Positions 1 to 64,000 of a stretch of 64,000 nt of DNA are shown one piece after another. The stretch is taken from contig DASZTO010000079.1 of assembly GCA_035548175.1 (NCBI GenBank), positions 21,733 through 85,732 of the forward strand. The letters run 5' to 3'. The notes beneath the pieces were generated by a model. It was not told the origin of the DNA, made no database searches, and saw only the letters and a list, made by a program, of their open reading frames with translations. How positions within the stretch are numbered: the first letter of the stretch is position 1; every line of letters begins with the position of its first letter. The position numbers and the translations under genes were made by a program. This DNA comes from Phycisphaerae bacterium. GTDB taxonomy: Bacteria > Planctomycetota > Phycisphaerae > WQYP01.

Positions 1-1292
1 ATATCCATCGCCGGCCCGTCCGGCGACCACAGCCACACCGTCAGCGTCCCCTCCGCCGTCGTCGCTTTGTTGATCTCCAGCGCCGCCGGATATTTTTGCC
101 AGAAATCCTTCACCCCCACCGCGATCCCGCCCGAGACATCCCCCAGCACCGCCATCCCCAGCGACCGCTTGCCGTCGGTCACATGCAACCACGAGCTTTT
201 GTCCTGCGTGCGCTTGTCGATGGAATAGCCGTTGGGGTTGGGCTGCGACAGTTTAAAATCGTTGTACACCGCCACCGATTCCATCGCCGTCTGGTTGGGC
301 AGTTGGGCCATGTTCGGCATCCGCTTCCCGGCGAGATGCGCCTCATACTGCTCCGGCGACAGCGCGTTGCGATACCCCGGCAACAACCGCACAGGCTGCC
401 GCCACACGCCCGTCCCCTCCCCCACAAACCGCACGTGCCGGTTGTGCAATTCCTCCTTCAGCGGCACCCCGAACCGCAGCCCCATCCCCTGGATGAAATC
501 CTTCTCCTGGTCCCCATCAAAAATGAACGAATGCACCATCCGCACCGCATCCGTCCCGGCATAAAAATAAAACCGCATCACGAACGGCAAAAACGTCCGG
601 CCCGGTTTGTCCACATTCGTCGCGACCGCCGCCGCATCTTCCGACTCCATCCCCTCCACCTTGATCACCGCCCGCACCGGCCCGCTCTGTTCCACCGTCA
701 CCTTCGTCACACGGCTGGTGAACCCCACCGTCCGCAGGATTCCCTGCCCCTGCTGCGACCGGTCCTCCAACTGCACCACCAGCTCGCCGTTCTCCGCCAC
801 CGTCCGATCCCCGATCGCCAGCGACTGCATCACCGCCGATCCGCCCGGCACGAACCGGCAGTGCAATTCCCCACTATCGACCTCCACCCCGCTCCCATCC
901 TCTTTGACCGTAATCGGCTGCGCCACCGCCGGCCCGCTGCCCACGCTCACCGTGAACGGCCCCTTCAACGCCTCCGCGTTCCCCCCCGCCGCCGGCGCCA
1001 CCCCCACCGCGCACCCGCTCCACTTGATCGACCCATCCGGCCAGTACGCCAGCGGCCAGCTTTGCATCGCCACCGCCTGCCCGTCCGCCCCGCGCAGCAT
1101 TAAAGGATCGGCCTTGTGCACCGCCCCCTCCGGCCACGGCACGCCCCACTGCACGCCATCGGCCGCCGCCGGCACGCTGTCCAGCCAATGCACCGTCACC
1201 GGCGTCGCATGCTGCTGCTGCCCGAGGCAGGGCACTGCCCACGCCGTCAGCATCCCCGCCACCACCGCGCACCGCACCGCTTTCCATGCCAT
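1..1292 (-). CDS. Exo-rhamnogalacturonan lyase-like protein (PcRGLX/YetA, PL26-type), secreted; runs off the left edge of the window
   Basis: Not in the ORF track because it has no stop in the window. Manual translation: MAWKAVRCAVVAGMLTAWAVPCLGQ (signal-like) ...GVQWGVPWPEGAV...QSWPLAYWPDGSIKWSG...RFYFYAGTDAVRMVHSFIFDGD...VKDFWQKYP...VWLWSPDGPAMD, motifs typical of YetA/PcRGLX. GAGAGG RBS upstream of the ATG at 1292. Confidence 0.8.
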   Translation of the reverse strand, partial: MAWKAVRCAVVAGMLTAWAVPCLGQQQHATPVTVHWLDSVPAAADGVQWGVPWPEGAVHKADPLMLRGADGQAVAMQSWPLAYWPDGSIKWSGCAVGVAPAAGGNAEALKGPFTVSVGSGPAVAQPITVKEDGSGVEVDSGELHCRFVPGGSAVMQSLAIGDRTVAENGELVVQLEDRSQQGQGILRTVGFTSRVTKVTVEQSGPVRAVIKVEGMESEDAAAVATNVDKPGRTFLPFVMRFYFYAGTDAVRMVHSFIFDGDQEKDFIQGMGLRFGVPLKEELHNRHVRFVGEGTGVWRQPVRLLPGYRNALSPEQYEAHLAGKRMPNMAQLPNQTAMESVAVYNDFKLSQPNPNGYSIDKRTQDKSSWLHVTDGKRSLGMAVLGDVSGGIAVGVKDFWQKYPAALEINKATTAEGTLTVWLWSPDGPAMD

Positions 1293-1562
1293 AATGTCCA
1301 TCCTCTCGTTGCATCCTCCCCCCATTTTCAACGCGAACCGCCCGCGCCCGATTGCTCCCCCGGAACGGCCAAACTTTGCCTGTCTTCACACCCCCGCCAT
1401 GCTGGTCGCGGTTTTCCGCTCTATCCCCGCGTTATATCTCCATAGATCGTGAGAAAATTCTTGCCACCCTCCCCAACTTGGGGTAGGTTTTCCCACAGCT
1501 TCCCTTCGGCGCTGCTTGGATTCCATCCCCGTTGCGTGCTCCGCGCTGATTTCCGGTGACTC

Positions 1563-2231
1563 ATGACGCGCACTTTTTGCTCTCTCGCCATCGCTGGCGC
1601 GCTTCTGGTCGCCGCACCCCTTCTCGCCAGCCCCCTCGTGACCCTCTCCGCACAATCTGACAAAAGCTCCGTCAACGTCGGCGACACCTTCACCGTCACC
1701 GTCTCCGCTCAGGTCGCCAACGGCGCCCTCAACGACGGCCTCACCGCTTACAACATCGACCTCTATCCCACCACCAGCTCCCAACTCCAATTCCTCGGCG
1801 CAGCCAGCCAGAACTCCGGCATCTCCCTGAGCACCGGCAACTCCGATCCCGGCACCGGCGGCCTCCTCGGCGTCAGCGCCGTCTTCGATGCCCCCGGCAT
1901 CGCCATCGGTTCCACCGTGCCCCTCTTCACCGTCACCGTCAAAGCCCTCGCTCCCGGCGCGACCACCGTCGCCGCCGGTCTGAGCGTCTATCCCAATGGC
2001 GCCGGCATCCCGCTGGAGCTCAATGTCTCCGGCGACTATGTCGCCGCGCCCGGCTCCGGCAACTTCTCCGTCGATACCTCCAACGCCATCGCCCATGTCT
2101 CGGTGGCCGTCCCCGAACCTTCCGCCGCCCTGTTCGTGCTGCCGGCGGTCGGGCTGTTCCTTCTGCGTCGTCGCCGTGCCCTCCCTGCCGTACTCCCCCT
2201 GCGTGCCCACGGTCGGGCGATTACTCCGTAA
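1563..2231 (+). CDS. PEP-CTERM surface protein with a cohesin-like Ig domain
   Basis: N-terminal signal peptide. C-terminal VPEPSAALFVLPAVGLFLLRRRR is a PEP-CTERM motif, TM helix and Arg cluster. The core SVNVGDTFTVTVSA...LTAYNIDL...LQFLG...PLFTVTVKALAPGATTV follows the cohesin-type beta-sandwich pattern (this part less certain). Confidence 0.85.
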   Translation: MTRTFCSLAIAGALLVAAPLLASPLVTLSAQSDKSSVNVGDTFTVTVSAQVANGALNDGLTAYNIDLYPTTSSQLQFLGAASQNSGISLSTGNSDPGTGGLLGVSAVFDAPGIAIGSTVPLFTVTVKALAPGATTVAAGLSVYPNGAGIPLELNVSGDYVAAPGSGNFSVDTSNAIAHVSVAVPEPSAALFVLPAVGLFLLRRRRALPAVLPLRAHGRAITP

Positions 2232-2297
2232 GTCCATCCTTTCCGAATCGACCAGGCTTGTATTGCGGTCGCCGGAAGCCAGTGTTGTGGGAACTCT

Positions 2298-5200
2298 GTG
2301 CTCTCTGCGTTGCGATCTTTCGGACGCGCTCTGCGGCGGGCTCTCCATGAGGAGGGCCCGTCCGACCCCTCGGCCGCGCGCCTCTCACGCTACAAGGACC
2401 AGCGCCCTTCCGGCGTCGAATGGCTCGAAACCCGCCTCCTGCTTTCCACCATCACCTGGACCTCCAGTTCCTCGGGCAACTGGAACAACGGCGCCAACTG
2501 GAGCGGCGGCAAGGCGCCCGGCTCCGGCGATTCGGCCGTTATCGACGTGCCCGGCGTCACCGTCACCGTCTCCGACCAGGAGTCCGTCCATGACCTCTCC
2601 GTCAATGTGACCGACCCCAACAACGCTCCCACCCTCCAACTCACCGGCGGCTTCCTGGCCATCGGCGCCTCTTCCGCCATTAGCGGAAATCTGCAACTGC
2701 AGGGGGGCAATCTGTTTATCGGCAGCGGCACCTTGACCACCGCAGGAAACACCGATTGGGCCGGCGGCAACATCAACCTCGACGGCCACACCCTCCTCAA
2801 CACCGGAAACATGACCTGGGAAACCACCGGCGGCGTCTACGGCAACACCGGGCCCACCATCAATGGCTCCCCCAACCAGGGCGGCACCCTCGACAACCAA
2901 GGCTCCATCGCCGAATCCGTCAACGGTCCCACCCTCTTCGATTCTGTCCTTATCGAGAATGAAGCCACCTTCGACTTCACCGGCGATGCCGGCATGAACT
3001 ACGGTAGTGGCAGCCCAAACTTCACCAACGCCGCCACAGGCACCGTCGAAAAAACCGGCGGCTCCGGAACCTCCTCCTTCTCGGTCACCTTCAACAACCA
3101 GGGCGGCACCATCCATTCGGAATCCGGCACCCTCTCCCTGCCCTACGGCACCAATACCGGCGGCACCTATACCGCCGACCTCGCCGCCACGCTCCTCATC
3201 TCCGGCTTCCTCTCCGGCACTTACACCGGCGCGGGCCAGGGCACCGTGGGGCTGAGCAACAACATCCTGATCAACTCCCCCGGCGCCACCTTCGATTTCA
3301 CCGGCAACACCTTCCAGTGGACCGCCCACAACATCGATCTCGACAACCACACCCTCATAAACCTCGGCACCATCACCTTTAACACCTCCGCCGGCATCTA
3401 CGGCAACACCGGCATCGATCTCAATGGTTCCGGCAGCCAGGGCGGCACCCTCGACAACCAGGGGACCATCCTCCAGGCGGGCGGCTCCTACGCCCTCTTT
3501 GATTCCGTCTCCATCCTGAATGAGAACACCTATGACTTCACCGCCGACGGGGGCATCGCTTACGGCAACGCCAACCCCTTCGTGACCAACACCGGCCTGT
3601 TTGAAAAGACCGGTGGCGCCGGCACTTCCAGCACCGGCGTCACCTTCAACAACCAGGCAGGCACCGTCTACGCCAAAACCGGCACCCTTGTTCCCGGTCG
3701 CGGCACCAATACCGGCGGCACCTACAATGCCGACGCCAACGCCATCGTCGAACTGCAAGGTTTCCTCGGCGGCGCCTTCACCGGCGGCGGCGCGGGACAA
3801 CTGCTTCTCGGCGGCAACATCCTCATCTCCGGCAGCAACGCCACCTTCAACTTCCCCGCCAATTACTTTCTCTGGAACGCCGCCCATATCGACCTCGACA
3901 ACCATATCCTGACCAACACCGGCTTCCTCACCTTCAATACGTCCAACGGCTTCTACGGCAACACCGGCATCGACATCAATGGCAGCGGCAACCAGGGCGG
4001 TACCCTCGACAACCAGGGCACCATCATCCACGCCGGCGGGTCCCCGGCCATGTTCGACAACACCGAGATCCTCAATGAAGGCACCTATGACTTCACCGCC
4101 GACGGCGCGGTCGCCTATGGCAACGCCAACCCCCTCTTCGTCAACACCGGCCTCTTCGAGAAAACCGGGGGGACCGGCGCCTCGACTACCAGCGTCGGCT
4201 TCAACAACCAGGGCGGCACGGTTTACGCTCAAACCGGCACCCTCAACCCCGGCCGCGGCACCAATACCAGCGGCACTTACAACGCTGACGCCGGGGCCGT
4301 CGTCGAACTGCAAGGCTTTCTGGGCGGCACCTTTACAGGCAGCGGCGCCGGCCAACTGTTCCTTGGCGGCAACATCCTCATCTCCGGCAGCAATGCCACC
4401 TTCAACTTCCCGGCCAATTACTTTGTCTGGAACGCCGCACAGATTGACTTGGATAGCCATGTCCTGACCAATCTCGGCTTCCTCACCTTCGACGTCTCGA
4501 ACGGCATCTACGGCAACACCGGCATCGACATCAACGGCAGCGGCAGCCAGGGCGGCATCCTCGACAACCAGGGCACGATCCTCCAGGGGGCCGTCAACCC
4601 GGCGATGTACGACAGCACCGAGATTCTCAACGCGGGCACCTATGACTTTACCGCCGATGGCTCCGTCGCTTACGGCAACGCCAGCCCTACATTTGTGAAC
4701 ACCGGCCTGGTCGAGAAAACCGGGGGGGCCGGGGCTTCCGGCACCGGCGTGACCTTCAACAACGAGGGCGGCACCGTCTACGCCCACACCGGCGCACTGA
4801 ATCCCGGTCGCGGCACCAACACCGGCGGCGCCTACAACGCCGATGCGGGAGCCACCGTCGAACTCCAGGGATTCCTCAGTGGCACTTACACCGGTTCCGG
4901 CGGCGGCACGGCGACCCTCGGGGGAAACATCCTCATCAACAGCAACAATGCCACCTTCAATTTCCCCGCCCAATTCTTCCAGTGGACCGCCCATGAGATC
5001 GACCTCGACTCCCACACCCTGATCAACACCGGCTGGCTCACCTTCGCCACCACGGCGGGCATCCGCGGCAACACCGGCATCGATATCAACGGCAGCGGCA
5101 GTCAGAGCGGCGTCCTCGATAACCAGGGCACGATCTTCCAGGCCGGCGGCGCACCGGCCCTCTACGATTCCGTCGAACTGGAAAACGAGGGGCGGTACGA

Positions 5201-8200
5201 CTTTACGACCGCCGGCAACATCAACAACGGCAGCGGCAACCCCTTCGCCCTCAACGCCGCCACCGGCACGTGGGAATCCGATGCCAGCGGCATCTCCACC
5301 GTGAATCTGCCTTTCAACAACCAGGGCGGATCGGTCGATGCGGCCGCCGGCACCCTGGCGTTCACCGGCGGCACCAACACCGGCGGCACCTATTCGGCGG
5401 CGCTGGGGGCGGCGGTCCTTCTGGCGGGGGTCTTCGGCGGGTCTTACACGGGCTCGGGCAGCGGGGCCGTGTCGCTCAACTCCAATATCCTCATAAATGG
5501 ATCCAACGCCACGTTCAATTTCCCGGTGGGATTGTTCCAGTGGACGGGGGCGGGCATCGATCTCGACGGACACACCCTCACCAATACGGGCTCGATGACC
5601 TGGTCTGCTCCGGGGGCGCTCTTCGGGAACACCGGCATCGGAGCCAACGGCAGCGGCAACCAGGGGGGGACGCTGGACAATCGGGGCACGGTTCTGGCGA
5701 GCGGGACGGCGACGCTCTACGACAGCGTGTCCATAAGCAACGAAGGAACCTTCGACTTCACGGGCGATGCCGGGCTGGCCCTGGGCAATGGCAATCCGGG
5801 GGTGACGAACTCCGTCAGCGGCATTCTGGAGAAGACCGGCGGCACCGGCACCTCGGCCGTGGACCTGCCTTTCAGCAATGCGGGGTCGGTCATCGCGGCC
5901 TCTGGCACGTTGACGTTCACGCGCGGGGTCAGCCAGATTTCCGGCCACACGCTGACGGGAGGGGCGTGGGCCGCGACGCACGGGGCGACGCTGGTGATCC
6001 CCAGCGTGACGATCACGACCAACAGCGCGCAGGTGACGTTGAGCGGGGCGGGAGCGACGTTCGCGGCGATCAATTCGCTGGCGGACAACGAGGGATCATT
6101 CGCATTGACGGAAGGAGCCTCGCTGACGACCGCCGGGGCGTTGACCAACAACGGAACGCTGGTCCTGGGGCCGCACGGAACTCTGGCGGTGGCCGGATCG
6201 CTGGCGGAAGGCGGGGCGTCGGTGTTGAACATTCAGCTTGGGGGCACGCCGGCGTCGGGGGCGTTCGGGTTTCTCTCGACCACGGGGGTGGCGACATTGA
6301 ACGGAACGCTGTCGGTGACTTTGGCGGATGGGTTCGGGCCGACTGCGGGGCAGACCTACACAGTGACGAATTTTGCCAGCAAGACCGGGGCGTTCAGCAC
6401 GGTGACAGGAGGGGTCGTCAACGGGGTGACGCTGTACACGATTACCGTCAATGCGAATATCGTGATCAACGCGGTATCCAATAGCGCCGACCTGGCGGTT
6501 TCCAATGTGACCGCCCCGGCGTCCGCGGCGGGGGGGCACACCCTCACCATCACGTGGCAGGTGACCAATCTGGCGAGCACCGGGACGGTGGGGACGGACT
6601 GGGTGGATGACGTGTACCTGACGGCGGGGGGGGTGGTGAATGCGACCTCTATCCTGATAGGATCGGTCGCACACAGCGGGGCGGTGGGCGGCGGGGGGGG
6701 ATACAGCGGCAGTTTCAGCGGCACGGTGCCGACGAGCGTGCCGACGGGAACCTACACGGTGGTGGTGGTCATCGACGCGGGGAACGTGTTGCCGGACGTG
6801 AATCGGGCGAACAATATGGCGGCGGCGCCGGGGACAACGCATGTGACGCTGCCGGGGGGACCGGTGGTGGTCAGTCAGACGCCGACGGGGGCGGTTCCGG
6901 CGCCGCTGGATCATATTGATATCGTGTTCTCGGTGATCATCGATCCGACGAGTTTCAGCGCGTCGGATGTGCTGCTGGTGGGGGCGTCGGGGGCGGTGAC
7001 GGTGACGGCGATCGAGGAGATCAACGCGACGACGTACCGGATTCATTTCGCGGCGTTGTCGGTGGATGGGGCGTACACGCTGACGGTGGGGCCGGACGTG
7101 CGGGATTTGCAGGGCGATGAGATGGACCAGAACGCGGATGGCGTTCCGGGGCAGCCGTCGGATGCGTACGTGGGGACGTTCACGTTCCACTCGGTGGGGG
7201 CGCACGTGACGGGGAGTTTGCTGAACGGGACGACGGGGGGCAGCGGGCCGGTGAAGGGGCCGGTGTCGTCGGTGCAGGTGACGTTCAGCGAAGCGGTGCA
7301 GGTATCGACGTTCTCGGTGGCGGACGTGACGCTGACGGGGGTGTCCCACGCGTTCACGATCACGGGGGTAACGCCGGTGGATGCGGTGAACGGGGCGGCG
7401 ACGACATTCACGGTTACGTTTGCGTCCGCGTCGGCAAGCGGGCTGTACACGCTGACGGTCGGGCCGGACATTCTGGATTTGGTCGGTCTGGCGATGGATC
7501 AGGATGGCAACGCGACCAGCGGGGAACCGACGGATGCGTTCGTGCTGAACTTTACGATCGACAGCACCGGCCCGCAGGTGGTGTCGGTGACGCCGGGCGC
7601 GGGAAGTGCGGTGCATCAGCCGATCACGTCGGTGGTGGTGACGTTCAACGAGCCGATCGATCCGGCGACGTTCCTGGTGGGCTCGGTGTCGATCAACGGG
7701 CCGCCGGGGAGCATCTCCGCCGCAGCGATCACGGAAATTGACGCGACCGATTTCCGGATCAACCTGTCCACCCTTGCCGCTCTCGGCACGTATCATTTCG
7801 TACTGTCCCCCACGATCAGCGATCTCGTCGGTAATGAACTCGACCAGAATGCCAACGGCATCAACGGCGAGGCGGGGGATGCGTTCGCCTTCGACATCCT
7901 GCTTTCGCAGCCGAACCTGGTGGCGTCGGCGCCGTCCGCGCCGGTGTCGGCAAGCGCGGGCAGCCAGATCAGCGTCTCGTTCCTGGTGACCAACAACGGG
8001 AACCTGGCGGCGACGGCGCCTTTCACCGATGAACTGATTCTCTCGCAATCGGGCGTGCTGGGGGCGGGAGATAATCTGCTTCTGCAGGCGGTGACGGTGA
8101 ACGCGGACGTGGCGGCGGGGGGCTCGTACACGGAAGTGTTCACGACGAATTTGCCGCTGGGGATCGAGGGGGATTACACGCTGTTCATGGTGACGGATTC

Positions 8201-11200
8201 GGGGAACGCGGAGGCGGAGAGCTCGGAAGCGGACAACGCGGCGTCGGCGCCGATTCACATCAATCATGCGGCGTTGCCCAACGACCTGGCGGTGGATGTG
8301 ATCACGTCGCCTGCCAGCGGCCAGACGGGGCAGCAGATCAACGTGGCGTGGCGCGTGGACAACGTGGGGACGGCGGGGATTTCCGGAGCGCTCACGTGGA
8401 ATGATGAAGTGATCCTGTCGGCGGACGACACGCTGGGCAACGGCGACGACGTGGTGCTGGGGACCTTTTCGCACAGTGGGCCGCTGGCGTCGGGCGGGAA
8501 TTACACGCAATCGCAGAATGTGGCGCTGCCGGCGAATCTGGCGGCGGGGAATTATCACATTTTCGTGCTGACGGATTCGGGCAACGCGGTGTCGGAGCCG
8601 GGCGGCAAGGCGAACAATTCGCTGGAGAGCGGGACGGTGCTGGCGGTGAGCCTGTCGCCGGCGGCGACGCTTTCGACGTCGAACGTGACGTTCACGGGCA
8701 CGACGGTCATCGGGCAGATGCTCGCGGTGTTCTGGACGGTGACCAACACCGGGCAGGCGACGGCGACTCCGCCGGCGGGGGGCTGGATCGACCGGGTCTA
8801 CGTGACGACGGACGGCACGTTGAACACGGCGACGCTGCTGGCGTCGGCGCCGCACGTGAACGCGCTGGCGGCGGGGAGCAATTATGCGGGGTCGATCCAG
8901 GTGACGCTGCCGGCGCTGGCGGATGGGACGTATCAGTTGCTGGTGTTCGCGGATGCGACGTCGACGGTGTTCACGCGGTCGCCGGCGTCCACGCGGATGG
9001 CGGTCTCGGGGAACCTGTCGCTGACGCATCCGGACCTGGTGGTGACGGGCATCACCCTGCCGAACGGACCGATTCAATCGGGCCAGACGATCACGCTGAA
9101 CTGGACGGGGCAGAACAACGGGACGGCGGCGGTGACCGGGACGTTCGTGGATGCGGTGTATCTGTCGACGACGACGACGGTGCCGGCGGGAGCGACGGCG
9201 CTGTCGAGCTTCGTGCACACGGGGACGCTGGGGATCGGCGGAACATATAACGGGTCGGCGACGTTCACGCTGCCCAACGGGTTGTCGGGGGTGTACCGGC
9301 TGATCGTGGTGACCAACGCGACCGGGGTGGTGATCGAAGGGGCGGCGTCGGCGAATGACACGACGGCGTCGGCGCCGATTGCGATCGCCCTGGCTCCGTA
9401 TGCCGATCTTACGGTGTCCAACGTCGTCGCGCCGGCGCAGGTGGTGGGCGATCCGGTGGACCTGTCGGTGTCGTGGACGGTGACCAACAACGGCACGGGA
9501 ACGGGGACGGTTTCCACGTGGACCGATCGCGTGGTGCTCTCGGGCGACGATGTCTATGGCAACGGCGACGACGTGGTCATCGGCAACTTCACGCACGTGG
9601 GGCTGGTGAATCCGGGGGCGTCCTACACCTCGAGCCAGATCATTCTGCTGCCGCCCGCCACGCAGGGGCACTTCCATTTGCTGGTGCGCACGGATGCGGG
9701 CGGGGCGGTGTTCGACGCCAACCCGGCGCCGGTGAACGTGGCGGAGCCGAATCATTTTGTGGATGTGGTGACCAAGCCCTATGCGGCGCTGTCGGTGGAT
9801 TCGGTGACGGCGCCCGCGACCGGCTTCAGCGGCCAGCCGATCACCATCAGCTGGATCGTTTCGAATCAGGGCATCGGCACGACGGATGAGTCGGCGTGGA
9901 ACGACCAGGTGTACGTGAGCTCCGATCCGACGGGCGCCGGCGGGCTTACGCCGATCCAGGCGTTCGTCCATCAGGGCGCGCTGGCGGTGGGGGGGTCTTA
10001 CACGGCGACGCAGCAGGTGACGCTGCCGGCGAATCTGTCGGGGACGCAATACATTTTTGTGGATTCGTCGGGACCGTTCCAGTTCACGCACACGGACAAA
10101 AACCTGGGGCATTCGGGGGCGATCCAGGTGCAGTTCGTGCCGCCGCCGGCGGTGGATCTGAGCGTGGTGGCGGGCTCGGTGACGGCGCCGGCGACGCCGT
10201 TTGACGGCAACAGCATCACGGTGTCGTGGAGCGTGATCAACAACGGGCCGGAATCGCTGGACAACAGCTATCACTGGACGGATTCGCTGTACCTGGCGCC
10301 CGGCGGGGTTTTCGCCAACGCCATTCACATTGCGGATTACGATTACAACCAGGGGCTGATGGCGGGCCAGAGTTACACGCGGACGCAGACGATCACGCTG
10401 CCGATACATATCAGCGGGATTTATACGCTGTTCGTGCAGACCGATTCGGGATCGAGGATTCTGGAGACCAACGAATCGAACAACCTGGGGAATTCGGATG
10501 ACATCGCGGTGTCGCTGACGCCGCGGCCGAATCTGACGGTGAGCTCGACGCTGAGTTCGTTCTCCGTGACGGCCGGGGCGGGAATCGACGTGTCGTGGAC
10601 GGTGACGAACCTGTCGACGGCGTCGACGCCGGTGGGGGCGTCGCGGTGGAAGGACGGCGTGTATCTGTCGTTCACCCACACGCTGGATTCGAGCGGGATC
10701 CTGCTGGGCGAGCTGCCCAACGGCTCGGCGCTGGCGGGCGGGGAATCGTACAGCTCGAGCGCGCACTTCACCCTGCCGCTGGCCGTGTCGGGAAACGCGT
10801 ACATCATCATCAAGGCGGACGATCAGAACCTGATCGACACCTATCCGAACGCGAATAATTCGGCCTATGCGATACCGATCGCGATCAACGCCCAGCCCGT
10901 GCCGCCGCCGGACCTGGTGGTGTCGAACGTGTTCAACCCGGCGACGGTGTTCAACGGCAGTCCGGTGACGGTGCATTACCGCGTGACGAACCTGGGATCC
11001 GGGGTGACGTTCCCGTCGTCGTGGACGGACCAGGTGTGGCTGACGCTGGGCACGGACCGCCCCGATCCGATGCGCGGGGATTTCATGCTGGGGGCGTTCG
11101 GGCATTCGGGAACGCTGAACGTCGGCGACTTCTATGACAACAACGTGACGGTCACGCTGCCCAACTACATCAGCGGGAATTATTACATCACGGTGTGGAC

Positions 11201-14200
11201 GGATCCGGGGCACGCGGTGTTCCAGGAGCACCTGGATACGAACATCAACCCGGATGCGCCGCACGATTTGCTGGGCGACAATTTCAAGGCGGATCCGATT
11301 TCGGTGCTGCTGACGCCGCCGGCGGACCTGGTGGTGACGTCGCTGATCGCGCCGCCGACGGCGCAGGGCGGGAACCAGGTGACGCTGACGTGGACGGTGG
11401 CGAACCAGGGAGCTGCGCGGACGGACCAGTCGCTGTGGGCGGATGCGATTTATCTGTCTCCGGACGGGGTTCACGAGGGCACGCTTGTCTTTGCGATGCC
11501 GCACTCGGGGGCTCTGGAGATCGGCGCGTCTTACACGCAGACGGCGACGTTCACGCTGCCCCCGAACGCGGAGGGGAACTACTTCCTGGTGGAGACGAAC
11601 CAGTCGCCGGGTCTGGCGCAGACGACGGACGACCTGTTTGCGCAGCAGATTCAGCAGATCGTGGATTCGACGGAAGCGACGCTGAATGGACAGGATCCCA
11701 CCACGCTGACGGCGCAGCAGATTCTCTCGATTCTGGCGGGGCCGACGCCGCAGGCGCGGGTGTTCGAGGGGCCGTTCACGAACAACGACAGCCGGTCGGC
11801 GCCCACGACGATCACGGACACGCCGGCGGACCTGGTGGTCACGAACGTGACGATCGGGCAGCAGACGCAGTTTTCGGGGGAGGCGATCAACGTCTCGTGG
11901 ACGGTGCAGAACGTCGGGGCGGCGGTGTATTCGGGGACGACGTCGTGGACGGATTACATCTTCGTCTCGCCCGACCCGACGTTCATTTACAGACGCGCGA
12001 CGATGGTCGCCGCCGTGCAGCATGACAACAGCGGCGGCATGCCCAATGGCGGGTCTTACACCGGCTCGACAACCGTGATGCTGCCGGCGGGCATTTCCGG
12101 CGAGCGCTATGTGTACGTCTTCTCCGATCGCAGGGGCGGGGCGGACAACGACGACCTGATTCCCCAGGAGGGCTTCCCCGGCTGGCCGGAGGTGTTCGCC
12201 CACCGGGTGTACGAGGCGGACAAGTCCAACAACGTCAATTCCAGCGCGCTCAACGTGGTGTATCGCGAGCCGGACCTGACGATTTCGAACCTGACGGTGA
12301 CGCCGTCGACGCTGGCGGGCTCGACGATCACGGTGTCGTTCCAGGTGAACAACATCGGGAATCGCGCCACGCGGACGAGCAACTGGTTCGACCGGGTGTA
12401 CATCTCGACGGACCAGACGCTGGATTACTACGACGAGCTGCTGGGATCGCAGCAGCACACGACGGTGCTGGCGGCGGGCGCTTCGTATACGGTGACGATG
12501 GCGGTCACGCTGCCGTTCAACTTCTCGGGTCCGTTCTACATCCTGGCGTTCACCGATTCGCCGTTCGTCATCGACGGATACGCGAATCCTCCGCCCTATC
12601 CGTCGACGGCCGGGGATCATCGGCTGACCGGCGGCGGCGACGGGCTGGTGGAGGAGTACCAGGGCGAAGGCAACAACGTGACGGCGGCGCCGATCACGGT
12701 GCTGGCGGTGCCGCCGCCGGACCTGGTGGTCGCGTCGATCAGCACGCCCGCGCACGTGCTGATGAACCAGTCGTTCACGGTGGATTACATCGTGCTCAAC
12801 CAGGGCGCCGGCGACGTTCCGGCGGGACAGACGACATGGACCGATACGGTGTACCTGTCGCGGGACAACGTGCTGGACGTGAACAGCGCGATTTACCTGG
12901 GGGCGATCAAGCACACGACGGGGCTGGGCGCGGGGCAGATATACGAAGTGGTGCAGACCTTCGCGCTGCCGCACGGGATCACGGGGCCGTACTACGTGCT
13001 GGTGCTGACGGACACGCCGACGTCGGGCAAGGTGCGGGGCTTCGTGATCGAGGCCGACGAGGGCAACAATGCGTCGGCGTCCCCGGTGCCGATGCTGATC
13101 GATCAGCCGCCGCCGGCGGATTTGCAGGTGGACATCGTCAACGGCCCGCAGGTGGCGACGTCGGGCAACCCGATCACGGTCTCGTGGACGGTCAGCAATC
13201 ACGGCAACGTGCCGGCGACCGGCGGGTGGACGGACGCGGTCTACCTGTCCAGCGACGGGAATTATCACGTGGGAGATCCGCTGATCGGCACGGTGGATCA
13301 TGGCTCGCTGGGCGGCTCGGACAGCTTTGCGCCGGGGGATTCCTACACGGCGTCGCTGACGGCGGTGCTGCCGATCGCGTTGCCGGGGCGCTATTACGTG
13401 GTCGTGCGGACGAACATTTTCAACGACATTTACGAAGGGCCTTTCGTCACCAACAACACGAACGCGTCGTTCGATCCGGTGGTGGTGTCGGTGCAGACGC
13501 TGCAACTGGACCAGCTTTTCAACACGACCATCAGTTCGGGGCAGACGCGGTTGTATCGCGTGCAGGCGCCGGCGAACGCGACGCTGCAGATCAACCTGGC
13601 CAACGCCAACAACGCCGGGGCCAACGAGATCTACACCAGGTTCGAGGCGCTGCCGACGGAAGCGACTTCCGACTCCGCGTTCACCGGGCATCTGGTGGCG
13701 GATCAGACGGCGATCGTTCCCACGACGGCGGGGGGGTACTACTACATTTTGGTGGTGGGCGATTCGGAGCCGCAGAGCAACACGCCGATCTCGCTGTACG
13801 CGACGCTGCTGCCGTTCGAGATCACCGGGATCACGCCGGACGTGGGCGGCGACTCGGGCTATGTGACCACGACGATCACCGGGGCGCAATTCGATCCGCA
13901 GGCGATCGTGAAGCTGATCCGCCCGACGATCGCCGAGTTTGAGCCGGTGAGCTACAAGGTGGTCAACGCGACGGAGATCGTGGCGACGTTCAACTTCACC
14001 AACGCGCCGCATGGGTTGTATGACGTGCAGGTGACCAATCCCGACGGGCGGTCGGTGATCATTCCCTACCGTTACCTCATTGAAGCCGCGCAGCCGCTGG
14101 ATCTGGCGGTGGCGATGGGCGGGCCGCCGAACCTGAATTTCGGGCAGATCGGCATATACGGTCTGTCGGTCAAGAGCACCACCAACGTGGACACGCCGTA

Positions 14201-17200
14201 CGTATTCGTGCAATACGGCGTGCCCCATTTGAGCAATCCGAACACCGGCATCATTCCCGGTGAGCGTCTGGTTTTCCGCACCGATCTCAACGGGCATCCG
14301 GCGATCGACGGCGTGACCTGGGACAGCCTCAATCCCGTCGTGAACATCAACGGCGACCTGCGCGCTCCGGGCGTGGCGATGGACCTGGCGGACCAGGGAT
14401 TCGCCACCGTGTCGTTCACGGCCGATGCCTATCCGCAGCTTCGCCAACTCCTCGCGCAGGACCCGAATTACCTCAATAACCTGCTGCCCTTCGAGCTCGA
14501 TGAACTGGCGTTTGATTTTTACATCGAGGCCTCCGCCACGCCGATGACGCGCGACGAGTACGTCGCCTATCAGACGAACATCGCCGAGACCCTGCGGCAG
14601 AACGTGCTGAATTCGGATACCGCGCCCGCCTCGCTGCTGCTGGCCGCTTCCGACAGCCCCAGCTGGGATGCGGCCTACCTGGCGGCGCTGCAGCAGACCG
14701 GCCAGCTCCGCGCCCAGGATGCCGACCCCGTCGTGCAGATCGCGCCGCAATTCATCAGCCTGGTGTCCATCATGTCCGGCGGCCTGTTCACCGGCGATGA
14801 AGCCGCCAACACGCTGGCCTCCGGCGACTTCGTCGATTTCTTCAACATGGTCCGCACCCTCTACGGCAGCGACGACAGCGCCATCGGCGGCGGGGCGGTG
14901 GCGGATGAATCGCTCTATGACCTCCACCTCTCCAGCCCGACCCATTTCGAAACCTTCACCATCCACGTGGGGCCCGGCCAGGCCGTGGAAGCCTCGCCCA
15001 CCGATCCGAATCTCTCCAACTTCTTCGGCATCACCGGCTCGCGCAGCACCGCGGCGACGATGACCGGGCCCAACGGCTATGGCGACGCCAGCATCGTCCC
15101 CGCCAACACGCCGCTGCCTTACACCGTGAACTTCAGCAACCCCACGCCCAACACCGGCATCAACCATATCGCCATCGAAGAGCAGCTCGATCCCAACCTG
15201 GACGTGCGCACCTTCCGGCTCTCGTCGATCACGCTGGGCGGCATCACCGTTCCGATTCCCACGGGCCGGGCGTCGTTCACCGGCCAGTTCGATTTCACCG
15301 ACCAGCTCGGCGTGCTGATCAACGTGACCGCGGGCGTGGATGTCAACAGCGGCATCGCCGTCTGGGATATCCAGGCGATCGATCCCAGCACGGGCCTGCC
15401 CACGACCGATCCCGCGTTCTCGCTGCTGGGCGCCGGGCAGACCGGGCAGATCGGCTACACCATCGACGTCCTGTCCTCCGTGCACAGCGGCGACACCGTC
15501 TCCGCGACGGCGCGCGTCGTGCTCAACGGCGGCTCGCCGATCGACACCGCCCCCGTCTCCAACACCGTCGACGCCGTCGCCCCGGTCACCACGCTCAGCG
15601 TGTCGCAGACCTCCGACGGCTCCTACGCCCTGAACTGGACTTCGCAGGACGACGCCCAGGGCACCGGCATCAAGGATTACACCGTTTATGTCAGCGCCAA
15701 CGGCGGGCCCTATTCGATTTACCAGCTCCACATCACCGACACCTCGCTGGTGGTTCCAGGCTTCCCGGGCACGAGCGAATCCTTCATCGTGCTGGCGGAG
15801 GACAACGCGGGCAACATCGAATCCGCGCCGCCGGGCATCGACCTGCCATCATTCTCGCCGGACCTGAACCTGGGCATTCTGCCGACGGCGCCGGACACCG
15901 AGGAGGAGCCGCTGACGCCCGCTCCGCCGCCACAGGTGCCGCCGAGCAATCCGGTGTTCGTGCAGGCGCAGGGCGGCGTGCCCAGCCATCTGCCGGGCAC
16001 GAATCCGCCGGCGTTCACCACGGTGCTGGCGCCCTTGACCATTGGCTCGCTGATCACACAAGTGCAGCAGTCGGGCGCTTCGATCGGCCCGCTGGGCATG
16101 GTCTTCCTGCCCGACGGCCAGCACCTCCTGATCAGCGGCGGCCCCGGACGCAACAGCCTGTATCTGTTCAGCCTCTCCGGCGGCGCGGCGCTGACCCCGC
16201 TGATCACCCTGGACGTGCCCATTTATGACATGGCCTTCGATGCGGCAGGACAGCTCTGGGCCACCACCGGCGGCGGCCCCCTGGTCCAGCTCGATCCGAC
16301 CACCGGCGCCATCCTCGGCCGCTACGCCGACTCGATCGGCCTCGGACTGGCCGTCCAGGGCAACACCCTCTACGTCTCGACCGGCAGCGGCATCCAGACC
16401 TTCGACACCCTCGCCCACACCTTCCACCCCTTCTCAAGCACCCGGGTCGACGGCCTCGCATTCGCCCCCGACGGAACCCTCTGGGGCGCTTCCTGGCCCA
16501 CACGCGGAACCATCCTGCAGTTCGACGCCCACGGCAAACCCACCGCCATCCTCAATGTCCCCGACGCCGTCGGCCTGGCCTTTGGCGCCGCCAACACGCC
16601 GCTGGCCAATCTGCTGTTCGTCTCGCGCGATGATGGCACCCTCACGATGGTCGACCTCACCTCCCTGCAAACCGTCGACGTCGCCACCGACGGCAGCCGC
16701 GGCGATTTCGCCCACATCGGTCCCGACGGCCGACTGTATCTCACCGAATCCGACCAGCTCGACGTGCTCTTCCCGCTCCTGCCTCCGCACGTCATCTTCA
16801 CGACCCCCGGCAACGGCTCGACGCTCAAGCCGGTGGTCAACTCCATCACCCTCACCTTCGATACCGACATGGACGCCACCACCGGCGATCCCCACTCGGT
16901 CACCAGCATCGCCAATTACACGCTCATCGACACCACCACCGGCCAGACGCTTCCGATCGGCGCGATCACGTACGATTCCGCCTCACGCAGCGCGGAACTC
17001 TGGTTCGAATCGCTGCGTCCCGATTCCTACCAGCTCACGATCTCCACCGACGTGCAAAGCGCCCTGGCCCTGGGCCTCGAAGCGCCCTACGTCGAAGCGT
17101 TCACCATTCTCGTCGATTTCGCCAGCCTCACGCCGACGTTTTCCAACACGCGCCTCAATCGCACCACCGGCGCGCTTTCCTTTGACGTGTCGCTGAGCAA

Positions 17201-20200
17201 CAGCCTCAATTCCGCCGTCACCGCCCCCGTCCGCCTCATCTTCACCGGCCTGGGTGAAACCGGCGACACGCTGATCAACCCCGACGGCTTCACTTCCGAT
17301 GGCCACCCCTACGTCGACCTGCAAACGACCGGGTTGCTGACGCCGGGCGCCACGACGCCGTCGCGCACCATCAGCATCATGGACGCCGACGGCGCGCTGA
17401 TCACGCTCCTGCCCGAAATCGTCGCCGCGCTCGCTCCCGATCAACTCCCGATCATCAGCTCCACGCCCGGCACCGTCTCGCTCGCCGGCACGCCCTACAC
17501 CTATCGCCCGCAGGCCGCCGATCCCGAGAATGGACCGCTCTCTTATGTGCTCATCAGCGGCCCCTCGACCGCGGCCATCGACCCGGCCACCGGTGTGGTT
17601 GTCTGGACGCCCAAGTCCTCCGATCCCGCCAAGGACACCTTCGATCTGCGCGTTTATGACAGCCGCGGGGGATTCGTCGACCAGCTCTGGACGGTCGGCG
17701 TGATGAACCAGGCGGCCGCTCCGGTGCTCGCGCCCATCGGCAAGCAGACGGTGAACGAAGGCGGCGTGCTGACGGTCCCCGTCGGCGCTTACGATGCCGC
17801 CGGACTGCCGCTGGTGTACTGGGCCGAGAACCTGCCCGCCGGCGCGATCTTCGACGCCGCCTCGCAAGCCATCGATTACCGCCCCGGCGCCCACGACGCC
17901 GGCACCTACAACGGCGTCGCCGTCTACGTCTCCGACGGCGTCAACACCGTCTCGACCTCCTTCACCATCGTCGTCAACCCCGTCGCCCAGCGGCCGATCT
18001 TCGCGTCGCTCGCCGACAAAACCATCAACGAAGGCGCGCTGCTGCTGGTGACGCTGCACGCCACCGGCCAGAACGGCTCGGCGCTGAACTTCTCCGCCGA
18101 CGCCCTGCCGCCGGGCGCCGCGCTCAACACCACCACCGGCGTGTTCACCTGGCAGCCGGGCTTCAACCAGGCCGGGACCTACGCGATCACCTTCACCGCC
18201 GCCGACGCCTCCGCCTCCAGCAGCCAGACGCTCAACATCACCGTCCTGCCGGTTACCGCCCCGATCACCTTCGTGCCCGTGCAGCACCTCTTCATCGACG
18301 CCGGCCAGCCGCTGACCATCCGCCTGGGCGTCAACGATCCCGAATATCCCGCCGGCAACGATTCCTCCACCTCCATCAGCTCCGACATCACCGGCGACAC
18401 CAGCAACGACGCCCCCCTCTCCTTCTCCTTCGCCGCGCTTCCCGATGGCGCATCCTTTGATCCCACCACCCACATCCTGAGCTGGATCCCCACCCCCGCC
18501 GAGGCCGGCGATCACGCCTTCACGTTCTTCGCCACCGACACCTCCGACAACATGTCGGCCAGCACCTCCTTCACCGTCACCGTGCGCGACGTCAACGTGC
18601 CCCCGGTCGTCACGCCGATCGACAACCAGACGGTTTCCCCCGGCGGCCTGCTCGATATCCCGCTCTCCGCCACCGACGCCAACGGCGATCCCATCACCTT
18701 CTCCGCCGCCGGATTGCCCCCGTTCGCCACCCTCACCGACAACCACAACGGCACCGGCACGATCCACGTCGCCCCCGGCGCCACGCAGTATGGCAACTTC
18801 ACCATCACCCTCACCGCCAGCGACAACGGCCACGGCGATCCCAACAACATCCAGTCCTCCTCCATCCTGTTCGTGCTCACCTCCACCGCCCCCAATCTGC
18901 CGCCGACGCTGCCCTTCATCCCCGACAAGGTCGCCGTCGTCGGCAGCGATCAGCCCATCTCCCTCACCGTCGTCGCCGGCGATTTCCTGCAGCACGCCCT
19001 CACGCCCAGCGCCACCGGCCTGCCCGGCGGCGCGATGTTCGCCGCCACCAGCACCTACGGCGTGTTCGTCTTCAGCTGGATTCCGCAGGTCGCCGATTTC
19101 GGCCCGCACACCATCACCCTCACCGTCACCGACGCCACCAACCCCGCCCTCTCCGCCTCGCGCACCTTCACCATCAACGTCCGCTCCGCCGATCGCCCGC
19201 CCGTGCTCGCCCCCGTGCCCAACCAGAACGGCGCGGAAAGCAGCCCGCTGGCCTTCACCCTCTCCGCCACCGATCCCGACGGAGACGCCATCACCTATCT
19301 CGCCGGCAATCTGCCCACCGGCGCCACGCTCGATCCGCAAAGCGGCGCGTTCTCCTGGACGCCCGCCTACGGCCAGAACGGTTCCTACGTCGTCACCTTC
19401 ACCGCCTCCGACGGCGCGATGTCCAGCAATTCCAACGTGCTGCTCACCATCGCCAAATCGAACCGCCCGCCGATCCTCCAGCAAATCCCCAACATCCTCG
19501 GCCAGGAAAACACGCCCATCTCGCTGCAGCTCGCCGGCTCCGATCCCGATGGCGACACCATCACCTACACCGTCGTGGGAACCCTGCCCACCGGCGCCGG
19601 CTTCAACCCCCAGACGCAGGAATTCACCTGGACGCCCACCCCCGGCCAGGCCGGCAACTACACGCTGATTTTCCAGGCGACCGACACCAGCGGCGCCTCG
19701 GCTCAGGTCGCCGTGAAGGTCCAGGTGCTGCACCTCAACCTGCCGCCGACGATCGCCACGCTCGGCCAGAAAAATCTGCTCATCGGCCGGCCCTTCACCC
19801 TGCAGATTCCCGGCAGCGATCCCAACGGCGACGCGCTCACTTACTCCGCCACCGGACTGCCCGATGGCGCGCTCCTCAATTCCGCCACCGGCGTGCTCAC
19901 CTGGACGCCCAGCGCCGCTCAGGCCGGACGCGCCGATCTGGTCGTCATGGCCTCCGACGGCCAGTACACCGCCGTGCAGTCCCTGGGCCTGATCGTCTCG
20001 ACGCAGCCGGTGGCCCCCAGCCTGCTGATCGACCTGACCCCGAGCTTCCCCGCCGTTCCCGGCCAGGCCGTCGTCGTCCATGCCGCCGCCTCGAGCCTGA
20101 TAGGCATCGCCTCGCTGGTGATGACCATCAACGGCGTGCCGCAGACTCTCGACGCCAATGGCCGCGTGACCTTCACACCCACCGCCGCCGGCCATTACGC

Positions 20201-23200
20201 CATCGTCGCCATCGCCACCGATTCCAACGGCGTGCAGGCCACCGCCACCGCCGACCTCAAGGTCAAGGACGCCAACGCCGCCGCCCCCACCGTGAGCCTC
20301 AACCCGCCCGGCCTTATTTCGACGCCCGCCAACATCACCGGCGCCGTCACCGGCTCCAACCTCGACAAATGGAGCCTCACCCTTTCGGTGCTCGGCGCCG
20401 CCAACACCATCACGCTCGCCACCGGCAGCCAGGCCACCGCCGCCAACGCCATCCTCGCCGCCATCGATCCTGCCACGCTCGCCAACGGGGCTTACCTGCT
20501 CACGCTCACCGCCACCGACATCGCCGGCCGCACCGCCACTCGCTCCCAGGTCATGGAGATCGATTCGGCCAACAAGTCCGGCGCGTATCTCCAAACCGCC
20601 ACCGATCTCACCGCCAGCCTCGATGGCGAAACCTTCACCCTCACCCGCTATTACAATTCCCTCGAAGCCTATGAAGCGGGCCTCGTCGGCTTCGGATGGA
20701 ACCTCGCCGGCGCCGACGCCCACGTCGCCAGCTCCGCCGCCCCCGCCGCCGCCAACAGCCTGCCCAACCCCTTCGCCGTCGGCACGCGCGTGTACGTCGA
20801 TCTTCCCGATGGCTCCCGCGCCGGCTTCACCTTCACCCCCGTCGCCCACACCGTCAGCGGCGTCACCTACTACACCCCCGCCTTCACCGCCGACGCCGGC
20901 GTCCTCTACTCCCTCGCCACCACCGCCACCCAGCTCTCGCTGGTCAACGGCTCCTACTTCCAGCTCGGCACCGGCCTGCCCTTCAATCCCGCCGGCGGCG
21001 CCTTCGGAACCATCGCCTACACCCTCACCGCGCCCGACGGCCGCACCTACAGCTACGGCGCCGACGCCAAGCTCAAACAAATCACCGCCGACGGAAAGAC
21101 TTTCATCTTCTCCGGCAGCGGCCTCATCGGTCCCGACGGCTCACGCATCACCTTCCAGTTCGATTCCTCCGGTCGTCTCACCACCGCCACCGGTCCCGAC
21201 GGCACGCAGGTCCATTACACCTACGACGCCGCCGGCGACCTGATCTCCGCCAATCACGACGCCTACGCCTACATCAACGGACACCTGCTCACCGTCGCCC
21301 TCGACGCCACCCCGACCGCCGCCACCTACGACCCCAACGGCGCTCTTGAATCCACCGGCCCGATCCTCGACACCCTCGCCTTCAATCAGACCGACGCCGG
21401 CACCCTGGCCGCCGGCGCCACCGCCTTCTATGCCGCCCGCATCAGCGCCGCTGAACTCGCATCCTCCGGCGGCCAGATCACGGTCGCCCTCGATGTCCTC
21501 CACAACGGCGCTCACAGCGTCGCTTTCGAAACCGTCACCACCGCCGGCGCCGTCCTGCTTCCCGTCGCCGGTTTCTCCGGCGCTTACCAGGCCACCTACT
21601 TCCTGCCCGGCGACATCAATGGCGACGGCACGGTGGACGGCGTCGACGAAACGCTCTTCGCCGCCGCCCTCGGATCCTCCGTCGGACAGGCCGGCTACTC
21701 CCTCGCCGCCGACATCGACCGCGACGGCGCCGTCACCCCCACCGACCATTCCTTCCTCGCCAACAACTTCGGCGCCACCGAAGATCGCCCGCCCGTCGTC
21801 ACCGGCGGCAGCGGCGCCACCTACCCCGATCTCGACGTGCTCACCGACCTCGCCCCGCTCTCCAGCGACCCCCAGGGCCTCCCGCTGATCTACACCTTCT
21901 CGAACGTCCACGGCGGAACCGTCCGGCTTTCCTCCGACGGCCACACCGCCATCTTCAGCCCCTTCGACGGCTTCACCGGCGCCGCTTCCTATGATTTCGC
22001 CGCCGACGACGGCGTCTTCGATTCCAACACCGCCACCGTGAACGTCACCGTCAACGACGCCACGCTCGTCAACATCACCTTCTCCCAGCGCGATGTCGAT
22101 CTGGCGGCCGCCGGCGCCGCCCTGCAGCTCACCTTCACCGGCCTCTTCAGCGACGGCTCCTCCGCTCCGCTCCCCGCCACCTTCCTGCACTTCGCCACCA
22201 CCGATCCCTCCCGCTTCATCGTCACCTCCTCCGGCACCCTGTTCGCCGAAGGCAACGGCACCGCGATCCTCACCGCCGTCAGCCACGGCGTCACCGCCGC
22301 CACGCCCGTCACTGTCGGCGCCGCCGACACCCGCCCGCTCCAGTTCTTCCCGCTCACCTACACCCTGCCCCTGGGCGTCACACGCCAGTTCCAGGTCCGC
22401 TACAACTCCGGCGTCAACGTCCTCGATCTCGCCCCCGCCGCCGGCAACACCTTCTACTTCCTCAGCAACACCAGCGTCGGCGCCATCACCCCCGACGGGC
22501 TCTTCACTCCCACCGCCCTGGGCGCCGTCTACGTCACCGTCATCAACGGCGGCCAGAGCGTGGTCGTCCCGATCACCGTCACCACCCCCTCCACCGGGCC
22601 GACGACGATCGATTCCTCCGGGGGCATCGTCGGCGATTCTCAGGGCGACTCGCTGGGCATCCCCGAGGGCTCGCTCGCCTCCGGAAGCACCATCTCCGTC
22701 ACCCCGCTGACCAACCTGCCCTACGCCCTCCCCGACGGCTTCGATTTCTACGGCGGCCTCCACGTCGATCTCGGCGGGGCCAACCTCACCCAGCCCGCCA
22801 GCGTCACCATCAAGGCCCCCGACAATCTCCCCACCGGCGCCAAGGTCTACCTCTGGGTCCCCATCACCATCGAAACCGATGCCGCCGAAGGCCCCGTCCA
22901 GTCCTGGCTCCTCATCGATCACATGACCGTCGGCGCCGACGGCTACCTCCGCACCACCTCCGCTCCCTATGGCGGATTCGTCGGCGGTTTCCCCAACAAC
23001 GGCGGGGCGCTGGTCTCCATCGATCTCACCTCCGTCGTCGCCGCCGGCTCCGCCGACCTGGGCGCCGTCGAACTCCTCGAAGGACACATCAACGACGTCA
23101 ATTCCGAAGGCACCGTCACCCTCCAGATGCAATGGGGCGGCTCCTCGACCGCCAAGTATTACGCCGTCCCCGGTTCCGTCGGCGACATCCTCATCCCCGC

Positions 23201-26200
23201 CTTCGGCGGCATCAACACCACCATCACCGTCAACCGCACCGTCGGCACCCTGAGCACCAAAACCTCCACCGGCGTCTTCCTCGCACCCGGTCAGGAATCC
23301 GCCATCGTCGCACTCCCGCTGCCGCCGCAACTCGTCTTCCCCACCGTCCCGCCCCCGGCGATCGTCTCGGCCTCCTTCGACTTCGGCCCCGATCCCCAGC
23401 ATCCCGCCCCGCGCGTGGTCCTCAAGGGCATCAACTTCCTTTACAACAACCCCTACAGCACCTCCGCCAACCCCCTGCCCCTGGGCACTGACTACAAAGA
23501 CCTCTACGTCACCTTTGAAGTCGGCGGCCGCGATACTTTCGACGATAAGGGCAAGGTCCAGCTCGTCGGCGGCCGCGATGCACGTGTGAACGGCTCCGAT
23601 CCCGGCGTCGTCTTCACCGACCTGGGCATGGTCAACGGCCAGCACGAATACGAACTCGACATCCCCGTGCCCAACACCATCGCCCTGGGCAACGCCTTCA
23701 TCACCGTCACCCGCCCCTCCTCCGAGCCGCTCAACGGCCTCTTCGCACGCCAGGAATTCACCTCCAACGCCGTCAACGTCCTCCCGCAGAACCAATATGC
23801 CCTGGCGGCCGATGGCGGCACCGACGCCACCGGCCGCAACTACGTCTCCGTCATCGACACCACCCAGACCACCAAGATCAACGGCGTCACCAAGGCCCAG
23901 CCCACCCCCATCGCACAGATCCCCCTCGGCGTCGGCACCACCATCACCTCCCTCTATCCCCGCTTCGTCACCGTCACGCCCGATGGCACCCGCGCGTATG
24001 TCACCCTGCAAGGCGACTACGGCATCGCCGTCATCGACCTGGAAACGCTCCAGGAAATCGACATGCTGCCCAACGACCCCAACAACCCGCTCACCAGCGG
24101 CGTCCAGCACATCCGCCTCAAAAACGCCAACGGCGCACAGCCCTTCCAGGGTGTCATCGACGCCACCGGCCATTACCTCTACATCTCCGATCAGGCCAGC
24201 AGCAACATCTACGTCATCGACGTCGATCCCTTCTCCCCCACCTACAACCAGCACGTCAAGACCATCACCATCCCCTCCTACTTCGCCCCCCTGGGCCTGC
24301 GCGGCATCGCCATCAACTCCGACTCCACGCGCCTCTATGTCACCGCACCAGGCCGCACCCTCCAGGGCCAGTACGTCAATGAGACCGGCAACATCATCGT
24401 CATCAACATCGACCCCACCAATCCCAAGGCCCCCTTCTTCGATACCCCCTCCGCTCAGAATGTCATCCCCGTCGGCCCCGACCCCTACGGCATCACCGGC
24501 ACCGACAACCCCAACGTCATGCTCTTCACCGACCAGCTCGACGACACCAAGGGCATGGGCCAGCTTGTCCGCACCACCTTCACGGGCGGTGCCGAGCTCT
24601 ACGTCGCCCACTACACCGACTTCACCAGCTTCGGCGTCATCCGCCGCTGGGTCGAAAACCGCCCCAACCAGGCCTTCGGCGTCAGCAACGCCACGGGCAT
24701 CGTCTATCTCCCCGCGGATACCTTCAAATCCGTCCTCGGTTACTCCCATCCCTCCTACGCCTTCATCACCGGCTACGACAAATACGTCCCCGACGACCCC
24801 AAGCACGACCCCTCCGAAGGCCCGCTGCTCACCTTCAACTTCTATTATCAGGACAAAAACGGCCTCACGATCCCCGTGCCCGTCGCCGCCGGCGGCAACG
24901 TCGCCATCATCCGCGATCCCGTCGACAAGAACCCCCAGACCGATTTCCTCAATCCGGAAACCCAGCCGCGCCTCGTCGCCGCCACGCGCCCCGTCCAGAA
25001 CAGCTTCCCCGACAACCTCGTGCTCTCCGGCGATTACTCCGAGCTGCTCGCCGGTTACCAGGCGCTCAATTCCGTCTTCGCCTTCAGCACCATCCAGATC
25101 GTCGCCGACGTCGAAGCACAGGTGAAGATGGCTTTCATCGGCAACTCCGACCAGATCCCCGCGCCCTATTCCGTCCCCAGCGACCTCTCCCACCTGCTTC
25201 GCGGCCCCCTGTCCACCGTCCCCATCGACGACATCGACAGGGCCATCGACATCGCCGCCGACGACGAGTTCTACACCAACTCCGCCCGCGGCCTCTCCTT
25301 CGGCACGCCCCCCAAGGGCATCTTCGGCGAATCCCCCAACCAGGAAGCGCCCCTCGTCGTCGGACGCCTCCCTCGCGGTCTGGCCGCCACGCCCCATCTC
25401 CCCGGAGGCGTCATCACCCTCGCCAGCACCCCCTACAACCAGGCGCCCACCCTCTCCGCCTTCCCCAACAACAGCCTCCAGGTCAGCGCCGGTCTCACCG
25501 CCACCGCCGACGTCCACACCGGCGCCCTCATGGAAACCCACGACCTGCCCACTTATCAGAGCGTCGGACAGACCCGCGGCGTCACCCTCACCTACAGCTC
25601 CCTCCGCGCCGATCCCACCGTCCTCTATTACTTCAGCATCGATAACCTCCCCACCAATCTCCCCGCCGACAGCTTGCTGGTCGTCACGCTGACCGCACGC
25701 CTGGGCACCTTCTCGAAGACCGCCCCCGGTATGACCGCCACCGACGCCGCCGCCCTCGGCCTGCCCGCCAACGCCAACGTCTACCAGCTCCCCGCCACCA
25801 TCCCCGCCAACTACACCTATGGCGCCGGCATCTTCCTGAATCTCGAATCCACCGACGAAAACGGAAACCCCGTCTACCCCGATTCCGGCGTCTACACCTT
25901 CGTGCTCAACTACGGCATCTACACCAAGGTCGGCAACGTCTACCAGGGACGCCTCGCACAACTCATTTCCCCCATCGCCGTCGTCGACCAGGAAGACAGC
26001 CCCTTCGGCGCCGGATGGGGCATGAACAACTACTACCAGATCTACCAGGGAGACGGGTCCGTCCTGCTCTCCAACGGCAACGGCCAGTCGGAAATCTTCC
26101 TCGCCCCCGACAAGATCGGCGATCCCTACACCTCCGAATCCGCTGATCAGTCCCAGCTCCTCCAGCAGACCGACGGCACCTTCGTCCGCAAAATGCTCGA

Positions 26201-29200
26201 CGGCACCACCTACAAGTTCAATGACCAGGGCAAGCTCGCCACCATCACCGACCGCAACGGAAACGTCACCACCTACAACTACGCCGCCGACGACAAAACC
26301 CTCCTCTCCATCACCGATCCCGTCGGCCTGGTCACCCGCTTCGTCTACAACGGCACGCACATCTCCCAGATCATCGAGCCGGTGAACCGCGCCACCACCC
26401 TCGTGCAGACCGGCGACAACCTCACCCAGATCACCGATCCCGACACCACTTACGTCTCCTTCGCTTACGACAACTCCGCCTATAAGCATGCCCTTACCTC
26501 CGAAATCCAGAAGCGCGGCAACGCCTCCAACCCCTCCGATCCGCGCGGCGCCGATCCCCAGAAGATGGGCTCCTCCTTCAAGGAATCCTGGACCTACTCC
26601 GTCTACGGACGCCTCACCGGCGGCACGCGCGTCGACGGCAAAAAGTTCACCCTCACCCCCGCTCAGGCCACCGCCATCCTGCCTGAATCCATCACCTTCG
26701 ACCCCGACGGCAACGCCAAATATCACGGCGTCACCAGCGACCCCAAGAGTCCCCCCATGCTCCAGGTCCTCATCAGCCCGGGCACCGACCCCATCACCGG
26801 CGACGCCATCTTCCTCAACGCCGCCGCCGCCACTTATGTCAATTTCAACGGCGATACCAAGACCTTCTACCTCACCAGCTCCGGACAGCTCGTGCTCACC
26901 AAGGACAAGGACGGCACCGAAACCACCACCAGCCGCGCGCCCGACAACGGCCTTATCCAGACCCAGATCGACGCCCTCAAAAACAAGGTCGTCTACACCT
27001 ATGACCCCTTCAATAACCTCATCTCCCAAACCGATTTCCCCGATGGCCCAGGCACTACGCGCGGCGTCACCCAGACCTGGACCTACGAGCACACCTTCAA
27101 CCAGATGACCTCCTACACCGACGGCATCGGTCGCACCACCACCTACGTCATCGACCCCAACAACGGCAACATCAAATCCAAAACCGTCACCCTCGGAAAC
27201 GCTTCCCTCACCACCAGGTACACCTACGACGCCCACGGCATGATGCTCACCATGACCGACCCCGACGGCCACATCACCACCTACACCTACGACAGTATGG
27301 AGAACCGCCAGTCCGAAAGCCTCGGCACCTCCACCACCACCTGGATCCGCGACGGCGCCGGTAACGTCACCACCCTCATCGATCCCGACGGCCACACCAC
27401 CACCACCACCTACGACAAAATGAACCGCGTGCTCACCATCTCACATGTCCTCTCCTCCACCAATCAAACCGCCACCATCACCTACGGCTACGACGCCGCC
27501 GGCAACCAGGTCGCCGTGAAATCCCCCAATCAAACCGCCAATGTCGCCCCCGGACGCACCACCCTCCAGTACGACACTCTCAACCGCGAAATCCAGGAAA
27601 CCGATGCCCTCAATCGCACCAGGAAGTGGGCTTACGACTACAGCGCCGGACTCACCACCTACCCCGTCGACAACATCTCCGGCGATCAGTATTCCTACTA
27701 CACCGATCCCATGGGCTACTCCACCGTCGCCATTTACGACGAGCGCGGAAACAAGATCGAAGCCTACGACGTCGCCGGAAACAAAACGTCCTACGAGCCC
27801 GATCCCGACGGCCGCGTCATCGCCATCACCAATCCCCTCGGCCAGATCCAGACCTTCACCTACGACGGCCGCTCACGCCTCACCACCTCCACCGGCAACG
27901 GTAACGGCGCCGCCGGCATGGTCACCTACACCTACGATGACGCCAACCGACGCACCTCCATGACCGTCTCCAACAACCTCACCGGCGGCAGCGGAGACCA
28001 GAAAACCACCTGGACCTACGACCTCCTCGACGATGTCGCCTCCCAGCTCGATCCCGCCGGCAACCTCACCACCTACACCTACAACGGCGAAGGCAAAATC
28101 ACCTCCATGATCCAGGCCGCCGGCGCCTCCATCCAACGCACCGTCACCTACAAATACGACGCCGAAATCCGCGTCTCCGACACCATCGTCGACGGCATGT
28201 ACGACACCCAGTTCATCTACGACAACAATGGCAACATCATCGAACGCATCGACCCCCGCGGCGCTGCCTTCGCCACCTTCACCAGCTACGACGAAATGAA
28301 CCGTCCCATCGAAACCATCGATGGCAACGGCAATAGAACCGAAACTGTTTACGACCTCGACGGAAACGTCGTCGCCGTCATCGACGGCCGCGCCAACGGC
28401 GACCGCTCCAACTCCCAGTACCGCACCTCCTACGCCTATGACGCCGCCGATCAGCGCACCTCCGTCACCGACGCCGCCAACAACACCATCACCATGCAGT
28501 ACGATTTCGACGGCAACCTCTCCATCGTCACCGATCCACGCACCAACACCTCCGGCCAGCACTACACCACCACCACCACCTTCGCCTACGTCAACGGACA
28601 AAAAATCGTCACCACCACCAACGCCAACGGCGACCAGAGCACCGTCACCTACGACGTCCTCGGCCGCATCATCGATATCAAGGATGTCCGCGGATACCAC
28701 ACCTATTACCACTACGACCTCACCACCGGCCGCAAGGATTACATGATCGATGCCGCCGGCTTCAAGACCCTCTACTTCTACGACCAGGTCGGAAATCTCA
28801 TCCAACAGCAGGTCACCCGCCAGAACGGCGCCGTCACCCTCACCACCCTCTTCTCCTACGACAAGCTCAACCGCCTCATCTCCACCATCTTCGCCTTCTC
28901 AACCCCCGACCAGATCACCACCAGCCGCACTTACGACGCCCTCGGCCGCCTCGATACCGAAACCGACGGCCTCAACCGCGTCACCAAATACACCTACGAC
29001 GACCTCGACCACCTCACCCTGGTGCAGAAAGCCCTCAACTCCGCCGTCGAAGCCGATTGGCAGTACAGCTACGACGCCGTCGGCAACCTCATGCAAACCA
29101 CCGACCCCGACGGCAACGTCACCACACGCACCTATTACAACAACAACCAGGTCAAAACGATCACCCTCGCCGACCAGACCTCTGATGCCTCCACCACCAC

Positions 29201-32200
29201 CTACTTCTACGACAAGGCCGATGACGTTATCGAAATTGATGGCCCCCTCAACAGTCCCACCGGCGGCCCTTACCGCGTCACCTTCACTTACGACGGCAAC
29301 CGCCGCCTTGCCTCCAAGACCGACGCCATGGGCAACGAGACCGACTACACCCTCGACGCCGCCGGCAATCCCATCGTCGTCACCCAGCACGATCCCGTCG
29401 GTGGAACCACCCGCATCACTCGCACCACCTACGACGGCATGAACCGCATGTCCTCCCAGACCGATGCCGCCGGCCGCACCACCACCTTCATCTACGACGC
29501 CTCCGGAAATCTGATGCGCAAGGTCGGCCCCCTCACGAATCTCAACGGCACCCCCTACGAGGTCGATTACACCTACGACGCCCTGAACCGTGTCCTCACC
29601 CAGACCGACTCCTTCGCCGGCTCCAGCGGCCACACCACGCTCTTCTCCTATGACGAACATAACCTCCTCAAAGTCACCGAGCCCGGCGGCGGCTACACCA
29701 CCGTCTATACCTACGACCACCTCGACCGCGTCCTCACCCTCACCCGCGATATTTCCCCCACCGCCAAGTCCACCGAAACCTACACCTACGACGACGTCGG
29801 CAACATCCTCACCTACACCGATGGCGACGGCCACATCACCTTCAACACATACGACGATCAGAACCGCCTCACCGCCAAGACCGTCGCCTATCAAACCACC
29901 GTCGCCGTCACCACCCGCTACGGATACGACAAAAACGGCAACCTGCTCGAAGTCTTCGACACCCGCGGCTCCCAGTACGACACCGTCTACACCTACGATC
30001 ACCTCAATCGCCGCACCACCATCACCCGCGCCAACGGCTCACCCATCGCCGCGACCACCTACTACCGCTACGACGCCGCAAGCAATCTCATCTCCGTCAC
30101 CGATCCCCGCGGCGATTCCTCCGGCCTCAACTTCACCTCCCACTTCTCCTACGACGCCGACAACCGCCTCGTCATGGCCGTCGATCCCCTCGGCCTCGTC
30201 ACCACCACCACCTACGACGCCTTCGGAAACGTCCTCGCCACCACCGACCCCTACGGCAACACCGTCAACCACACCTACGACGGCATCAACCGGCCTCTCA
30301 CCACCACCGTCAACTCCATCCTCGGGCAGTTCACCACCACCACCACCTACCTCGACGGCGGCTCCTTCGTCCGCGTTACCGATCCCCGCAGCCACTCCAC
30401 CCTCTACGTCTACGATGGCAACGGACGCATCCTCTCCGTCACCGACGCCCTCAACCACTCCGCTACCTACGCCTACGATGCCAACGGCAACCTCGCCGAT
30501 GCCACCGATAAACGCGGCTTCACCACCCATTACGTCTACGACGGCCTGAACCGCATCGTCGAAACAGACGCCCTCTATCTCTCCCCCCACCAGTTCGTCC
30601 AGAATAAAACCGACTACGACGCCGTCGGAAACGCCCTCACCGTCACCGATTCCCTCGGCTTCAAGACCGTCACCACCTATGACGAGCTCAACCGCCCCAC
30701 CAAAATCGTCCGCGCCTCCGGCACCATCTACCAGACCACCGAGTCCTACACCTACGATGCCGTCGGTCACATCGCCACCTTTACCGATCGCGACGGCGTC
30801 GTCACCCAGTACACCACCGACTTCCTCGGACGCATCACCCTCATCACACGCGCTCCGGGAACCCCCGTCGCCGCCGCCACACAGCTCGGCTACGATCTCG
30901 TCGGAAACACCACCTCCACCATCAGCCCCGGCGGCCTCCACCGCACCAGCACCTTCGACGCCGACAACCGCCTCACCTCCACCGCCCTCGCCACCAACCA
31001 ATACCCCCAGCCCCTCACCACCACCACGACCTACTTCGATCTGCCAGGCGACAGCCGCCACATCTCCGTCACCGATCCCATGGGCATCACCGTCACGACC
31101 TGGTTCGATCAGCTCGGCCGCGTCCGCCTCGTTCAGGACCCCCTCAACGGCGATACCACCACTGATTACCTTGACGAAACATCCTTCATCACCCACACCC
31201 ACCACGGCCTCGATGATTTCACCTACACACCCGACGACCTTTACCGCACCGCCAAATCCGTCGACGCCGCCGGACACATCACCACCACCGCCTACGACGA
31301 AGACGGCAACGTCACCGGCTCTGTCGATGGCGCCAACGAATCCATGACCTACACCTACGACGGCCTCGACCGCATCACATCCTCCAGCGACCCCCTCCAG
31401 AACACCACCTACTTCACCTACGACAACGCCGGCAACCGCCTGACCCTCACCGACCCCAACAACAACACCACCACCTTCGCCTACGATCCCTTCGGCCGCA
31501 TGATTTCCCAGATCGACGCCGCCCACAACACCACCACCTGGACCTACGACGGTGACGGCAACCTCCTCTTCACCACCGACCGCGACGGCCGCACCATCAA
31601 ATACTCCTACGACGCACTCAACCACCGCACCCTCGAACAGTGGTTCCCCAAAGGCGCCAATACCCCCGCCTATACCATCAAGACCTCCTACAACCTCGAT
31701 GGCCAGCTCCTTTCCGTCTCCGATCCTTCCGCCTCCTACCAGTACGCCTACGACGACATCGAACGCGTCACCGCCATCGCCAACAAGGGCGCCCCGGGCC
31801 TCCCGCTCACCACCGTCTCCTACTCCTACGACAAGGACAGCCGCATCACCTCCGTCTCCGCCGCCGTCAACAACTCCCTCATCCTCACCACCTCTTACAT
31901 CTACGACCCCAACTCCGGACGCCTCAATTCCGTCCGCCAGTCCGGTCCCGCTATCTCCTCGCTCCGCGTCGATTTCACCTACCTCTCCACCGCCTACCAG
32001 CTCTCCAGCGTCAGCCGTTACTCCGACCTCGCGGGCGCACAACTCGTCGCCACCAGCATCTATGGCTACTCCCCCAGCAACCAGATCAACTCCCTCGTCC
32101 ACACCAACGCCGCCGGCGGCACCATCGATACCTACTCCCTCACCTACGACAACGCCAACCGCATCATCACCGACACCAACTCCGACGGCATGATCACCTA

Positions 32201-35200
32201 CACCTATTACCCCGACAGCCAGCTCCAGAGCGTCCACTACACCGATCCCGCTCAAACCTCAGAAGTCTACGCCTACGATCCCGGCGGCGACCGCTCCTCC
32301 GGTTCCACCGTCTACGGACCCGACAACGAGCTCATGTCCGACGGCACCTACACCTACGCCTACGACAACGAGGGCAACCTCATCTCCCGCACCAAAGTCT
32401 CCGATGGCTCCGTCCGTCTCTTCACCTGGGACTTCCGCAACCGCCTCACCTCCGTCATCGACAAAAACGCCCAGGGAACCGTCCTCGACGAAACCACCTT
32501 CACCTACGACGCTCTCAACCGCCGCATCTCCGAAACCGTCATCACCCCCGGGCAACCCAACGCCTCCACCCGCTTCGTCTACGATCAGGAAAACGTCCTC
32601 CTGGAGTTCTCCGCTGCCACCGGCACCGCTAACGGAGAAGCCCTCGGCACAACCGACTCCGGCGCCCAGTTCAGCGGCGCCCTCATGCACCGCCTCCTCA
32701 CCCCAGGCTCCCTCACCATCACCGTCGGCGCCGCGCAGCTCACCGACGATGGCGACGGCAACCTCTCCGATGCCGCCGGCGATACCGGAACCATCGACTA
32801 TCAATCCGGCGACTGGACCCTCACCCTCGCCGCCCCCAGCCCGGGCGCCTCCATCCTCGCCTCCTACCAGTTCGCCACCGCCGCTTTCTCCCGCTTCTAT
32901 CTTCATGGCCTCGCCACCGACCAGCTCCTCGCTCAGCAGGATTCTTCCGGCAACGTCCTCTGGACGCTTCCCGACCAGCTCGGATCCACCCGCGATCTCA
33001 TCGACAACTCCGCCGCCGTCCTCGATCACATCAAGTACGACGCCTTCGGCAATATCGTCTCCCGCGCCAATCCCTCCGTTTACAACCGCTACTTCTTCAC
33101 CGGCCGCGAATTCGACGCCTCCACCGGCCTCTACTACTTCCGCGCACGTTACTACGACGCCTCCCTCGGACGCTTCCTCACCCAGGACTCCGCGGGCTTC
33201 TCCGCCGGTGACACCAACCTCTACCGCTACGCCTCCAACAACCCCACCAACGTCGTTGATCCCTCCGGTAACTTCGGCATCGACGCTTCCCCCATCGACG
33301 GCCTCGAATCCCGCTTCATCTCCAACTACGGCCTCCGCGTCTCCCAGATCACCTACAACACCTGGGCCATCGGCGGCGTCTACAGCCCAGACTCCTACGA
33401 CGTCCGAAACTCCGTCCAGCAGGCCGGCGCCGTCGCCAAGGAAATCTACGACTACGGCATCAACCTCCCCATGACCGTCCTCTCCGCCGCCAAGCAGGCT
33501 GTCGAAAACTTCACCAATTACCTCATCCCCCAGAGCCCCATGGTCGCCTTCATCGTCTCCCGCGCCCTCAACTTCACCATCGATGTCGCCAACCTCGCAC
33601 TCTGCGCAGCCTTCCCGCCGCTGGGCGCCTGGGAAGCCGTCGATTTCGCCCTGGGCGCTCCACAACTTGCCACCGGTCTCTACAACTCCGTCTCCACCCT
33701 CTATTCCGCGGCCACCAACGGCATCACCACCGACGCGGGCGCCAATGCCGGCAAGTCCGAATACGACCGCAAGGTCACTCTCAAGCAGGCACAGGACGCT
33801 TACAAAAACGTCATCGATACCGTCCTGGGATTTGCCGCCGGCGGCACCGTTCACGCCCTCAATGAAGGCGCCGGCAAGCCCGAGCCCAAGTCCATCACCG
33901 AGCCCGAGGAAACCTCGCCGGGACGCCCGCCCCCCGAAGCACAGTCCACCGCCGAAGCCGTCGTTGCCACCCAGATCGAAGAGGGAACGCCGCCGCCCGC
34001 CGTCGAGCCGCCGCCCCCCGTCGTCGATTCCGCGCCCCCGCTGGACATGGTCAACGAGCATCCCCAGGAAGCCGAAAGCAAGCCCGTCGAAGCCGAACCC
34101 GAGCCCGCCAAACTTGAGCAGACCAGCGTCGAGGAACACACCGCCCCCAACGCCAAGGCCGTCGAACTCGAACAGCCCTGGGAACTTGGTTTCGAGGATG
34201 GCTTCGGCTTTGGCATCGGCGAGGGGGAGGAGTTCTCCGCGCCCAAAGCTGATCAGGTCGATCCCGGACCTCCGCCGCCCGCTCCCGCCGAATCCCCCGG
34301 CGCTTCCGGCGAAACCGTCCGCGAATCCGCCGCCGCCGCCACGGCTCCCGCCGCCGGCGCTTCCGCCGCCCTTGCCTCCGCCGCCCGCGGCGTCATCGGC
34401 GCTGTCGCCCTCTCCGCCGCCGATGCTTTCACCGCCGCCGCCATGGATTCCTTCCTCACCGAACCCTGGACTCTCAGCCCCTTCGACTTCGATGAAGGCC
34501 TGACTCCCGTGGCCACCGTCGAAGCGCCCATCCCCGCCCCGGAGCCCACGCCCCCCGTTCCCGACAGCGGCGGCGCAACCCCCGGTGAAACCGTCGTCCA
34601 GGAATTCAAAACCGACTCCGAAACCACTCAAAAGGTCGAACAAACTGCGCCGGCACCGGCGCCCGAAGCGCCTCCCGCCGGCGAGCCCCCGCCCGCCGCC
34701 CCAAGCGCCGACGATCTCGATACCTGGTCCAAAGAGCCGATCGACGGCTGGGTCGTCCCCAAGAAACTCACCGGCAAACGCTTCGCCGACTGGAACGTCG
34801 AATCCGCCATGCAGAACCGCGTCGAGTTCGGCGAGATGGATGCTCAAAGCATCAAACGCGCACCCTATAAAGCCGGCGCCTGGGACACCCGCTACAAACT
34901 CAAAGGCGTTCAGGCCAGCCCCTTTGACCTCTTCTTCACCAAGGAAGAAATGGAGGCCTACCTCGCCGACAATCCCGACGCCCAGTTCAATCCCCCGCCC
35001 GTCGATTTCACCGCCAACGGAACCCTCGACGGCCAGCGCATCGTCACCCACAACGGCAATCTCGTCTGGGCCAAAAACGGCCGGCCCGTCCGTACCGCCG
35101 GCTTCTCCACCGATACCGAGTTCATCGTCGTCTTCGATGAGGCCGGTAACGCCTACGGTTTTCAACGCGGTCCCGGCCTCGCCGATGTCCGCCACTCCGG

Positions 35201-38200
35201 CTTCGTCGGCTACGACCAGCCCGTCATCTCCGCGGGAACCATCCTCACCGACGCCAACGGCGCACTGCTCAAATTCACCGACCGCACTGGCCACTTCTGG
35301 GAAGCCCTCGACGCGCTCCACGGTGACGCCTCCCGCGGCGCCGACATCGGCATCAGCATCTGGGGCGAACAAGGCCTCGCCAACCCTGGCTCCGTCCAGG
35401 TCATCAAGACCGCCGGCGACGCCAACGTCAATACCTGGGCTCCACGAGACCTCGGCAATGGCTCCAACCCGGGCCAATACATCCCTCAGACCCTGCCCCC
35501 CGCGCAGCTCCGCGCCGACGATGGCCCCACGCCCACGCCCTCTGCTCCCGCCAGCCCCACGCCCGCCCCCACCACCCCAGCCCCCGCCGCCCCCGCCGTC
35601 CCTCTCCCCGTCGCCGCCTACACCCTCGCCAACGCCGCCCTCGCCTTCTGGACCTCCGCCCTCCACCTCTCCACCGCCCCGCTCACCATCAACCTCGCCC
35701 TCCAGAACCTCCCCGCCGGCGAGCTCGCCGAATCCACCGTCACCGCCTTCGCCAACGGCCGCCCCTCCGCCGGCACCATCACCGTCGACCCCTCCGCCAA
35801 TGGCCACGGCTGGTACACCGACATCTCCGACCTCTCCGCCCCGCTCCCCATCACCGGCCGCTACGACCTCTTCACCACCCTCCTCCACGAAATCGGACAC
35901 CTCCTCGGCTTCACCATCGACAACCCCGCCTTCGCTTCCCACGTCCTCAACGGCGTCTTCTATTCCGACGGCCTCGCCCTCGACCTCTCCCCCGATCTCG
36001 ACCACCTCGCCCCCGCCGCCTTCCCCAACGATCTCATGAATCCCACCCTTGCCGCCGACACCCGCAAGCTCCCCTCCGCCACCGACATCGCCGTCATCCA
36101 GATCATCCGCAACAGCACCCTCGGCGCCGCTTACGTCCAGCAAACTCGCGCACTGCTCGTCGCACCCGACGCCGCCCAGCTCCAGCCCGTCGATACCTCC
36201 ACCCCGCCCCACACCGGCATCCTCAACGGCAACTTCGCCATCACCGATCCCGACGACCCCAACTTCGGCTGGACCCTCTCCCCCGCCGCCGCCATCAACC
36301 CCGGCCACGCCACCCTCGCCGATGGTTCCACCACCGTCACGCGCCTCCTCCAAACCTTCTCCCTCCCCGCCGGCGCCACCACCCTCCGCTTCACCATCAA
36401 CTCCGCCGCCTTCTCCGCCAATCCCGGCCAACCTGAAGACGCCTTCGAAGTCGCCCTCCTCGATCCCTCCACCCTCTCCCCGCTCGCCGGCACCGTCGCT
36501 CTCACCGGCTCCGATGCCCTCCTCAACATGCAGGCCGATGGCTCCCTCTACACCGCCCCCGCCGTCTCCCTCACCCGCAACGCCGACGGCACCACCACCG
36601 TCTCCATCGATCTCCAATCCCTCGCCCCGAATAGCGCCGTCACCCTCGCCTTCGATCTCCTCGGCTTCCCGCCCGCCGCCTCTTCCGTCGTTCTCTCCAA
36701 CGTCACCTTCGCCAATGCCACCCCGCCGCAGATCACCGGCCCCGCCGTCATCAACACAGGCCTCACCCAGCGCTCCACCATCTTCCAGATCTCCATCCCC
36801 CTCTCCGAAGCCGGCCTCTCCTTCAACCCCGACGCCCTCTCGCTCTTCCTCAACAGCTCCATCCCCGTCGATCTCTCCGGCCTCACCTGGTCCTTCGATT
36901 CCAGCAACAACCTCCTCCTCGATTTCCAAAACGTCCCCCTCGCCGATGGCAATTACCAGCTCCGCCTCGCCGCCGGCACCATCACCAACGCCTCCGGCAA
37001 TGGTCTCAACTTCGTCAACGACGGCCTCGGCGACACCATCGATACCACCTTCGCCGCCATCAACTTCTTCAAGCTCGCCGGTGACGCCAACGGCGATGGC
37101 ATCGTCGACGTCCACGATTTCCAGATCGCCCTCAACCCCAACAACCCCAACAGCGATCTCAATCACGACGGTGCCACCGACACCACCGATCAGAACATCG
37201 TCCGCACCAACCTCGGCCACCGCCTCGTCGAAATCGCGCCGCCCGTCCTCGCCGTCACCGAAAACTCCGGCACGCCCAACGACAACGCCCTCTCCTTCGG
37301 ACCCATCGCCGCCGGAACCTCCGCCGCCAACATCGCCGTCACCCTCACCAACAACGGCCAGCAGAATCTCTCCATCACCGGCCTCCAGCTCCTCTCCGGC
37401 GACACCTCCGCCTTCGCCTTCTTCATCGATGGCCAACCCCTCGGCACAACATCTCTCGTCCTCGCCCCCGGCCAATCCGCCACCCTCGAAGTCCAGCTCC
37501 TCGCCACCTCCGCCGGCGTCTATCACGCCACCCTCCAGTTCTTCCACAACGATCCCAACCAGCCCAACCCCTTCACCCTTTCCCTCTCCGCCACCATCAC
37601 CGCCGCCCTCAAGCCCCCCACCCTCGTCGTCACCGAAAACTCCGGCACGCCCAACGACAACGTCCTCTCCTTCAATACCGCCCTCGCCGGCGCTTCCTTC
37701 AAGCCCATCCCCGTCACCATCCAGAACACCGGCGACCAAACCCTCTCCCTCGCCGGCCTCCAGATCCTCGGCCCCAACGCCGACGCCTTCGCCTTCTCCA
37801 TCGATGGCCAGCTCCCCGGAACCACCTCCCTCCTCCTCGCCCCCGGCGCTGCCATCACCCTCGAAGTCTCCTTCCTCGGCACCGACCCCGGCGATTACAG
37901 CGCCACCCTCGAACTCTTCCACAACGATCCCCACCAACCCAACCCCTTCACCCTCTCCCTCAACGCCTCGCTCCTCAAACCCATCCCGCCCACCCTCGTC
38001 ATCACCGAAAACGCCGGCACGCCCAATGACAACCTCATCCCCTTCGGCGCCTTCGACCCCAACGTCACGCCCACCCCCATCACCATCACCCTCGCCAACA
38101 TCGGCGATCTCCCACTCTCTCTCGCCGGCATCCAACTCGGCGGCGCCAACCCCGCAAACTTCGCCTTCCAACTCGATGGCCAACTCCCCGGCACCACCTC

Positions 38201-39194
38201 CCTCCTCCTCGCCCCCCACTCCTCCATCACCCTCACCCTCTCCTTCCTCCCCGGCAACCTCGCCACCACCTTCTCCGCCACCCTCTCCTTCTTCACCAAC
38301 GACATCCTCTCCCCCAACCCCACCCTCACCCTCACCGGCGCACGCCGCCCCGGCATCCTCATCCTCGTCCCCGTCCCCGTCAGCCTCCCCATCGTCACCG
38401 TCTCCGTCCCCACCACCACCGCACCCACCACGCCCACCGCACCCACCGCACCCACCACGCCCACCACGCCCACCGCACCCACCGTCACCACGCCCGTCGT
38501 AACCACCCCCGTAGTCACGCCGCCCATCATCACCACACCCGTCGTGACCGACCCTGTAATCTCCACTCCCATCATCCCCACGCCGGCCCCCACCGATCCC
38601 GTCACCTCCACCCCCACGCCCGCCACACCCCCCGCGCCAGTCGCACCCGCTCCCACTCCCGCCGCTCCCATCCTCCCCATCGCCACCCCCATCATCGCCA
38701 CGCCCACTCCGCAAGATCCCATTCCCACGCCGCCATCACCCACCCCCACACCCACCGACACCACCACCATCGCCCCGCCACCCGCGCCCACCGCCACCAC
38801 CACGCCAACCGCACCCGCCGCACACGTCACCTCCACCTCGCCGACATCGCAGAAAACTCCCCCGGCGCCCGCAAGCCCGCACCTCCCGCTCCACAAACCC
38901 ACCCCCAAGCCCACCTCCCACCTCGCCCAAGCGCCAACACACACCATCGTCCCCACAGCGCCCGCTCCCGCCCCCGCCGCCAAATCCCCCACGCCCCACG
39001 CAACCCCCGCCCCCACTCCCACTCCCACCCTCACCCCCGCCACGCACGCCCAGCTCCCCGCCCTCACCCCCATCACCCTCCCCGCCCTCCACACCACCAA
39101 CACCACGCCCCTCCACATCACACCCACCCCGCTCTTCACCCTCCGCCCGCAAAACAAAAAACCCACCCCCGTCCTCCTCCTCCCCAAACGCTGA
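2298..39194 (+). CDS. Giant (12,298 aa) extracellular Rhs/YD-repeat protein with CARDB, Ig, dockerin, beta-propeller, toxin-like and peptidase modules
   Basis: One uninterrupted ORF with recognisable domains along its whole length. LEPR-XLL-type motif WLETRLLLS at 2421-2447. Rhs core signature FTGREFDASTGLYYFRARYYDASLGRFLTQD...NLYRYASNNPTNVVDPSG. The exact start (GTG 2298) is uncertain. Confidence 0.93.
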   Translation: MLSALRSFGRALRRALHEEGPSDPSAARLSRYKDQRPSGVEWLETRLLLSTITWTSSSSGNWNNGANWSGGKAPGSGDSAVIDVPGVTVTVSDQESVHDLSVNVTDPNNAPTLQLTGGFLAIGASSAISGNLQLQGGNLFIGSGTLTTAGNTDWAGGNINLDGHTLLNTGNMTWETTGGVYGNTGPTINGSPNQGGTLDNQGSIAESVNGPTLFDSVLIENEATFDFTGDAGMNYGSGSPNFTNAATGTVEKTGGSGTSSFSVTFNNQGGTIHSESGTLSLPYGTNTGGTYTADLAATLLISGFLSGTYTGAGQGTVGLSNNILINSPGATFDFTGNTFQWTAHNIDLDNHTLINLGTITFNTSAGIYGNTGIDLNGSGSQGGTLDNQGTILQAGGSYALFDSVSILNENTYDFTADGGIAYGNANPFVTNTGLFEKTGGAGTSSTGVTFNNQAGTVYAKTGTLVPGRGTNTGGTYNADANAIVELQGFLGGAFTGGGAGQLLLGGNILISGSNATFNFPANYFLWNAAHIDLDNHILTNTGFLTFNTSNGFYGNTGIDINGSGNQGGTLDNQGTIIHAGGSPAMFDNTEILNEGTYDFTADGAVAYGNANPLFVNTGLFEKTGGTGASTTSVGFNNQGGTVYAQTGTLNPGRGTNTSGTYNADAGAVVELQGFLGGTFTGSGAGQLFLGGNILISGSNATFNFPANYFVWNAAQIDLDSHVLTNLGFLTFDVSNGIYGNTGIDINGSGSQGGILDNQGTILQGAVNPAMYDSTEILNAGTYDFTADGSVAYGNASPTFVNTGLVEKTGGAGASGTGVTFNNEGGTVYAHTGALNPGRGTNTGGAYNADAGATVELQGFLSGTYTGSGGGTATLGGNILINSNNATFNFPAQFFQWTAHEIDLDSHTLINTGWLTFATTAGIRGNTGIDINGSGSQSGVLDNQGTIFQAGGAPALYDSVELENEGRYDFTTAGNINNGSGNPFALNAATGTWESDASGISTVNLPFNNQGGSVDAAAGTLAFTGGTNTGGTYSAALGAAVLLAGVFGGSYTGSGSGAVSLNSNILINGSNATFNFPVGLFQWTGAGIDLDGHTLTNTGSMTWSAPGALFGNTGIGANGSGNQGGTLDNRGTVLASGTATLYDSVSISNEGTFDFTGDAGLALGNGNPGVTNSVSGILEKTGGTGTSAVDLPFSNAGSVIAASGTLTFTRGVSQISGHTLTGGAWAATHGATLVIPSVTITTNSAQVTLSGAGATFAAINSLADNEGSFALTEGASLTTAGALTNNGTLVLGPHGTLAVAGSLAEGGASVLNIQLGGTPASGAFGFLSTTGVATLNGTLSVTLADGFGPTAGQTYTVTNFASKTGAFSTVTGGVVNGVTLYTITVNANIVINAVSNSADLAVSNVTAPASAAGGHTLTITWQVTNLASTGTVGTDWVDDVYLTAGGVVNATSILIGSVAHSGAVGGGGGYSGSFSGTVPTSVPTGTYTVVVVIDAGNVLPDVNRANNMAAAPGTTHVTLPGGPVVVSQTPTGAVPAPLDHIDIVFSVIIDPTSFSASDVLLVGASGAVTVTAIEEINATTYRIHFAALSVDGAYTLTVGPDVRDLQGDEMDQNADGVPGQPSDAYVGTFTFHSVGAHVTGSLLNGTTGGSGPVKGPVSSVQVTFSEAVQVSTFSVADVTLTGVSHAFTITGVTPVDAVNGAATTFTVTFASASASGLYTLTVGPDILDLVGLAMDQDGNATSGEPTDAFVLNFTIDSTGPQVVSVTPGAGSAVHQPITSVVVTFNEPIDPATFLVGSVSINGPPGSISAAAITEIDATDFRINLSTLAALGTYHFVLSPTISDLVGNELDQNANGINGEAGDAFAFDILLSQPNLVASAPSAPVSASAGSQISVSFLVTNNGNLAATAPFTDELILSQSGVLGAGDNLLLQAVTVNADVAAGGSYTEVFTTNLPLGIEGDYTLFMVTDSGNAEAESSEADNAASAPIHINHAALPNDLAVDVITSPASGQTGQQINVAWRVDNVGTAGISGALTWNDEVILSADDTLGNGDDVVLGTFSHSGPLASGGNYTQSQNVALPANLAAGNYHIFVLTDSGNAVSEPGGKANNSLESGTVLAVSLSPAATLSTSNVTFTGTTVIGQMLAVFWTVTNTGQATATPPAGGWIDRVYVTTDGTLNTATLLASAPHVNALAAGSNYAGSIQVTLPALADGTYQLLVFADATSTVFTRSPASTRMAVSGNLSLTHPDLVVTGITLPNGPIQSGQTITLNWTGQNNGTAAVTGTFVDAVYLSTTTTVPAGATALSSFVHTGTLGIGGTYNGSATFTLPNGLSGVYRLIVVTNATGVVIEGAASANDTTASAPIAIALAPYADLTVSNVVAPAQVVGDPVDLSVSWTVTNNGTGTGTVSTWTDRVVLSGDDVYGNGDDVVIGNFTHVGLVNPGASYTSSQIILLPPATQGHFHLLVRTDAGGAVFDANPAPVNVAEPNHFVDVVTKPYAALSVDSVTAPATGFSGQPITISWIVSNQGIGTTDESAWNDQVYVSSDPTGAGGLTPIQAFVHQGALAVGGSYTATQQVTLPANLSGTQYIFVDSSGPFQFTHTDKNLGHSGAIQVQFVPPPAVDLSVVAGSVTAPATPFDGNSITVSWSVINNGPESLDNSYHWTDSLYLAPGGVFANAIHIADYDYNQGLMAGQSYTRTQTITLPIHISGIYTLFVQTDSGSRILETNESNNLGNSDDIAVSLTPRPNLTVSSTLSSFSVTAGAGIDVSWTVTNLSTASTPVGASRWKDGVYLSFTHTLDSSGILLGELPNGSALAGGESYSSSAHFTLPLAVSGNAYIIIKADDQNLIDTYPNANNSAYAIPIAINAQPVPPPDLVVSNVFNPATVFNGSPVTVHYRVTNLGSGVTFPSSWTDQVWLTLGTDRPDPMRGDFMLGAFGHSGTLNVGDFYDNNVTVTLPNYISGNYYITVWTDPGHAVFQEHLDTNINPDAPHDLLGDNFKADPISVLLTPPADLVVTSLIAPPTAQGGNQVTLTWTVANQGAARTDQSLWADAIYLSPDGVHEGTLVFAMPHSGALEIGASYTQTATFTLPPNAEGNYFLVETNQSPGLAQTTDDLFAQQIQQIVDSTEATLNGQDPTTLTAQQILSILAGPTPQARVFEGPFTNNDSRSAPTTITDTPADLVVTNVTIGQQTQFSGEAINVSWTVQNVGAAVYSGTTSWTDYIFVSPDPTFIYRRATMVAAVQHDNSGGMPNGGSYTGSTTVMLPAGISGERYVYVFSDRRGGADNDDLIPQEGFPGWPEVFAHRVYEADKSNNVNSSALNVVYREPDLTISNLTVTPSTLAGSTITVSFQVNNIGNRATRTSNWFDRVYISTDQTLDYYDELLGSQQHTTVLAAGASYTVTMAVTLPFNFSGPFYILAFTDSPFVIDGYANPPPYPSTAGDHRLTGGGDGLVEEYQGEGNNVTAAPITVLAVPPPDLVVASISTPAHVLMNQSFTVDYIVLNQGAGDVPAGQTTWTDTVYLSRDNVLDVNSAIYLGAIKHTTGLGAGQIYEVVQTFALPHGITGPYYVLVLTDTPTSGKVRGFVIEADEGNNASASPVPMLIDQPPPADLQVDIVNGPQVATSGNPITVSWTVSNHGNVPATGGWTDAVYLSSDGNYHVGDPLIGTVDHGSLGGSDSFAPGDSYTASLTAVLPIALPGRYYVVVRTNIFNDIYEGPFVTNNTNASFDPVVVSVQTLQLDQLFNTTISSGQTRLYRVQAPANATLQINLANANNAGANEIYTRFEALPTEATSDSAFTGHLVADQTAIVPTTAGGYYYILVVGDSEPQSNTPISLYATLLPFEITGITPDVGGDSGYVTTTITGAQFDPQAIVKLIRPTIAEFEPVSYKVVNATEIVATFNFTNAPHGLYDVQVTNPDGRSVIIPYRYLIEAAQPLDLAVAMGGPPNLNFGQIGIYGLSVKSTTNVDTPYVFVQYGVPHLSNPNTGIIPGERLVFRTDLNGHPAIDGVTWDSLNPVVNINGDLRAPGVAMDLADQGFATVSFTADAYPQLRQLLAQDPNYLNNLLPFELDELAFDFYIEASATPMTRDEYVAYQTNIAETLRQNVLNSDTAPASLLLAASDSPSWDAAYLAALQQTGQLRAQDADPVVQIAPQFISLVSIMSGGLFTGDEAANTLASGDFVDFFNMVRTLYGSDDSAIGGGAVADESLYDLHLSSPTHFETFTIHVGPGQAVEASPTDPNLSNFFGITGSRSTAATMTGPNGYGDASIVPANTPLPYTVNFSNPTPNTGINHIAIEEQLDPNLDVRTFRLSSITLGGITVPIPTGRASFTGQFDFTDQLGVLINVTAGVDVNSGIAVWDIQAIDPSTGLPTTDPAFSLLGAGQTGQIGYTIDVLSSVHSGDTVSATARVVLNGGSPIDTAPVSNTVDAVAPVTTLSVSQTSDGSYALNWTSQDDAQGTGIKDYTVYVSANGGPYSIYQLHITDTSLVVPGFPGTSESFIVLAEDNAGNIESAPPGIDLPSFSPDLNLGILPTAPDTEEEPLTPAPPPQVPPSNPVFVQAQGGVPSHLPGTNPPAFTTVLAPLTIGSLITQVQQSGASIGPLGMVFLPDGQHLLISGGPGRNSLYLFSLSGGAALTPLITLDVPIYDMAFDAAGQLWATTGGGPLVQLDPTTGAILGRYADSIGLGLAVQGNTLYVSTGSGIQTFDTLAHTFHPFSSTRVDGLAFAPDGTLWGASWPTRGTILQFDAHGKPTAILNVPDAVGLAFGAANTPLANLLFVSRDDGTLTMVDLTSLQTVDVATDGSRGDFAHIGPDGRLYLTESDQLDVLFPLLPPHVIFTTPGNGSTLKPVVNSITLTFDTDMDATTGDPHSVTSIANYTLIDTTTGQTLPIGAITYDSASRSAELWFESLRPDSYQLTISTDVQSALALGLEAPYVEAFTILVDFASLTPTFSNTRLNRTTGALSFDVSLSNSLNSAVTAPVRLIFTGLGETGDTLINPDGFTSDGHPYVDLQTTGLLTPGATTPSRTISIMDADGALITLLPEIVAALAPDQLPIISSTPGTVSLAGTPYTYRPQAADPENGPLSYVLISGPSTAAIDPATGVVVWTPKSSDPAKDTFDLRVYDSRGGFVDQLWTVGVMNQAAAPVLAPIGKQTVNEGGVLTVPVGAYDAAGLPLVYWAENLPAGAIFDAASQAIDYRPGAHDAGTYNGVAVYVSDGVNTVSTSFTIVVNPVAQRPIFASLADKTINEGALLLVTLHATGQNGSALNFSADALPPGAALNTTTGVFTWQPGFNQAGTYAITFTAADASASSSQTLNITVLPVTAPITFVPVQHLFIDAGQPLTIRLGVNDPEYPAGNDSSTSISSDITGDTSNDAPLSFSFAALPDGASFDPTTHILSWIPTPAEAGDHAFTFFATDTSDNMSASTSFTVTVRDVNVPPVVTPIDNQTVSPGGLLDIPLSATDANGDPITFSAAGLPPFATLTDNHNGTGTIHVAPGATQYGNFTITLTASDNGHGDPNNIQSSSILFVLTSTAPNLPPTLPFIPDKVAVVGSDQPISLTVVAGDFLQHALTPSATGLPGGAMFAATSTYGVFVFSWIPQVADFGPHTITLTVTDATNPALSASRTFTINVRSADRPPVLAPVPNQNGAESSPLAFTLSATDPDGDAITYLAGNLPTGATLDPQSGAFSWTPAYGQNGSYVVTFTASDGAMSSNSNVLLTIAKSNRPPILQQIPNILGQENTPISLQLAGSDPDGDTITYTVVGTLPTGAGFNPQTQEFTWTPTPGQAGNYTLIFQATDTSGASAQVAVKVQVLHLNLPPTIATLGQKNLLIGRPFTLQIPGSDPNGDALTYSATGLPDGALLNSATGVLTWTPSAAQAGRADLVVMASDGQYTAVQSLGLIVSTQPVAPSLLIDLTPSFPAVPGQAVVVHAAASSLIGIASLVMTINGVPQTLDANGRVTFTPTAAGHYAIVAIATDSNGVQATATADLKVKDANAAAPTVSLNPPGLISTPANITGAVTGSNLDKWSLTLSVLGAANTITLATGSQATAANAILAAIDPATLANGAYLLTLTATDIAGRTATRSQVMEIDSANKSGAYLQTATDLTASLDGETFTLTRYYNSLEAYEAGLVGFGWNLAGADAHVASSAAPAAANSLPNPFAVGTRVYVDLPDGSRAGFTFTPVAHTVSGVTYYTPAFTADAGVLYSLATTATQLSLVNGSYFQLGTGLPFNPAGGAFGTIAYTLTAPDGRTYSYGADAKLKQITADGKTFIFSGSGLIGPDGSRITFQFDSSGRLTTATGPDGTQVHYTYDAAGDLISANHDAYAYINGHLLTVALDATPTAATYDPNGALESTGPILDTLAFNQTDAGTLAAGATAFYAARISAAELASSGGQITVALDVLHNGAHSVAFETVTTAGAVLLPVAGFSGAYQATYFLPGDINGDGTVDGVDETLFAAALGSSVGQAGYSLAADIDRDGAVTPTDHSFLANNFGATEDRPPVVTGGSGATYPDLDVLTDLAPLSSDPQGLPLIYTFSNVHGGTVRLSSDGHTAIFSPFDGFTGAASYDFAADDGVFDSNTATVNVTVNDATLVNITFSQRDVDLAAAGAALQLTFTGLFSDGSSAPLPATFLHFATTDPSRFIVTSSGTLFAEGNGTAILTAVSHGVTAATPVTVGAADTRPLQFFPLTYTLPLGVTRQFQVRYNSGVNVLDLAPAAGNTFYFLSNTSVGAITPDGLFTPTALGAVYVTVINGGQSVVVPITVTTPSTGPTTIDSSGGIVGDSQGDSLGIPEGSLASGSTISVTPLTNLPYALPDGFDFYGGLHVDLGGANLTQPASVTIKAPDNLPTGAKVYLWVPITIETDAAEGPVQSWLLIDHMTVGADGYLRTTSAPYGGFVGGFPNNGGALVSIDLTSVVAAGSADLGAVELLEGHINDVNSEGTVTLQMQWGGSSTAKYYAVPGSVGDILIPAFGGINTTITVNRTVGTLSTKTSTGVFLAPGQESAIVALPLPPQLVFPTVPPPAIVSASFDFGPDPQHPAPRVVLKGINFLYNNPYSTSANPLPLGTDYKDLYVTFEVGGRDTFDDKGKVQLVGGRDARVNGSDPGVVFTDLGMVNGQHEYELDIPVPNTIALGNAFITVTRPSSEPLNGLFARQEFTSNAVNVLPQNQYALAADGGTDATGRNYVSVIDTTQTTKINGVTKAQPTPIAQIPLGVGTTITSLYPRFVTVTPDGTRAYVTLQGDYGIAVIDLETLQEIDMLPNDPNNPLTSGVQHIRLKNANGAQPFQGVIDATGHYLYISDQASSNIYVIDVDPFSPTYNQHVKTITIPSYFAPLGLRGIAINSDSTRLYVTAPGRTLQGQYVNETGNIIVINIDPTNPKAPFFDTPSAQNVIPVGPDPYGITGTDNPNVMLFTDQLDDTKGMGQLVRTTFTGGAELYVAHYTDFTSFGVIRRWVENRPNQAFGVSNATGIVYLPADTFKSVLGYSHPSYAFITGYDKYVPDDPKHDPSEGPLLTFNFYYQDKNGLTIPVPVAAGGNVAIIRDPVDKNPQTDFLNPETQPRLVAATRPVQNSFPDNLVLSGDYSELLAGYQALNSVFAFSTIQIVADVEAQVKMAFIGNSDQIPAPYSVPSDLSHLLRGPLSTVPIDDIDRAIDIAADDEFYTNSARGLSFGTPPKGIFGESPNQEAPLVVGRLPRGLAATPHLPGGVITLASTPYNQAPTLSAFPNNSLQVSAGLTATADVHTGALMETHDLPTYQSVGQTRGVTLTYSSLRADPTVLYYFSIDNLPTNLPADSLLVVTLTARLGTFSKTAPGMTATDAAALGLPANANVYQLPATIPANYTYGAGIFLNLESTDENGNPVYPDSGVYTFVLNYGIYTKVGNVYQGRLAQLISPIAVVDQEDSPFGAGWGMNNYYQIYQGDGSVLLSNGNGQSEIFLAPDKIGDPYTSESADQSQLLQQTDGTFVRKMLDGTTYKFNDQGKLATITDRNGNVTTYNYAADDKTLLSITDPVGLVTRFVYNGTHISQIIEPVNRATTLVQTGDNLTQITDPDTTYVSFAYDNSAYKHALTSEIQKRGNASNPSDPRGADPQKMGSSFKESWTYSVYGRLTGGTRVDGKKFTLTPAQATAILPESITFDPDGNAKYHGVTSDPKSPPMLQVLISPGTDPITGDAIFLNAAAATYVNFNGDTKTFYLTSSGQLVLTKDKDGTETTTSRAPDNGLIQTQIDALKNKVVYTYDPFNNLISQTDFPDGPGTTRGVTQTWTYEHTFNQMTSYTDGIGRTTTYVIDPNNGNIKSKTVTLGNASLTTRYTYDAHGMMLTMTDPDGHITTYTYDSMENRQSESLGTSTTTWIRDGAGNVTTLIDPDGHTTTTTYDKMNRVLTISHVLSSTNQTATITYGYDAAGNQVAVKSPNQTANVAPGRTTLQYDTLNREIQETDALNRTRKWAYDYSAGLTTYPVDNISGDQYSYYTDPMGYSTVAIYDERGNKIEAYDVAGNKTSYEPDPDGRVIAITNPLGQIQTFTYDGRSRLTTSTGNGNGAAGMVTYTYDDANRRTSMTVSNNLTGGSGDQKTTWTYDLLDDVASQLDPAGNLTTYTYNGEGKITSMIQAAGASIQRTVTYKYDAEIRVSDTIVDGMYDTQFIYDNNGNIIERIDPRGAAFATFTSYDEMNRPIETIDGNGNRTETVYDLDGNVVAVIDGRANGDRSNSQYRTSYAYDAADQRTSVTDAANNTITMQYDFDGNLSIVTDPRTNTSGQHYTTTTTFAYVNGQKIVTTTNANGDQSTVTYDVLGRIIDIKDVRGYHTYYHYDLTTGRKDYMIDAAGFKTLYFYDQVGNLIQQQVTRQNGAVTLTTLFSYDKLNRLISTIFAFSTPDQITTSRTYDALGRLDTETDGLNRVTKYTYDDLDHLTLVQKALNSAVEADWQYSYDAVGNLMQTTDPDGNVTTRTYYNNNQVKTITLADQTSDASTTTYFYDKADDVIEIDGPLNSPTGGPYRVTFTYDGNRRLASKTDAMGNETDYTLDAAGNPIVVTQHDPVGGTTRITRTTYDGMNRMSSQTDAAGRTTTFIYDASGNLMRKVGPLTNLNGTPYEVDYTYDALNRVLTQTDSFAGSSGHTTLFSYDEHNLLKVTEPGGGYTTVYTYDHLDRVLTLTRDISPTAKSTETYTYDDVGNILTYTDGDGHITFNTYDDQNRLTAKTVAYQTTVAVTTRYGYDKNGNLLEVFDTRGSQYDTVYTYDHLNRRTTITRANGSPIAATTYYRYDAASNLISVTDPRGDSSGLNFTSHFSYDADNRLVMAVDPLGLVTTTTYDAFGNVLATTDPYGNTVNHTYDGINRPLTTTVNSILGQFTTTTTYLDGGSFVRVTDPRSHSTLYVYDGNGRILSVTDALNHSATYAYDANGNLADATDKRGFTTHYVYDGLNRIVETDALYLSPHQFVQNKTDYDAVGNALTVTDSLGFKTVTTYDELNRPTKIVRASGTIYQTTESYTYDAVGHIATFTDRDGVVTQYTTDFLGRITLITRAPGTPVAAATQLGYDLVGNTTSTISPGGLHRTSTFDADNRLTSTALATNQYPQPLTTTTTYFDLPGDSRHISVTDPMGITVTTWFDQLGRVRLVQDPLNGDTTTDYLDETSFITHTHHGLDDFTYTPDDLYRTAKSVDAAGHITTTAYDEDGNVTGSVDGANESMTYTYDGLDRITSSSDPLQNTTYFTYDNAGNRLTLTDPNNNTTTFAYDPFGRMISQIDAAHNTTTWTYDGDGNLLFTTDRDGRTIKYSYDALNHRTLEQWFPKGANTPAYTIKTSYNLDGQLLSVSDPSASYQYAYDDIERVTAIANKGAPGLPLTTVSYSYDKDSRITSVSAAVNNSLILTTSYIYDPNSGRLNSVRQSGPAISSLRVDFTYLSTAYQLSSVSRYSDLAGAQLVATSIYGYSPSNQINSLVHTNAAGGTIDTYSLTYDNANRIITDTNSDGMITYTYYPDSQLQSVHYTDPAQTSEVYAYDPGGDRSSGSTVYGPDNELMSDGTYTYAYDNEGNLISRTKVSDGSVRLFTWDFRNRLTSVIDKNAQGTVLDETTFTYDALNRRISETVITPGQPNASTRFVYDQENVLLEFSAATGTANGEALGTTDSGAQFSGALMHRLLTPGSLTITVGAAQLTDDGDGNLSDAAGDTGTIDYQSGDWTLTLAAPSPGASILASYQFATAAFSRFYLHGLATDQLLAQQDSSGNVLWTLPDQLGSTRDLIDNSAAVLDHIKYDAFGNIVSRANPSVYNRYFFTGREFDASTGLYYFRARYYDASLGRFLTQDSAGFSAGDTNLYRYASNNPTNVVDPSGNFGIDASPIDGLESRFISNYGLRVSQITYNTWAIGGVYSPDSYDVRNSVQQAGAVAKEIYDYGINLPMTVLSAAKQAVENFTNYLIPQSPMVAFIVSRALNFTIDVANLALCAAFPPLGAWEAVDFALGAPQLATGLYNSVSTLYSAATNGITTDAGANAGKSEYDRKVTLKQAQDAYKNVIDTVLGFAAGGTVHALNEGAGKPEPKSITEPEETSPGRPPPEAQSTAEAVVATQIEEGTPPPAVEPPPPVVDSAPPLDMVNEHPQEAESKPVEAEPEPAKLEQTSVEEHTAPNAKAVELEQPWELGFEDGFGFGIGEGEEFSAPKADQVDPGPPPPAPAESPGASGETVRESAAAATAPAAGASAALASAARGVIGAVALSAADAFTAAAMDSFLTEPWTLSPFDFDEGLTPVATVEAPIPAPEPTPPVPDSGGATPGETVVQEFKTDSETTQKVEQTAPAPAPEAPPAGEPPPAAPSADDLDTWSKEPIDGWVVPKKLTGKRFADWNVESAMQNRVEFGEMDAQSIKRAPYKAGAWDTRYKLKGVQASPFDLFFTKEEMEAYLADNPDAQFNPPPVDFTANGTLDGQRIVTHNGNLVWAKNGRPVRTAGFSTDTEFIVVFDEAGNAYGFQRGPGLADVRHSGFVGYDQPVISAGTILTDANGALLKFTDRTGHFWEALDALHGDASRGADIGISIWGEQGLANPGSVQVIKTAGDANVNTWAPRDLGNGSNPGQYIPQTLPPAQLRADDGPTPTPSAPASPTPAPTTPAPAAPAVPLPVAAYTLANAALAFWTSALHLSTAPLTINLALQNLPAGELAESTVTAFANGRPSAGTITVDPSANGHGWYTDISDLSAPLPITGRYDLFTTLLHEIGHLLGFTIDNPAFASHVLNGVFYSDGLALDLSPDLDHLAPAAFPNDLMNPTLAADTRKLPSATDIAVIQIIRNSTLGAAYVQQTRALLVAPDAAQLQPVDTSTPPHTGILNGNFAITDPDDPNFGWTLSPAAAINPGHATLADGSTTVTRLLQTFSLPAGATTLRFTINSAAFSANPGQPEDAFEVALLDPSTLSPLAGTVALTGSDALLNMQADGSLYTAPAVSLTRNADGTTTVSIDLQSLAPNSAVTLAFDLLGFPPAASSVVLSNVTFANATPPQITGPAVINTGLTQRSTIFQISIPLSEAGLSFNPDALSLFLNSSIPVDLSGLTWSFDSSNNLLLDFQNVPLADGNYQLRLAAGTITNASGNGLNFVNDGLGDTIDTTFAAINFFKLAGDANGDGIVDVHDFQIALNPNNPNSDLNHDGATDTTDQNIVRTNLGHRLVEIAPPVLAVTENSGTPNDNALSFGPIAAGTSAANIAVTLTNNGQQNLSITGLQLLSGDTSAFAFFIDGQPLGTTSLVLAPGQSATLEVQLLATSAGVYHATLQFFHNDPNQPNPFTLSLSATITAALKPPTLVVTENSGTPNDNVLSFNTALAGASFKPIPVTIQNTGDQTLSLAGLQILGPNADAFAFSIDGQLPGTTSLLLAPGAAITLEVSFLGTDPGDYSATLELFHNDPHQPNPFTLSLNASLLKPIPPTLVITENAGTPNDNLIPFGAFDPNVTPTPITITLANIGDLPLSLAGIQLGGANPANFAFQLDGQLPGTTSLLLAPHSSITLTLSFLPGNLATTFSATLSFFTNDILSPNPTLTLTGARRPGILILVPVPVSLPIVTVSVPTTTAPTTPTAPTAPTTPTTPTAPTVTTPVVTTPVVTPPIITTPVVTDPVISTPIIPTPAPTDPVTSTPTPATPPAPVAPAPTPAAPILPIATPIIATPTPQDPIPTPPSPTPTPTDTTTIAPPPAPTATTTPTAPAAHVTSTSPTSQKTPPAPASPHLPLHKPTPKPTSHLAQAPTHTIVPTAPAPAPAAKSPTPHATPAPTPTPTLTPATHAQLPALTPITLPALHTTNTTPLHITPTPLFTLRPQNKKPTPVLLLPKR
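2772..5900 (+). repeat. Six tandem ~185-aa Gly/Asn/Thr-rich repeats (probable beta-helix/solenoid) in the giant protein
   Basis: The I(N/D)LD(G/N/S)H.L.N.G motif recurs at 2772, 3333, 3888, 4443, 4998 and 5556 (period 555-561 nt). Each copy has GNTG..NGS..QGG.LDNQG-like and EKTGG.G.S-like segments. Confidence 0.9.
6483..13490 (+). repeat. About 15 CARDB domains plus three SbsA/Big-type Ig domains (6860-7900)
   Basis: Recurring (P/A)DL.V..V..P....G..I.VSWTV.N.G......W.D.VYLS...G.Y...V.TD...E..E.NN pattern. The three Ig domains each end in DQ(N/D)..G..G. Confidence 0.85.
17445..20030 (+). repeat. Tandem putative Ig (He_PIG/cadherin-like) domains
   Basis: Recurring A.DPDGD.ITY.A..LP.GA..D..TG.F.WTP...Q.G.Y...F.ASDG motif. 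Confidence 0.8.
21609..21773 (+). other. Dockerin type I-like domain 1 (duplicated Ca-binding loop)
   Basis: GDINGDGTVDGVD...ADIDRDGAVTPTD..FLANNFG. Confidence 0.8.
25506..33269 (+). other. Main Rhs/YD-repeat cage and Rhs-associated core ending at the DPSG autocleavage motif
   Basis: Dozens of T.Y.YD..GN/..TD..G repeats. The core ends NNPTNVVDPSG (DPSG at 33258-33269). Confidence 0.92.
35040..35303 (+). other. Putative toxin domain in the Rhs C-terminal region (HS..F/AG/GH motif family)
   Basis: IVTHNGNLVWAKNG...FIVVFDEAGNAY...VRHSGFVG..PVISAGTI...NGAL..FTDRTGHFW. By eye this aligns with the HSSF-AG-SGHY motif set of plant IQM domains and of some bacterial Rhs toxin tips. Confidence 0.55.
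35886..36050 (+). other. Zinc-metallopeptidase-like motif (HEIGHLLG...DH...DLM Met-turn)
   Basis: LFTTLLHEIGHLLGF, then PDLDHL and NDLMNPTL. Confidence 0.65.
37080..37217 (+). other. Dockerin type I-like domain 2
   Basis: GDANGDGIVDVHD...SDLNHDGATDTTD.NIVRTNLG. Confidence 0.8.
37239..38350 (+). repeat. Three tandem ~124-aa ASH/choice-of-anchor-D-like Ig repeats, followed by a Pro/Thr-rich tail to 39194
   Basis: PP.L..TEN.GTPNDN...F at 37239, 37614 and 37986. Each copy has N.G...LS..G.Q...AF..DGQ..GTTSL.LAP; the first two end FHNDP.QPNPF. Confidence 0.8.
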
Positions 39195-39229
39195 TCCCCC
39201 CTCAGCGTCTCCATGCCCTCCTTACTCCC

Positions 39230-39360
39230 ATCGCGCCAACTCCGTGCGCCGTAGCAAGATTCTGGCATCACAAATTTCGTGTCTTTGGTGCTTTTCGTGG
39301 CCATTTACGTCGTCGTCGTGGCACGGGGGGGCCTCCGTGCCCTCCGTGTTCTCCGTGGTT
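39230..39360 (+). repeat. Dispersed ~130-170 bp intergenic repeat, copy 1
   Basis: atcgcgccaa...caa(a/c)tttcgtg...ttcgtggcca(c)tttacgtcgtcg...ctccgtgccctccgtg, shared with 39777-39924 and 41252-41423. Confidence 0.85.
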
Positions 39361-39391
39361 CCCTACACACGTCCCCCCCCGCACGGCCCGC

Positions 39392-39428
39392 AAAAATACG
39401 CAAGGCCCAGCTCTCGCCAGGCCTCGCG
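39392..39428 (-). terminator. Rho-independent terminator of the small Lys-rich gene
   Basis: Minus strand cgcgaggcctggc-GAGA-gctgggccttgcg: 13-bp stem with G-U pairs and a GNRA loop, followed by tattttt. Confidence 0.75.
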
Positions 39429-39457
39429 ATTCTTTCATGCCGCTCTCGCGGCCACGA

Positions 39458-39526
39458 TCACTTCTTCTTCTTGTCCTTCTTCGGCTTCTTCACTTCGCGC
39501 TTGTCACGATTGTTGCCCTTGCCCAT
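39458..39526 (-). CDS. 22-aa lysine-rich small protein MGKGNNRDKREVKKPKKDKKKK
   Basis: Below the ORF-track cutoff. Strong SD AAAAGGAG 6 nt before the ATG, TGA at 39458-39460, its own terminator, and an AT-rich upstream segment (39630-39690). Confidence 0.75.
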   Translation of the reverse strand: MGKGNNRDKREVKKPKKDKKKK

Positions 39527-39776
39527 AACGAGCTCCTTTTCTCTGCCAGCTCGCCGCGCCATCACACGACAGCACCGGCGGCCGGCTTGCGACGACCTAT
39601 CCTATCCTCCATCGGCTCGCCGCACCCTCCAATTTCACCAAATAAATCATATTACAAAATGCTTGTATCTCCATCCATGTAAAATACCGCCGGCAAACCC
39701 TCCCCTCCCCGCACTACCAACGCGCCCATTCTTCCCGCCATAACAAGATTTTTCAGACCACAACTTTCGTGTCTTT

Positions 39777-39924
39777 CGTACGACGATCGCGCCAATCCTT
39801 CGCGCGGCAACAAAATTCCCGCACCCAACTTTCGTGCCCTTCGTGCCCTTCGTGGCCACTTTACGTCGTCGTGTGGTGGGCGGGATCGTCGTCGTTCCTC
39901 CGTGCCCTCCGTGTGCTCCGTGGT
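39777..39924 (+). repeat. Dispersed intergenic repeat, copy 2 (partial copies at 39720-39779 and 39956-40071)
   Basis: Near-identical blocks to copies 1 and 3. 40009-40071 is a 9-mer ctccgcg(ca/tt) x7. Confidence 0.85.
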
Positions 39925-40079
39925 ATTTTGGTTGCGGCCCTGCCGGCCATTCCCCCTCGTGGCCGCTTGACGTCGTCGTCGTGGGAGTTGTGGTATCCAC
40001 CGCCCTCCCTCCGCGCACTCCGCGTTCTCCGCGCACTGCGCGCACTCCGCGTTCTCCGCGTTCTCCGCGCCATGCTCCC

Positions 40080-41057
40080 TCACGGCAACCGATCCCCCGC
40101 CGCACCGCCCTGCCCCCCGCGACCCTGTCCGCCGCCCTGACCCCCGCCGCCGCGACCGCCACGCCCTCCGCCGCCCCCCGCCCCGAATCCGCCCCCGCCA
40201 CGCCCGCCAAATCCGCCCGCACCGCCCCCGCGACCCCCCCCCGCGCCCATCATCTGCAACACCGGCGGCAACGGCGTCCCACCCATCACCAGCGCCGCCT
40301 GCCCGTCCGTCAATACATCCGTCATGATCTTCTTCGCCAGCTTCCCCTGAACCCCCTCGATCGCCGCCACATCCGTCAAGTCCGCCAAGTCCGCAATCTC
40401 CTTCCCCGCCGCCGCCGTCAGCTCCTTCAACTTCGTCTGCTGATCCCCGCTCAGCCCCATCACCAGCACGCGACCTTCCAACGCACGGTCGATCTTCATC
40501 GTCTCCCAGCTCGCCCGCTGGTCCGCCGTCAGCTCCCCATCCACCGCCGCCTGGTCCTTCGCCACCAGCTTCTCATAATCGCTCACCAACGACCGTATCC
40601 GCTCCCCAACCTGCTCCTGTCCTGCCGCCCCCGCCCCGCCGCCGCCGCCCCCACGCCGACCCCCGCCGCCCCCGAACCCCCCGCGACCCAACTGCCCCTG
40701 CGCGTTCTGGTCAAACTGATTCACATCCGCCACCAACGCATCCACCTTCTCCTTCACCTTCGGCTGCTGGTCCTCCGTCAAATTCAAATTCGCCAGCATC
40801 AACGCATATTCATTCTCAAACGGATTCGCACCGCCCCGCGCCGCAAACCCGCCGCCCCCAAACCCGCCGCCGCCAAATCCTCCACCCCCAAACCGCCCGC
40901 CGCCGCCCCCCCCGCGCCCGCCGCCGCCGCCTCCACCCCCGCCGCCTCCCGCCGCCGCTCCGCCCCCGCCTCCGCCGCCCGCCTGCCCCATCACCGGCGC
41001 AGTCCCCATCACCGCCATCACCAGCCCCGCCACGCACACGCCCATCATCCGTTTCAT
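40080..41057 (-). CDS. Secreted Spy/CpxP-like (LTxxQ) helical protein with long Gly/Arg/Phe-rich low-complexity segments
   Basis: Signal peptide MKRMMGVCVAGLVMAVMGTAPVMGQ. Motifs LNLTEDQQ, LTADQR, LSGDQQ, VLTDGQ. GGGFGG/RGG tracts. GGAGA RBS before the ATG at 41057. Confidence 0.7.
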   Translation of the reverse strand: MKRMMGVCVAGLVMAVMGTAPVMGQAGGGGGGGAAAGGGGGGGGGGGRGGGGGGRFGGGGFGGGGFGGGGFAARGGANPFENEYALMLANLNLTEDQQPKVKEKVDALVADVNQFDQNAQGQLGRGGFGGGGGRRGGGGGGAGAAGQEQVGERIRSLVSDYEKLVAKDQAAVDGELTADQRASWETMKIDRALEGRVLVMGLSGDQQTKLKELTAAAGKEIADLADLTDVAAIEGVQGKLAKKIMTDVLTDGQAALVMGGTPLPPVLQMMGAGGGRGGGAGGFGGRGGGGFGAGGGGGRGGRGGGGQGGGQGRGGQGGAAGDRLP

Positions 41058-41251
41058 CGTCAATCTCCGAATCCAGCCCATGGAACCATTATTCGCGCTT
41101 TCCCCTCCCTCAGCCCAAACGCCGCCCCTCCCACCAAGTTACAGCCCCCACGAACACCCAGACGATGATTCACAGCGGCCATCCCGGCAAGGCAACGGCA
41201 AAAAAATCCCAAAGTAAGACTTCCCAAGGCCCCCCCCCTGTTTCTCGCCAC

Positions 41252-41423
41252 CGTACGACTATCGCGCCAATTCTTCTCGCCGCAACAAAACTCCTGCATC
41301 CAACTTTCGTGCTTTTCGTGCCCTTCGTGGCCACTTTACGTCGTCGCCTGGTGGGCGGGGCAGGGTCACGGGGGATCATCGCCGTTCCTCCGCGCCCTCC
41401 CCGTCCTCCGCGCCCTCCGCGCT
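41252..41423 (+). repeat. Dispersed intergenic repeat, copy 3
   Basis: cgtacgac.atcgcgccaat...caactttcgtg...cccttcgtggccactttacgtcgtcg..tggtgggcggg matches copy 2. Confidence 0.85.
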
Positions 41424-41579
41424 GAAAATCCCAGCGACGCTCGCCCAGGCACAGCGCCTCCTCTTTGGTTCCAGCCCCGCCGCGCCATGGTCCTTCGCCT
41501 CTTCGTGCCTGCGTGTTTCCGCCGGCTCCCTCGAGCGGAAATGTTCCCGCGCCCGCCCGTTTCCCCACGCCTCTCCCCC

Positions 41580-41588
41580 CGCTATACT
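41580..41588 (+). promoter_or_regulatory. Putative sigma70 -10 element (cgcTATACT) 9 nt before the bamD ATG; probably a leaderless or near-leaderless transcript
   Basis: No SD before the ATG at 41598. Similar gcTATAAT elements lie at 43360-43367 (ftsH) and 45715-45722 (antitoxin). Confidence 0.5.
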
Positions 41589-41597
41589 CCCTCCCCT

Positions 41598-42572
41598 ATG
41601 CTCCACCGTTTCTCACGTGCCGCTCGCGCCGCAGCTCTCGCGCTCGCCGCCGCCTTCCTCCCCACCTTCGCCCTCGCCGCGCCCGCCGGCTGGCAACTCC
41701 AGAACGGCTCCTGGGTCCCCATCGTCCAGCCCTCGCCCGATTCCCCCGAAGGCCAGGTCGCACAGATGATCCAAGACCTCGCCGACAACCACACCGGCGA
41801 TCTCATCTACAACGCCAAACAGTGGATCAAAAAAAATAAAACCAACCCCCTCATGCCCCAGGTCCTCCTCCTCCAGGGCGACGCCGAGGTCAAACGCGGA
41901 AACCGCTACAAGGCCCTCTTCTCCTACGAAGCTCTCGTCAACAACTACCCAAACTCCGACCTCTACCTCCCCGTCCTCCAACGCGAATATGGCATCGCTG
42001 ACTCCTTCCTCCTCGGATACAAACGCAAATTCCTCGGCATGCGCATCCTCCCCGAAACCGCCGATGCACTCGAACTCCTCGACCGCATCCAGGACCGACA
42101 ACGCGGCAGCCCCCTCGCTGAACAGGCCGGCATCCGCATCGCCGATTACCACTTCGACCACGGCGAATTCCCCGAGGCCGTCGATTCCTACACCGACTTC
42201 CTCAAACGCTATCCCTATTCCCAGTACGTCCGCAAAGCCGAAATCCGCCGCGCTCAGGCCTCCCTCGCCAACTTCCGCGGCGTCCTCTTCGATTTCACGC
42301 CCCTCTACGACGCCCGCGAACGCCTCGCCGCCATCGCCCAGGCCTACCCCCAGTCCGCCGAGGCCATCCAGATCCCCGCCATCGACGACCGCATCTATCA
42401 GCTCGAAGGCCAGAAAAACCTCGCCATCGCTCGCTACTACTGGCGCGCCGGCGACCACCACGCCGCCGCCGAAACCTACAAACGCGTCATCGCCAACTGG
42501 CCCAATACCCCCTACGCCCAGGCCGCCCGCGCTGAACTCGACCGCCGCCTCCCCACGGAGGCCAACAAATGA
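41598..42572 (+). CDS. bamD: Outer membrane protein assembly factor BamD-like TPR protein
   Basis: TPR helices with YEALVNNYPNS, YTDFLKRYPYS and IARYY...AA..YKRVIANWPNT. Overlaps lptE via ATGA, the usual planctomycete arrangement. Confidence 0.8.
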   Translation: MLHRFSRAARAAALALAAAFLPTFALAAPAGWQLQNGSWVPIVQPSPDSPEGQVAQMIQDLADNHTGDLIYNAKQWIKKNKTNPLMPQVLLLQGDAEVKRGNRYKALFSYEALVNNYPNSDLYLPVLQREYGIADSFLLGYKRKFLGMRILPETADALELLDRIQDRQRGSPLAEQAGIRIADYHFDHGEFPEAVDSYTDFLKRYPYSQYVRKAEIRRAQASLANFRGVLFDFTPLYDARERLAAIAQAYPQSAEAIQIPAIDDRIYQLEGQKNLAIARYYWRAGDHHAAAETYKRVIANWPNTPYAQAARAELDRRLPTEANK

Positions 42573-43249
42573 CTACCCGCTTCACGACCCGCCATTTCTC
42601 ATTTGTCATTTGTCATTTGTCATGTGCGGCTTTCGCGCTCCTCCTCCCCTCCTGCGGCTACTCCCCAACACCCCTCTACAACCGCTCCGTCCACACCATC
42701 GCAGTCCCCATCTTCGCCAACAAAACCTTCCGCCGCGAATGGGAATTCAAACTCACCGAAGCCATCGACAAAAATATCGAATACCGAACCCCCTACAAAA
42801 TCGTCCCCCAGAACCGCGCCGACACCATCCTCTCCGGCGAAATCGTCAACATCCAGGAATCCGTCCTCACACGCCGCTTCGGCACCATCCTCCCCCGCGA
42901 AAGCCAGATCACCGTCGTCGTCAACTTCACCTGGCGCGACGCACGCTCGGGCCGCGTCCTCCTCGAACGCCGCTCCTTCAACCGCAGCGCCACCGAAATC
43001 CCTCAGCTCGACGAACGCGTTGAAGACGCCGAGCAACTCGCCATCGAACGCCTCGCCCAGGGCATCGTCGATCAGCTCCAACGCGATTGGAACACCCCCG
43101 CCACCGCCGCCACCCAGCCCGCCTCAGAACCCGCCCCGCCCCCGCCACCCCAGCCCGCCACCACCTCCTCCGGCATCCCCGCCCCCATCATCCCCCCCGA
43201 AGCCTCCCCCGCCACCTTCCCCTCAACCGCCCCCACCACCGCCCCCTGA
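42569..43249 (+). CDS. lptE: LPS assembly lipoprotein LptE
   Basis: Lipobox LLLPSC, then GY...TIAVPIFANKTFRREWEFKLTEAIDKNIE.RTPYKIV....ADTILSGEI. Confidence 0.8.
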   Translation: MTTRFTTRHFSFVICHLSCAAFALLLPSCGYSPTPLYNRSVHTIAVPIFANKTFRREWEFKLTEAIDKNIEYRTPYKIVPQNRADTILSGEIVNIQESVLTRRFGTILPRESQITVVVNFTWRDARSGRVLLERRSFNRSATEIPQLDERVEDAEQLAIERLAQGIVDQLQRDWNTPATAATQPASEPAPPPPPQPATTSSGIPAPIIPPEASPATFPSTAPTTAP

Positions 43250-43285
43250 TCCCAATCCCCGCCGCCTGCTCCCAAATCACACCCG

Positions 43286-43348
43286 CTTTCGTCTTTCGTC
43301 TCTCGCCTCTCGTCTTTCGTCCTTCGTCTTTCGTCTTTCGTCTTTCGT
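43286..43348 (+). repeat. Heptamer tandem repeat (ctttcgt) x9
   Basis: Read directly between lptE and the ftsH promoter. Confidence 0.9.
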
Positions 43349-43427
43349 CCCCCCCCCCGGCTATAATGTCTTGGTTTGCAACGTCCGATTATCTCTCTAC
43401 CGGCCGCGCCACTACCCCGAGGACCCC

Positions 43428-45599
<2,172 letters not shown>

Positions 45600-45752
45600 T
45601 CCCCCGCGCGCGAACCCAAGCCCACCCCCTCCGCGGGGTGGGTCCACCGTGCGCTCGAATCACCCCGACGCCTCGCCCCGCTACCACGCCTTCCCCTCTC
45701 CCGCCACCCCATCCGCTATAATGGCAAGCCGCCTCAATCAACGGAGCCGCCC

Positions 45753-45947
45753 ATGACCGTCGCCGAACTCGAATCCCGCGTGCTCACCCTTGAGCAACGC
45801 GTCGCCGACCTCCAGGATCAACTGGAAAAATCCCGCATCGCCGCCCGCATCCAAAGAGGCCTCGATCAGGCCGACCGCGGCCAGGTACTCCCCGCCCGTG
45901 AAGCCCTCGACGCCCTCCGCAATAAACACAACATCCCCCTCCAATGA
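45753..45947 (+). CDS. Putative type II antitoxin (ParD/RelB-like partner of ParE)
   Basis: 64 aa with C-terminal IQRGLDQADRGQVLPAREAL typical of ParE-associated antitoxins. GGAG RBS and TATAAT upstream. Confidence 0.6.
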   Translation: MTVAELESRVLTLEQRVADLQDQLEKSRIAARIQRGLDQADRGQVLPAREALDALRNKHNIPLQ

Positions 45948-45985
45948 CCTACACCGTCATCATCCCAAACCAACTTTCCAATTGA
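45944..45985 (+). pseudogene. Truncated RelE/ParE-type toxin remnant (MTYTVIIPNQLSN*)
   Basis: ATGA overlap with the antitoxin stop. MTY.VII is a typical ParE N-terminus. Stops after 13 codons. Confidence 0.5.
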
Positions 45986-46084
45986 CCCCCACCACAAACC
46001 GACGAAAATAAGAAAAACCGCGCCAGCGCTCGGAGATTTTTTCTCCACCGGCACGTGACAATCCATACCATCCGTTTTTCCTGC

Positions 46085-46501
46085 ATGAATTGGCAACTAT
46101 TAATTCCATTACTCATAACGACCGTGGTAGCGGTATTAGGATGGTTTGTAGCACACCGTCTCGCTGCAGCCCGGGATCGCCGGAACAAAAGCCGAGAGCT
46201 GCGAGTTGCCGCGTTAATCGAAGCGTTTCTCTCATTAGAGTTTGCTGCCCATCGCTCCTACAACCAAAATTCCTCCCCTGCTATCGAGAACGCGTTCTCA
46301 AAAATTCAACTCTTCGGAACTAAAGAGCAAGTCACGATGACGGCAGAAATCGTGAATGAATTTGCTCGCACCCAGTCCATGGATTTGACGACGTTACTCA
46401 ATTGCCTCCGCCAGGATCTTCGACGGGAACTCAACCTCGGCCCGGTTGAAACGAAACTTATCCACCTGCGATTCCATGCGTCCGCCATTGAGCACGAATA
46501 A
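46085..46501 (+). CDS. Hypothetical protein with an N-terminal TM helix; compositionally foreign
   Basis: MNWQLLIPLLITTVVAVLGWFVAH... Lower GC, and lacks the C-skew of flanking genes. Confidence 0.7.
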   Translation: MNWQLLIPLLITTVVAVLGWFVAHRLAAARDRRNKSRELRVAALIEAFLSLEFAAHRSYNQNSSPAIENAFSKIQLFGTKEQVTMTAEIVNEFARTQSMDLTTLLNCLRQDLRRELNLGPVETKLIHLRFHASAIEHE

Positions 46502-46572
46502 CTCACAAGCACAGCGTGCTGCCTCGATTTGTCTTCGCATCCTGTCTCTTCACTCAGTCGCCCGCGCGTGTG

Positions 46573-46607
46573 CCAATTACCAATTACCAATTACTATTTA
46601 CTATTTA
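46573..46607 (+). repeat. Heptamer tandem repeat ccaatta x3 / ctattta x2
   Basis: Read directly. Confidence 0.85.
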
Positions 46608-46633
46608 CCATCACCACCCCCCAGGAGCCCTCC

Positions 46634-47344
46634 ATGACCTTCAAACCGAACCCCCAAAACCGAACCCTCCTCCTCCCCCTCCTCCTCCCCCTCCTCCTCG
46701 CCGCTACCACCGCCCCCGCCACAAAGCCCGCCGACCTCTACACCATGCCCGAAAACCAATTCCTCCGCCTCCCCGCCCTCCAATCCCGCATCACCGCCGA
46801 TTCCGTCGATCTCCCCCTCCTCGATGCCGCCATCTTCCACCGCACCAACCAGGAACGCCTCGCCCACAACCTCCCCCCCTTCAAATTCTCAGGCATCCTC
46901 CACGACGTCGCCCAAGGCCACTCCAGGGAAATGGCCGCCCTCCATTACTTCGACCACGTCTCCCCCACTCCCGAAAACGCCACCATGGATCAGCGCTTCA
47001 AAAACAACGGCCTCCAACCCCATCTCGAAGGCGAAAACATCGCCGTCCTCCCCGCCCGCGAAATGGGCTCCGGCGAATATATCGTCACCGGCAACCCGCC
47101 CAACGAAATCTACACCGACAAGCAAACCCACAAAGTCATCAACTATTACGCCTACGCCGAACTCGCCGACGCCTTCCTCACCCAGTGGATGAACTCCCCA
47201 CCCCACCGCGCCGCCATCCTCAACCCGAAATTCCTCTACCTCGCCCCCGCCGCCGCCCGCGGCGACTACCAAAACCAGGACTCCTTCTACGCCACCCAGA
47301 ACTTCGCCTCCGACCTCACCCCCGACCCCGCCCCCCGCCATTAA
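46634..47344 (+). CDS. CAP/SCP domain secreted protein
   Basis: TNQERLAHNL, AQGHSREMA...YFDH, GENIA, WMNSPPHRAAIL. AGGAG RBS. Confidence 0.88.
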   Translation: MTFKPNPQNRTLLLPLLLPLLLAATTAPATKPADLYTMPENQFLRLPALQSRITADSVDLPLLDAAIFHRTNQERLAHNLPPFKFSGILHDVAQGHSREMAALHYFDHVSPTPENATMDQRFKNNGLQPHLEGENIAVLPAREMGSGEYIVTGNPPNEIYTDKQTHKVINYYAYAELADAFLTQWMNSPPHRAAILNPKFLYLAPAAARGDYQNQDSFYATQNFASDLTPDPAPRH

Positions 47345-47470
47345 CCCCCATCGCCCCCTCGCCCGTAGCGCCGTTGCAAGCCCCCTCCCCGCACCCCGAA
47401 ACCACCCACGCCCACCGGCAACGTCACTCTCAGCACTCTCGCCAATCCCACCCTCACAAAGGAGTTCCCC

Positions 47471-48529
47471 ATGCTCCGCCCAACCCCGCTCGCCGCCCTC
47501 CTCACCGCCGCCCTCCTCACCACCGCATCCGCACCCGCCGCACCCGCCGCCGACTCAAACGCCCCCACCCCCGCCCAAATGCTCAAACAAATCCAGGACC
47601 TCAAGCCCCCCGCCCTCGATCCCGCCAAACGCGACGATCAAGCCTATATGGCTGACTTCATGAAGCAGATCGACGCCTACACCCAGAAAAAAGAAGACCT
47701 CTCCAAAGCCTTCTACGACCGCTACCCCGATAACCCCGACGCACTCCACCTCATGATCTCCCGCTGGATCGAAATGGCCCAGGACCGCCGCGGCAAACAA
47801 GTCCTCGCCGAAACCGGCCCCCTCCTCGCCAGGCCCCTCGACCCCGCCCCAAAAGCCGACATCCTCTTCGTCCGCGCCGTCGCCACTGTCCTCGGCGATG
47901 ATCCCGCTGCCGCCGCTGCCGCCGCCGATGCCTTCATCTCCGCCGCCCCCACAGACGACCGCGGCGCCCAGCTCCTCTCCGCCCTCGCACAGCGCGCCTC
48001 CGACCCCGCTAAACAAAAAGCCCTCCTCCAACGCGTCGCCGATGCCTATCCCTCCACCTCCGAAGGCAAAATGGCCAAAGGAAAAATCCACCAGCTCGAC
48101 GCCCTCGGTAAACCCTTCGAACTCTCCTTCACCGACGCCATCACCGGCCAACCCCTCTCCCTCCAGAAAGACCTCAAGGGAAAAGTCGTCGTCATCGACT
48201 TCTGGGCCACCTGGTGCGGACCCTGCGTCGCCGATATGCCCGACAACAAAGCCACCTACGAAAAATTCAAAAACCAGGGCGTCCAGTTCATCGGCATCAG
48301 CCTCGATCAACCCGGCGATGGCCTCCAGAAACTCAAAGACTTCGTCGCCCAAAACCACGTCCCCTGGCCCCAGTACTACCAGGGCAACGGCTGGGACAGC
48401 GACTTCTCCACCTCCTGGGGCATCGACTCCATCCCCACCCTCTTCCTCATCGATAAACAAGGCAACCTCGCCAGCACCGACGCCCGCGGCAAACTCAACG
48501 ACCTCCTCCCCAAACTCCTCGCCCAATAA
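47471..48529 (+). CDS. TlpA/ResA-family thiol-disulfide oxidoreductase with an N-terminal helical domain
   Basis: KGKVVVIDFWATWCGPC, FIGISLD, WGIDSIPTLFLIDKQG. Signal peptide. Confidence 0.9.
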   Translation: MLRPTPLAALLTAALLTTASAPAAPAADSNAPTPAQMLKQIQDLKPPALDPAKRDDQAYMADFMKQIDAYTQKKEDLSKAFYDRYPDNPDALHLMISRWIEMAQDRRGKQVLAETGPLLARPLDPAPKADILFVRAVATVLGDDPAAAAAAADAFISAAPTDDRGAQLLSALAQRASDPAKQKALLQRVADAYPSTSEGKMAKGKIHQLDALGKPFELSFTDAITGQPLSLQKDLKGKVVVIDFWATWCGPCVADMPDNKATYEKFKNQGVQFIGISLDQPGDGLQKLKDFVAQNHVPWPQYYQGNGWDSDFSTSWGIDSIPTLFLIDKQGNLASTDARGKLNDLLPKLLAQ

Positions 48530-48883
48530 CAAACCCCCTGACGCCGTCGCCAGCACAACAACCCCTCTCCACCACCGAACCCCCCTGAATCACCGCCCCA
48601 ATCCCCTCGATCAATGCCTCGCTCCCTGCCGGCCCCTCTCAGCCGCCCCCCTGCCCCGCACCACCGCCCGGCGCGCCGCCCTCTCCCAGCTCCACGCCTT
48701 CCGCGCCCCCTATCGCCGCGTCGCCGCCGGCCCCCCCCGATCTTCCGCCGCCGCGGACGGGCATATCCGCGTCCGCATCGCAACTTGCCGCGCTTCTTTT
48801 CTCGGTCCACAATGGCCTTCGTATCTTTCACCCAGTAATCCCGCGCCTGGAAATATCCTGCACTGACTCCTCACGAGGAAGCG

Positions 48884-50638
48884 ATGCTTACGCAGTTGAG
48901 AATTCGAAATTTTAAGCGGTTCACCGAAGCAACAATTGATCTCGGAAAATCTGTTGTTTTCATCGGCCCCAATAATTCTGGGAAAACCACCGCGCTGCAG
49001 GCCCTGGCCCTCTGGGACATCGGCCTGCGGTCATGGCTCGCCAAACGCGGTGGAAAGGATTCCCCCGAAAAGCGCCCCGGCGTCGCGGTAAACAGAAAGG
49101 AGCTGAACTCCATACCCATTCCAGCGGCCAACCTCCTTTGGCACAATCTCCGTACTCGCAAAACACGCAAGGTCAGCAATGAAAAAGGTGAGCCCGCCAC
49201 CAGAACAAGCAACATCCGCGTAGACGTGATCGCCGCAGGCATCACATCTGATGTCCCGTGGGAGTGCGGCTTTGAATTCGACTATGCAAACGAAGAATCG
49301 TTTATATGTAGACCCGTTAGACTCAAGGGGAGTGAAAACAAACCGGTTAGCCAGTCCAGATTCTCAGAGATTCCCGATGAAGCCAAAGCCGTGCGAGTCG
49401 CATACTTGCCCCCTATGTCCGGCCTTGCTGAGCAGGAGCACCTGAAACAAGCCGGAGAAGTTGCGTTTTTGATCGGACAGGGGAGAACTGCGGAAGTACT
49501 CCGAAACGTTTGTTATCAGGTGTACCAGAACAACAAAGCCGCTTGGGAGGAGATGGTGCAAAAGCTCGAGTCCCTCTTCGGAGTGGCGCTTCGTTCGCCC
49601 AGCTATATTACGGAACGTAGCGAGATCGTCATGGACTACGACGAGCCGGGCGGCGCCCGGCTCGACCTTTCATCGGCCGGTAGAGGCCTGCAGCAGACCG
49701 TATTGCTGCTTGCGCATCTGTACGCGAACCCTAAGACCACTTTGCTTCTGGACGAACCGGATGCTCATCTCGAAATACTTCGGCAGAGGCAGACGTACCA
49801 GCTGCTTACCGATGTGGCCGACAAACAAGGTTCGCAGATCGTCGCCGCCAGCCATTCGGAAGTAGTCCTGAATGAAGCCGCCGGTCAGGGAAAAGTAATT
49901 GCGTTTGTCGGTAAACCGCACACCATGAACGACCGTCCCAGTCAAGTCATGAAATCGCTCACGGACATCGGCTGGGATCTATATTACCAAGCCGAAGAGA
50001 GGGGATGGGTCCTCTTTTTGGAAGGTTCCACCGACCTCGCTATCCTGAAAGCCTTCGCACGCACGCTCAATCATGATGCAAAATTTCTCCTGGAAAGTCC
50101 CTTCGTCCATTACGTATCCACGAATCTGCCGAAGAAGGCGAGAGATGTTTTCTACGGGCTTAAAGAAGCAAAGCCGGATCTGCTCGGCGCCGCCATCTTT
50201 GATCGCGTACCCCATGACCTGCAATCAAACGACGATTTGGTGGAAATGATGTGGAGCCGGCGGGAAATAGAGAACTACTTCTGCACTAGGGACGTCCTTT
50301 TGGCCTTTGCCCGAGGAACGGGCGAACAGGATTTGTTTGGCGAGGCCGAACGGAGTAAACGCGAAGATGCGATGCGAGATGCAATTTCCGAAGTCTCCCG
50401 GGCGCTGGCCACACTGAATAAGCCCGATCCATGGGGCCCCGATGTGAAGGCGACGGATGAGTTTCTGGATCCGTTATTTAAGCGATTCTTTGAAAAGCTC
50501 CAACTCCCTATTACCCTCCGCAAAGCAGATTACCACCAACTCGCATCCCTCGTGCCTGCAGCCCAGGTTTCCCCTGAAATAGTGGAAAAGCTCAACCGTC
50601 TCCTAACCCAAGCTTCACGAGCGAAGCCGAAGCCCTGA
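48884..50638 (+). CDS. ABC-type ATPase with C-terminal TOPRIM-like domain (OLD-family ATP-dependent nuclease-like), candidate defence gene
   Basis: IRNFKRF, Walker A GPNNSGKT, signature SSAGRG, Walker B LLLDEPDAHL, H-loop ASHS. TOPRIM-like VLFLEGSTD, AIFDR and RREIENY. Lower GC, no skew. Confidence 0.8.
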   Translation: MLTQLRIRNFKRFTEATIDLGKSVVFIGPNNSGKTTALQALALWDIGLRSWLAKRGGKDSPEKRPGVAVNRKELNSIPIPAANLLWHNLRTRKTRKVSNEKGEPATRTSNIRVDVIAAGITSDVPWECGFEFDYANEESFICRPVRLKGSENKPVSQSRFSEIPDEAKAVRVAYLPPMSGLAEQEHLKQAGEVAFLIGQGRTAEVLRNVCYQVYQNNKAAWEEMVQKLESLFGVALRSPSYITERSEIVMDYDEPGGARLDLSSAGRGLQQTVLLLAHLYANPKTTLLLDEPDAHLEILRQRQTYQLLTDVADKQGSQIVAASHSEVVLNEAAGQGKVIAFVGKPHTMNDRPSQVMKSLTDIGWDLYYQAEERGWVLFLEGSTDLAILKAFARTLNHDAKFLLESPFVHYVSTNLPKKARDVFYGLKEAKPDLLGAAIFDRVPHDLQSNDDLVEMMWSRREIENYFCTRDVLLAFARGTGEQDLFGEAERSKREDAMRDAISEVSRALATLNKPDPWGPDVKATDEFLDPLFKRFFEKLQLPITLRKADYHQLASLVPAAQVSPEIVEKLNRLLTQASRAKPKP

Positions 50639-50979
50639 AATCTTTGAAAACCAACCCACGGAATCACCGCTTGAAGGGGGGAATAAAGGGGTCAGGAGTC
50701 ATTGTATGTCCCCTTCCTCGCGGGGGGTGAACGATTGGAGGGGGTCAAACATCACATCCATCCCAACCTCACGCAGATAAATAGCCATATAAACTCTTAA
50801 ATGTGGATCGTCCCCACGCCTGCTCCCTTGCCAGCAATAGCCGCCATCTCTCCGCAAACTCGCTCCCATCACGGTAGCCCCTCTCACCTCACCCTACCCC
50901 GCCGCAACCCCAACATCCACGAAAATCCGCACCTCCCAAACCCGCTCCCATGCCCACCTTCTCCCCCTGCCCCCCTCCG

Positions 50980-51044
50980 TGTCCCCCTGTCCCCCTGTCC
51001 CCTTGTCTCCTTGTCCCCCCCGTTTCACCTTGTCACCATGTCAC
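50980..51044 (+). repeat. Octamer tandem repeat tgtc(c/a)cc(c/t)
   Basis: tgtccccc tgtccccc tgtcccct tgtctcct tgtccccc ... tgtcacca tgtcac. Confidence 0.8.
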
Positions 51045-51780
51045 TCCTCCCCGCGCGCACAATCTGGCATGCACCAAAAACATTCGCGCGCCAAAATCCC
51101 CGCCCCAACCCCCACAACCCCAACCCCTTACCCCAAATCACCCCCCGTCCCTGTGCGCACAAACTGGGCGCACCACCCCTCTATAGACAAAGAGGAGCAC
51201 TGCGCCATGACCCAAACCACCCCAAAAAACCTTCGTGGTCGGGGGGGGCTTCACCTCTTCGTGTCTTCGTGTTTCCCTCGTCTGGGCCGGGCCGGAGAAA
51301 GCTGTGTCAAATTCCCGCAAAAACCTCATACACAAGCACAAAAACCTCAATCCGCAAAAGACACAACGGCAAAAACTCACCCTTTTTTGCAAAACACCCC
51401 CTACACATCGAAGAAAACCCCACCTCGCCACCCCAAAAACCTCAACTCGCCCCCTCTCCCCGCCATCCGACACCCGCCGCATGCCCCCCGGCCCTATGCC
51501 GCTCCACATCCCCTATCTTGCCATCCCCTGCCACCCAACCCCCCTCGTCGCAGCCCTCGCTACCCGCCACCCACGCCCCCGCCCCTCACCCTCCTCACCC
51601 CGCGCTGCCGATAAAAATACCTGCCCGCCGCCAAAATGTCGGCACCCGCCCGCGCCCCGCCTCCCCCTCCTCCCCCATCCCCCCGACCGCTTCCCACTCC
51701 CCCGCGCAGCTACCCCTTCACGAACTGCTCATTTTCCCCTTGCAACCCCCTCCTTTTACGGTAGTTTTGCTCAGTATCCC

Positions 51781-52821
51781 ATGCTGTACCCCGCCATCTC
51801 CATCATCATCCCCACCAAAGACCGCAGCGCCCTGCTTCGGCCGGCCCTCGATTCACTCCTCGCCCAATCCCTCCCCGCCTGGGAAGCCATCGTCGTCGAC
51901 GATGGCTCCTCCGACGATACCGCCTCCCTCGTCCGCTCCCTCGCCGCATCCGATCCCCGCTTCCGCTTCCTCTCGCGCAACCGAAACCCCGCCGGCGCCC
52001 CCACTTGCCGCAACATCGGCCTCGATCACGCACGGGCCACCGCCGTCCTCTTCCTCGACTCCGACGACCTGCTCGCCCCCACCTGCCTCGCCGGACGACT
52101 CGCCGCACTCGACGCCCGCCCCCACGCCGACTTCATCGTCGCCAATGGCGAAATCTTCCGCCAGACCCCCGGCGACCTCAACCGCTTCTGGTCCACCTTC
52201 GATTCCCGAAACGACCTCGACCGCTTCCTTCGCGGCGACTCCGTCTGGGCCACCCCCGGCGTCCTCTGGCGCCGCGACAAACTCCGCTCCATCAACGCCT
52301 GGACCGAAGGCCTCCACCGCTGGCAGGATTGGGAACTCCACATCCGCGCCCAGTGCCGCCAGCTCCGCTACCACAAGCTGCCCATCGCCGACTACTTCAT
52401 CCGCCGCAGCGACGACGACGGCATCAGCGCCTCCGATCATCAGCCCCAGGGCCGCGCCGAACGCCTCCTCGCCATGGCCGCCGCCATGCGCGAACTCCGC
52501 GCTTCCCCCGTCGCTACCCCCGATCGCGACGCCATCCTCGCCACCCTCGCCTTCGACACCTTCGTCCTGCTCACCAAATCCCGCCACGCCCGCCGCGCCG
52601 CCGCCCCCGCCTGGGACGCCTTCCGCCACGCCCGCGGCCGCCGCTCCGACCGCTTCTTCTCCGCCCTCGCTCCCCTCATCTCCAAGAGCGCTCCCGAAAG
52701 CCTCCTCGCCCAACGCCTCTACCGCCGCTGGAACCGCACCCCCCACGCCCCCACCAACCACCTCCACTGCAACGCCACCCACATCGCCTTCGAAGGCGAT
52801 GCCTCCGCCGCCCTCGCCTGA
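51781..52821 (+). CDS. Family 2 glycosyltransferase
   Basis: ISIIIPTKDR, WEAIVVDDGSSD, GAPTCRNIGL, FLDSDD, QDWELHIR. Confidence 0.92.
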   Translation: MLYPAISIIIPTKDRSALLRPALDSLLAQSLPAWEAIVVDDGSSDDTASLVRSLAASDPRFRFLSRNRNPAGAPTCRNIGLDHARATAVLFLDSDDLLAPTCLAGRLAALDARPHADFIVANGEIFRQTPGDLNRFWSTFDSRNDLDRFLRGDSVWATPGVLWRRDKLRSINAWTEGLHRWQDWELHIRAQCRQLRYHKLPIADYFIRRSDDDGISASDHQPQGRAERLLAMAAAMRELRASPVATPDRDAILATLAFDTFVLLTKSRHARRAAAPAWDAFRHARGRRSDRFFSALAPLISKSAPESLLAQRLYRRWNRTPHAPTNHLHCNATHIAFEGDASAALA

Positions 52822-52843
52822 CCCCCCCCCACCCTCCCCCCCC

Positions 52844-53245
52844 TCAGCTCCCCGCCCCCACCGGAAACCTGCCCCCACGCCCACCGCCCCCGCCTGCCGC
52901 TCCGCTCCGCCACCGCAGCACCCCCAGACACCCCGCCACGCCCAGCAGCACCATCCACCACGGAATCATCACCGTCCGCACCCCAGACCCGCTCAACCAG
53001 TGTACACCGGTGAAAAAAGTCGAAAACGAAAGCTGCCTCACCACCGGCAACACATGAAACGACGCCACCCCGTTCCGCGAGGTCCACCCCGCAAAAGGCC
53101 CGAAGCAGGAAACGCCCACATAGGCCCGCCCCAGCGACAGCTGCCACACCGCAAACTGCGAAAGCACCAGCATCGCCACCATCGCCAGCGGCAAGACCTG
53201 CACCGCCACCCACGTGATTCGCGCCATCCCGCGCCTTCCAGCCAC
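52844..53245 (-). CDS. Small hypothetical membrane protein
   Basis: AAGGAG RBS before the GTG. Hydrophobic N- and C-terminal segments (IPWWMVLLGVAGCLGVLRW). Confidence 0.55.
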   Translation of the reverse strand: MAGRRGMARITWVAVQVLPLAMVAMLVLSQFAVWQLSLGRAYVGVSCFGPFAGWTSRNGVASFHVLPVVRQLSFSTFFTGVHWLSGSGVRTVMIPWWMVLLGVAGCLGVLRWRSGAAGGGGGRGGRFPVGAGS

Positions 53246-53289
53246 GACATCACTCCTTCGCCCCCGCCCCGCCCGACGCGAACAGTGTC

Positions 53290-55992
53290 TCAGCGATTGT
53301 TGGGGTTGTTCATGAACTGCGCCGTCTGCATTTGCAGGTTGTTGATGCGCGTCCTCTGGTCGCGCGTCGGCTGGGCGTCGCCGGCGGCGTTCAAGTCGTT
53401 CATCGCGGTGCGGCCATCGCGACGCGCCAGCGCATCCTGCGCAAGCTGCAGGAACGCCTCGGCGACGGCGGGTCCCGTGGCGTCGGTGGAAAAGTTCGAG
53501 TCGCCCTTGGCGTTGGACACCCGCGGCGTGTTGGTTCCGGGCATGTGGCCCAGGGCAGCCGCCTGGCGGAAGGAGGCAATCGCCGGATCGCGCTGATTCT
53601 GCGACATGAGCAGCTCGCCCGCCGCCGCGTAAGTAGCCGCCGCCAGCGACGCCCCGTTCATCGGCGTCGGAACCGGAACGTCCGGGGCATTGGGATTGGG
53701 CAGCATGGCTCCGAACATATCCGCGCCCAGGCCGCCGGGGGCGAAGCGCGGCGGATAGGAGGCCGCCTCTTGGGCGTCGGCCAGCGCCGCGGTGATGTCC
53801 TTGGCCTGCACATGGCGGGTCATGGAGAGCGCCAGCAGCCGCATAAGCAGCGCGAAATCCTGGGCATTCCGGGGCAGCTTCGCTCCGGCGCCCTGGTCGT
53901 CAATCGCCAGCCGGGCTTTCTCCAGGGCGATGGCGACGCGGAGCGTGGCGTCGGAAGCGTCGCGCTCCCGCGCGTCCGCCTGGGCCAGCGACAGGTAGGC
54001 GCTGGTGCGGGCATCGGCCGGATCGAGCGTCCGGGCGCGTTCGATGTCCTTGCGCACCGTCGGCCAGCCGTTGGGATGAATGTTCGCCCACACGCGTTCC
54101 AGCAGGGGCCCGGCGGTGGTCTGATAGAGCTTGTTTTCGGTGATGCGCTCCTCGGTCGCTTCATCGGCCATGCCGTGGGTGAGATAGTAAGTCAGCAGGG
54201 CGTCATGGGCTTTGAGCGACTGAGGGTATTGGGCGACGGCCTTCTGGAGGAAACCGAGCGTGGCCTCGGGCGTGCCGAAGTAAAACTGGTATTCGCTCTG
54301 GAGGAGCAGTCCTTCGAGCGATGCGGGATCCAGTTTGATCGCCTGCTCCATCAGGGATCGGGCCTCGCTGATGATGGCTTGGGCGCGGGCCTGGTCCTGG
54401 TCGGCTTCCTGAAGCTCCGCCTGTGTGGGGTCGTGGCGATAGGTGGTGGTGACCTCATAGACGCCGTCGGAACGATTTTCCGTGTGGGAATAGGAAGTGA
54501 AGGTCGGCGTGCGCAGCGCTTGAGCGCGGCCGCGCAAGGAGCCGGCCTCCTGGGCGCGATACTCGGCGAGCAGGCGGATCGCCTCGGCGTTGTTGGCCCC
54601 GGCGATCGACAACACCTGCTGGATTTCGTTATTCGCCTGGCCGGTCTGACCGGCGGCATCGAAGCAGTAGGCGGATTCGACCAGCGCGGGCACGTTGCGG
54701 GGATCGAGCTTGAGGGCGTTGCCCAGATAAAACGAGGCGCGGCTGATCTCCATCTCCTGGGAATACTGGTAGCGGTAGGGCGTCAGGCCGCGGCGGGGCT
54801 CGACGGATTCGCCGCGGTTGGGCAGTTCCTGGAGGATGTATTTGGCCATGGCCACGAGGGGCGCGGGGTTCCTGGGCGCTGCGAGGGCGGCGTCGTTGAG
54901 TTGCCGGAGCTGATCCTGATACTCCTCATCATAGCGCCGGGAGAAGGCGCTGCTGGCTCGCTGAAATTGAACGGCCAGGGGCAGGAGGTCCGAGACGCTC
55001 TTGCCGGCGGCGGCGGCGGCATCGAGTTTCGCCAGCAGCGCGGAGGGCGCGTCCATGACCGGATCGGCGGTGACCATGCGCAGGACTTGCCTGGCGGCGG
55101 GATCGTCGGTTTTCGGGTCATATTTTTCAGCCGCGGCGAGGTCAGCCATGGCGCGGCGATTGTCGCCCTCGGCGGCGGCGGCGAGGGCCCGGCCGCGATA
55201 GGCGGGAGCGGAGGTCAGGTTGATGGTCAGGGCGATCGTGTACTCGCGGCGTGCGCTCTGGGGACGGCCCAAGCGGCGATACACCTCGCCGGCGATGAAG
55301 CGGATGTCGCCGTCGAACGGGAAGAAAGTTTTCGCCAGGTTGTCGGCGGCGAGGGCGTCCTGGAGCTCGCCCTTGTCGAGGTGCCGCCGCGCATTTTGAT
55401 AGCTGAAAGAGGCCATATCCTTGGAGGCAAGGTAGCGATTGGCGAACCAGGCGGCCGCTTTATCCGCCGCCGCCTGGAGCGCGGGCGTGTGCGGATCGCC
55501 GCCGGTGCGCCTGGCGTTGTAGACGCTCATCGCGAAGTCATAAGCGACGCAGGAGGCGTAAGCGGTGTCGTAATCGTCCCGGCCCTGGACCATGTAACCG
55601 GGCATGCCTCCCCAGCCGGCGGTGTTGCCCTGCGGGGAGATGTCGGCGACGGCCCAGAGCGCGTATTCCCAGAGCGTTCCTTCGCGCGAATTGGGGATGT
55701 GGGCGTGGGAAAGATCGTCGTGGGCGTCGGGATAATCGCCGGAGACGGTTTCGGCGACGGCGCGGGCGAGATACATGCGGGGATCGGGTTGGCGCTGGAT
55801 GGCGGCGGTGAAATCGTCGATGGCCTGCTTGTACTGGCGGGCGCGCAGGGCCATGAGGCCCTCGTATTCGGCGGAGAAGAAAGCGGGGTCTCCCTGGGGC
55901 GCCGGCGGCGCGGCGGAGGCTTGGCGGCCCGCAACGCCCGCGGCCAGGGACATCACCAGAATCGACAACCACCGATTGGAGGCCTGACGCAT
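53290..55992 (-). CDS. Secreted tetratricopeptide-repeat protein (900 aa)
   Basis: Signal peptide and many TPR-like helices (AIDDFTAAIQRQP, ARREYTIAL, AMADLAAAEKYDP). Confidence 0.8.
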   Translation of the reverse strand: MRQASNRWLSILVMSLAAGVAGRQASAAPPAPQGDPAFFSAEYEGLMALRARQYKQAIDDFTAAIQRQPDPRMYLARAVAETVSGDYPDAHDDLSHAHIPNSREGTLWEYALWAVADISPQGNTAGWGGMPGYMVQGRDDYDTAYASCVAYDFAMSVYNARRTGGDPHTPALQAAADKAAAWFANRYLASKDMASFSYQNARRHLDKGELQDALAADNLAKTFFPFDGDIRFIAGEVYRRLGRPQSARREYTIALTINLTSAPAYRGRALAAAAEGDNRRAMADLAAAEKYDPKTDDPAARQVLRMVTADPVMDAPSALLAKLDAAAAAGKSVSDLLPLAVQFQRASSAFSRRYDEEYQDQLRQLNDAALAAPRNPAPLVAMAKYILQELPNRGESVEPRRGLTPYRYQYSQEMEISRASFYLGNALKLDPRNVPALVESAYCFDAAGQTGQANNEIQQVLSIAGANNAEAIRLLAEYRAQEAGSLRGRAQALRTPTFTSYSHTENRSDGVYEVTTTYRHDPTQAELQEADQDQARAQAIISEARSLMEQAIKLDPASLEGLLLQSEYQFYFGTPEATLGFLQKAVAQYPQSLKAHDALLTYYLTHGMADEATEERITENKLYQTTAGPLLERVWANIHPNGWPTVRKDIERARTLDPADARTSAYLSLAQADARERDASDATLRVAIALEKARLAIDDQGAGAKLPRNAQDFALLMRLLALSMTRHVQAKDITAALADAQEAASYPPRFAPGGLGADMFGAMLPNPNAPDVPVPTPMNGASLAAATYAAAGELLMSQNQRDPAIASFRQAAALGHMPGTNTPRVSNAKGDSNFSTDATGPAVAEAFLQLAQDALARRDGRTAMNDLNAAGDAQPTRDQRTRINNLQMQTAQFMNNPNNR

Positions 55993-56080
55993 GGGGCACC
56001 GGCGGGTAAGAGATGTGGATCGCTCTCTTTTATACTCGCTGGCGGGTTCTCGCGGAAACGTCGCGGCGTCATGCGGTCGC

Positions 56081-57211
56081 TCAGCCGAGAGGCGCGAGGG
56101 GCAGGGTGAAGCGCCATTGCGGTCCCTCGGGCGCGGTCAGGCGCTCGATGCCACCGCGATGCGCCGCGGCGATCTCGCGCGCCACGGCCAGGGAAATGCC
56201 GTCGCGTCCGGAAGGGGAGCTGGCTTCGGCAAAGAGGGGATCGACGGCGTCGTGGCGGAGCTGGATGACGATGGCCTGGGAGTCGGAATGGGTCTGCGCG
56301 CCGATGGCGACGGTCGCGCCGGTTTTGGCCATGCGCCGCGCGGCGGTGAGCAGCGCCGCCATGGCATAGGCCGCCCGGGTCAAATCCGCGTGCACGGCAG
56401 GCAGCGTGTCGGGCAAATCGATCTGAATCGCAAGGCCTTTTTCGGAAATCTCGCGCTGGAGCGAGCGGACGGCGGCATCCACGATCGCGCCGGCGTGCAG
56501 GGGTTCGACCTGGAGGGGCGCCTTGCCGGAGCGCAGGCGTCCGACGTCGAGGAGGTCATCGATCAACTGATTGAGCCGCTCCGCGTCCTGGCGGGCGGTG
56601 GTGAGCAGCTCGCGATCGCGGGGCGCCAGGCCGTTGGAGGCGTCATCGACCAGCAGGTGGATGGCCATCTGGAGGGAAGTCAGGGGCGTTTTGAGCTCAT
56701 GGGACACGGTGGAAAGCAGGCCGGACTTGGCCTCATCGGCCTGTCGCCGGCCGGTGGCGTCGATGAGGATCAGGGCGATGCCGGTGAAGTCGCCTGCGGC
56801 GCCGGCGAGGGGGATGGCGCGGGGCACCAGGAAGAGTTCGCGTCCCTGGTCGAAGACCTGCACGGCGGCGGCGGGCTGCTCGGCGTGCACGGGCTGGCGG
56901 CGCGATTTGACCTCTTCGAGCAGCGGCATCAGCCAGCGGTGGGGGAGTTCCGCGGCGGGCGTTTTGGGCCAGAGACGCAGCAGCGAGACCGCCGGCTCGT
57001 TGGCGGTTTCAATGATCAGGTCGGGCGAGAACAGGGCGACGGGATGCGGGAGCGTGTCGAGGATGGTCTGAAGGGAAGGGGCGGCATCGAGGACGCGCTG
57101 GCGGGCGATGTGGTTCTTCACCAGGCGGCGAATGATGAGACGTTGAACGGCGAGAAGCGCGAGCGCGAGCACCAGAGCGAAGGAGAGAAGCAGGGTGAGC
57201 GTGACGAGCAT
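56081..57211 (-). CDS. Membrane histidine kinase-like protein (PAS + HisKA) with a degenerate ATPase domain
   Basis: One TM helix, a PAS-like segment and H-box STVSHELKTPLTS. The N and G1 boxes are not recognisable. Confidence 0.8.
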   Translation of the reverse strand: MLVTLTLLLSFALVLALALLAVQRLIIRRLVKNHIARQRVLDAAPSLQTILDTLPHPVALFSPDLIIETANEPAVSLLRLWPKTPAAELPHRWLMPLLEEVKSRRQPVHAEQPAAAVQVFDQGRELFLVPRAIPLAGAAGDFTGIALILIDATGRRQADEAKSGLLSTVSHELKTPLTSLQMAIHLLVDDASNGLAPRDRELLTTARQDAERLNQLIDDLLDVGRLRSGKAPLQVEPLHAGAIVDAAVRSLQREISEKGLAIQIDLPDTLPAVHADLTRAAYAMAALLTAARRMAKTGATVAIGAQTHSDSQAIVIQLRHDAVDPLFAEASSPSGRDGISLAVAREIAAAHRGGIERLTAPEGPQWRFTLPLAPLG

Positions 57212-57259
57212 CAAGAGATGTTACGCCGTGGATGCGGAAAGGGAAGGCGCTGCGGGAGC

Positions 57260-59287
57260 CTATGGCGGCGGGGATGCAGACTGGGCGGCGGTCCAGATCG
57301 CACGGAAGGCGGCTTCGACATCGCGAGCGTACTGGGCGGCGTTCATCAGCGGGGAGGCTTCCATGCGGGGCCTCAGGGTGGCGCGCAGCGCGGCCAGGCG
57401 ATCTGTGTCCCGGGCGAGCGCGATGGCGATGCGGGGGTAATCCTCCGGGGTCGTGGCGATCAGCTCTTTGAGGTCCAGGTGGGTGAGCAGGGAAGCGCCC
57501 ATGCGGCCGGGGCGGGCCTGGCCGGCGAGGGTGACGAGGGGGACGCCCATGTGGAGCAGCTGGCAGGAGGTGGTGTGGCCATTGAAGGGCCAGGAGTCGA
57601 GGGCGATGTCGATGTCGCGGAGGTCGGCGAGGAAATCGAGCAGCGCGGCGGCGGGTTTGAGCGACAGGCGCTCGGGCGGCAGGCCGGCGGCGGCACAGCG
57701 GTCGAGTGTGTAGGCGCGGACGGACGCATCGGCGAGGGCGGCGTGTTGGATGATGAAGCGCGCGCGTGGCAAGGCGGCGGCGATTTGGGCCCAGGCGTGG
57801 AGGACGGGGGGGCGGAGCTTGGCGAGCTGGTTGAAGGAGCCGAAGGTGATGCGGCCGGAGGAGAGGGCGGGGGGCGGGAAAACGGGAGAGACGTTGGGAG
57901 GGGGCTGATAGCAGGCGAAGATCGGCAGTCGCAGGAGTTTTTCGGTGGCGAAGGAATCGGGAGCGGTGGGCGGGTGCAGGATGGCGTCGGTGATTTGGTA
58001 ATCGATTTGGGTGAGGCCGGTGGTGTTGGGATAGCCGATCATGGCGACCTGGAGCGGCGCGGGGCGTGCGTGGAAAAGCGGGAGGTGGTTATGGGCGGTG
58101 TGACCGGCGAGATCGACGAGGATGTCGATGCGGTCCTGCTGGATCAGGTGGAAGGTTTGCTCGGTGGTGAGGGCGGAGATGTCGCGCCAGTGGTCGGCGT
58201 GGGTTTGCAGGCGGTGGGTGACGGCGTCGGGCCGCGCGGGAGGGGGGAAGTTGGCGTAGCAGAAGATTTCGAAGTGTGTGTGATCGTGGTGGGCAAGGAG
58301 GGGTTCGACGAAGAAGGCGACGGAGTGGGTGCGGAAATCGGAGGAGAGGTAGCCGATGCGCAGGCGGCGGGTGGGGGAGGGATCGCGCGGAGTTTGGGGC
58401 CGGGCGACGGCGGGGAGGGTGGCGGCCCATTGGCGGTGGATGTCGAAAAGTTGCTGCGGGGAGAGGCGGTCATCGTAGTTGGCGAGGTTGATGAGGTTGC
58501 TGAAAAAATCGGTGTGGGCGGGGTTAAGGGCGACGGCGTGGCGGCAGGCGTCGGTGGCGCGGTCGAGGTCGCCGCGGTCGAAGTGGAGGGAGCCGAGGGC
58601 GGCCCAGGTGTGCTGGTGCGTGGGGAGGCGGGCGAGGAAATTCTCGAGGAGCGCGATGGCTTCGTCGGAGCGCTGGGCTTGCTGAAGGCAGAGGGCGAGA
58701 TCGTTGGTGATCGCGGGATTGTCGGGTTGAAGGGCGGCGGCCTGGCGGGCGCAATCGATGGCTTCGGGGAGGCGCCTGAGGGCGCGGAGGGTGAGGGCGA
58801 GGTTGTAGAGGAGCTCGAAGTTGTGGGGATGAATGGGCTGGGCGGCGAGGAGGTGGTGGAGGCTTTCGTCGAGGTTTCCGGCGGAGCGCAGGAGGGCGGC
58901 GAGGTTGACGCGCGGGGTGAGGGAGGCGGGATCGAGGCGAAGCGCGTTTTCGTAATGGCGGGCGGCGTCGGAGGGGCGGCCGAGGTTTTGGGCGCAGAGG
59001 CCGAGCATGATGTGGAGGTCGGGATGGGCGGGGAAATGGGGGAGGGTTTTGGCGGCGATGTCGTAGGCGAGGGCGAAGACATCGGAGGCTGGGTGGCTGT
59101 TGATGATCGTTACGGCGCATTCCGTGAGGCGCAACAGGTCGTTGGGAGCGGCAGCCAGGGGGAGGGCGGCGCGGCAGGCGTCGAGCGCGGCGGGGACATT
59201 TGAGTGGCGAATGCCGTCGGTGGCGCTGTCCAGCAGTTGGGCAAGAGTGGGCACGAGGCGGCGCTCCGGGCGATGGCATGGGAGCAC
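57260..59287 (-). CDS. TPR-containing O-GlcNAc transferase (SPINDLY/GT41 family)
   Basis: TPRs, then RLRIGYLSSDFRTHSV, DILVDLAGHT, PAPLQV, GYPNTTG, GSFNQLAK and DIALDSWPFNGHTT...MGVPLVTLAG. Start uncertain. Confidence 0.9.
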   Translation of the reverse strand: MLPCHRPERRLVPTLAQLLDSATDGIRHSNVPAALDACRAALPLAAAPNDLLRLTECAVTIINSHPASDVFALAYDIAAKTLPHFPAHPDLHIMLGLCAQNLGRPSDAARHYENALRLDPASLTPRVNLAALLRSAGNLDESLHHLLAAQPIHPHNFELLYNLALTLRALRRLPEAIDCARQAAALQPDNPAITNDLALCLQQAQRSDEAIALLENFLARLPTHQHTWAALGSLHFDRGDLDRATDACRHAVALNPAHTDFFSNLINLANYDDRLSPQQLFDIHRQWAATLPAVARPQTPRDPSPTRRLRIGYLSSDFRTHSVAFFVEPLLAHHDHTHFEIFCYANFPPPARPDAVTHRLQTHADHWRDISALTTEQTFHLIQQDRIDILVDLAGHTAHNHLPLFHARPAPLQVAMIGYPNTTGLTQIDYQITDAILHPPTAPDSFATEKLLRLPIFACYQPPPNVSPVFPPPALSSGRITFGSFNQLAKLRPPVLHAWAQIAAALPRARFIIQHAALADASVRAYTLDRCAAAGLPPERLSLKPAAALLDFLADLRDIDIALDSWPFNGHTTSCQLLHMGVPLVTLAGQARPGRMGASLLTHLDLKELIATTPEDYPRIAIALARDTDRLAALRATLRPRMEASPLMNAAQYARDVEAAFRAIWTAAQSASPPP

Positions 59288-59333
59288 TGTTGTAACGGTT
59301 GGAGCGGCCAGCGGCGAGCGGCGGGGCGGGGTT

Positions 59334-60701
59334 TCAAATCCGGTACTTTTTGCGGCGTCGCCAGAGTGTGGCGGTGTCGATGCCCAGGGTGGCGGCGGCG
59401 TCTTCGAGGGATTTGGTCTGGGCGAGCACGCGGCGGATGTAGAGTTCTTCGAGCTTGTCGAGGGTGATCAGTGGGGCGTCGGCGGAGAGGGGGTCCATGA
59501 CAATGGGGGCGCCCAGCGAGCCGGGCAGCAGTTCTGGGGTGACGGTGTCGGTGGCGGCGAGGATGGCGCAGCGTTCGATGACGTTGCGGAGTTCGCGAAT
59601 GTTGCCGGGCCATTGGTGCGCGCGCAGGACGTTGGCGGCTTCGGGGGAGAAGCCCAGGACTTTTTTGGGTTTGTTGCGGGTGAAGAAGGCGAGCATGCGC
59701 TCGGCCATCGGCACGATGTCGTCCTTGCGGTCGCGCAGCGGGGGCAGCTCGATCTGGATGACGTTGAGGCGGTAAAGGAGGTCTTCACGGAAGCGTCCGT
59801 CGGCGACGGCTCTTTCGAGGTTCACGTTGGTGGCGGTGATGACGCGGATGTCGGCCTTGCGCGTGACCTGCTCGCCGACGCGCTCGTATTCGCGGTCCTG
59901 GATGAAGCGCAGGAGCTTGGGCTGGATGGACACCGGCAGGTCGCCGATTTCGTCGAGGAAGAGGGTGCCGCCGTCGCAGGCGGCGATGCGGCCGGGGTTG
60001 TCGCGGAGGGCGGAGGTGAAGGAGCCCTTGATGTGGCCGAAGAGTTCGGATTCGAGGAGTTCGGGCGAGAGCGAGGGACAGGCGACGGTGGCGAGGGGGT
60101 GGTCCTTGCGGGCGGACCAGTTGTGGATGGCCCGCACGAGGACGCCCTTGCCGGTGCCGGATTCGCCGCGGATGAGGACGGTGGCGTCGGTGGTGGCGAC
60201 CTGCTGGGCGAGGTGGATGGCGCGCTGCATGGCGGGGGAGGTGGTGGAGGCGAAATCGGTTTCGGGGGGGGCGTTGGCGGCGGAATCCTGGAGGGTGGCG
60301 ACTTTCTGTTCGAGCCGGCGCAGCTCGGCGATGCGGCGGGTGACGAGTTTGACCTGGGCGGGGGTGAAGGGCTTGGGGAGATAGTCGGCGGCGCCGGCGC
60401 GCATGGCCTGGATGGCGGTGTCGATGGAGGCATAGGCGGTGATGACGACGATTTTCATCCAGGGGGACTGGGCGAGAAGCTGGGGGACCAGGTCGAGGCC
60501 GCGCTGGGCGCCGAGGCGCAGATCGACGAAGGCGAGATCGAAGGAGCGGCGGGCGGCTTCGGCGAGGGCGTCGGCGGGGTTGGAGACGGCGGTGACGTGG
60601 TGGTGCTCGTCCTCGAGGCAGAAGGCGAGGGTCTTGCGGATGTTGATCTCATCGTCGACGACGAGGATCGAGAGGGTGAGTGGCGGCGAGGCCTCGCTCA
60701 T
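59334..60701 (-). CDS. Sigma54-dependent (NtrC/AlgB-like) response regulator
   Basis: REC domain (ILVVDDE, FVDLRL, YLPKPF), Walker [48 protein letters not shown], Fis HTH. Confidence 0.93.
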
Positions 60702-60841
60702 ATTTCGCACAAACCTATGAGAGAAGGATTAGGGAGGGGAGATATAGCACAAGTGGACGGCCTAGGCAAGCATTTTGGCAATTTGGCGAAGATGGCTAAA
60801 TGGCGAAGCGTCATGGGCGGTCGAGAAGCCTCGCTATATTC

Positions 60842-63130
60842 TCATCCGCCCGGCGGCACGGTGGGTCGCGCGGCGACCGGTATCAGCGCCTCAGTATCGA
60901 TGGGCTGTTGGCCCTGGGCGCGACGGAAATCGTTGAGCGGCTGGAATTTGTCTTTCAGCGCCATCCACGGGACCAGCTCGACATGGCCATCGTAAAAGGC
61001 CACCAGGATGCCTGTGGGGGTCGTCGGGCGGGGGCGCTCGTACAGGAGAACCATGTTGTTGTCGGAGGTGGAAGGCATGCCTGTGCCGAGGTAAACGAAG
61101 TCGCAATGGCCGGCGAGGGCGGCGCTGAGGGCGGCGGGGGCCATGGCGGTGATCTGGTCGGGCGTGAGCGGAGGGGTGCTGCTGCCGGTGAGCAGGAGGG
61201 CTTTTGGAGGCAGATCGCCGGAGGCAAGGAGGGGAGCGAGGCTGTCGGGGAATTGATCCATGTGCTGATTGGCGTAGAGGATGCAGGCGGTGGCGATGGA
61301 ACGGGCGTTGGCGGCATCGGCGGAGCGGCGGGCGGCTTCCGCGGATTGGGAGAGCGACGGTCCCACGAAGGCCGAGGCCAGACCGGCGATCAGCGTACTG
61401 GCGGCGAGTTGCCTGCTGGCCATGAGCTGGGCGCCGGGGAAGGCGCAGCGGAGGACCCAGTGAGCGCCCTGCTGGTCGGTCCATGCGGCGGAGATGCCGG
61501 GGGAGAGGAAGGGTGTGGCGGCGTCGGCGGAGGGGAGCAGGCCGGGGGGCACTTTGAGGTGGATCATGGCGCCGGCGGTGGGCAAGAGGTCATGTGCGGC
61601 GGCGGCGATATCGGGGTAATCGCGGCGGGCGTCGAGGTAGCCCAGGGAGAACAGCTCGTCGGGGAAGGGCTTCCGGAGGGCCGCGAAGATGGGGTTGCCG
61701 GCGAGTGTACCGGTGGGGGTGGCCTGGGACTGAAGCTGGAGCTGCCGCAGGACGGCGGGGAGTCGGCGGACTTTGGTGAGCAGGAGGTTGTCTTGCCAGA
61801 GGGCGTAGCCGATTTCCAGATCGCCCATGCGGACCGTTTTCACCTGCGCGCCGGGCAGCATGACCTTGGCAAATCGGAAGGGGCCGGGGTTGGGGAAGCG
61901 GCGTTCGAGGGTGGCGAGGGCGGGGGCAAAGTGCTGGGGGTCGCGGATTTTCAGGATGACGACCAGCGGCGGAGGTGCGCCGTCCGGGAGCGGGGAGCGA
62001 TAGGTGATCAGGGCGTTGCCGATGGAAGCGAGGAGGTCTTTTTCCAGGTCGACGCCTGCGCGTTGGCGGAACGCCTGGAGCAGGGAGGCGTATTGGGCGG
62101 GGAGGCTCGGATCGATTTTGGGCAAGGCGGCCTGAAGGTCGTCGAGGAGGCCGGGGAGGTCGAGCGCGCGGAGGTCGGCGTCGAGGGCGTCGTTGGGGAT
62201 GAGGCGGATGGTCTGGGCGTCGAAGGGGGGTGGGGCGGCGAGGCGCAGGAGGCCGGGAAGCGGGCGGGGGGCGGAGAGTCCGAGGTTGGTGAACTGGAGC
62301 CAGTTTTTGCCATCGAAGCCGGCCTGGAAGCCGAGCTGGGAGATATCGGCGAGGCCGGTGGCGGCATAGAGTGCGTTGAAGCTGTGCTGGGCGCCGGCGA
62401 GGTTGTGAGCGGCGAGGTATTGATTGAGCGCCGCGAGGAGGCCATGGATATCGATGTAAGCGGCGAGGGCGGGGGTGGGCGGTGCGGCGGAAGCGGCGGG
62501 GGCGGGCAGATGCAGGGCCTGGGCGAAGTGGGGATCGCGCGCCAGGGATTGCGGCGGCGTGTGGAGGAGGCCGGCGGCGGGGAATCCGAAGGCGATGGCG
62601 ACGGCGTGGGCTTCGGCGGCGACGGTGGGTTTGAGGGGCGAATCGGGCAGGCTTTGGGCGAAGCGATCGAGGAGTCGCGCGAGGGCCGGAGCCTCGGGGC
62701 CGGCGTCGCACAGGATGCCGATGCGCACCGGCGGTCCGGCCTCGTTGGGGGGTGCGGCTGAGAGGAACAGCGCGGTGGGATGGCGCCACAGCGGCCCGAG
62801 GACGGAAGCGGCAAATTGCAGTTGCGCGGCAGTGTCGGGGTTGGGCGAGGCGCGCTGGAGGGCATCGGGCAGGCCGGCGAAAAACGCGGGCAGGGAAGAG
62901 GCGTCGAGGAAGCCTTTGAGGTTGGAGTGGGCGTATGCGTCGGCGAGGGGCTGGGCGCCGGCCCATCCGAGATAGGCGAGCGTTCCGGCGGGGACGCGGT
63001 CGGCGAGGGGAGCGGACGGGTCGGGCAGGCTGGCCATTGCGGGCGTGGTGGAAAAAGCGGTCGCGAGCACCTGCAGGACAACAGCCGCCACAATCCCCCG
63101 CAGCGATCGCCATCGCTCGCGCATGCGCAT
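60842..63130 (-). CDS. Planctomycete DUF3352/DUF1559-type protein with a C-terminal H-X9-DG-like motif
   Basis: Signal-like N-terminus. C-terminal AEAARRSADAANARSIATACILYANQH...FP and ILVAFYDGHVE. Confidence 0.7.
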   Translation of the reverse strand: MRMRERWRSLRGIVAAVVLQVLATAFSTTPAMASLPDPSAPLADRVPAGTLAYLGWAGAQPLADAYAHSNLKGFLDASSLPAFFAGLPDALQRASPNPDTAAQLQFAASVLGPLWRHPTALFLSAAPPNEAGPPVRIGILCDAGPEAPALARLLDRFAQSLPDSPLKPTVAAEAHAVAIAFGFPAAGLLHTPPQSLARDPHFAQALHLPAPAASAAPPTPALAAYIDIHGLLAALNQYLAAHNLAGAQHSFNALYAATGLADISQLGFQAGFDGKNWLQFTNLGLSAPRPLPGLLRLAAPPPFDAQTIRLIPNDALDADLRALDLPGLLDDLQAALPKIDPSLPAQYASLLQAFRQRAGVDLEKDLLASIGNALITYRSPLPDGAPPPLVVILKIRDPQHFAPALATLERRFPNPGPFRFAKVMLPGAQVKTVRMGDLEIGYALWQDNLLLTKVRRLPAVLRQLQLQSQATPTGTLAGNPIFAALRKPFPDELFSLGYLDARRDYPDIAAAAHDLLPTAGAMIHLKVPPGLLPSADAATPFLSPGISAAWTDQQGAHWVLRCAFPGAQLMASRQLAASTLIAGLASAFVGPSLSQSAEAARRSADAANARSIATACILYANQHMDQFPDSLAPLLASGDLPPKALLLTGSSTPPLTPDQITAMAPAALSAALAGHCDFVYLGTGMPSTSDNNMVLLYERPRPTTPTGILVAFYDGHVELVPWMALKDKFQPLNDFRRAQGQQPIDTEALIPVAARPTVPPGG

Positions 63131-63188
63131 CTCCGACTCTTTTGCGTGTAAGATAGCCGCCGGGGATCACCAAGGGAAAGGAAGAAGC

Positions 63189-63986
63189 GTGCAGTTTCCT
63201 TACTATTTTCACGTGTTGGGGATGCGGGTGCATCCGCATCCGGTGATGGAGGGGACGGCGTATGTGGTGGGCGCGGCGTTGCGCGTGGCGATCGGGCAGT
63301 GGCGCGGGAAGGAGGCGCAAGGCGAGCGCAGCACCGAGGCGCGTTTGTGGCAGATTGCCGGGGCGGTGATCGGGGCGCTGGTGGGGGCGAAGCTGCTGGC
63401 GTGGGCGGAGAATTGGCGGCAGGTGGTGCACGCGTCGGCGACGCTGGGGCTGGAGGCGTGGATCGGCGGCAAGACGATCGTGGGCGGGCTGGCGGGCGGA
63501 TGGGCGGGCGTCGAGATTGCCAAGAGGTTGACGGGGGTGAAGGAGCGGACGGGGGATTTGTGGGTGTATCCGCTGTGCGTGTCGATGGCGATCGGGCGGG
63601 TGGGGTGTTTTTTGACCGGGTTAAGCGATGACACGTATGGGACAGCGACGGGGTTGCCGTGGGGAGTGGATTTCGGGGATGGGATTCGGCGGCACCCGAC
63701 GCAGTTGTACGAAAGCGTGTTCATGCTTTTGCTGGCGGGCGGGCTGGCGCTGTGGCAGTGGCGGAGCGGGATCGGCTGGCGGACGGGCCGGGTGTTCCGG
63801 TGGTTCATGCTGTGGTATTGCGCGTGGCGGTTTTGCGTGGAGTTCATCAAGCCGACGGACAAGTGGATCGGGGGGTTGAGCGTGATACAGGTGTTCAGTG
63901 TGGGGGTGTGCGTGTTTTGTACGTGGCGGTTGTGGCGCGAGCGGGAAGGACGAGAGGCCGCGGCGGTGGTGGGGGTGGAGGCATGA
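63189..63986 (+). CDS. Prolipoprotein diacylglyceryl transferase (Lgt)-family protein
   Basis: GGKTIVGGLAGG, AIGRVGCFLTG, YGTATGLPWGVDFGDGIRRHPTQLYE, RFCVEFIK. GTG start after AAAGGAAG. Confidence 0.85.
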   Translation: MQFPYYFHVLGMRVHPHPVMEGTAYVVGAALRVAIGQWRGKEAQGERSTEARLWQIAGAVIGALVGAKLLAWAENWRQVVHASATLGLEAWIGGKTIVGGLAGGWAGVEIAKRLTGVKERTGDLWVYPLCVSMAIGRVGCFLTGLSDDTYGTATGLPWGVDFGDGIRRHPTQLYESVFMLLLAGGLALWQWRSGIGWRTGRVFRWFMLWYCAWRFCVEFIKPTDKWIGGLSVIQVFSVGVCVFCTWRLWREREGREAAAVVGVEA

Positions 63987-64000
63987 GCGAGCGAACACCG
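63983..64000 (+). CDS. Start of a translationally coupled downstream gene (MSERTP...), truncated by the window edge
   Basis: ATGA overlap with the Lgt-like stop; only 6 codons visible. Confidence 0.4.

What the first reader, a model, noticed from the sequence alone, without database searches (positions are those of the whole stretch)
1..64000. Window-wide alternating skew domains independent of gene orientation
Seen: the + strand is C-rich at 1-5.3 kb, G-rich at about 5.4-14 kb, strongly C-rich at about 16-53 kb, mixed at about 53-56 kb and strongly G-rich at 57-64 kb. Both + and - genes follow the local skew: minus genes at 1-1292 and 40080-41057 are C-rich on +, and the plus-strand Lgt-like gene is G-rich like its minus-strand neighbours. 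Foreign-looking genes (46085-46501, 48884-50638) lack the skew, which suggests it accumulates with residence time. Known: ordinary replication skew is mild and switches only at ori and ter. Inference: multiple local initiation or loading sites, or polarised ssDNA exposure, may exist in this lineage.
Basis: partly seen in the sequence, partly recalled or inferred. Interest (0 to 1): 0.75.

Follow-up and report, generated by a model that had tools for sequence, protein, structure and literature searches.

The report
Sawtooth strand-bias domains across a planctomycete genome
This soil bacterium's whole chromosome is cut into roughly 65-kb stretches in which one DNA strand or the other has lost most of its cytosines whatever the gene direction, in a pattern that resembles the many-origin replication footprint of animal genomes.

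Summary
In the window the skew switches at 5395 (up), about 14176 (gradual, down) and 53274 (up). The first two switches lie inside one real 12,298-aa gene.

Genome-wide:
- 67% of 2-kb windows have |GC skew| >= 0.2.
- Four-fold sites are 78% C or 80% G.
- Opposite-strand neighbour genes share the + strand sign in 769 of 883 pairs.

The trait is present in a few related genomes, including an 800-kb long contig. It is missing from most of the family.

Switches have a polarity. Minus-to-plus switches are sharp and plus-to-minus switches are broad (median 3.0 vs 6.8 kb, p = 1.4e-9). A second genome shows the same.

The signs are not fixed to genes, since orthologue skew correlates at only r = 0.13. 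Sharp switches carry no motif, no AT dip and no DnaA boxes. They sit mostly at gene boundaries, but some lie inside housekeeping genes.

Best reading, about 0.4: a map of replication-fork direction with many initiation sites, made visible by very strong cytosine loss on the exposed strand. Rivals are self-reinforcing R-loop exposure and rearrangement history.

This scan noted similar mosaics before in other phyla. My literature searches found no description.

The parts
1..5395 (.). Domain with a C-rich + strand (skew about -0.25 to -0.33)
   Evidence: It holds the minus PcRGLX-like gene (coding strand G-rich) and the first 1000 codons of the giant + gene (four-fold sites C 0.77).
5100..5900 (.). 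Upward switch (minus to plus) inside the giant gene; cumulative G-C minimum at 5395
   Evidence: GC3 skew goes from -0.68 to +0.37. The same switch sits at the aligned place in the G002 orthologue (68.6% aa identity, silent sites saturated).
5396..14176 (.). Domain with a G-rich + strand, wholly inside the giant + gene
   Evidence: four-fold sites G 0.77, C 0.18. CARDB and Big_5 Pfam hits in the + frame.
12500..17000 (.). Broad downward transition (plus to minus); cumulative maximum at 14176
   Evidence: GC3 skew runs +0.16, -0.31, -0.38, -0.46 in successive 1.5-kb blocks.
14177..53274 (.). Long domain with a C-rich + strand, deepening to -0.57 at 37-39 kb
   Evidence: The + genes here have a C-rich coding strand. 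The minus ORF 40080-41081 has a G-rich coding strand.
53100..53450 (.). Sharp upward switch at 53274 between convergent genes
   Evidence: The 300-nt profile goes from 'd/e' to 'A/B' within about 300 nt. It is bridged by separately assembled contigs of three other samples of the same study.
53275..64000 (.). Domain with a G-rich + strand (+0.07 rising to +0.43)
   Evidence: The minus genes have a C-rich coding strand. The plus Lgt gene has a G-rich coding strand.
2298..39194 (+). Giant gene (12,298 aa) for a surface protein with CARDB, Big_5, He_PIG, Big_9, dockerin and RHS-repeat domains
47349..51048 (+). Segment absent from the syntenic G003 contig, low GC and weak skew; holds an AAA_21/AAA_15 ATPase gene (48884-50638)

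Best explanation
The domains record a mutation regime that depends on position and acts in place. In each domain one strand loses cytosines several times faster than the other, and silent sites have run to equilibrium.

I read the domain map as a map of replication-fork direction. Sharp minus-to-plus switches, about one per 65 kb, would be fixed sites where two forks leave in opposite directions. Broad plus-to-minus transitions would be zones where forks meet. The G-rich strand would be the one exposed as the single-stranded lagging-strand template.

Shown here:
- The regime is real, genome-wide, specific to this lineage and independent of gene orientation.
- It is not tied to gene identity.
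- The switches have a polarity.
- The skew is carried by silent and non-coding sites.

Inferred, not shown:
- That replication is the process exposing the strand.
- That the up-switches are initiation sites.
- That cytosine damage in single-stranded DNA is the chemistry.
For: - Orientation independence. Coding-strand GC3 skew is bimodal, with modes near -0.75 and +0.6. Opposite-strand neighbours share the + strand sign in 769 of 883 pairs (r = 0.83). Genes with a G-rich coding strand are real: 9 of the 12 examined beside up-switches have Pfam hits.
- Mutational nature. Four-fold sites are C .78 / G .11 in one gene class and G .80 / C .11 in the other, with A and T near .05 in both. At two-fold sites C/(C+T) is .77 vs .48 and G/(G+A) is .42 vs .85. 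Spacers between convergent genes have skew +0.28 on the domain's G-rich strand (93 spacers, 22.8 kb).
- Polarity of the switches, which does not depend on contig orientation. Jumps of 0.5 or more: 33 up, 7 down. Jumps of 0.6 or more: 14 up, 1 down. Median width is 3.0 kb for 68 up-transitions and 6.8 kb for 68 down-transitions, p = 1.4e-9. In G006 the widths are 2 vs 12 kb. With baseline-corrected GC3 skew, 19 up and 6 down.
- Mean profile at 41 up-switches: -0.3 | +0.3, zero at +-25 kb, opposite sign at 40-50 kb.
- Acting in place. The syntenic ribosomal-protein operon runs smoothly from +0.56 to -0.32 in G000 but is all negative in G006. The switch inside the giant gene is kept in G002 although four-fold sites are saturated (identity .62/.68 vs .58/.63 expected).
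- tRNA genes lie with their sense strand on the G-rich strand 29 to 9 (p = 0.0017). That is what is expected if the G-rich strand is the leading strand.
- Not an assembly error. Other samples' contigs bridge the switch at 53274, and the trait is present on an 800-kb contig of another genus.
Against: - The 41 sharp up-switches have no shared 8-12-mer.
- They show no dip in GC content and 0 DnaA-box matches, against 1.7 expected by chance.
- No gene family recurs beside them. Of 39 flanking proteins, 31 have ordinary Pfam hits.
- 7 of 41 lie well inside ordinary genes.
- Both dnaA genes sit inside domains, not at switches.
- Protein genes favour the C-rich strand, which would be the lagging strand: 56% of coding length, rising with gene length from .47 to .65 and 4 of 4 above 2000 aa. 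This is the reverse of the usual leading-strand preference.
- Switch positions differ within the genus. BioF-like and membrane-protein orthologues of G001 and G007 have no switch.
- Big jumps are about 25 times commoner at gene boundaries than at mid-gene (25 of 884 vs 1 of 863). Two switches coincide with breaks of synteny to G003. Both facts also suit a rearrangement reading.
- DnaA, RNase HI, UDG and Rho are present as in unskewed kin, so no gene change explains the trait.
- No bacterium is known to replicate this way (my knowledge).
Confidence: 0.4

Rival explanations
1. Strand exposure that reinforces itself and has nothing to do with replication. An example is R-loops, in which G-rich RNA pairs with its template and leaves the G-rich DNA strand single-stranded. 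That strand loses more C, so the skew grows, and regions lock into one of two states. Domain walls could then sit anywhere. They would be sharp where transcripts enter a G-rich zone and fuzzy where they leave it.
For: - The skew distribution has two saturated states of equal size (four-fold C .78 vs G .80).
- Most of the genome is plateau. The mean slope of skew within genes is only -0.0035 per kb.
- The walls have no sequence motif and can lie inside genes.
- The domain maps drift between relatives.
- tRNA genes, which are very highly transcribed, have their sense strand on the G-rich strand 29 to 9.
Against: - 54% of genes (56% of coding length) have a C-rich coding strand at full amplitude. 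Antisense transcription would have to drive more than half of the genome.
- The highly expressed ribosomal-protein operon is G-rich then C-rich in G000 and C-rich throughout in G006. Expression therefore does not set the sign.
- Gradients of 15-40 kb are much longer than R-loops (my knowledge).
- RNase HI and Rho are present.
Confidence: 0.2
2. Ordinary two-arm replication with an unusually strong strand bias, plus many recent inversions, translocations or recombination tracts. Each block would still carry the skew of its former orientation.
For: - Rearrangement is frequent. One 46.6-kb G003 contig is made of blocks from 7 different G000 contigs at 81-95% DNA identity.
- Two ends of such blocks coincide with G000 up-switches, at C36:45991 and C71 near 38376.
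- Large jumps are strongly enriched at gene boundaries.
Against: - Inversions give equally sharp ends in both directions. Here up-switches are sharp and down-switches are broad, in two genomes.
- Both signs are at the same equilibrium amplitude, and neither dominates on contigs of 100-800 kb.
- Smooth gradients occur inside a syntenic operon.
- Switches inside genes show no recombination signature. The two halves are similarly diverged from all relatives.
- The switch in the giant gene persists across saturated silent sites.
- The blocks rearranged in G003 all keep the polarity of their new neighbours.
- At the rearrangement rate seen, shuffling that ignored polarity would average the skew away (inference).
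Confidence: 0.12
3. An artefact, either of assembly or binning or of the crude gene calls, or selection on codon usage.
For: The genome is a 99-contig metagenome bin, 93% complete with 2% contamination. My gene calls rest only on the GC3 frame signature.
Against: - The skew is visible in raw base counts without any gene call.
- Separately assembled contigs from three further samples match across a switch.
- The trait recurs in other bins and on a long 800-kb contig.
- Pfam confirms genes of both classes.
- Non-coding spacers share the skew.
- Codon selection cannot flip with the DNA strand.
Confidence: 0.03

Closest known systems
Replication-associated GC skew of bacterial chromosomes, with a G-rich leading strand (recalled: Lobry 1996; reviews PMC3269012 and PMC3269016 seen only in a search listing)
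   Same: A strand asymmetry in G vs C that ignores gene orientation, is carried by silent sites and changes sign at discrete places.
   Different: Four-fold G:C ratios reach about 7:1. There are about 15 sign changes per Mb in each direction instead of two per chromosome. There is no T>A partner skew at four-fold sites. Genes favour the C-rich strand. The dnaA genes are not at a switch.
N-domains of the human genome: skew profiles with upward jumps at replication initiation zones and a decline between them (PMC2764438, PMC3320577, PMC4729899; search listing and start of abstracts only)
   Same: Sharp upward jumps, a gradual decline and a change of sign between jumps. Jump sites are not defined by a sequence motif.
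   Different: This is a bacterium. The domains are about 65 kb rather than around a megabase, the amplitude is an order of magnitude higher, and the profile is more plateau-like than linear. No replication data exist for it.
Codon-usage split between leading and lagging strands in Borrelia, Treponema and Chlamydia (recalled)
   Same: Codon usage and even amino-acid content of a gene depend on which strand class it lies on (first and second codon positions and the N,D,H vs K,E,Q share differ).
   Different: Those genomes have two arms. Here the classes alternate every few tens of kb and can switch inside a gene.
Strand skew of vertebrate mitochondrial DNA from long single-stranded exposure of one strand (recalled)
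   Same: Comparable amplitude at silent sites, and a gradient-like behaviour.
   Different: In mitochondria there is one fixed polarity per molecule and a clear T/A partner skew.
Local skew reversals read as inversions
   Same: Blocks with the wrong sign whose ends lie at gene boundaries. Some coincide with breaks of synteny.
   Different: See the rival above: the sharpness is asymmetric, both signs have equal amplitude, and there are switches inside genes and smooth gradients.
Origin-independent replication in E. coli lacking RNase HI (PMC4631800) and irregular skew in cyanobacteria that replicate without DnaA (PMC7198777); start of abstracts only
   Same: Precedents for bacterial replication that starts away from oriC, at several places.
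   Different: Those cases have weak or flat skew. Here DnaA (two copies) and RNase HI are present.

Membership tests
Classical two-arm replication skew | The sign changes only at the origin and the terminus | tested here: not met
   68 up and 68 down transitions in 4.58 Mb of G000. 8 up and 9 down on one 800-kb contig of G006.
Classical two-arm replication skew | The skew is independent of gene orientation | tested here: met
   769 of 883 opposite-strand neighbour pairs share the + strand sign.
Classical two-arm replication skew | An upward switch at oriC beside dnaA, with DnaA boxes | tested here: not met
   Both dnaA genes lie inside domains. There are 0 DnaA-box matches within 1 kb of the 41 up-switches, against 1.7 expected.
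Classical two-arm replication skew | Genes, above all highly expressed ones, prefer the G-rich leading strand | tested here: inconclusive
   tRNA genes do so, 29 to 9. Protein genes prefer the C-rich strand: 56% of coding length, more for long genes.
N-domain type skew (many origins) | Upward jumps are sharp and downward changes are gradual | tested here: met
   repeated in G006.
N-domain type skew (many origins) | Upward jumps coincide with mapped initiation sites | not testable with these tools
   Only assembled contigs of the runs are held. They give no depth profile and no nascent-strand data.
Transcription-associated skew | The sign follows the transcribed strand and resets gene by gene | tested here: not met
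   for orientation. The last-minus-first octile difference within 1121 genes is -0.014 +- 0.009.
Inversion or recombination mosaic | Switches lie at breaks of synteny or at ends of recombination tracts | tested here: inconclusive
   Two block ends coincide with up-switches. Three switches inside genes lie in DNA colinear with G003, and their two halves show no difference in ancestry.
Inversion or recombination mosaic | Both ends of a block are equally sharp, and the wrong sign decays with time | tested here: not met
   The widths are asymmetric. The two classes have equal four-fold composition. One switch is kept across saturated silent sites.

The most novel reading that the evidence does not exclude
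A free-living bacterium, with a few related genera, replicates its chromosome from some 70 or more dispersed initiation sites that are not defined by sequence. Replicons would be about 65 kb, as in eukaryotes. The fork-direction map has been written into the DNA by very strong damage to the exposed strand.
Probability: 0.3. Interest if true: 0.95.

Novelty: new variant of a known kind. Interest (0 to 1): 0.8.

Why it matters
- If the domains are fork-direction domains, this would be the first bacterial lineage with eukaryote-like replication from many origins. The DNA alone would then give a base-pair-level map of candidate initiation sites to test.
- If they are not, a strand-specific mutation process exists that is unknown, rewrites nearly all silent sites and shifts protein composition. 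It appears to recur in several phyla, according to earlier notes of this scan.
- There are practical consequences too:
  - Codon-usage, gene-transfer and inversion detectors that assume one genome-wide codon signature, or two-arm skew, will misread such genomes.
  - Checks of metagenome assemblies based on skew will flag them as misassembled.
  - Antisense shadow ORFs of thousands of codons appear, for example 6096-15731 on the minus strand.

Tried and rejected
- Motif search at 41 up-switches. With 8-, 10- and 12-mers within +-300 nt, nothing stood out (best 5 of 41 sequences, 8.8-fold).
- AT-rich unwinding element. GC stays at 0.63-0.67 in every 100-nt bin within +-1.5 kb.
- DnaA boxes: 0 found.
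- Mobile elements or initiator genes beside the switches: none among 39 flanking proteins.
- Gene loss or gain. In 41 family genomes DnaA matched in 40, RNase HI in 27, UDG in 38 and Rho in 41. All four are present in G000, G003, G006 and G007, so none tracks the trait. Only these four families were tried.
- Recombinant-allele reading for switches inside genes: no step in protein identity between the two halves.
- Convergent genes at up-switches (13 of 28). By my arithmetic this fits the general 56-58% preference for a C-rich coding strand (expected about 0.34 convergent, 0.18 divergent; chi-square about 3.1 with 2 df), so it needs no special explanation.
- Laid runs. Only contigs are held, so depth says nothing about replication. 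At 90% likeness the listed letter differences mix in other organisms at conserved domains, so I did not use them as a mutation spectrum.
- The C<->G share of G000-G003 differences (1362 of 5161) looks high. It may only reflect that about 90% of silent sites are G or C, so I draw no chemistry from it.
- Look-ups of earlier findings by place: nothing for this genome or its look-alikes.
- Literature searches found no description of such a mosaic in bacteria. Chen et al. 2020 (PMC7111523, passages read) mention only 'aberrant' cumulative skew in some complete genomes and suspect misassembly.
Full report
**1. What the window shows**

- It is negative at 1-5 kb (-0.33 to -0.23).
- It is positive at 5-13 kb (+0.10 to +0.18).
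- It falls steadily from -0.13 to -0.57 between 14 and 39 kb and stays at -0.33 to -0.47 up to 53 kb. The one exception is a low-GC patch at 48-51 kb.
- It is positive from 53 kb to the end, rising to +0.43.

Extremes of cumulative G-C place the switches at 5395, 14176 and 53274.

- The minus PcRGLX-like gene (3-1331) has + strand GC3 skew -0.54, and the minus ORF 40080-41081 has -0.52. Both follow the local C-rich + strand.
- The plus Lgt gene (63045-63986) has +0.45, like its minus neighbours.
- The two foreign-looking genes have low GC3 and weak skew (-0.17, -0.11).

The region 2298-39194 is one + strand ORF of 12,298 aa.
- GC3 is 0.78-0.91 along its whole length.
- Pfam finds CARDB, Big_5, He_PIG, Big_9, dockerin and RHS repeats in that frame.
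- Its GC3 skew is -0.68 for the first 3 kb, up to +0.39 from about 5.3 to 14 kb, and then falls to -0.89.

Two switches therefore lie inside one intact gene. Inversion cannot produce that.

**2. The pattern covers the whole genome**

The window is G000:C79:21733-85732, in a 4.79-Mb, 99-contig genome.
- Whole contigs have skews from -0.385 to +0.425.
- The 14 largest contigs, the ones profiled, alternate between signs.
- 67% of 2343 2-kb windows have |skew| >= 0.2. The SD is 0.286, against about 0.028 from sampling alone.

I called genes with a crude method based on the GC3 frame signature. It gave 2459 stop-to-stop ORFs covering 67% of the genome, with only approximate 5' ends.
- Coding-strand GC3 skew is bimodal, with modes near -0.75 and +0.6.
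- Opposite-strand neighbours share the + strand sign in 769 of 883 pairs (r = 0.83). Same-strand neighbours give r = 0.89 over 1477 pairs.
- Miscalled strands do not create the G-rich class. 9 of 12 such genes beside up-switches have Pfam hits, as do PcRGLX, Lgt and the CARDB part of the giant gene.

**3. It is specific to a lineage and is not an assembly artefact**

FtsH relatives place the organism in the class Phycisphaerae (Planctomycetota). Tepidisphaeraceae bins and Fontivita are at about 57-60% identity.

I sampled stretches of up to 20 kb from 37 other genomes of the same family.
- Clearly skewed: G003, G001 (3 of 4 stretches), G006 and G031.
- Moderately skewed: G007, G040 and G002.
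- The other 30 genomes have mean |skew| of 0.03-0.14. Among these, G032 (0.14), G044 (0.12) and G014 (0.10) are borderline.
- Three class-level genomes, and the named relatives other than L001, are flat.
- Skewed genomes have the highest GC in the family (0.58-0.65 vs 0.54-0.60).

Longer views confirm the contrast.
- An 800-kb stretch of one G006 contig alternates in domains of 20-130 kb.
- A 380-kb contig of unskewed G017 has no window at |skew| >= 0.2. Its coding GC3 skew has a single mode at -0.07.

Contigs assembled separately from three more samples of the same study match the window without any difference across 52.8-54.1 kb. These are records 13, 20 and 29.

**4. What kind of asymmetry it is**

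Composition of silent sites:

| Gene class | Four-fold sites | C/(C+T) at two-fold sites | G/(G+A) at two-fold sites |
|---|---|---|---|
| C-rich coding strand | A .05, C .78, G .11, T .06 | .77 | .42 |
| G-rich coding strand | A .04, C .11, G .80, T .05 | .48 | .85 |

- The two classes are near-exact complements of each other, with no A/T partner skew.
- If the sites are at equilibrium and the reverse rates are equal, C-to-T is about 3.6 to 8 times faster on the G-rich strand than on its partner (my arithmetic).
- First and second codon positions, and the share of N,D,H vs K,E,Q, shift as well. Protein composition is therefore dragged along.
- Spacers between convergent genes share the skew (+0.28, 93 spacers). 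The cause is mutation, not codon selection.
- Between G000 and G003 the differences, read on the G-rich strand, are C/T 1057, A/G 1315, C/G 1362, G/T 821, A/C 336 and A/T 270 (5161 in 47,705 columns). They are not polarised, so I draw no chemistry from them.

**5. The switches have a polarity**

The sign of the slope of skew does not depend on how a contig is oriented, so up and down can be compared across contigs.

| Measure | Up | Down |
|---|---|---|
| Jumps >= 0.5 (5-kb flanks) | 33 | 7 |
| Jumps >= 0.6 | 14 | 1 |
| Jumps >= 0.3 | 79 | 58 |
| Median width from -0.2 to +0.2 (or the reverse), G000, 68 each | 3.0 kb | 6.8 kb |
| Share of transitions <= 2.5 kb wide, G000 | 46% | 10% |
| Median width, G006 (8 up, 9 down) | 2 kb | 12 kb |
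| Baseline-corrected GC3 jumps between adjacent 600-nt blocks | 19 | 6 |

- The width difference in G000 has p = 1.4e-9.
- Many up-switches are complete within about 300 nt.
- The mean profile at 41 up-switches steps from -0.3 to +0.3, reaches zero at +-25 kb and takes the opposite sign at 40-50 kb. Part of that decline comes from averaging domains of different lengths.
- Inside domains the skew is mostly flat. The slope within genes is -0.0035 per kb.
- Individual gradients of 15-40 kb do exist, in the giant gene and in the ribosomal-protein operon.

**6. The regime acts in place; it is neither a property of genes nor a relic**

- For 266 orthologue pairs between G000 and G006, coding-strand GC3 skew correlates at r = 0.13 (142 same sign, 124 opposite).
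- The syntenic ribosomal-protein operon runs smoothly from +0.56 to -0.32 in G000. It is -0.34 to -0.71 throughout in G006.
- The switch inside the giant gene is at the same aligned place in G002 (68.6% aa identity). Four-fold sites of conserved residues there are as good as randomised (identity .62 and .68 vs .58 and .63 expected). Something still acting must maintain that boundary.
- Other switches inside genes are shared with close G003 but not with G001 or G007. The maps therefore drift within the genus.
- The two halves of these genes are about equally diverged from every relative. This speaks against recent import of one half.

**7. Facts that point the other way**

- Large jumps are about 25 times commoner at gene boundaries than at mid-gene (25 of 884 vs 1 of 863, p = 7e-7).
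- Rearrangement is frequent. One 46.6-kb G003 contig is built of blocks from 7 G000 contigs at 81-95% identity. Two block ends coincide with G000 up-switches.
- All of those blocks nevertheless carry the same polarity as their G003 neighbours. At that rate, shuffling blind to polarity would average the skew away (inference). Both signs are also at the same equilibrium, and neither dominates over hundreds of kb.
- The up-switches look nothing like bacterial origins. There is no shared motif, no GC dip, no DnaA box and no recurrent neighbouring gene. 7 of 41 lie well inside genes such as a BioF-like aminotransferase, a type III glutamine synthetase and CysK; the last two names are my reading of the translations.
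- Both dnaA copies lie inside domains.
- Protein genes prefer the C-rich strand (56% of coding length), the more so the longer they are. tRNA genes prefer the G-rich strand, 29 to 9, with 10 ambiguous and a 31-tRNA array set aside.
- A possible reason for the preference among long genes is that C-to-T on the coding strand turns CAA, CAG and CGA into stop codons. This is speculation.

**8. Mechanism**

Three things are needed to explain the data.
- A process that treats the two strands differently.
- A process that does so by position and not by gene.
- A process with point-like sources at the up-switches and diffuse sinks between them.

Replication forks leaving fixed sites and meeting in zones do exactly this, with the usual rule that the exposed lagging-strand template loses C. 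That is my best reading, at about 0.4.

Two other source-like processes fit the geometry.
- R-loop exposure that feeds back on skew (about 0.2).
- Break-induced or recombination-primed synthesis from fixed sites.

Rearrangement history on a two-arm chromosome gets about 0.12, and artefact about 0.03. The remainder is an unknown process.

**9. Comparison and novelty**

The closest formal match is the N-domain skew of human DNA (listing and abstracts only). The closest bacterial relative is ordinary replication skew, several of whose defining features fail here.

Six literature searches found no description of such a mosaic in bacteria.

Earlier notes of this scan report similar mosaics in an Acidobacteriaceae, a Methylacidiphilales and another Phycisphaerae genome, and in archaea. 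I did not check those genomes.

**Limits of this work**
- The genome is a metagenome bin.
- The gene calls are crude.
- The comparison with G003 rests on four stretches.
- Only four repair or replication gene families were compared.
- No replication data could be had.

Noticed in passing
window 2298-39194 (+): A single 12,298-aa ORF with CARDB, Big_5, He_PIG, Big_9, cadherin-like, dockerin and RHS-repeat domains, and about 200-aa repeats at its N-terminus. It is among the largest bacterial genes. Orthologues exist in G002 (about 69% aa identity) and G006 (40%). They were not found in G003, G001 or G007 with the first 2000 aa as query.
   Followed up: partly
window minus strand: 6096-15731, 16983-21080, 21141-27395, 32259-38714: Antisense shadow ORFs of 1365-3211 codons opposite the giant gene. 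Codons almost never end in A, so the codon-aligned antisense frame stays open. This is a trap for gene callers.
   Followed up: partly
G000:C50:684-5270: An array of 31 tRNA genes in about 4.6 kb, all on one strand and covering nearly all amino acids.
   Followed up: no
G000:C34:24679-25161 and C49:50300-50779; all family genomes: Two full-length DnaA paralogues in most genomes of the family, skewed or not. 40 of 41 genomes have a match, and 37 of 41 have at least two.
   Followed up: partly
L081+L141+L142 (G003:C25) vs G000: At about 90% DNA identity, one 46.6-kb contig of the sister genome is a chain of blocks from 7 G000 contigs (C36, C62, C49, C7, C79, C71, C27). Two blocks are inverted, and every block keeps the strand polarity of its neighbours. 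Either rearrangement is unusually frequent and preserves polarity, or one of the bins is partly misjoined.
   Followed up: partly
window 47349-51048: A segment absent from the syntenic place in G003. It has GC 0.54-0.58 and almost no skew, and it holds an AAA_21/AAA_15 ATPase gene of the AbiEii/OLD-like kind (48884-50638). It is probably a recent insertion.
   Followed up: partly
whole genome G000: The share of genes with a C-rich coding strand rises with length.47 at 100-200 aa.63-.65 at 700-2000 aa, and 4 of 4 above 2000 aa. tRNA genes show the opposite preference.
   Followed up: partly
family-wide samples (L081-L100, L199-L218): Genomes with the strong skew are also the GC-richest of the family (0.58-0.65 vs 0.54-0.60).
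   Followed up: no
L101-L140 (G006:C2 about 80-190 kb): A stretch of about 110 kb with almost no skew, inside an otherwise strongly skewed contig. A dnaA gene lies at its right edge, near 198 kb.
   Followed up: no

Follow-up and report, generated by a model that had tools for sequence, protein, structure and literature searches.

A bacterial chromosome is generally held to replicate from a single origin, and GC skew serves as a routine tool for finding that origin and for checking assemblies. To our knowledge, multiple chromosomal origins have not been established in any bacterium. In mammals, a sawtooth skew (the "N-domain" or "factory-roof" pattern) has reportedly been attributed to multiple replication origins by Touchon, Huvet, Arneodo and colleagues. 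Origins primed by a transcript or an R-loop include those of ColE1 RNA II, phage T7, mitochondrial LSP/OH and the constitutive stable DNA replication of E. coli. REP/BIME sequences are dispersed intergenic repeats, putative mobile promoters were reportedly described by Matus-Garcia et al. in 2012, and we know of no link between such repeats or promoters and skew switches. The typical bacterial skew effect is put at ~2.5% in a database paper (PMC8941118).

The locus considered here lies in a window of 64 kb (the whole stretch of DNA that was analysed) from the 4.79-Mb genome of a soil planctomycete. Its plus strand holds, at 2298..39194, an open reading frame called as 12,298 aa without interruption, whose surface- or adhesin-like product carries Big_5, CARDB, He_PIG, Big_9, dockerin and RHS/YD repeats. 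Along the entire ORF, coding is on the plus strand; eight CARDB stretches (Pfam, E 1.7e-76) lie on it within the G-rich part (8298-14297), and the antisense ORF 6096..15731 on the minus strand (3211 aa) has zero Pfam matches. The initial annotation had described a change from C-ending to G-ending and back to C-ending codons within this one intact frame. Both the frame and the change are confirmed, as the skew, (G-C)/(G+C), persists at fourfold-degenerate sites in bins of 333 codons: it runs at -0.70, -0.78 and -0.63 over 2298-5294, +0.24 in the bin 5295-6293, +0.70, +0.63, +0.75, +0.57, +0.64, +0.55, +0.60 and +0.48 over 6294-14285, and -0.14 and -0.04 over 14286-16283, then falls through -0.50, -0.28, -0.62, -0.44 and -0.78 to its lowest value of -0.96 (27273-29270) and stays between -0.71 and -0.94 in the tail until the stop codon. 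The base counts that had been given for two lines of sequence (32 G and 11 C; 4 G and 36 C) are exact, as is the internal control from the repeated QGGTLD motif, which is written with C-ending codons at 2877 and 3438 and with G-ending codons at 5661 (0 matches in 100 shuffles). Of the two switches that the gene crosses, both said to be gradual, only the second is graded, being spread over ~13-27 kb; the first is sharp.

The window as a whole alternates in the same manner. A domain with a C-rich plus strand, which starts upstream of the window, extends over 1..5300, and since the plus strand is C-rich there, the minus-strand gene at 6..1385 uses G-ending codons (coding-strand fourfold skew +0.72). 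The sharp rising switch from C-rich to G-rich follows inside the giant ORF at 5300..6100, about 0.8 kb wide, and leads to a G-rich plateau at 6100..13300 (+0.48 to +0.75), a graded falling transition at 13300..27000 (about zero at 14.3-16.3 kb and -0.86 by ~27 kb) and a C-rich plateau at 27000..53270, where fourfold skew reaches -0.96 and neighbouring plus-strand genes stand at -0.76 to -0.97. This plateau is broken at ~48-51 kb by a stretch of lower GC and weak skew. On its C-rich plus strand, at 51025..51465, lies one copy of a dispersed non-coding element of ~400 nt, with conserved inverted repeats, a heptad module and an A-rich tail, and directly 3' of it a glycosyltransferase-2-like gene (51783..52821, plus strand, translation read by eye). 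An ORF of 931 aa at 50801..53596 was rejected as a gene, being a composition artefact that overlies the glycosyltransferase-like gene. The second sharp rising switch falls at 53000..53500, with a change point at ~53,274; it comes 2.2 kb after the start of the element and lies between the convergent 3' ends of the glycosyltransferase-like gene and a TPR gene (53290..55992, minus strand). From 53500 to 64000 both composition and gene skew mark a domain with a G-rich plus strand, in which five minus-strand genes have C-rich coding strands and that of the plus-strand gene 62976..63983 is G-rich. Whatever their orientation, window genes carry the skew of their local domain, and the two rising jumps are 47.6 kb apart.

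The giant gene is not special; it is one instance of a periodic, genome-wide pattern. Strand bias alternates about every 25 kb, with a period of roughly 50-70 kb, and which strand is C-rich depends only on position within the repeating domains. The coding-strand fourfold skew of 2490 genes is bimodal, with peaks near -0.85 and +0.85, and its sign is independent of gene orientation (52% of coding strands C-rich, 48% G-rich); a sign that tracks each gene's coding strand, as in transcription-associated skew, is found neither here nor in a complete genome of the same class (G024). Of 495 intergenic spacers, 483 agree in sign with the DNA that flanks them (means -0.30 and +0.30). Values in 2-kb windows are likewise bimodal, all 25 of the 25 longest contigs alternate in sign, and the contigs above 20 kb hold 72 rising and 73 falling sign changes, several per contig, rather than the two switches per replicon of the classical pattern. 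Contig plateaus lie at about +0.4 and -0.4 (ranges +0.3 to +0.5 and -0.2 to -0.5), transitions take 4-15 kb, and rising jumps follow one another at distances of 22-73 kb in the eight intervals measured. At silent and non-coding sites, one of the two strands is driven to ~80-95% C.

The flip in the giant ORF is due to the location of the gene relative to these domains, and at 37 kb the frame is long enough to hold both an abrupt switch (5.3-6.1 kb) and a midway zone (~14-20 kb). In-gene flips exist elsewhere and are uncommon, given that a change-point test finds them in 18 of 1742 genes of at least 300 codons; a strict comparison of first and last thirds (both at least 0.4) finds none among 534 genes of at least 600 codons. 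One such gene, 40891-44766 on contig C27, has a very sharp falling flip, from +0.62 to -0.71. As a rule rising edges (C-rich to G-rich) are sharp and falling edges sloped. Between adjacent 4-kb windows, sharp jumps number 22 up versus 3 down at a threshold of 0.55, 47 versus 12 at 0.45 and 69 versus 33 at 0.35, and between 2.5-kb bins steps above 0.35 number 51 up versus 13 down. The abrupt rises and sloped declines are those of the mammalian type of sawtooth, and the strand-following sign and its presence at fourfold and intergenic sites, which is mutational rather than selective in kind, are those of classical GC skew. The initial annotation had proposed that mutation or repair acts in a position-dependent, strand-asymmetric way over ~10-40 kb, and the strand-following bias of genes and spacers, genome-wide and in relatives, supports this. 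A search of the literature, with passages of PMC7111523 included, found no description of such a pattern in bacteria.

The bias is mutational, and acts mainly via G:C to C:G and C:G to G:C transversions at sites already held at G or C. Unpolarised fourfold-site differences between this genome and one of the same genus (G003) comprise, in zones of strong skew (11,017 fourfold sites), 852 between C and G, 538 between C and T, 363 between A and C, 86 between A and G, 71 between G and T and 38 between A and T; zones of weak skew (4564 sites) show 1009 between C and G and 288 transitions. The two genomes differ at 33% of fourfold sites in weak-skew zones versus 18% in strong-skew zones, and synonymous divergence therefore varies with domain position. 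On the C-rich strand T makes up 5.2% and A 4.2% of fourfold sites, so that AT skew is almost nil, and the excess of T over A on the G-rich strand that marks classical skew is not found.

Many of the rising switches are associated with the element found at 51025..51465. It is oriented, non-coding and ~400 nt long, with 56 profile matches of which ~35 are full length, and it sits upstream of unrelated housekeeping genes (RecA-, MetK-, ClpC-, HslU-, AccA- and Pyk-like, as read by eye). Upstream of its copies the skew is negative wherever measurable (-0.16 to -0.50), and at 5-10 kb downstream it is above +0.1 for 33 of 49. In ~27 of 33 copies a change point lies 1.9-5.9 kb downstream of the element, and in ~24 of 33 the skew flips between +2.0 and +3.5 kb from it. 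Of the 47 sharp rising jumps, ~24 lie within 6 kb of the high-copy element, which in every case is on a single side, ~8 others have a repeat of lower copy number at a comparable distance, and ~15 have no repeat nearby, including the jump in the giant ORF at 5300..6100, which has no copy of the element within 6 kb. No sequence is shared at 28 change points and no second repeat occurs on the far side of the jumps. The element has many similar non-coding copies upstream of non-homologous genes, as dispersed mobile promoters and REP-like repeats do. Neither covariation nor an Rfam match marks it as a structured non-coding RNA, as 0 of 30 pairs predicted by RNAalifold from 11 copies covary and an Rfam search of 46-58 kb (E up to 0.01) found no match; a promoter scan of copy 51025..51465, limited to the sigma-70-like type, found 0 sites. 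Three clusters of DnaA boxes (at least three boxes, up to 1 mismatch each) are found in this genome, all weak and none at a jump, and neither of its two dnaA genes lies at a jump.

Relatives share the pattern in part. The same-genus genome and one of the same family (G006) match this genome in skew amplitude and show a like excess of rising over falling sharp steps, with 6 up versus 2 down in the latter. The element is narrower in distribution; a 33-nt pattern scan of the contigs of the genome collection found no match, the scanned collection has only one other genome with many copies of the element in this exact form (upstream flanks at or below -0.2 in 5 of 6 measurable cases, downstream flanks positive in only 4 of 7), and its profile has only weak partial matches in G006. 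The complete same-class genome G024 carries a two-replichore skew only, with one switch at ~1.708 Mb, 0.2-0.28 Mb from both dnaA genes, and a fourfold skew of -0.24 on the left side of it and +0.24 on the right side in genes of either strand. Its genes are co-directional with forks leaving ~1.708 Mb in 53% and 61% of cases, and it shows no excess of sharp rising steps (0 versus 1 at 0.35; skewness -0.11). The comparison with the same-genus genome, which covered ~236 kb of the latter, revealed synteny in blocks of 1-20 kb, some of them inverted, although many apparent breaks are contig ends; the giant gene's first 20 kb lack a DNA match there. Skew differs between certain orthologous blocks that are 78-80% identical (e.g., 0.00 versus -0.38), so it is still moving. 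No enzyme family stands out as a cause. All of the 31 relatives have the UDG family, every strongly skewed one included, the RNase H family was detected in 24 of the 31 without any apparent relation to skew, and the two Y-family polymerase genes of this genome are of ordinary length.

Compared with the known systems, the pattern is like the Lobry-type skew of bacteria in being strand-bound rather than gene-bound and in appearing at fourfold and intergenic sites, and G024 has the classical two-arm form with G in excess on the strand leaving the dnaA-side switch. However, the present genome has ~70 or more pairs of sign changes instead of one, at a period of ~50-70 kb, with a far larger amplitude (fourfold skew to 0.96), almost no AT skew at fourfold sites and a predominance of transversions between G:C and C:G. 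Abrupt rises at fixed sites, sloped declines and the irrelevance of gene orientation recall mammalian N-domains, whereas the host is bacterial, domain length is 10-100 times smaller, amplitude is ~ten times larger, the profile is plateau-like rather than linear and the jumps are linked to an oriented repeat. Transcript-primed origins likewise have an oriented promoter-like element upstream, a downstream start lacking a consensus and no DnaA boxes, although their distances are 0.2-0.6 kb as opposed to 2-3.5 kb, and the transcripts here would be ordinary, C-rich mRNAs whose priming is only putative. The element resembles mobile promoters and REP sequences in being a conserved block of ~400 nt upstream of dozens of unrelated genes, strand-locked and with nested heptad hairpin modules, but differs in that no promoter consensus was detected in the copy scanned.

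Taken together, these data allow the construction of a model in which strand-asymmetric mutation is tied to DNA synthesis diverging from many fixed sites, an explanation which, on the basis of sequence, stands about an even chance of being correct. Each period opens at a fixed point with the abrupt switch from C-rich to G-rich on the plus strand, which is followed by a plateau of 15-40 kb, a zero crossing about midway, the opposite plateau and then the next abrupt switch. In the model, the asymmetry would arise from synthesis proceeding both ways from multiple replication-initiation-like sites, with fork-meeting zones between them, and the G-rich strand would be the leading strand by analogy with G024. 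Many of these points lie 2-3.5 kb downstream of the oriented promoter-like element and share no sequence of their own, and initiation may be set by the transcript running from the element, through an R-loop or transcript priming; the offset of 2-3.5 kb and the lack of a shared sequence at the change points fit initiation set in this way. The pattern, its strand-bound nature, its shape, its association with the element and its occurrence in relatives are observed, and it is by inference that replication enters as the process and transcripts as setters of the sites. With the G-rich strand as leading strand, the rplB cluster, two tandem groEL genes and a third groEL would be co-directional with the forks, and rpoB lies at near-zero skew. 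However, several observations speak against the model. Gene orientation ignores the proposed forks (only 48% of 2490 genes co-directional), the genes within 5 kb of rising jumps that point at the jump make up 58% on the left and 68% on the right and would be head-on, as would every element-driven housekeeping gene, G024 lacks the local sawtooth, and AT skew is near nil, unlike that of classical replication. Further, transcripts from the element would be C-rich, and C-rich RNA disfavours stable RNA:DNA hybrids. The location of the dnaA genes and DnaA-box clusters away from the jumps, the ~15 of 47 sharp jumps that lack a repeat, the 0 sigma-70-like sites in the scanned copy and the weaker flank signal in the other element-bearing genome count against the model as well.

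The same domains could also be read with reversed polarity, such that rising switches are fixed fork-meeting points and the leading strand is C-rich in this lineage, with polar barriers at or behind strongly transcribed element-driven units and diffuse initiation in the sloped zones. The convergence of genes on rising jumps (58% plus-strand on the left and 68% minus-strand on the right, at distances up to 5 kb) favours this reading, as do the 22 sharpest jumps, which include 6 convergent gene pairs and 0 divergent ones, and every housekeeping gene driven by the element would then run with the forks, the arrangement that selection usually favours. Nevertheless it is unlikely, as the G-rich strand leaves the dnaA-nearest switch in G024 and gene orientation there agrees, the rplB cluster and all three groEL genes would be head-on, several change points lie inside genes and not at the ends of transcription units, and many initiation zones would still be required. 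Just as unlikely is a non-replicative DNA transaction that imprints a strand bias fading with distance, either through recurrent breaks or nicks a few kb below strong promoters, with long resection and biased resynthesis, or through read-through transcription on the scale of domains. The switches do track an oriented promoter-like element and not DnaA boxes, and there is almost no transition bias, as if the new base were largely independent of the old, which would be consistent with bypass or fill-in synthesis that favours one nucleotide. However, a plateau followed by the opposite plateau shows no decay to zero, transcription at the level of genes is excluded by the 52% to 48% split of coding strands, and saturation at 80-95% C needs an asymmetric process exceeding all symmetric mutation, which is easier if it acts every generation. 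By our reasoning, 5' resection with damage to the exposed strand would give the right sign only if damage to guanine exceeded that to cytosine.

A mosaic produced by rearrangement or recombination is very unlikely, whether by repeated inversion of segments that bore a strong single-origin skew or by the swapping of giant-gene modules from paralogues on the other replichore. A single-origin skew of this kind exists in G024, synteny with the same-genus genome is kept in short and partly inverted blocks, the C27 gene flips very sharply in the falling direction, and the first 20 kb of the giant gene lack a DNA counterpart in that genome. However, inversions would give edges of equal sharpness, and the inequality (47 versus 12, 51 versus 13) rules out simple inversion, as the initial annotation had held, and disfavours imports from differently biased donors. 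Nor do inversions make 10-kb gradients or keep reading frames, both of which are seen here; the pattern is periodic, the element copies lie on the C-rich strand at a fixed distance before the rising edge and not at both kinds of edge, and many apparent breaks of synteny are merely contig ends. That the pattern is an artefact of a chimeric assembly, or that selection on translation prefers different synonymous codons in different parts of the gene, is scarcely credible. The genome is a metagenome bin of 99 contigs with an estimated contamination of 2.24%, and read-set variants cluster near contig ends within the repetitive gene (these were left out of mutation polarisation). Still, one 46-kb contig from run X1, possibly the source, covers 1500-21499 with 0 differences and even depth (given as one value per contig), and in three further samples of that study short contigs extend over both switch zones, again with 0 differences (e.g., 5364-6101 and 14088-15683), which speaks against a chimera at the switch points. 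The same pattern in two other genomes argues against artefact and selection alike, and codon selection is further contradicted by the bias of intergenic DNA and by the opposite codons of opposite-strand genes within one domain.

Either the one-origin rule is broken in this lineage, or a very strong position-dependent mutational process is tied to a promoter-like repeat. Skew-based prediction of origins, detection of inversions and checking of assemblies fail in such lineages, and gene calling from codon usage or ORFs is distorted, as the spurious long ORFs at 50801..53596 and, on the minus strand, 6096..15731 illustrate. In its most specific form, which we regard as doubtful, the proposal is that these soil Phycisphaerae may replicate from ~70-80 start sites free of DnaA boxes, ~60 kb apart, each set a few kb downstream of a mobile promoter-like element by the transcript of the latter. 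If true, multi-origin replication of a eukaryote-like kind would be met here for the first time in a bacterium, and it would be readable from sequence because unusually lopsided mutation between G:C and C:G drove silent sites near saturation.

The giant surface- or adhesin-like gene of the window (2298..39194, + strand) is read without interruption over 12,298 aa in a genome of 4,789,735 bases in 99 contigs, of which the window is C79:21733-85732, and its skew, (G-C)/(G+C), was calculated at fourfold-degenerate codon sites in bins of 333 codons. The bins up to 5.3 kb give -0.70, -0.78 and -0.63 and the one after them +0.24, followed by +0.48 to +0.75 between 6.3 and 14.3 kb, by -0.14 and -0.04 from 14.3 to 16.3 kb, and then by an irregular drop that reaches -0.96 at 27-29 kb and leaves the last stretch to the stop codon at -0.71 to -0.94. 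The two flips in codon ending described in the initial annotation thus persist at fourfold sites (-0.96 to +0.75), its base counts for single lines of the ORF were exact on recount, and the paralogous QGGTLD repeats it had used as an internal control carry precisely the codons reported. It had called both transitions gradual, which holds for the second, sloping past 14.3 kb, but not for the first, about 0.8 kb wide (5.3-6.1 kb at 50-codon resolution). The + strand is also the coding strand in the G-rich part, where eight CARDB stretches were matched in 8298-14297 (E 1.7e-76). There is no hint of a chimeric assembly at the switch points, as a single contig from the possible source run covers window positions 1500-21499 with 0 differences and even depth, and short contigs of three more samples (from the same study, so not independent) match both switch zones identically. 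The ORF shows two flips because it is 37 kb long. Directly upstream, 1564-2231 (+) encodes a small secreted protein with a PEP-CTERM-like tail (by eye), which probably forms one operon with the giant gene; the giant protein carries an N-terminal LETRLLLS motif, presumably typical of planctomycete exported proteins.

The bias extends well beyond this gene, with whole-contig skews ranging from -0.35 to +0.33. ORFs of high GC3 and low GC2 were taken as genes, and the coding-strand fourfold skew of the 2490 with at least 60 G/C fourfold sites is bimodal (modes at -0.9 to -0.8 and +0.8 to +0.9; 52% negative). Within a C-rich domain, the minus-strand gene 6..1385 uses G-ending codons (+0.72), while minus-strand genes at 53-63 kb, in a G-rich domain, use C-ending ones, and where two strongly skewed genes agree in sign, the spacer between them does so as well in 483 of 495 cases (means -0.30 and +0.30). 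As gene orientation is irrelevant and spacers are biased too, the bias is tied to the DNA strand and to the position along it, genome-wide, in agreement with the position-dependent, strand-asymmetric process first proposed; it follows neither genes nor codon selection nor expression. The stretch at 48-51 kb has lower GC (0.55-0.58, against about 0.65 around it) and weak skew, contains an AAA_21/AAA_15 ATPase gene (48884-50638, +; AbiEii/OLD-like by Pfam name), and looks like recently acquired DNA on which the local strand bias has yet to be imposed.

In 2-kb windows, all long contigs alternate between runs near +0.3 to +0.5 and -0.3 to -0.5, and the two kinds of edge differ. Between adjacent 4-kb windows, rising jumps (C-rich to G-rich on the + strand) outnumber falling ones by 22 to 3 above 0.55, 47 to 12 above 0.45 and 69 to 33 above 0.35; steps above 0.35 between 2.5-kb bins number 51 and 13. 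Single profiles run from a rising jump through a 15-40 kb plateau and a 4-15 kb zero crossing to an opposite plateau that lasts until the next rising jump, with spacings of 22 to 73 kb in the eight intervals measured; the window holds rising jumps at about 5.7 and 53.3 kb and one sloped zone in between. A mosaic of inversions, or of imports from donors with other biases, would show rising and falling edges of equal sharpness and lack gradients; it is therefore rejected as the main cause, and the exclusion of simple inversion in the initial annotation stands. Flips inside genes other than the giant ORF are present and uncommon, a change-point test detecting 18 among the 1742 genes with 300 codons or more and a stricter thirds test none among 534 long genes. 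In a 1292-codon gene on contig C27 (40891-44766, +), the first 146 G/C fourfold sites give +0.62 and the other 559 give -0.71; this falling flip is unusually sharp, the same local positive blip occurs in the congeneric genome G003, and it may stem from gene fusion or from the translocation of a small piece.

A dispersed non-coding repeat of roughly 400 nt, noticed by chance during contig comparison, was then found to be linked to rising jumps. The window copy lies at 51025-51465, just 3' of a C-rich heptad-like run (CCCCTGT-type, 50960-51020), and a profile search of the genome gave 56 matches, of which about 35 span the full length and many fall at contig ends. Every copy is on the C-rich strand, all measurable upstream flanks falling between -0.16 and -0.50, and skew 5-10 kb downstream exceeds +0.1 in 33 of 49 copies. 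With copies aligned by orientation, average skew stays at -0.37 over 15 kb or more upstream, passes through zero at +3.3 kb and then has a median of +0.25; the flip falls between +2.0 and +3.5 kb in about 24 of 33 copies, and the fitted change point 1.9-5.9 kb downstream in about 27. The element lies within 6 kb, on one side only, of about 24 of the 47 sharp rising jumps, and a lower-copy repeat at similar distance from about 8; near about 15, including the jump in the giant ORF, no repeat was found. The change points share no common sequence, some lying inside genes, and the far side of the jumps yielded no partner element. Genes directly 3' of the element are unrelated housekeeping genes (AccA-, RecA-, MnmA-, MetK-, SerA-, HslU-, ClpC-, Dxr- and Pyk-like, by eye). 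The element combines invariant inverted repeats, a variable heptad middle module and an A-rich tail, with no Rfam match, no covarying pairs and, in the window copy, no sigma-70-like site. In element alignment A1, columns ~220-310 hold two alternative middle modules (CTTCGTG-heptad and CAATTAC/CCAATTACC), and insertion or exchange of smaller hairpin or heptad repeats seems to have taken place within the larger element.

These data best fit a model in which DNA synthesis would diverge from many fixed sites, with forks meeting in between. The polarity comes from G024, a complete genome of the same class with the classical form, where skew is negative at ~0.15-1.70 Mb and positive from 1.71 Mb on, with the switch located between genes at 1707.1 and 1708.3 kb and both dnaA genes at 1.91 and 1.98 Mb. 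Genes of either strand there show fourfold skews of -0.24 and +0.24 on the two sides, forks that leave the switch would run co-directionally with 53% and 61% of genes, and there is no excess of sharp rising steps. The leading strand in this class is thus most likely the G-rich one, which makes the rising jumps of the window's genome origin-like. A strand-based bias, equal opposite plateaus, abrupt rises, midway slopes and this sign all fit divergent synthesis from many sites. The start point may be set by a transcript from the element, which would fit its one-sided, oriented placement, an offset that varies from 2 to 3.5 kb and the absence of any consensus at the switch.

Several observations count against divergent synthesis. 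Only 48% of genes are co-directional with the inferred forks; genes close to a jump, all element-driven ones among them, are oriented towards it; and neither dnaA genes nor DnaA boxes are located at rising jumps. The two DnaA-family genes (contig C34, 24679-25161, -; contig C49, 50300-50779, -; G003 and G024 also have two) include a first copy about 20 kb from a weak cluster of three DnaA-box-like sites (C34, 3862-4200). With the canonical sign, forks run co-directionally with the rplB cluster and all three groEL genes but not with the first dnaA copy, and rpoB lies at near-zero skew. Less likely alternatives are a mirror arrangement, in which rising jumps would be fixed fork-meeting points and the leading strand C-rich, contrary to the sign in G024, and non-replicative processes such as recurrent breaks with long resection or domain-scale transcription. 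A full-text literature search turned up no report of a bacterium with periodic skew domains near saturation, and the passages of PMC7111523 on skew as an assembly check do not describe such domains.

For the substitutions behind the skew, the genome and G003 were compared in strong-skew zones, where 11,017 fourfold sites in conserved codons, read along the C-rich strand, are C in 80.5%, G in 10.1%, T in 5.2% and A in 4.2%. The 1948 differences comprise 852 C<->G, 538 C<->T, 363 A<->C, 86 A<->G, 71 G<->T and 38 A<->T; in weak-skew zones C<->G makes up 1009 of 1506. A<->G and C<->T differences stand in nearly the same ratio as G and C, so a strand difference in cytosine deamination is rejected as the driver; UDG genes are also present. 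Transitions are barely favoured after allowing for composition, so the main source of the skew is G:C<->C:G exchange at sites kept at G or C, for which misinsertion, lesion bypass with a preferred nucleotide and mismatch-repair blind spots are candidate causes.

Such composition also affects gene prediction. Long ORFs of the window without family matches arise as stop-poor frames in C-rich DNA or as antisense of G- or C-ending codons. The three antisense to the giant gene (6096-15731, 21141-27395 and 32259-38714, -) have no Pfam match, their length being probably due to G-ending sense codons, which remove antisense stops. The 931-aa ORF over the element copy (50801-53596, +), with a P/S/T/A-rich translation, is likewise a composition artefact. 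Automatic gene callers could take these four ORFs for proteins. The 998-aa FtsH ORF (42603-45599, +) aligns with relatives outside the genus only past residue ~290-330, its closest relatives have stops within the N-terminal part, and its long N-terminal extension may be an artefact of ORF calling in C-rich upstream DNA.

Among relatives, G003 (~90% nucleotide identity) has the same skew amplitude and a rising switch 2-4 kb after each element copy on its contigs C25 and C41. An 826-kb contig of G006, a genome from the same family, swings between about -0.45 and +0.45 and rises sharply at ~302, 354, 430, 498 and 558 kb (sharp steps 6 rising, 2 falling). G012 is strongly skewed across half of one contig, sampled parts of G017, G005, G009, G013, G021 and G026 are weakly skewed, and short loci of G001, G007, G014, G022 and G030 hint at strong local skew. 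In the public collection, an exact element 18-mer is multi-locus in one other genome only (15 of the 36 matches listed), a metagenome-assembled genome titled 'Phycisphaerae bacterium', whose upstream flanks are at or below -0.2 in 5 of 6 measurable cases and downstream flanks positive in only 4 of 7. Oriented skew is mostly kept between orthologous blocks of the genome and G003, but a few of lower identity differ (0.00 against -0.38; -0.08 against -0.44), which suggests that the pattern is still being written. Fourfold divergence between the two is 33% in weak-skew zones (1506/4564) and 18% in strong-skew zones (1948/11,017); silent divergence thus varies with position in the domain, and synonymous distances are not comparable between genes in such genomes.
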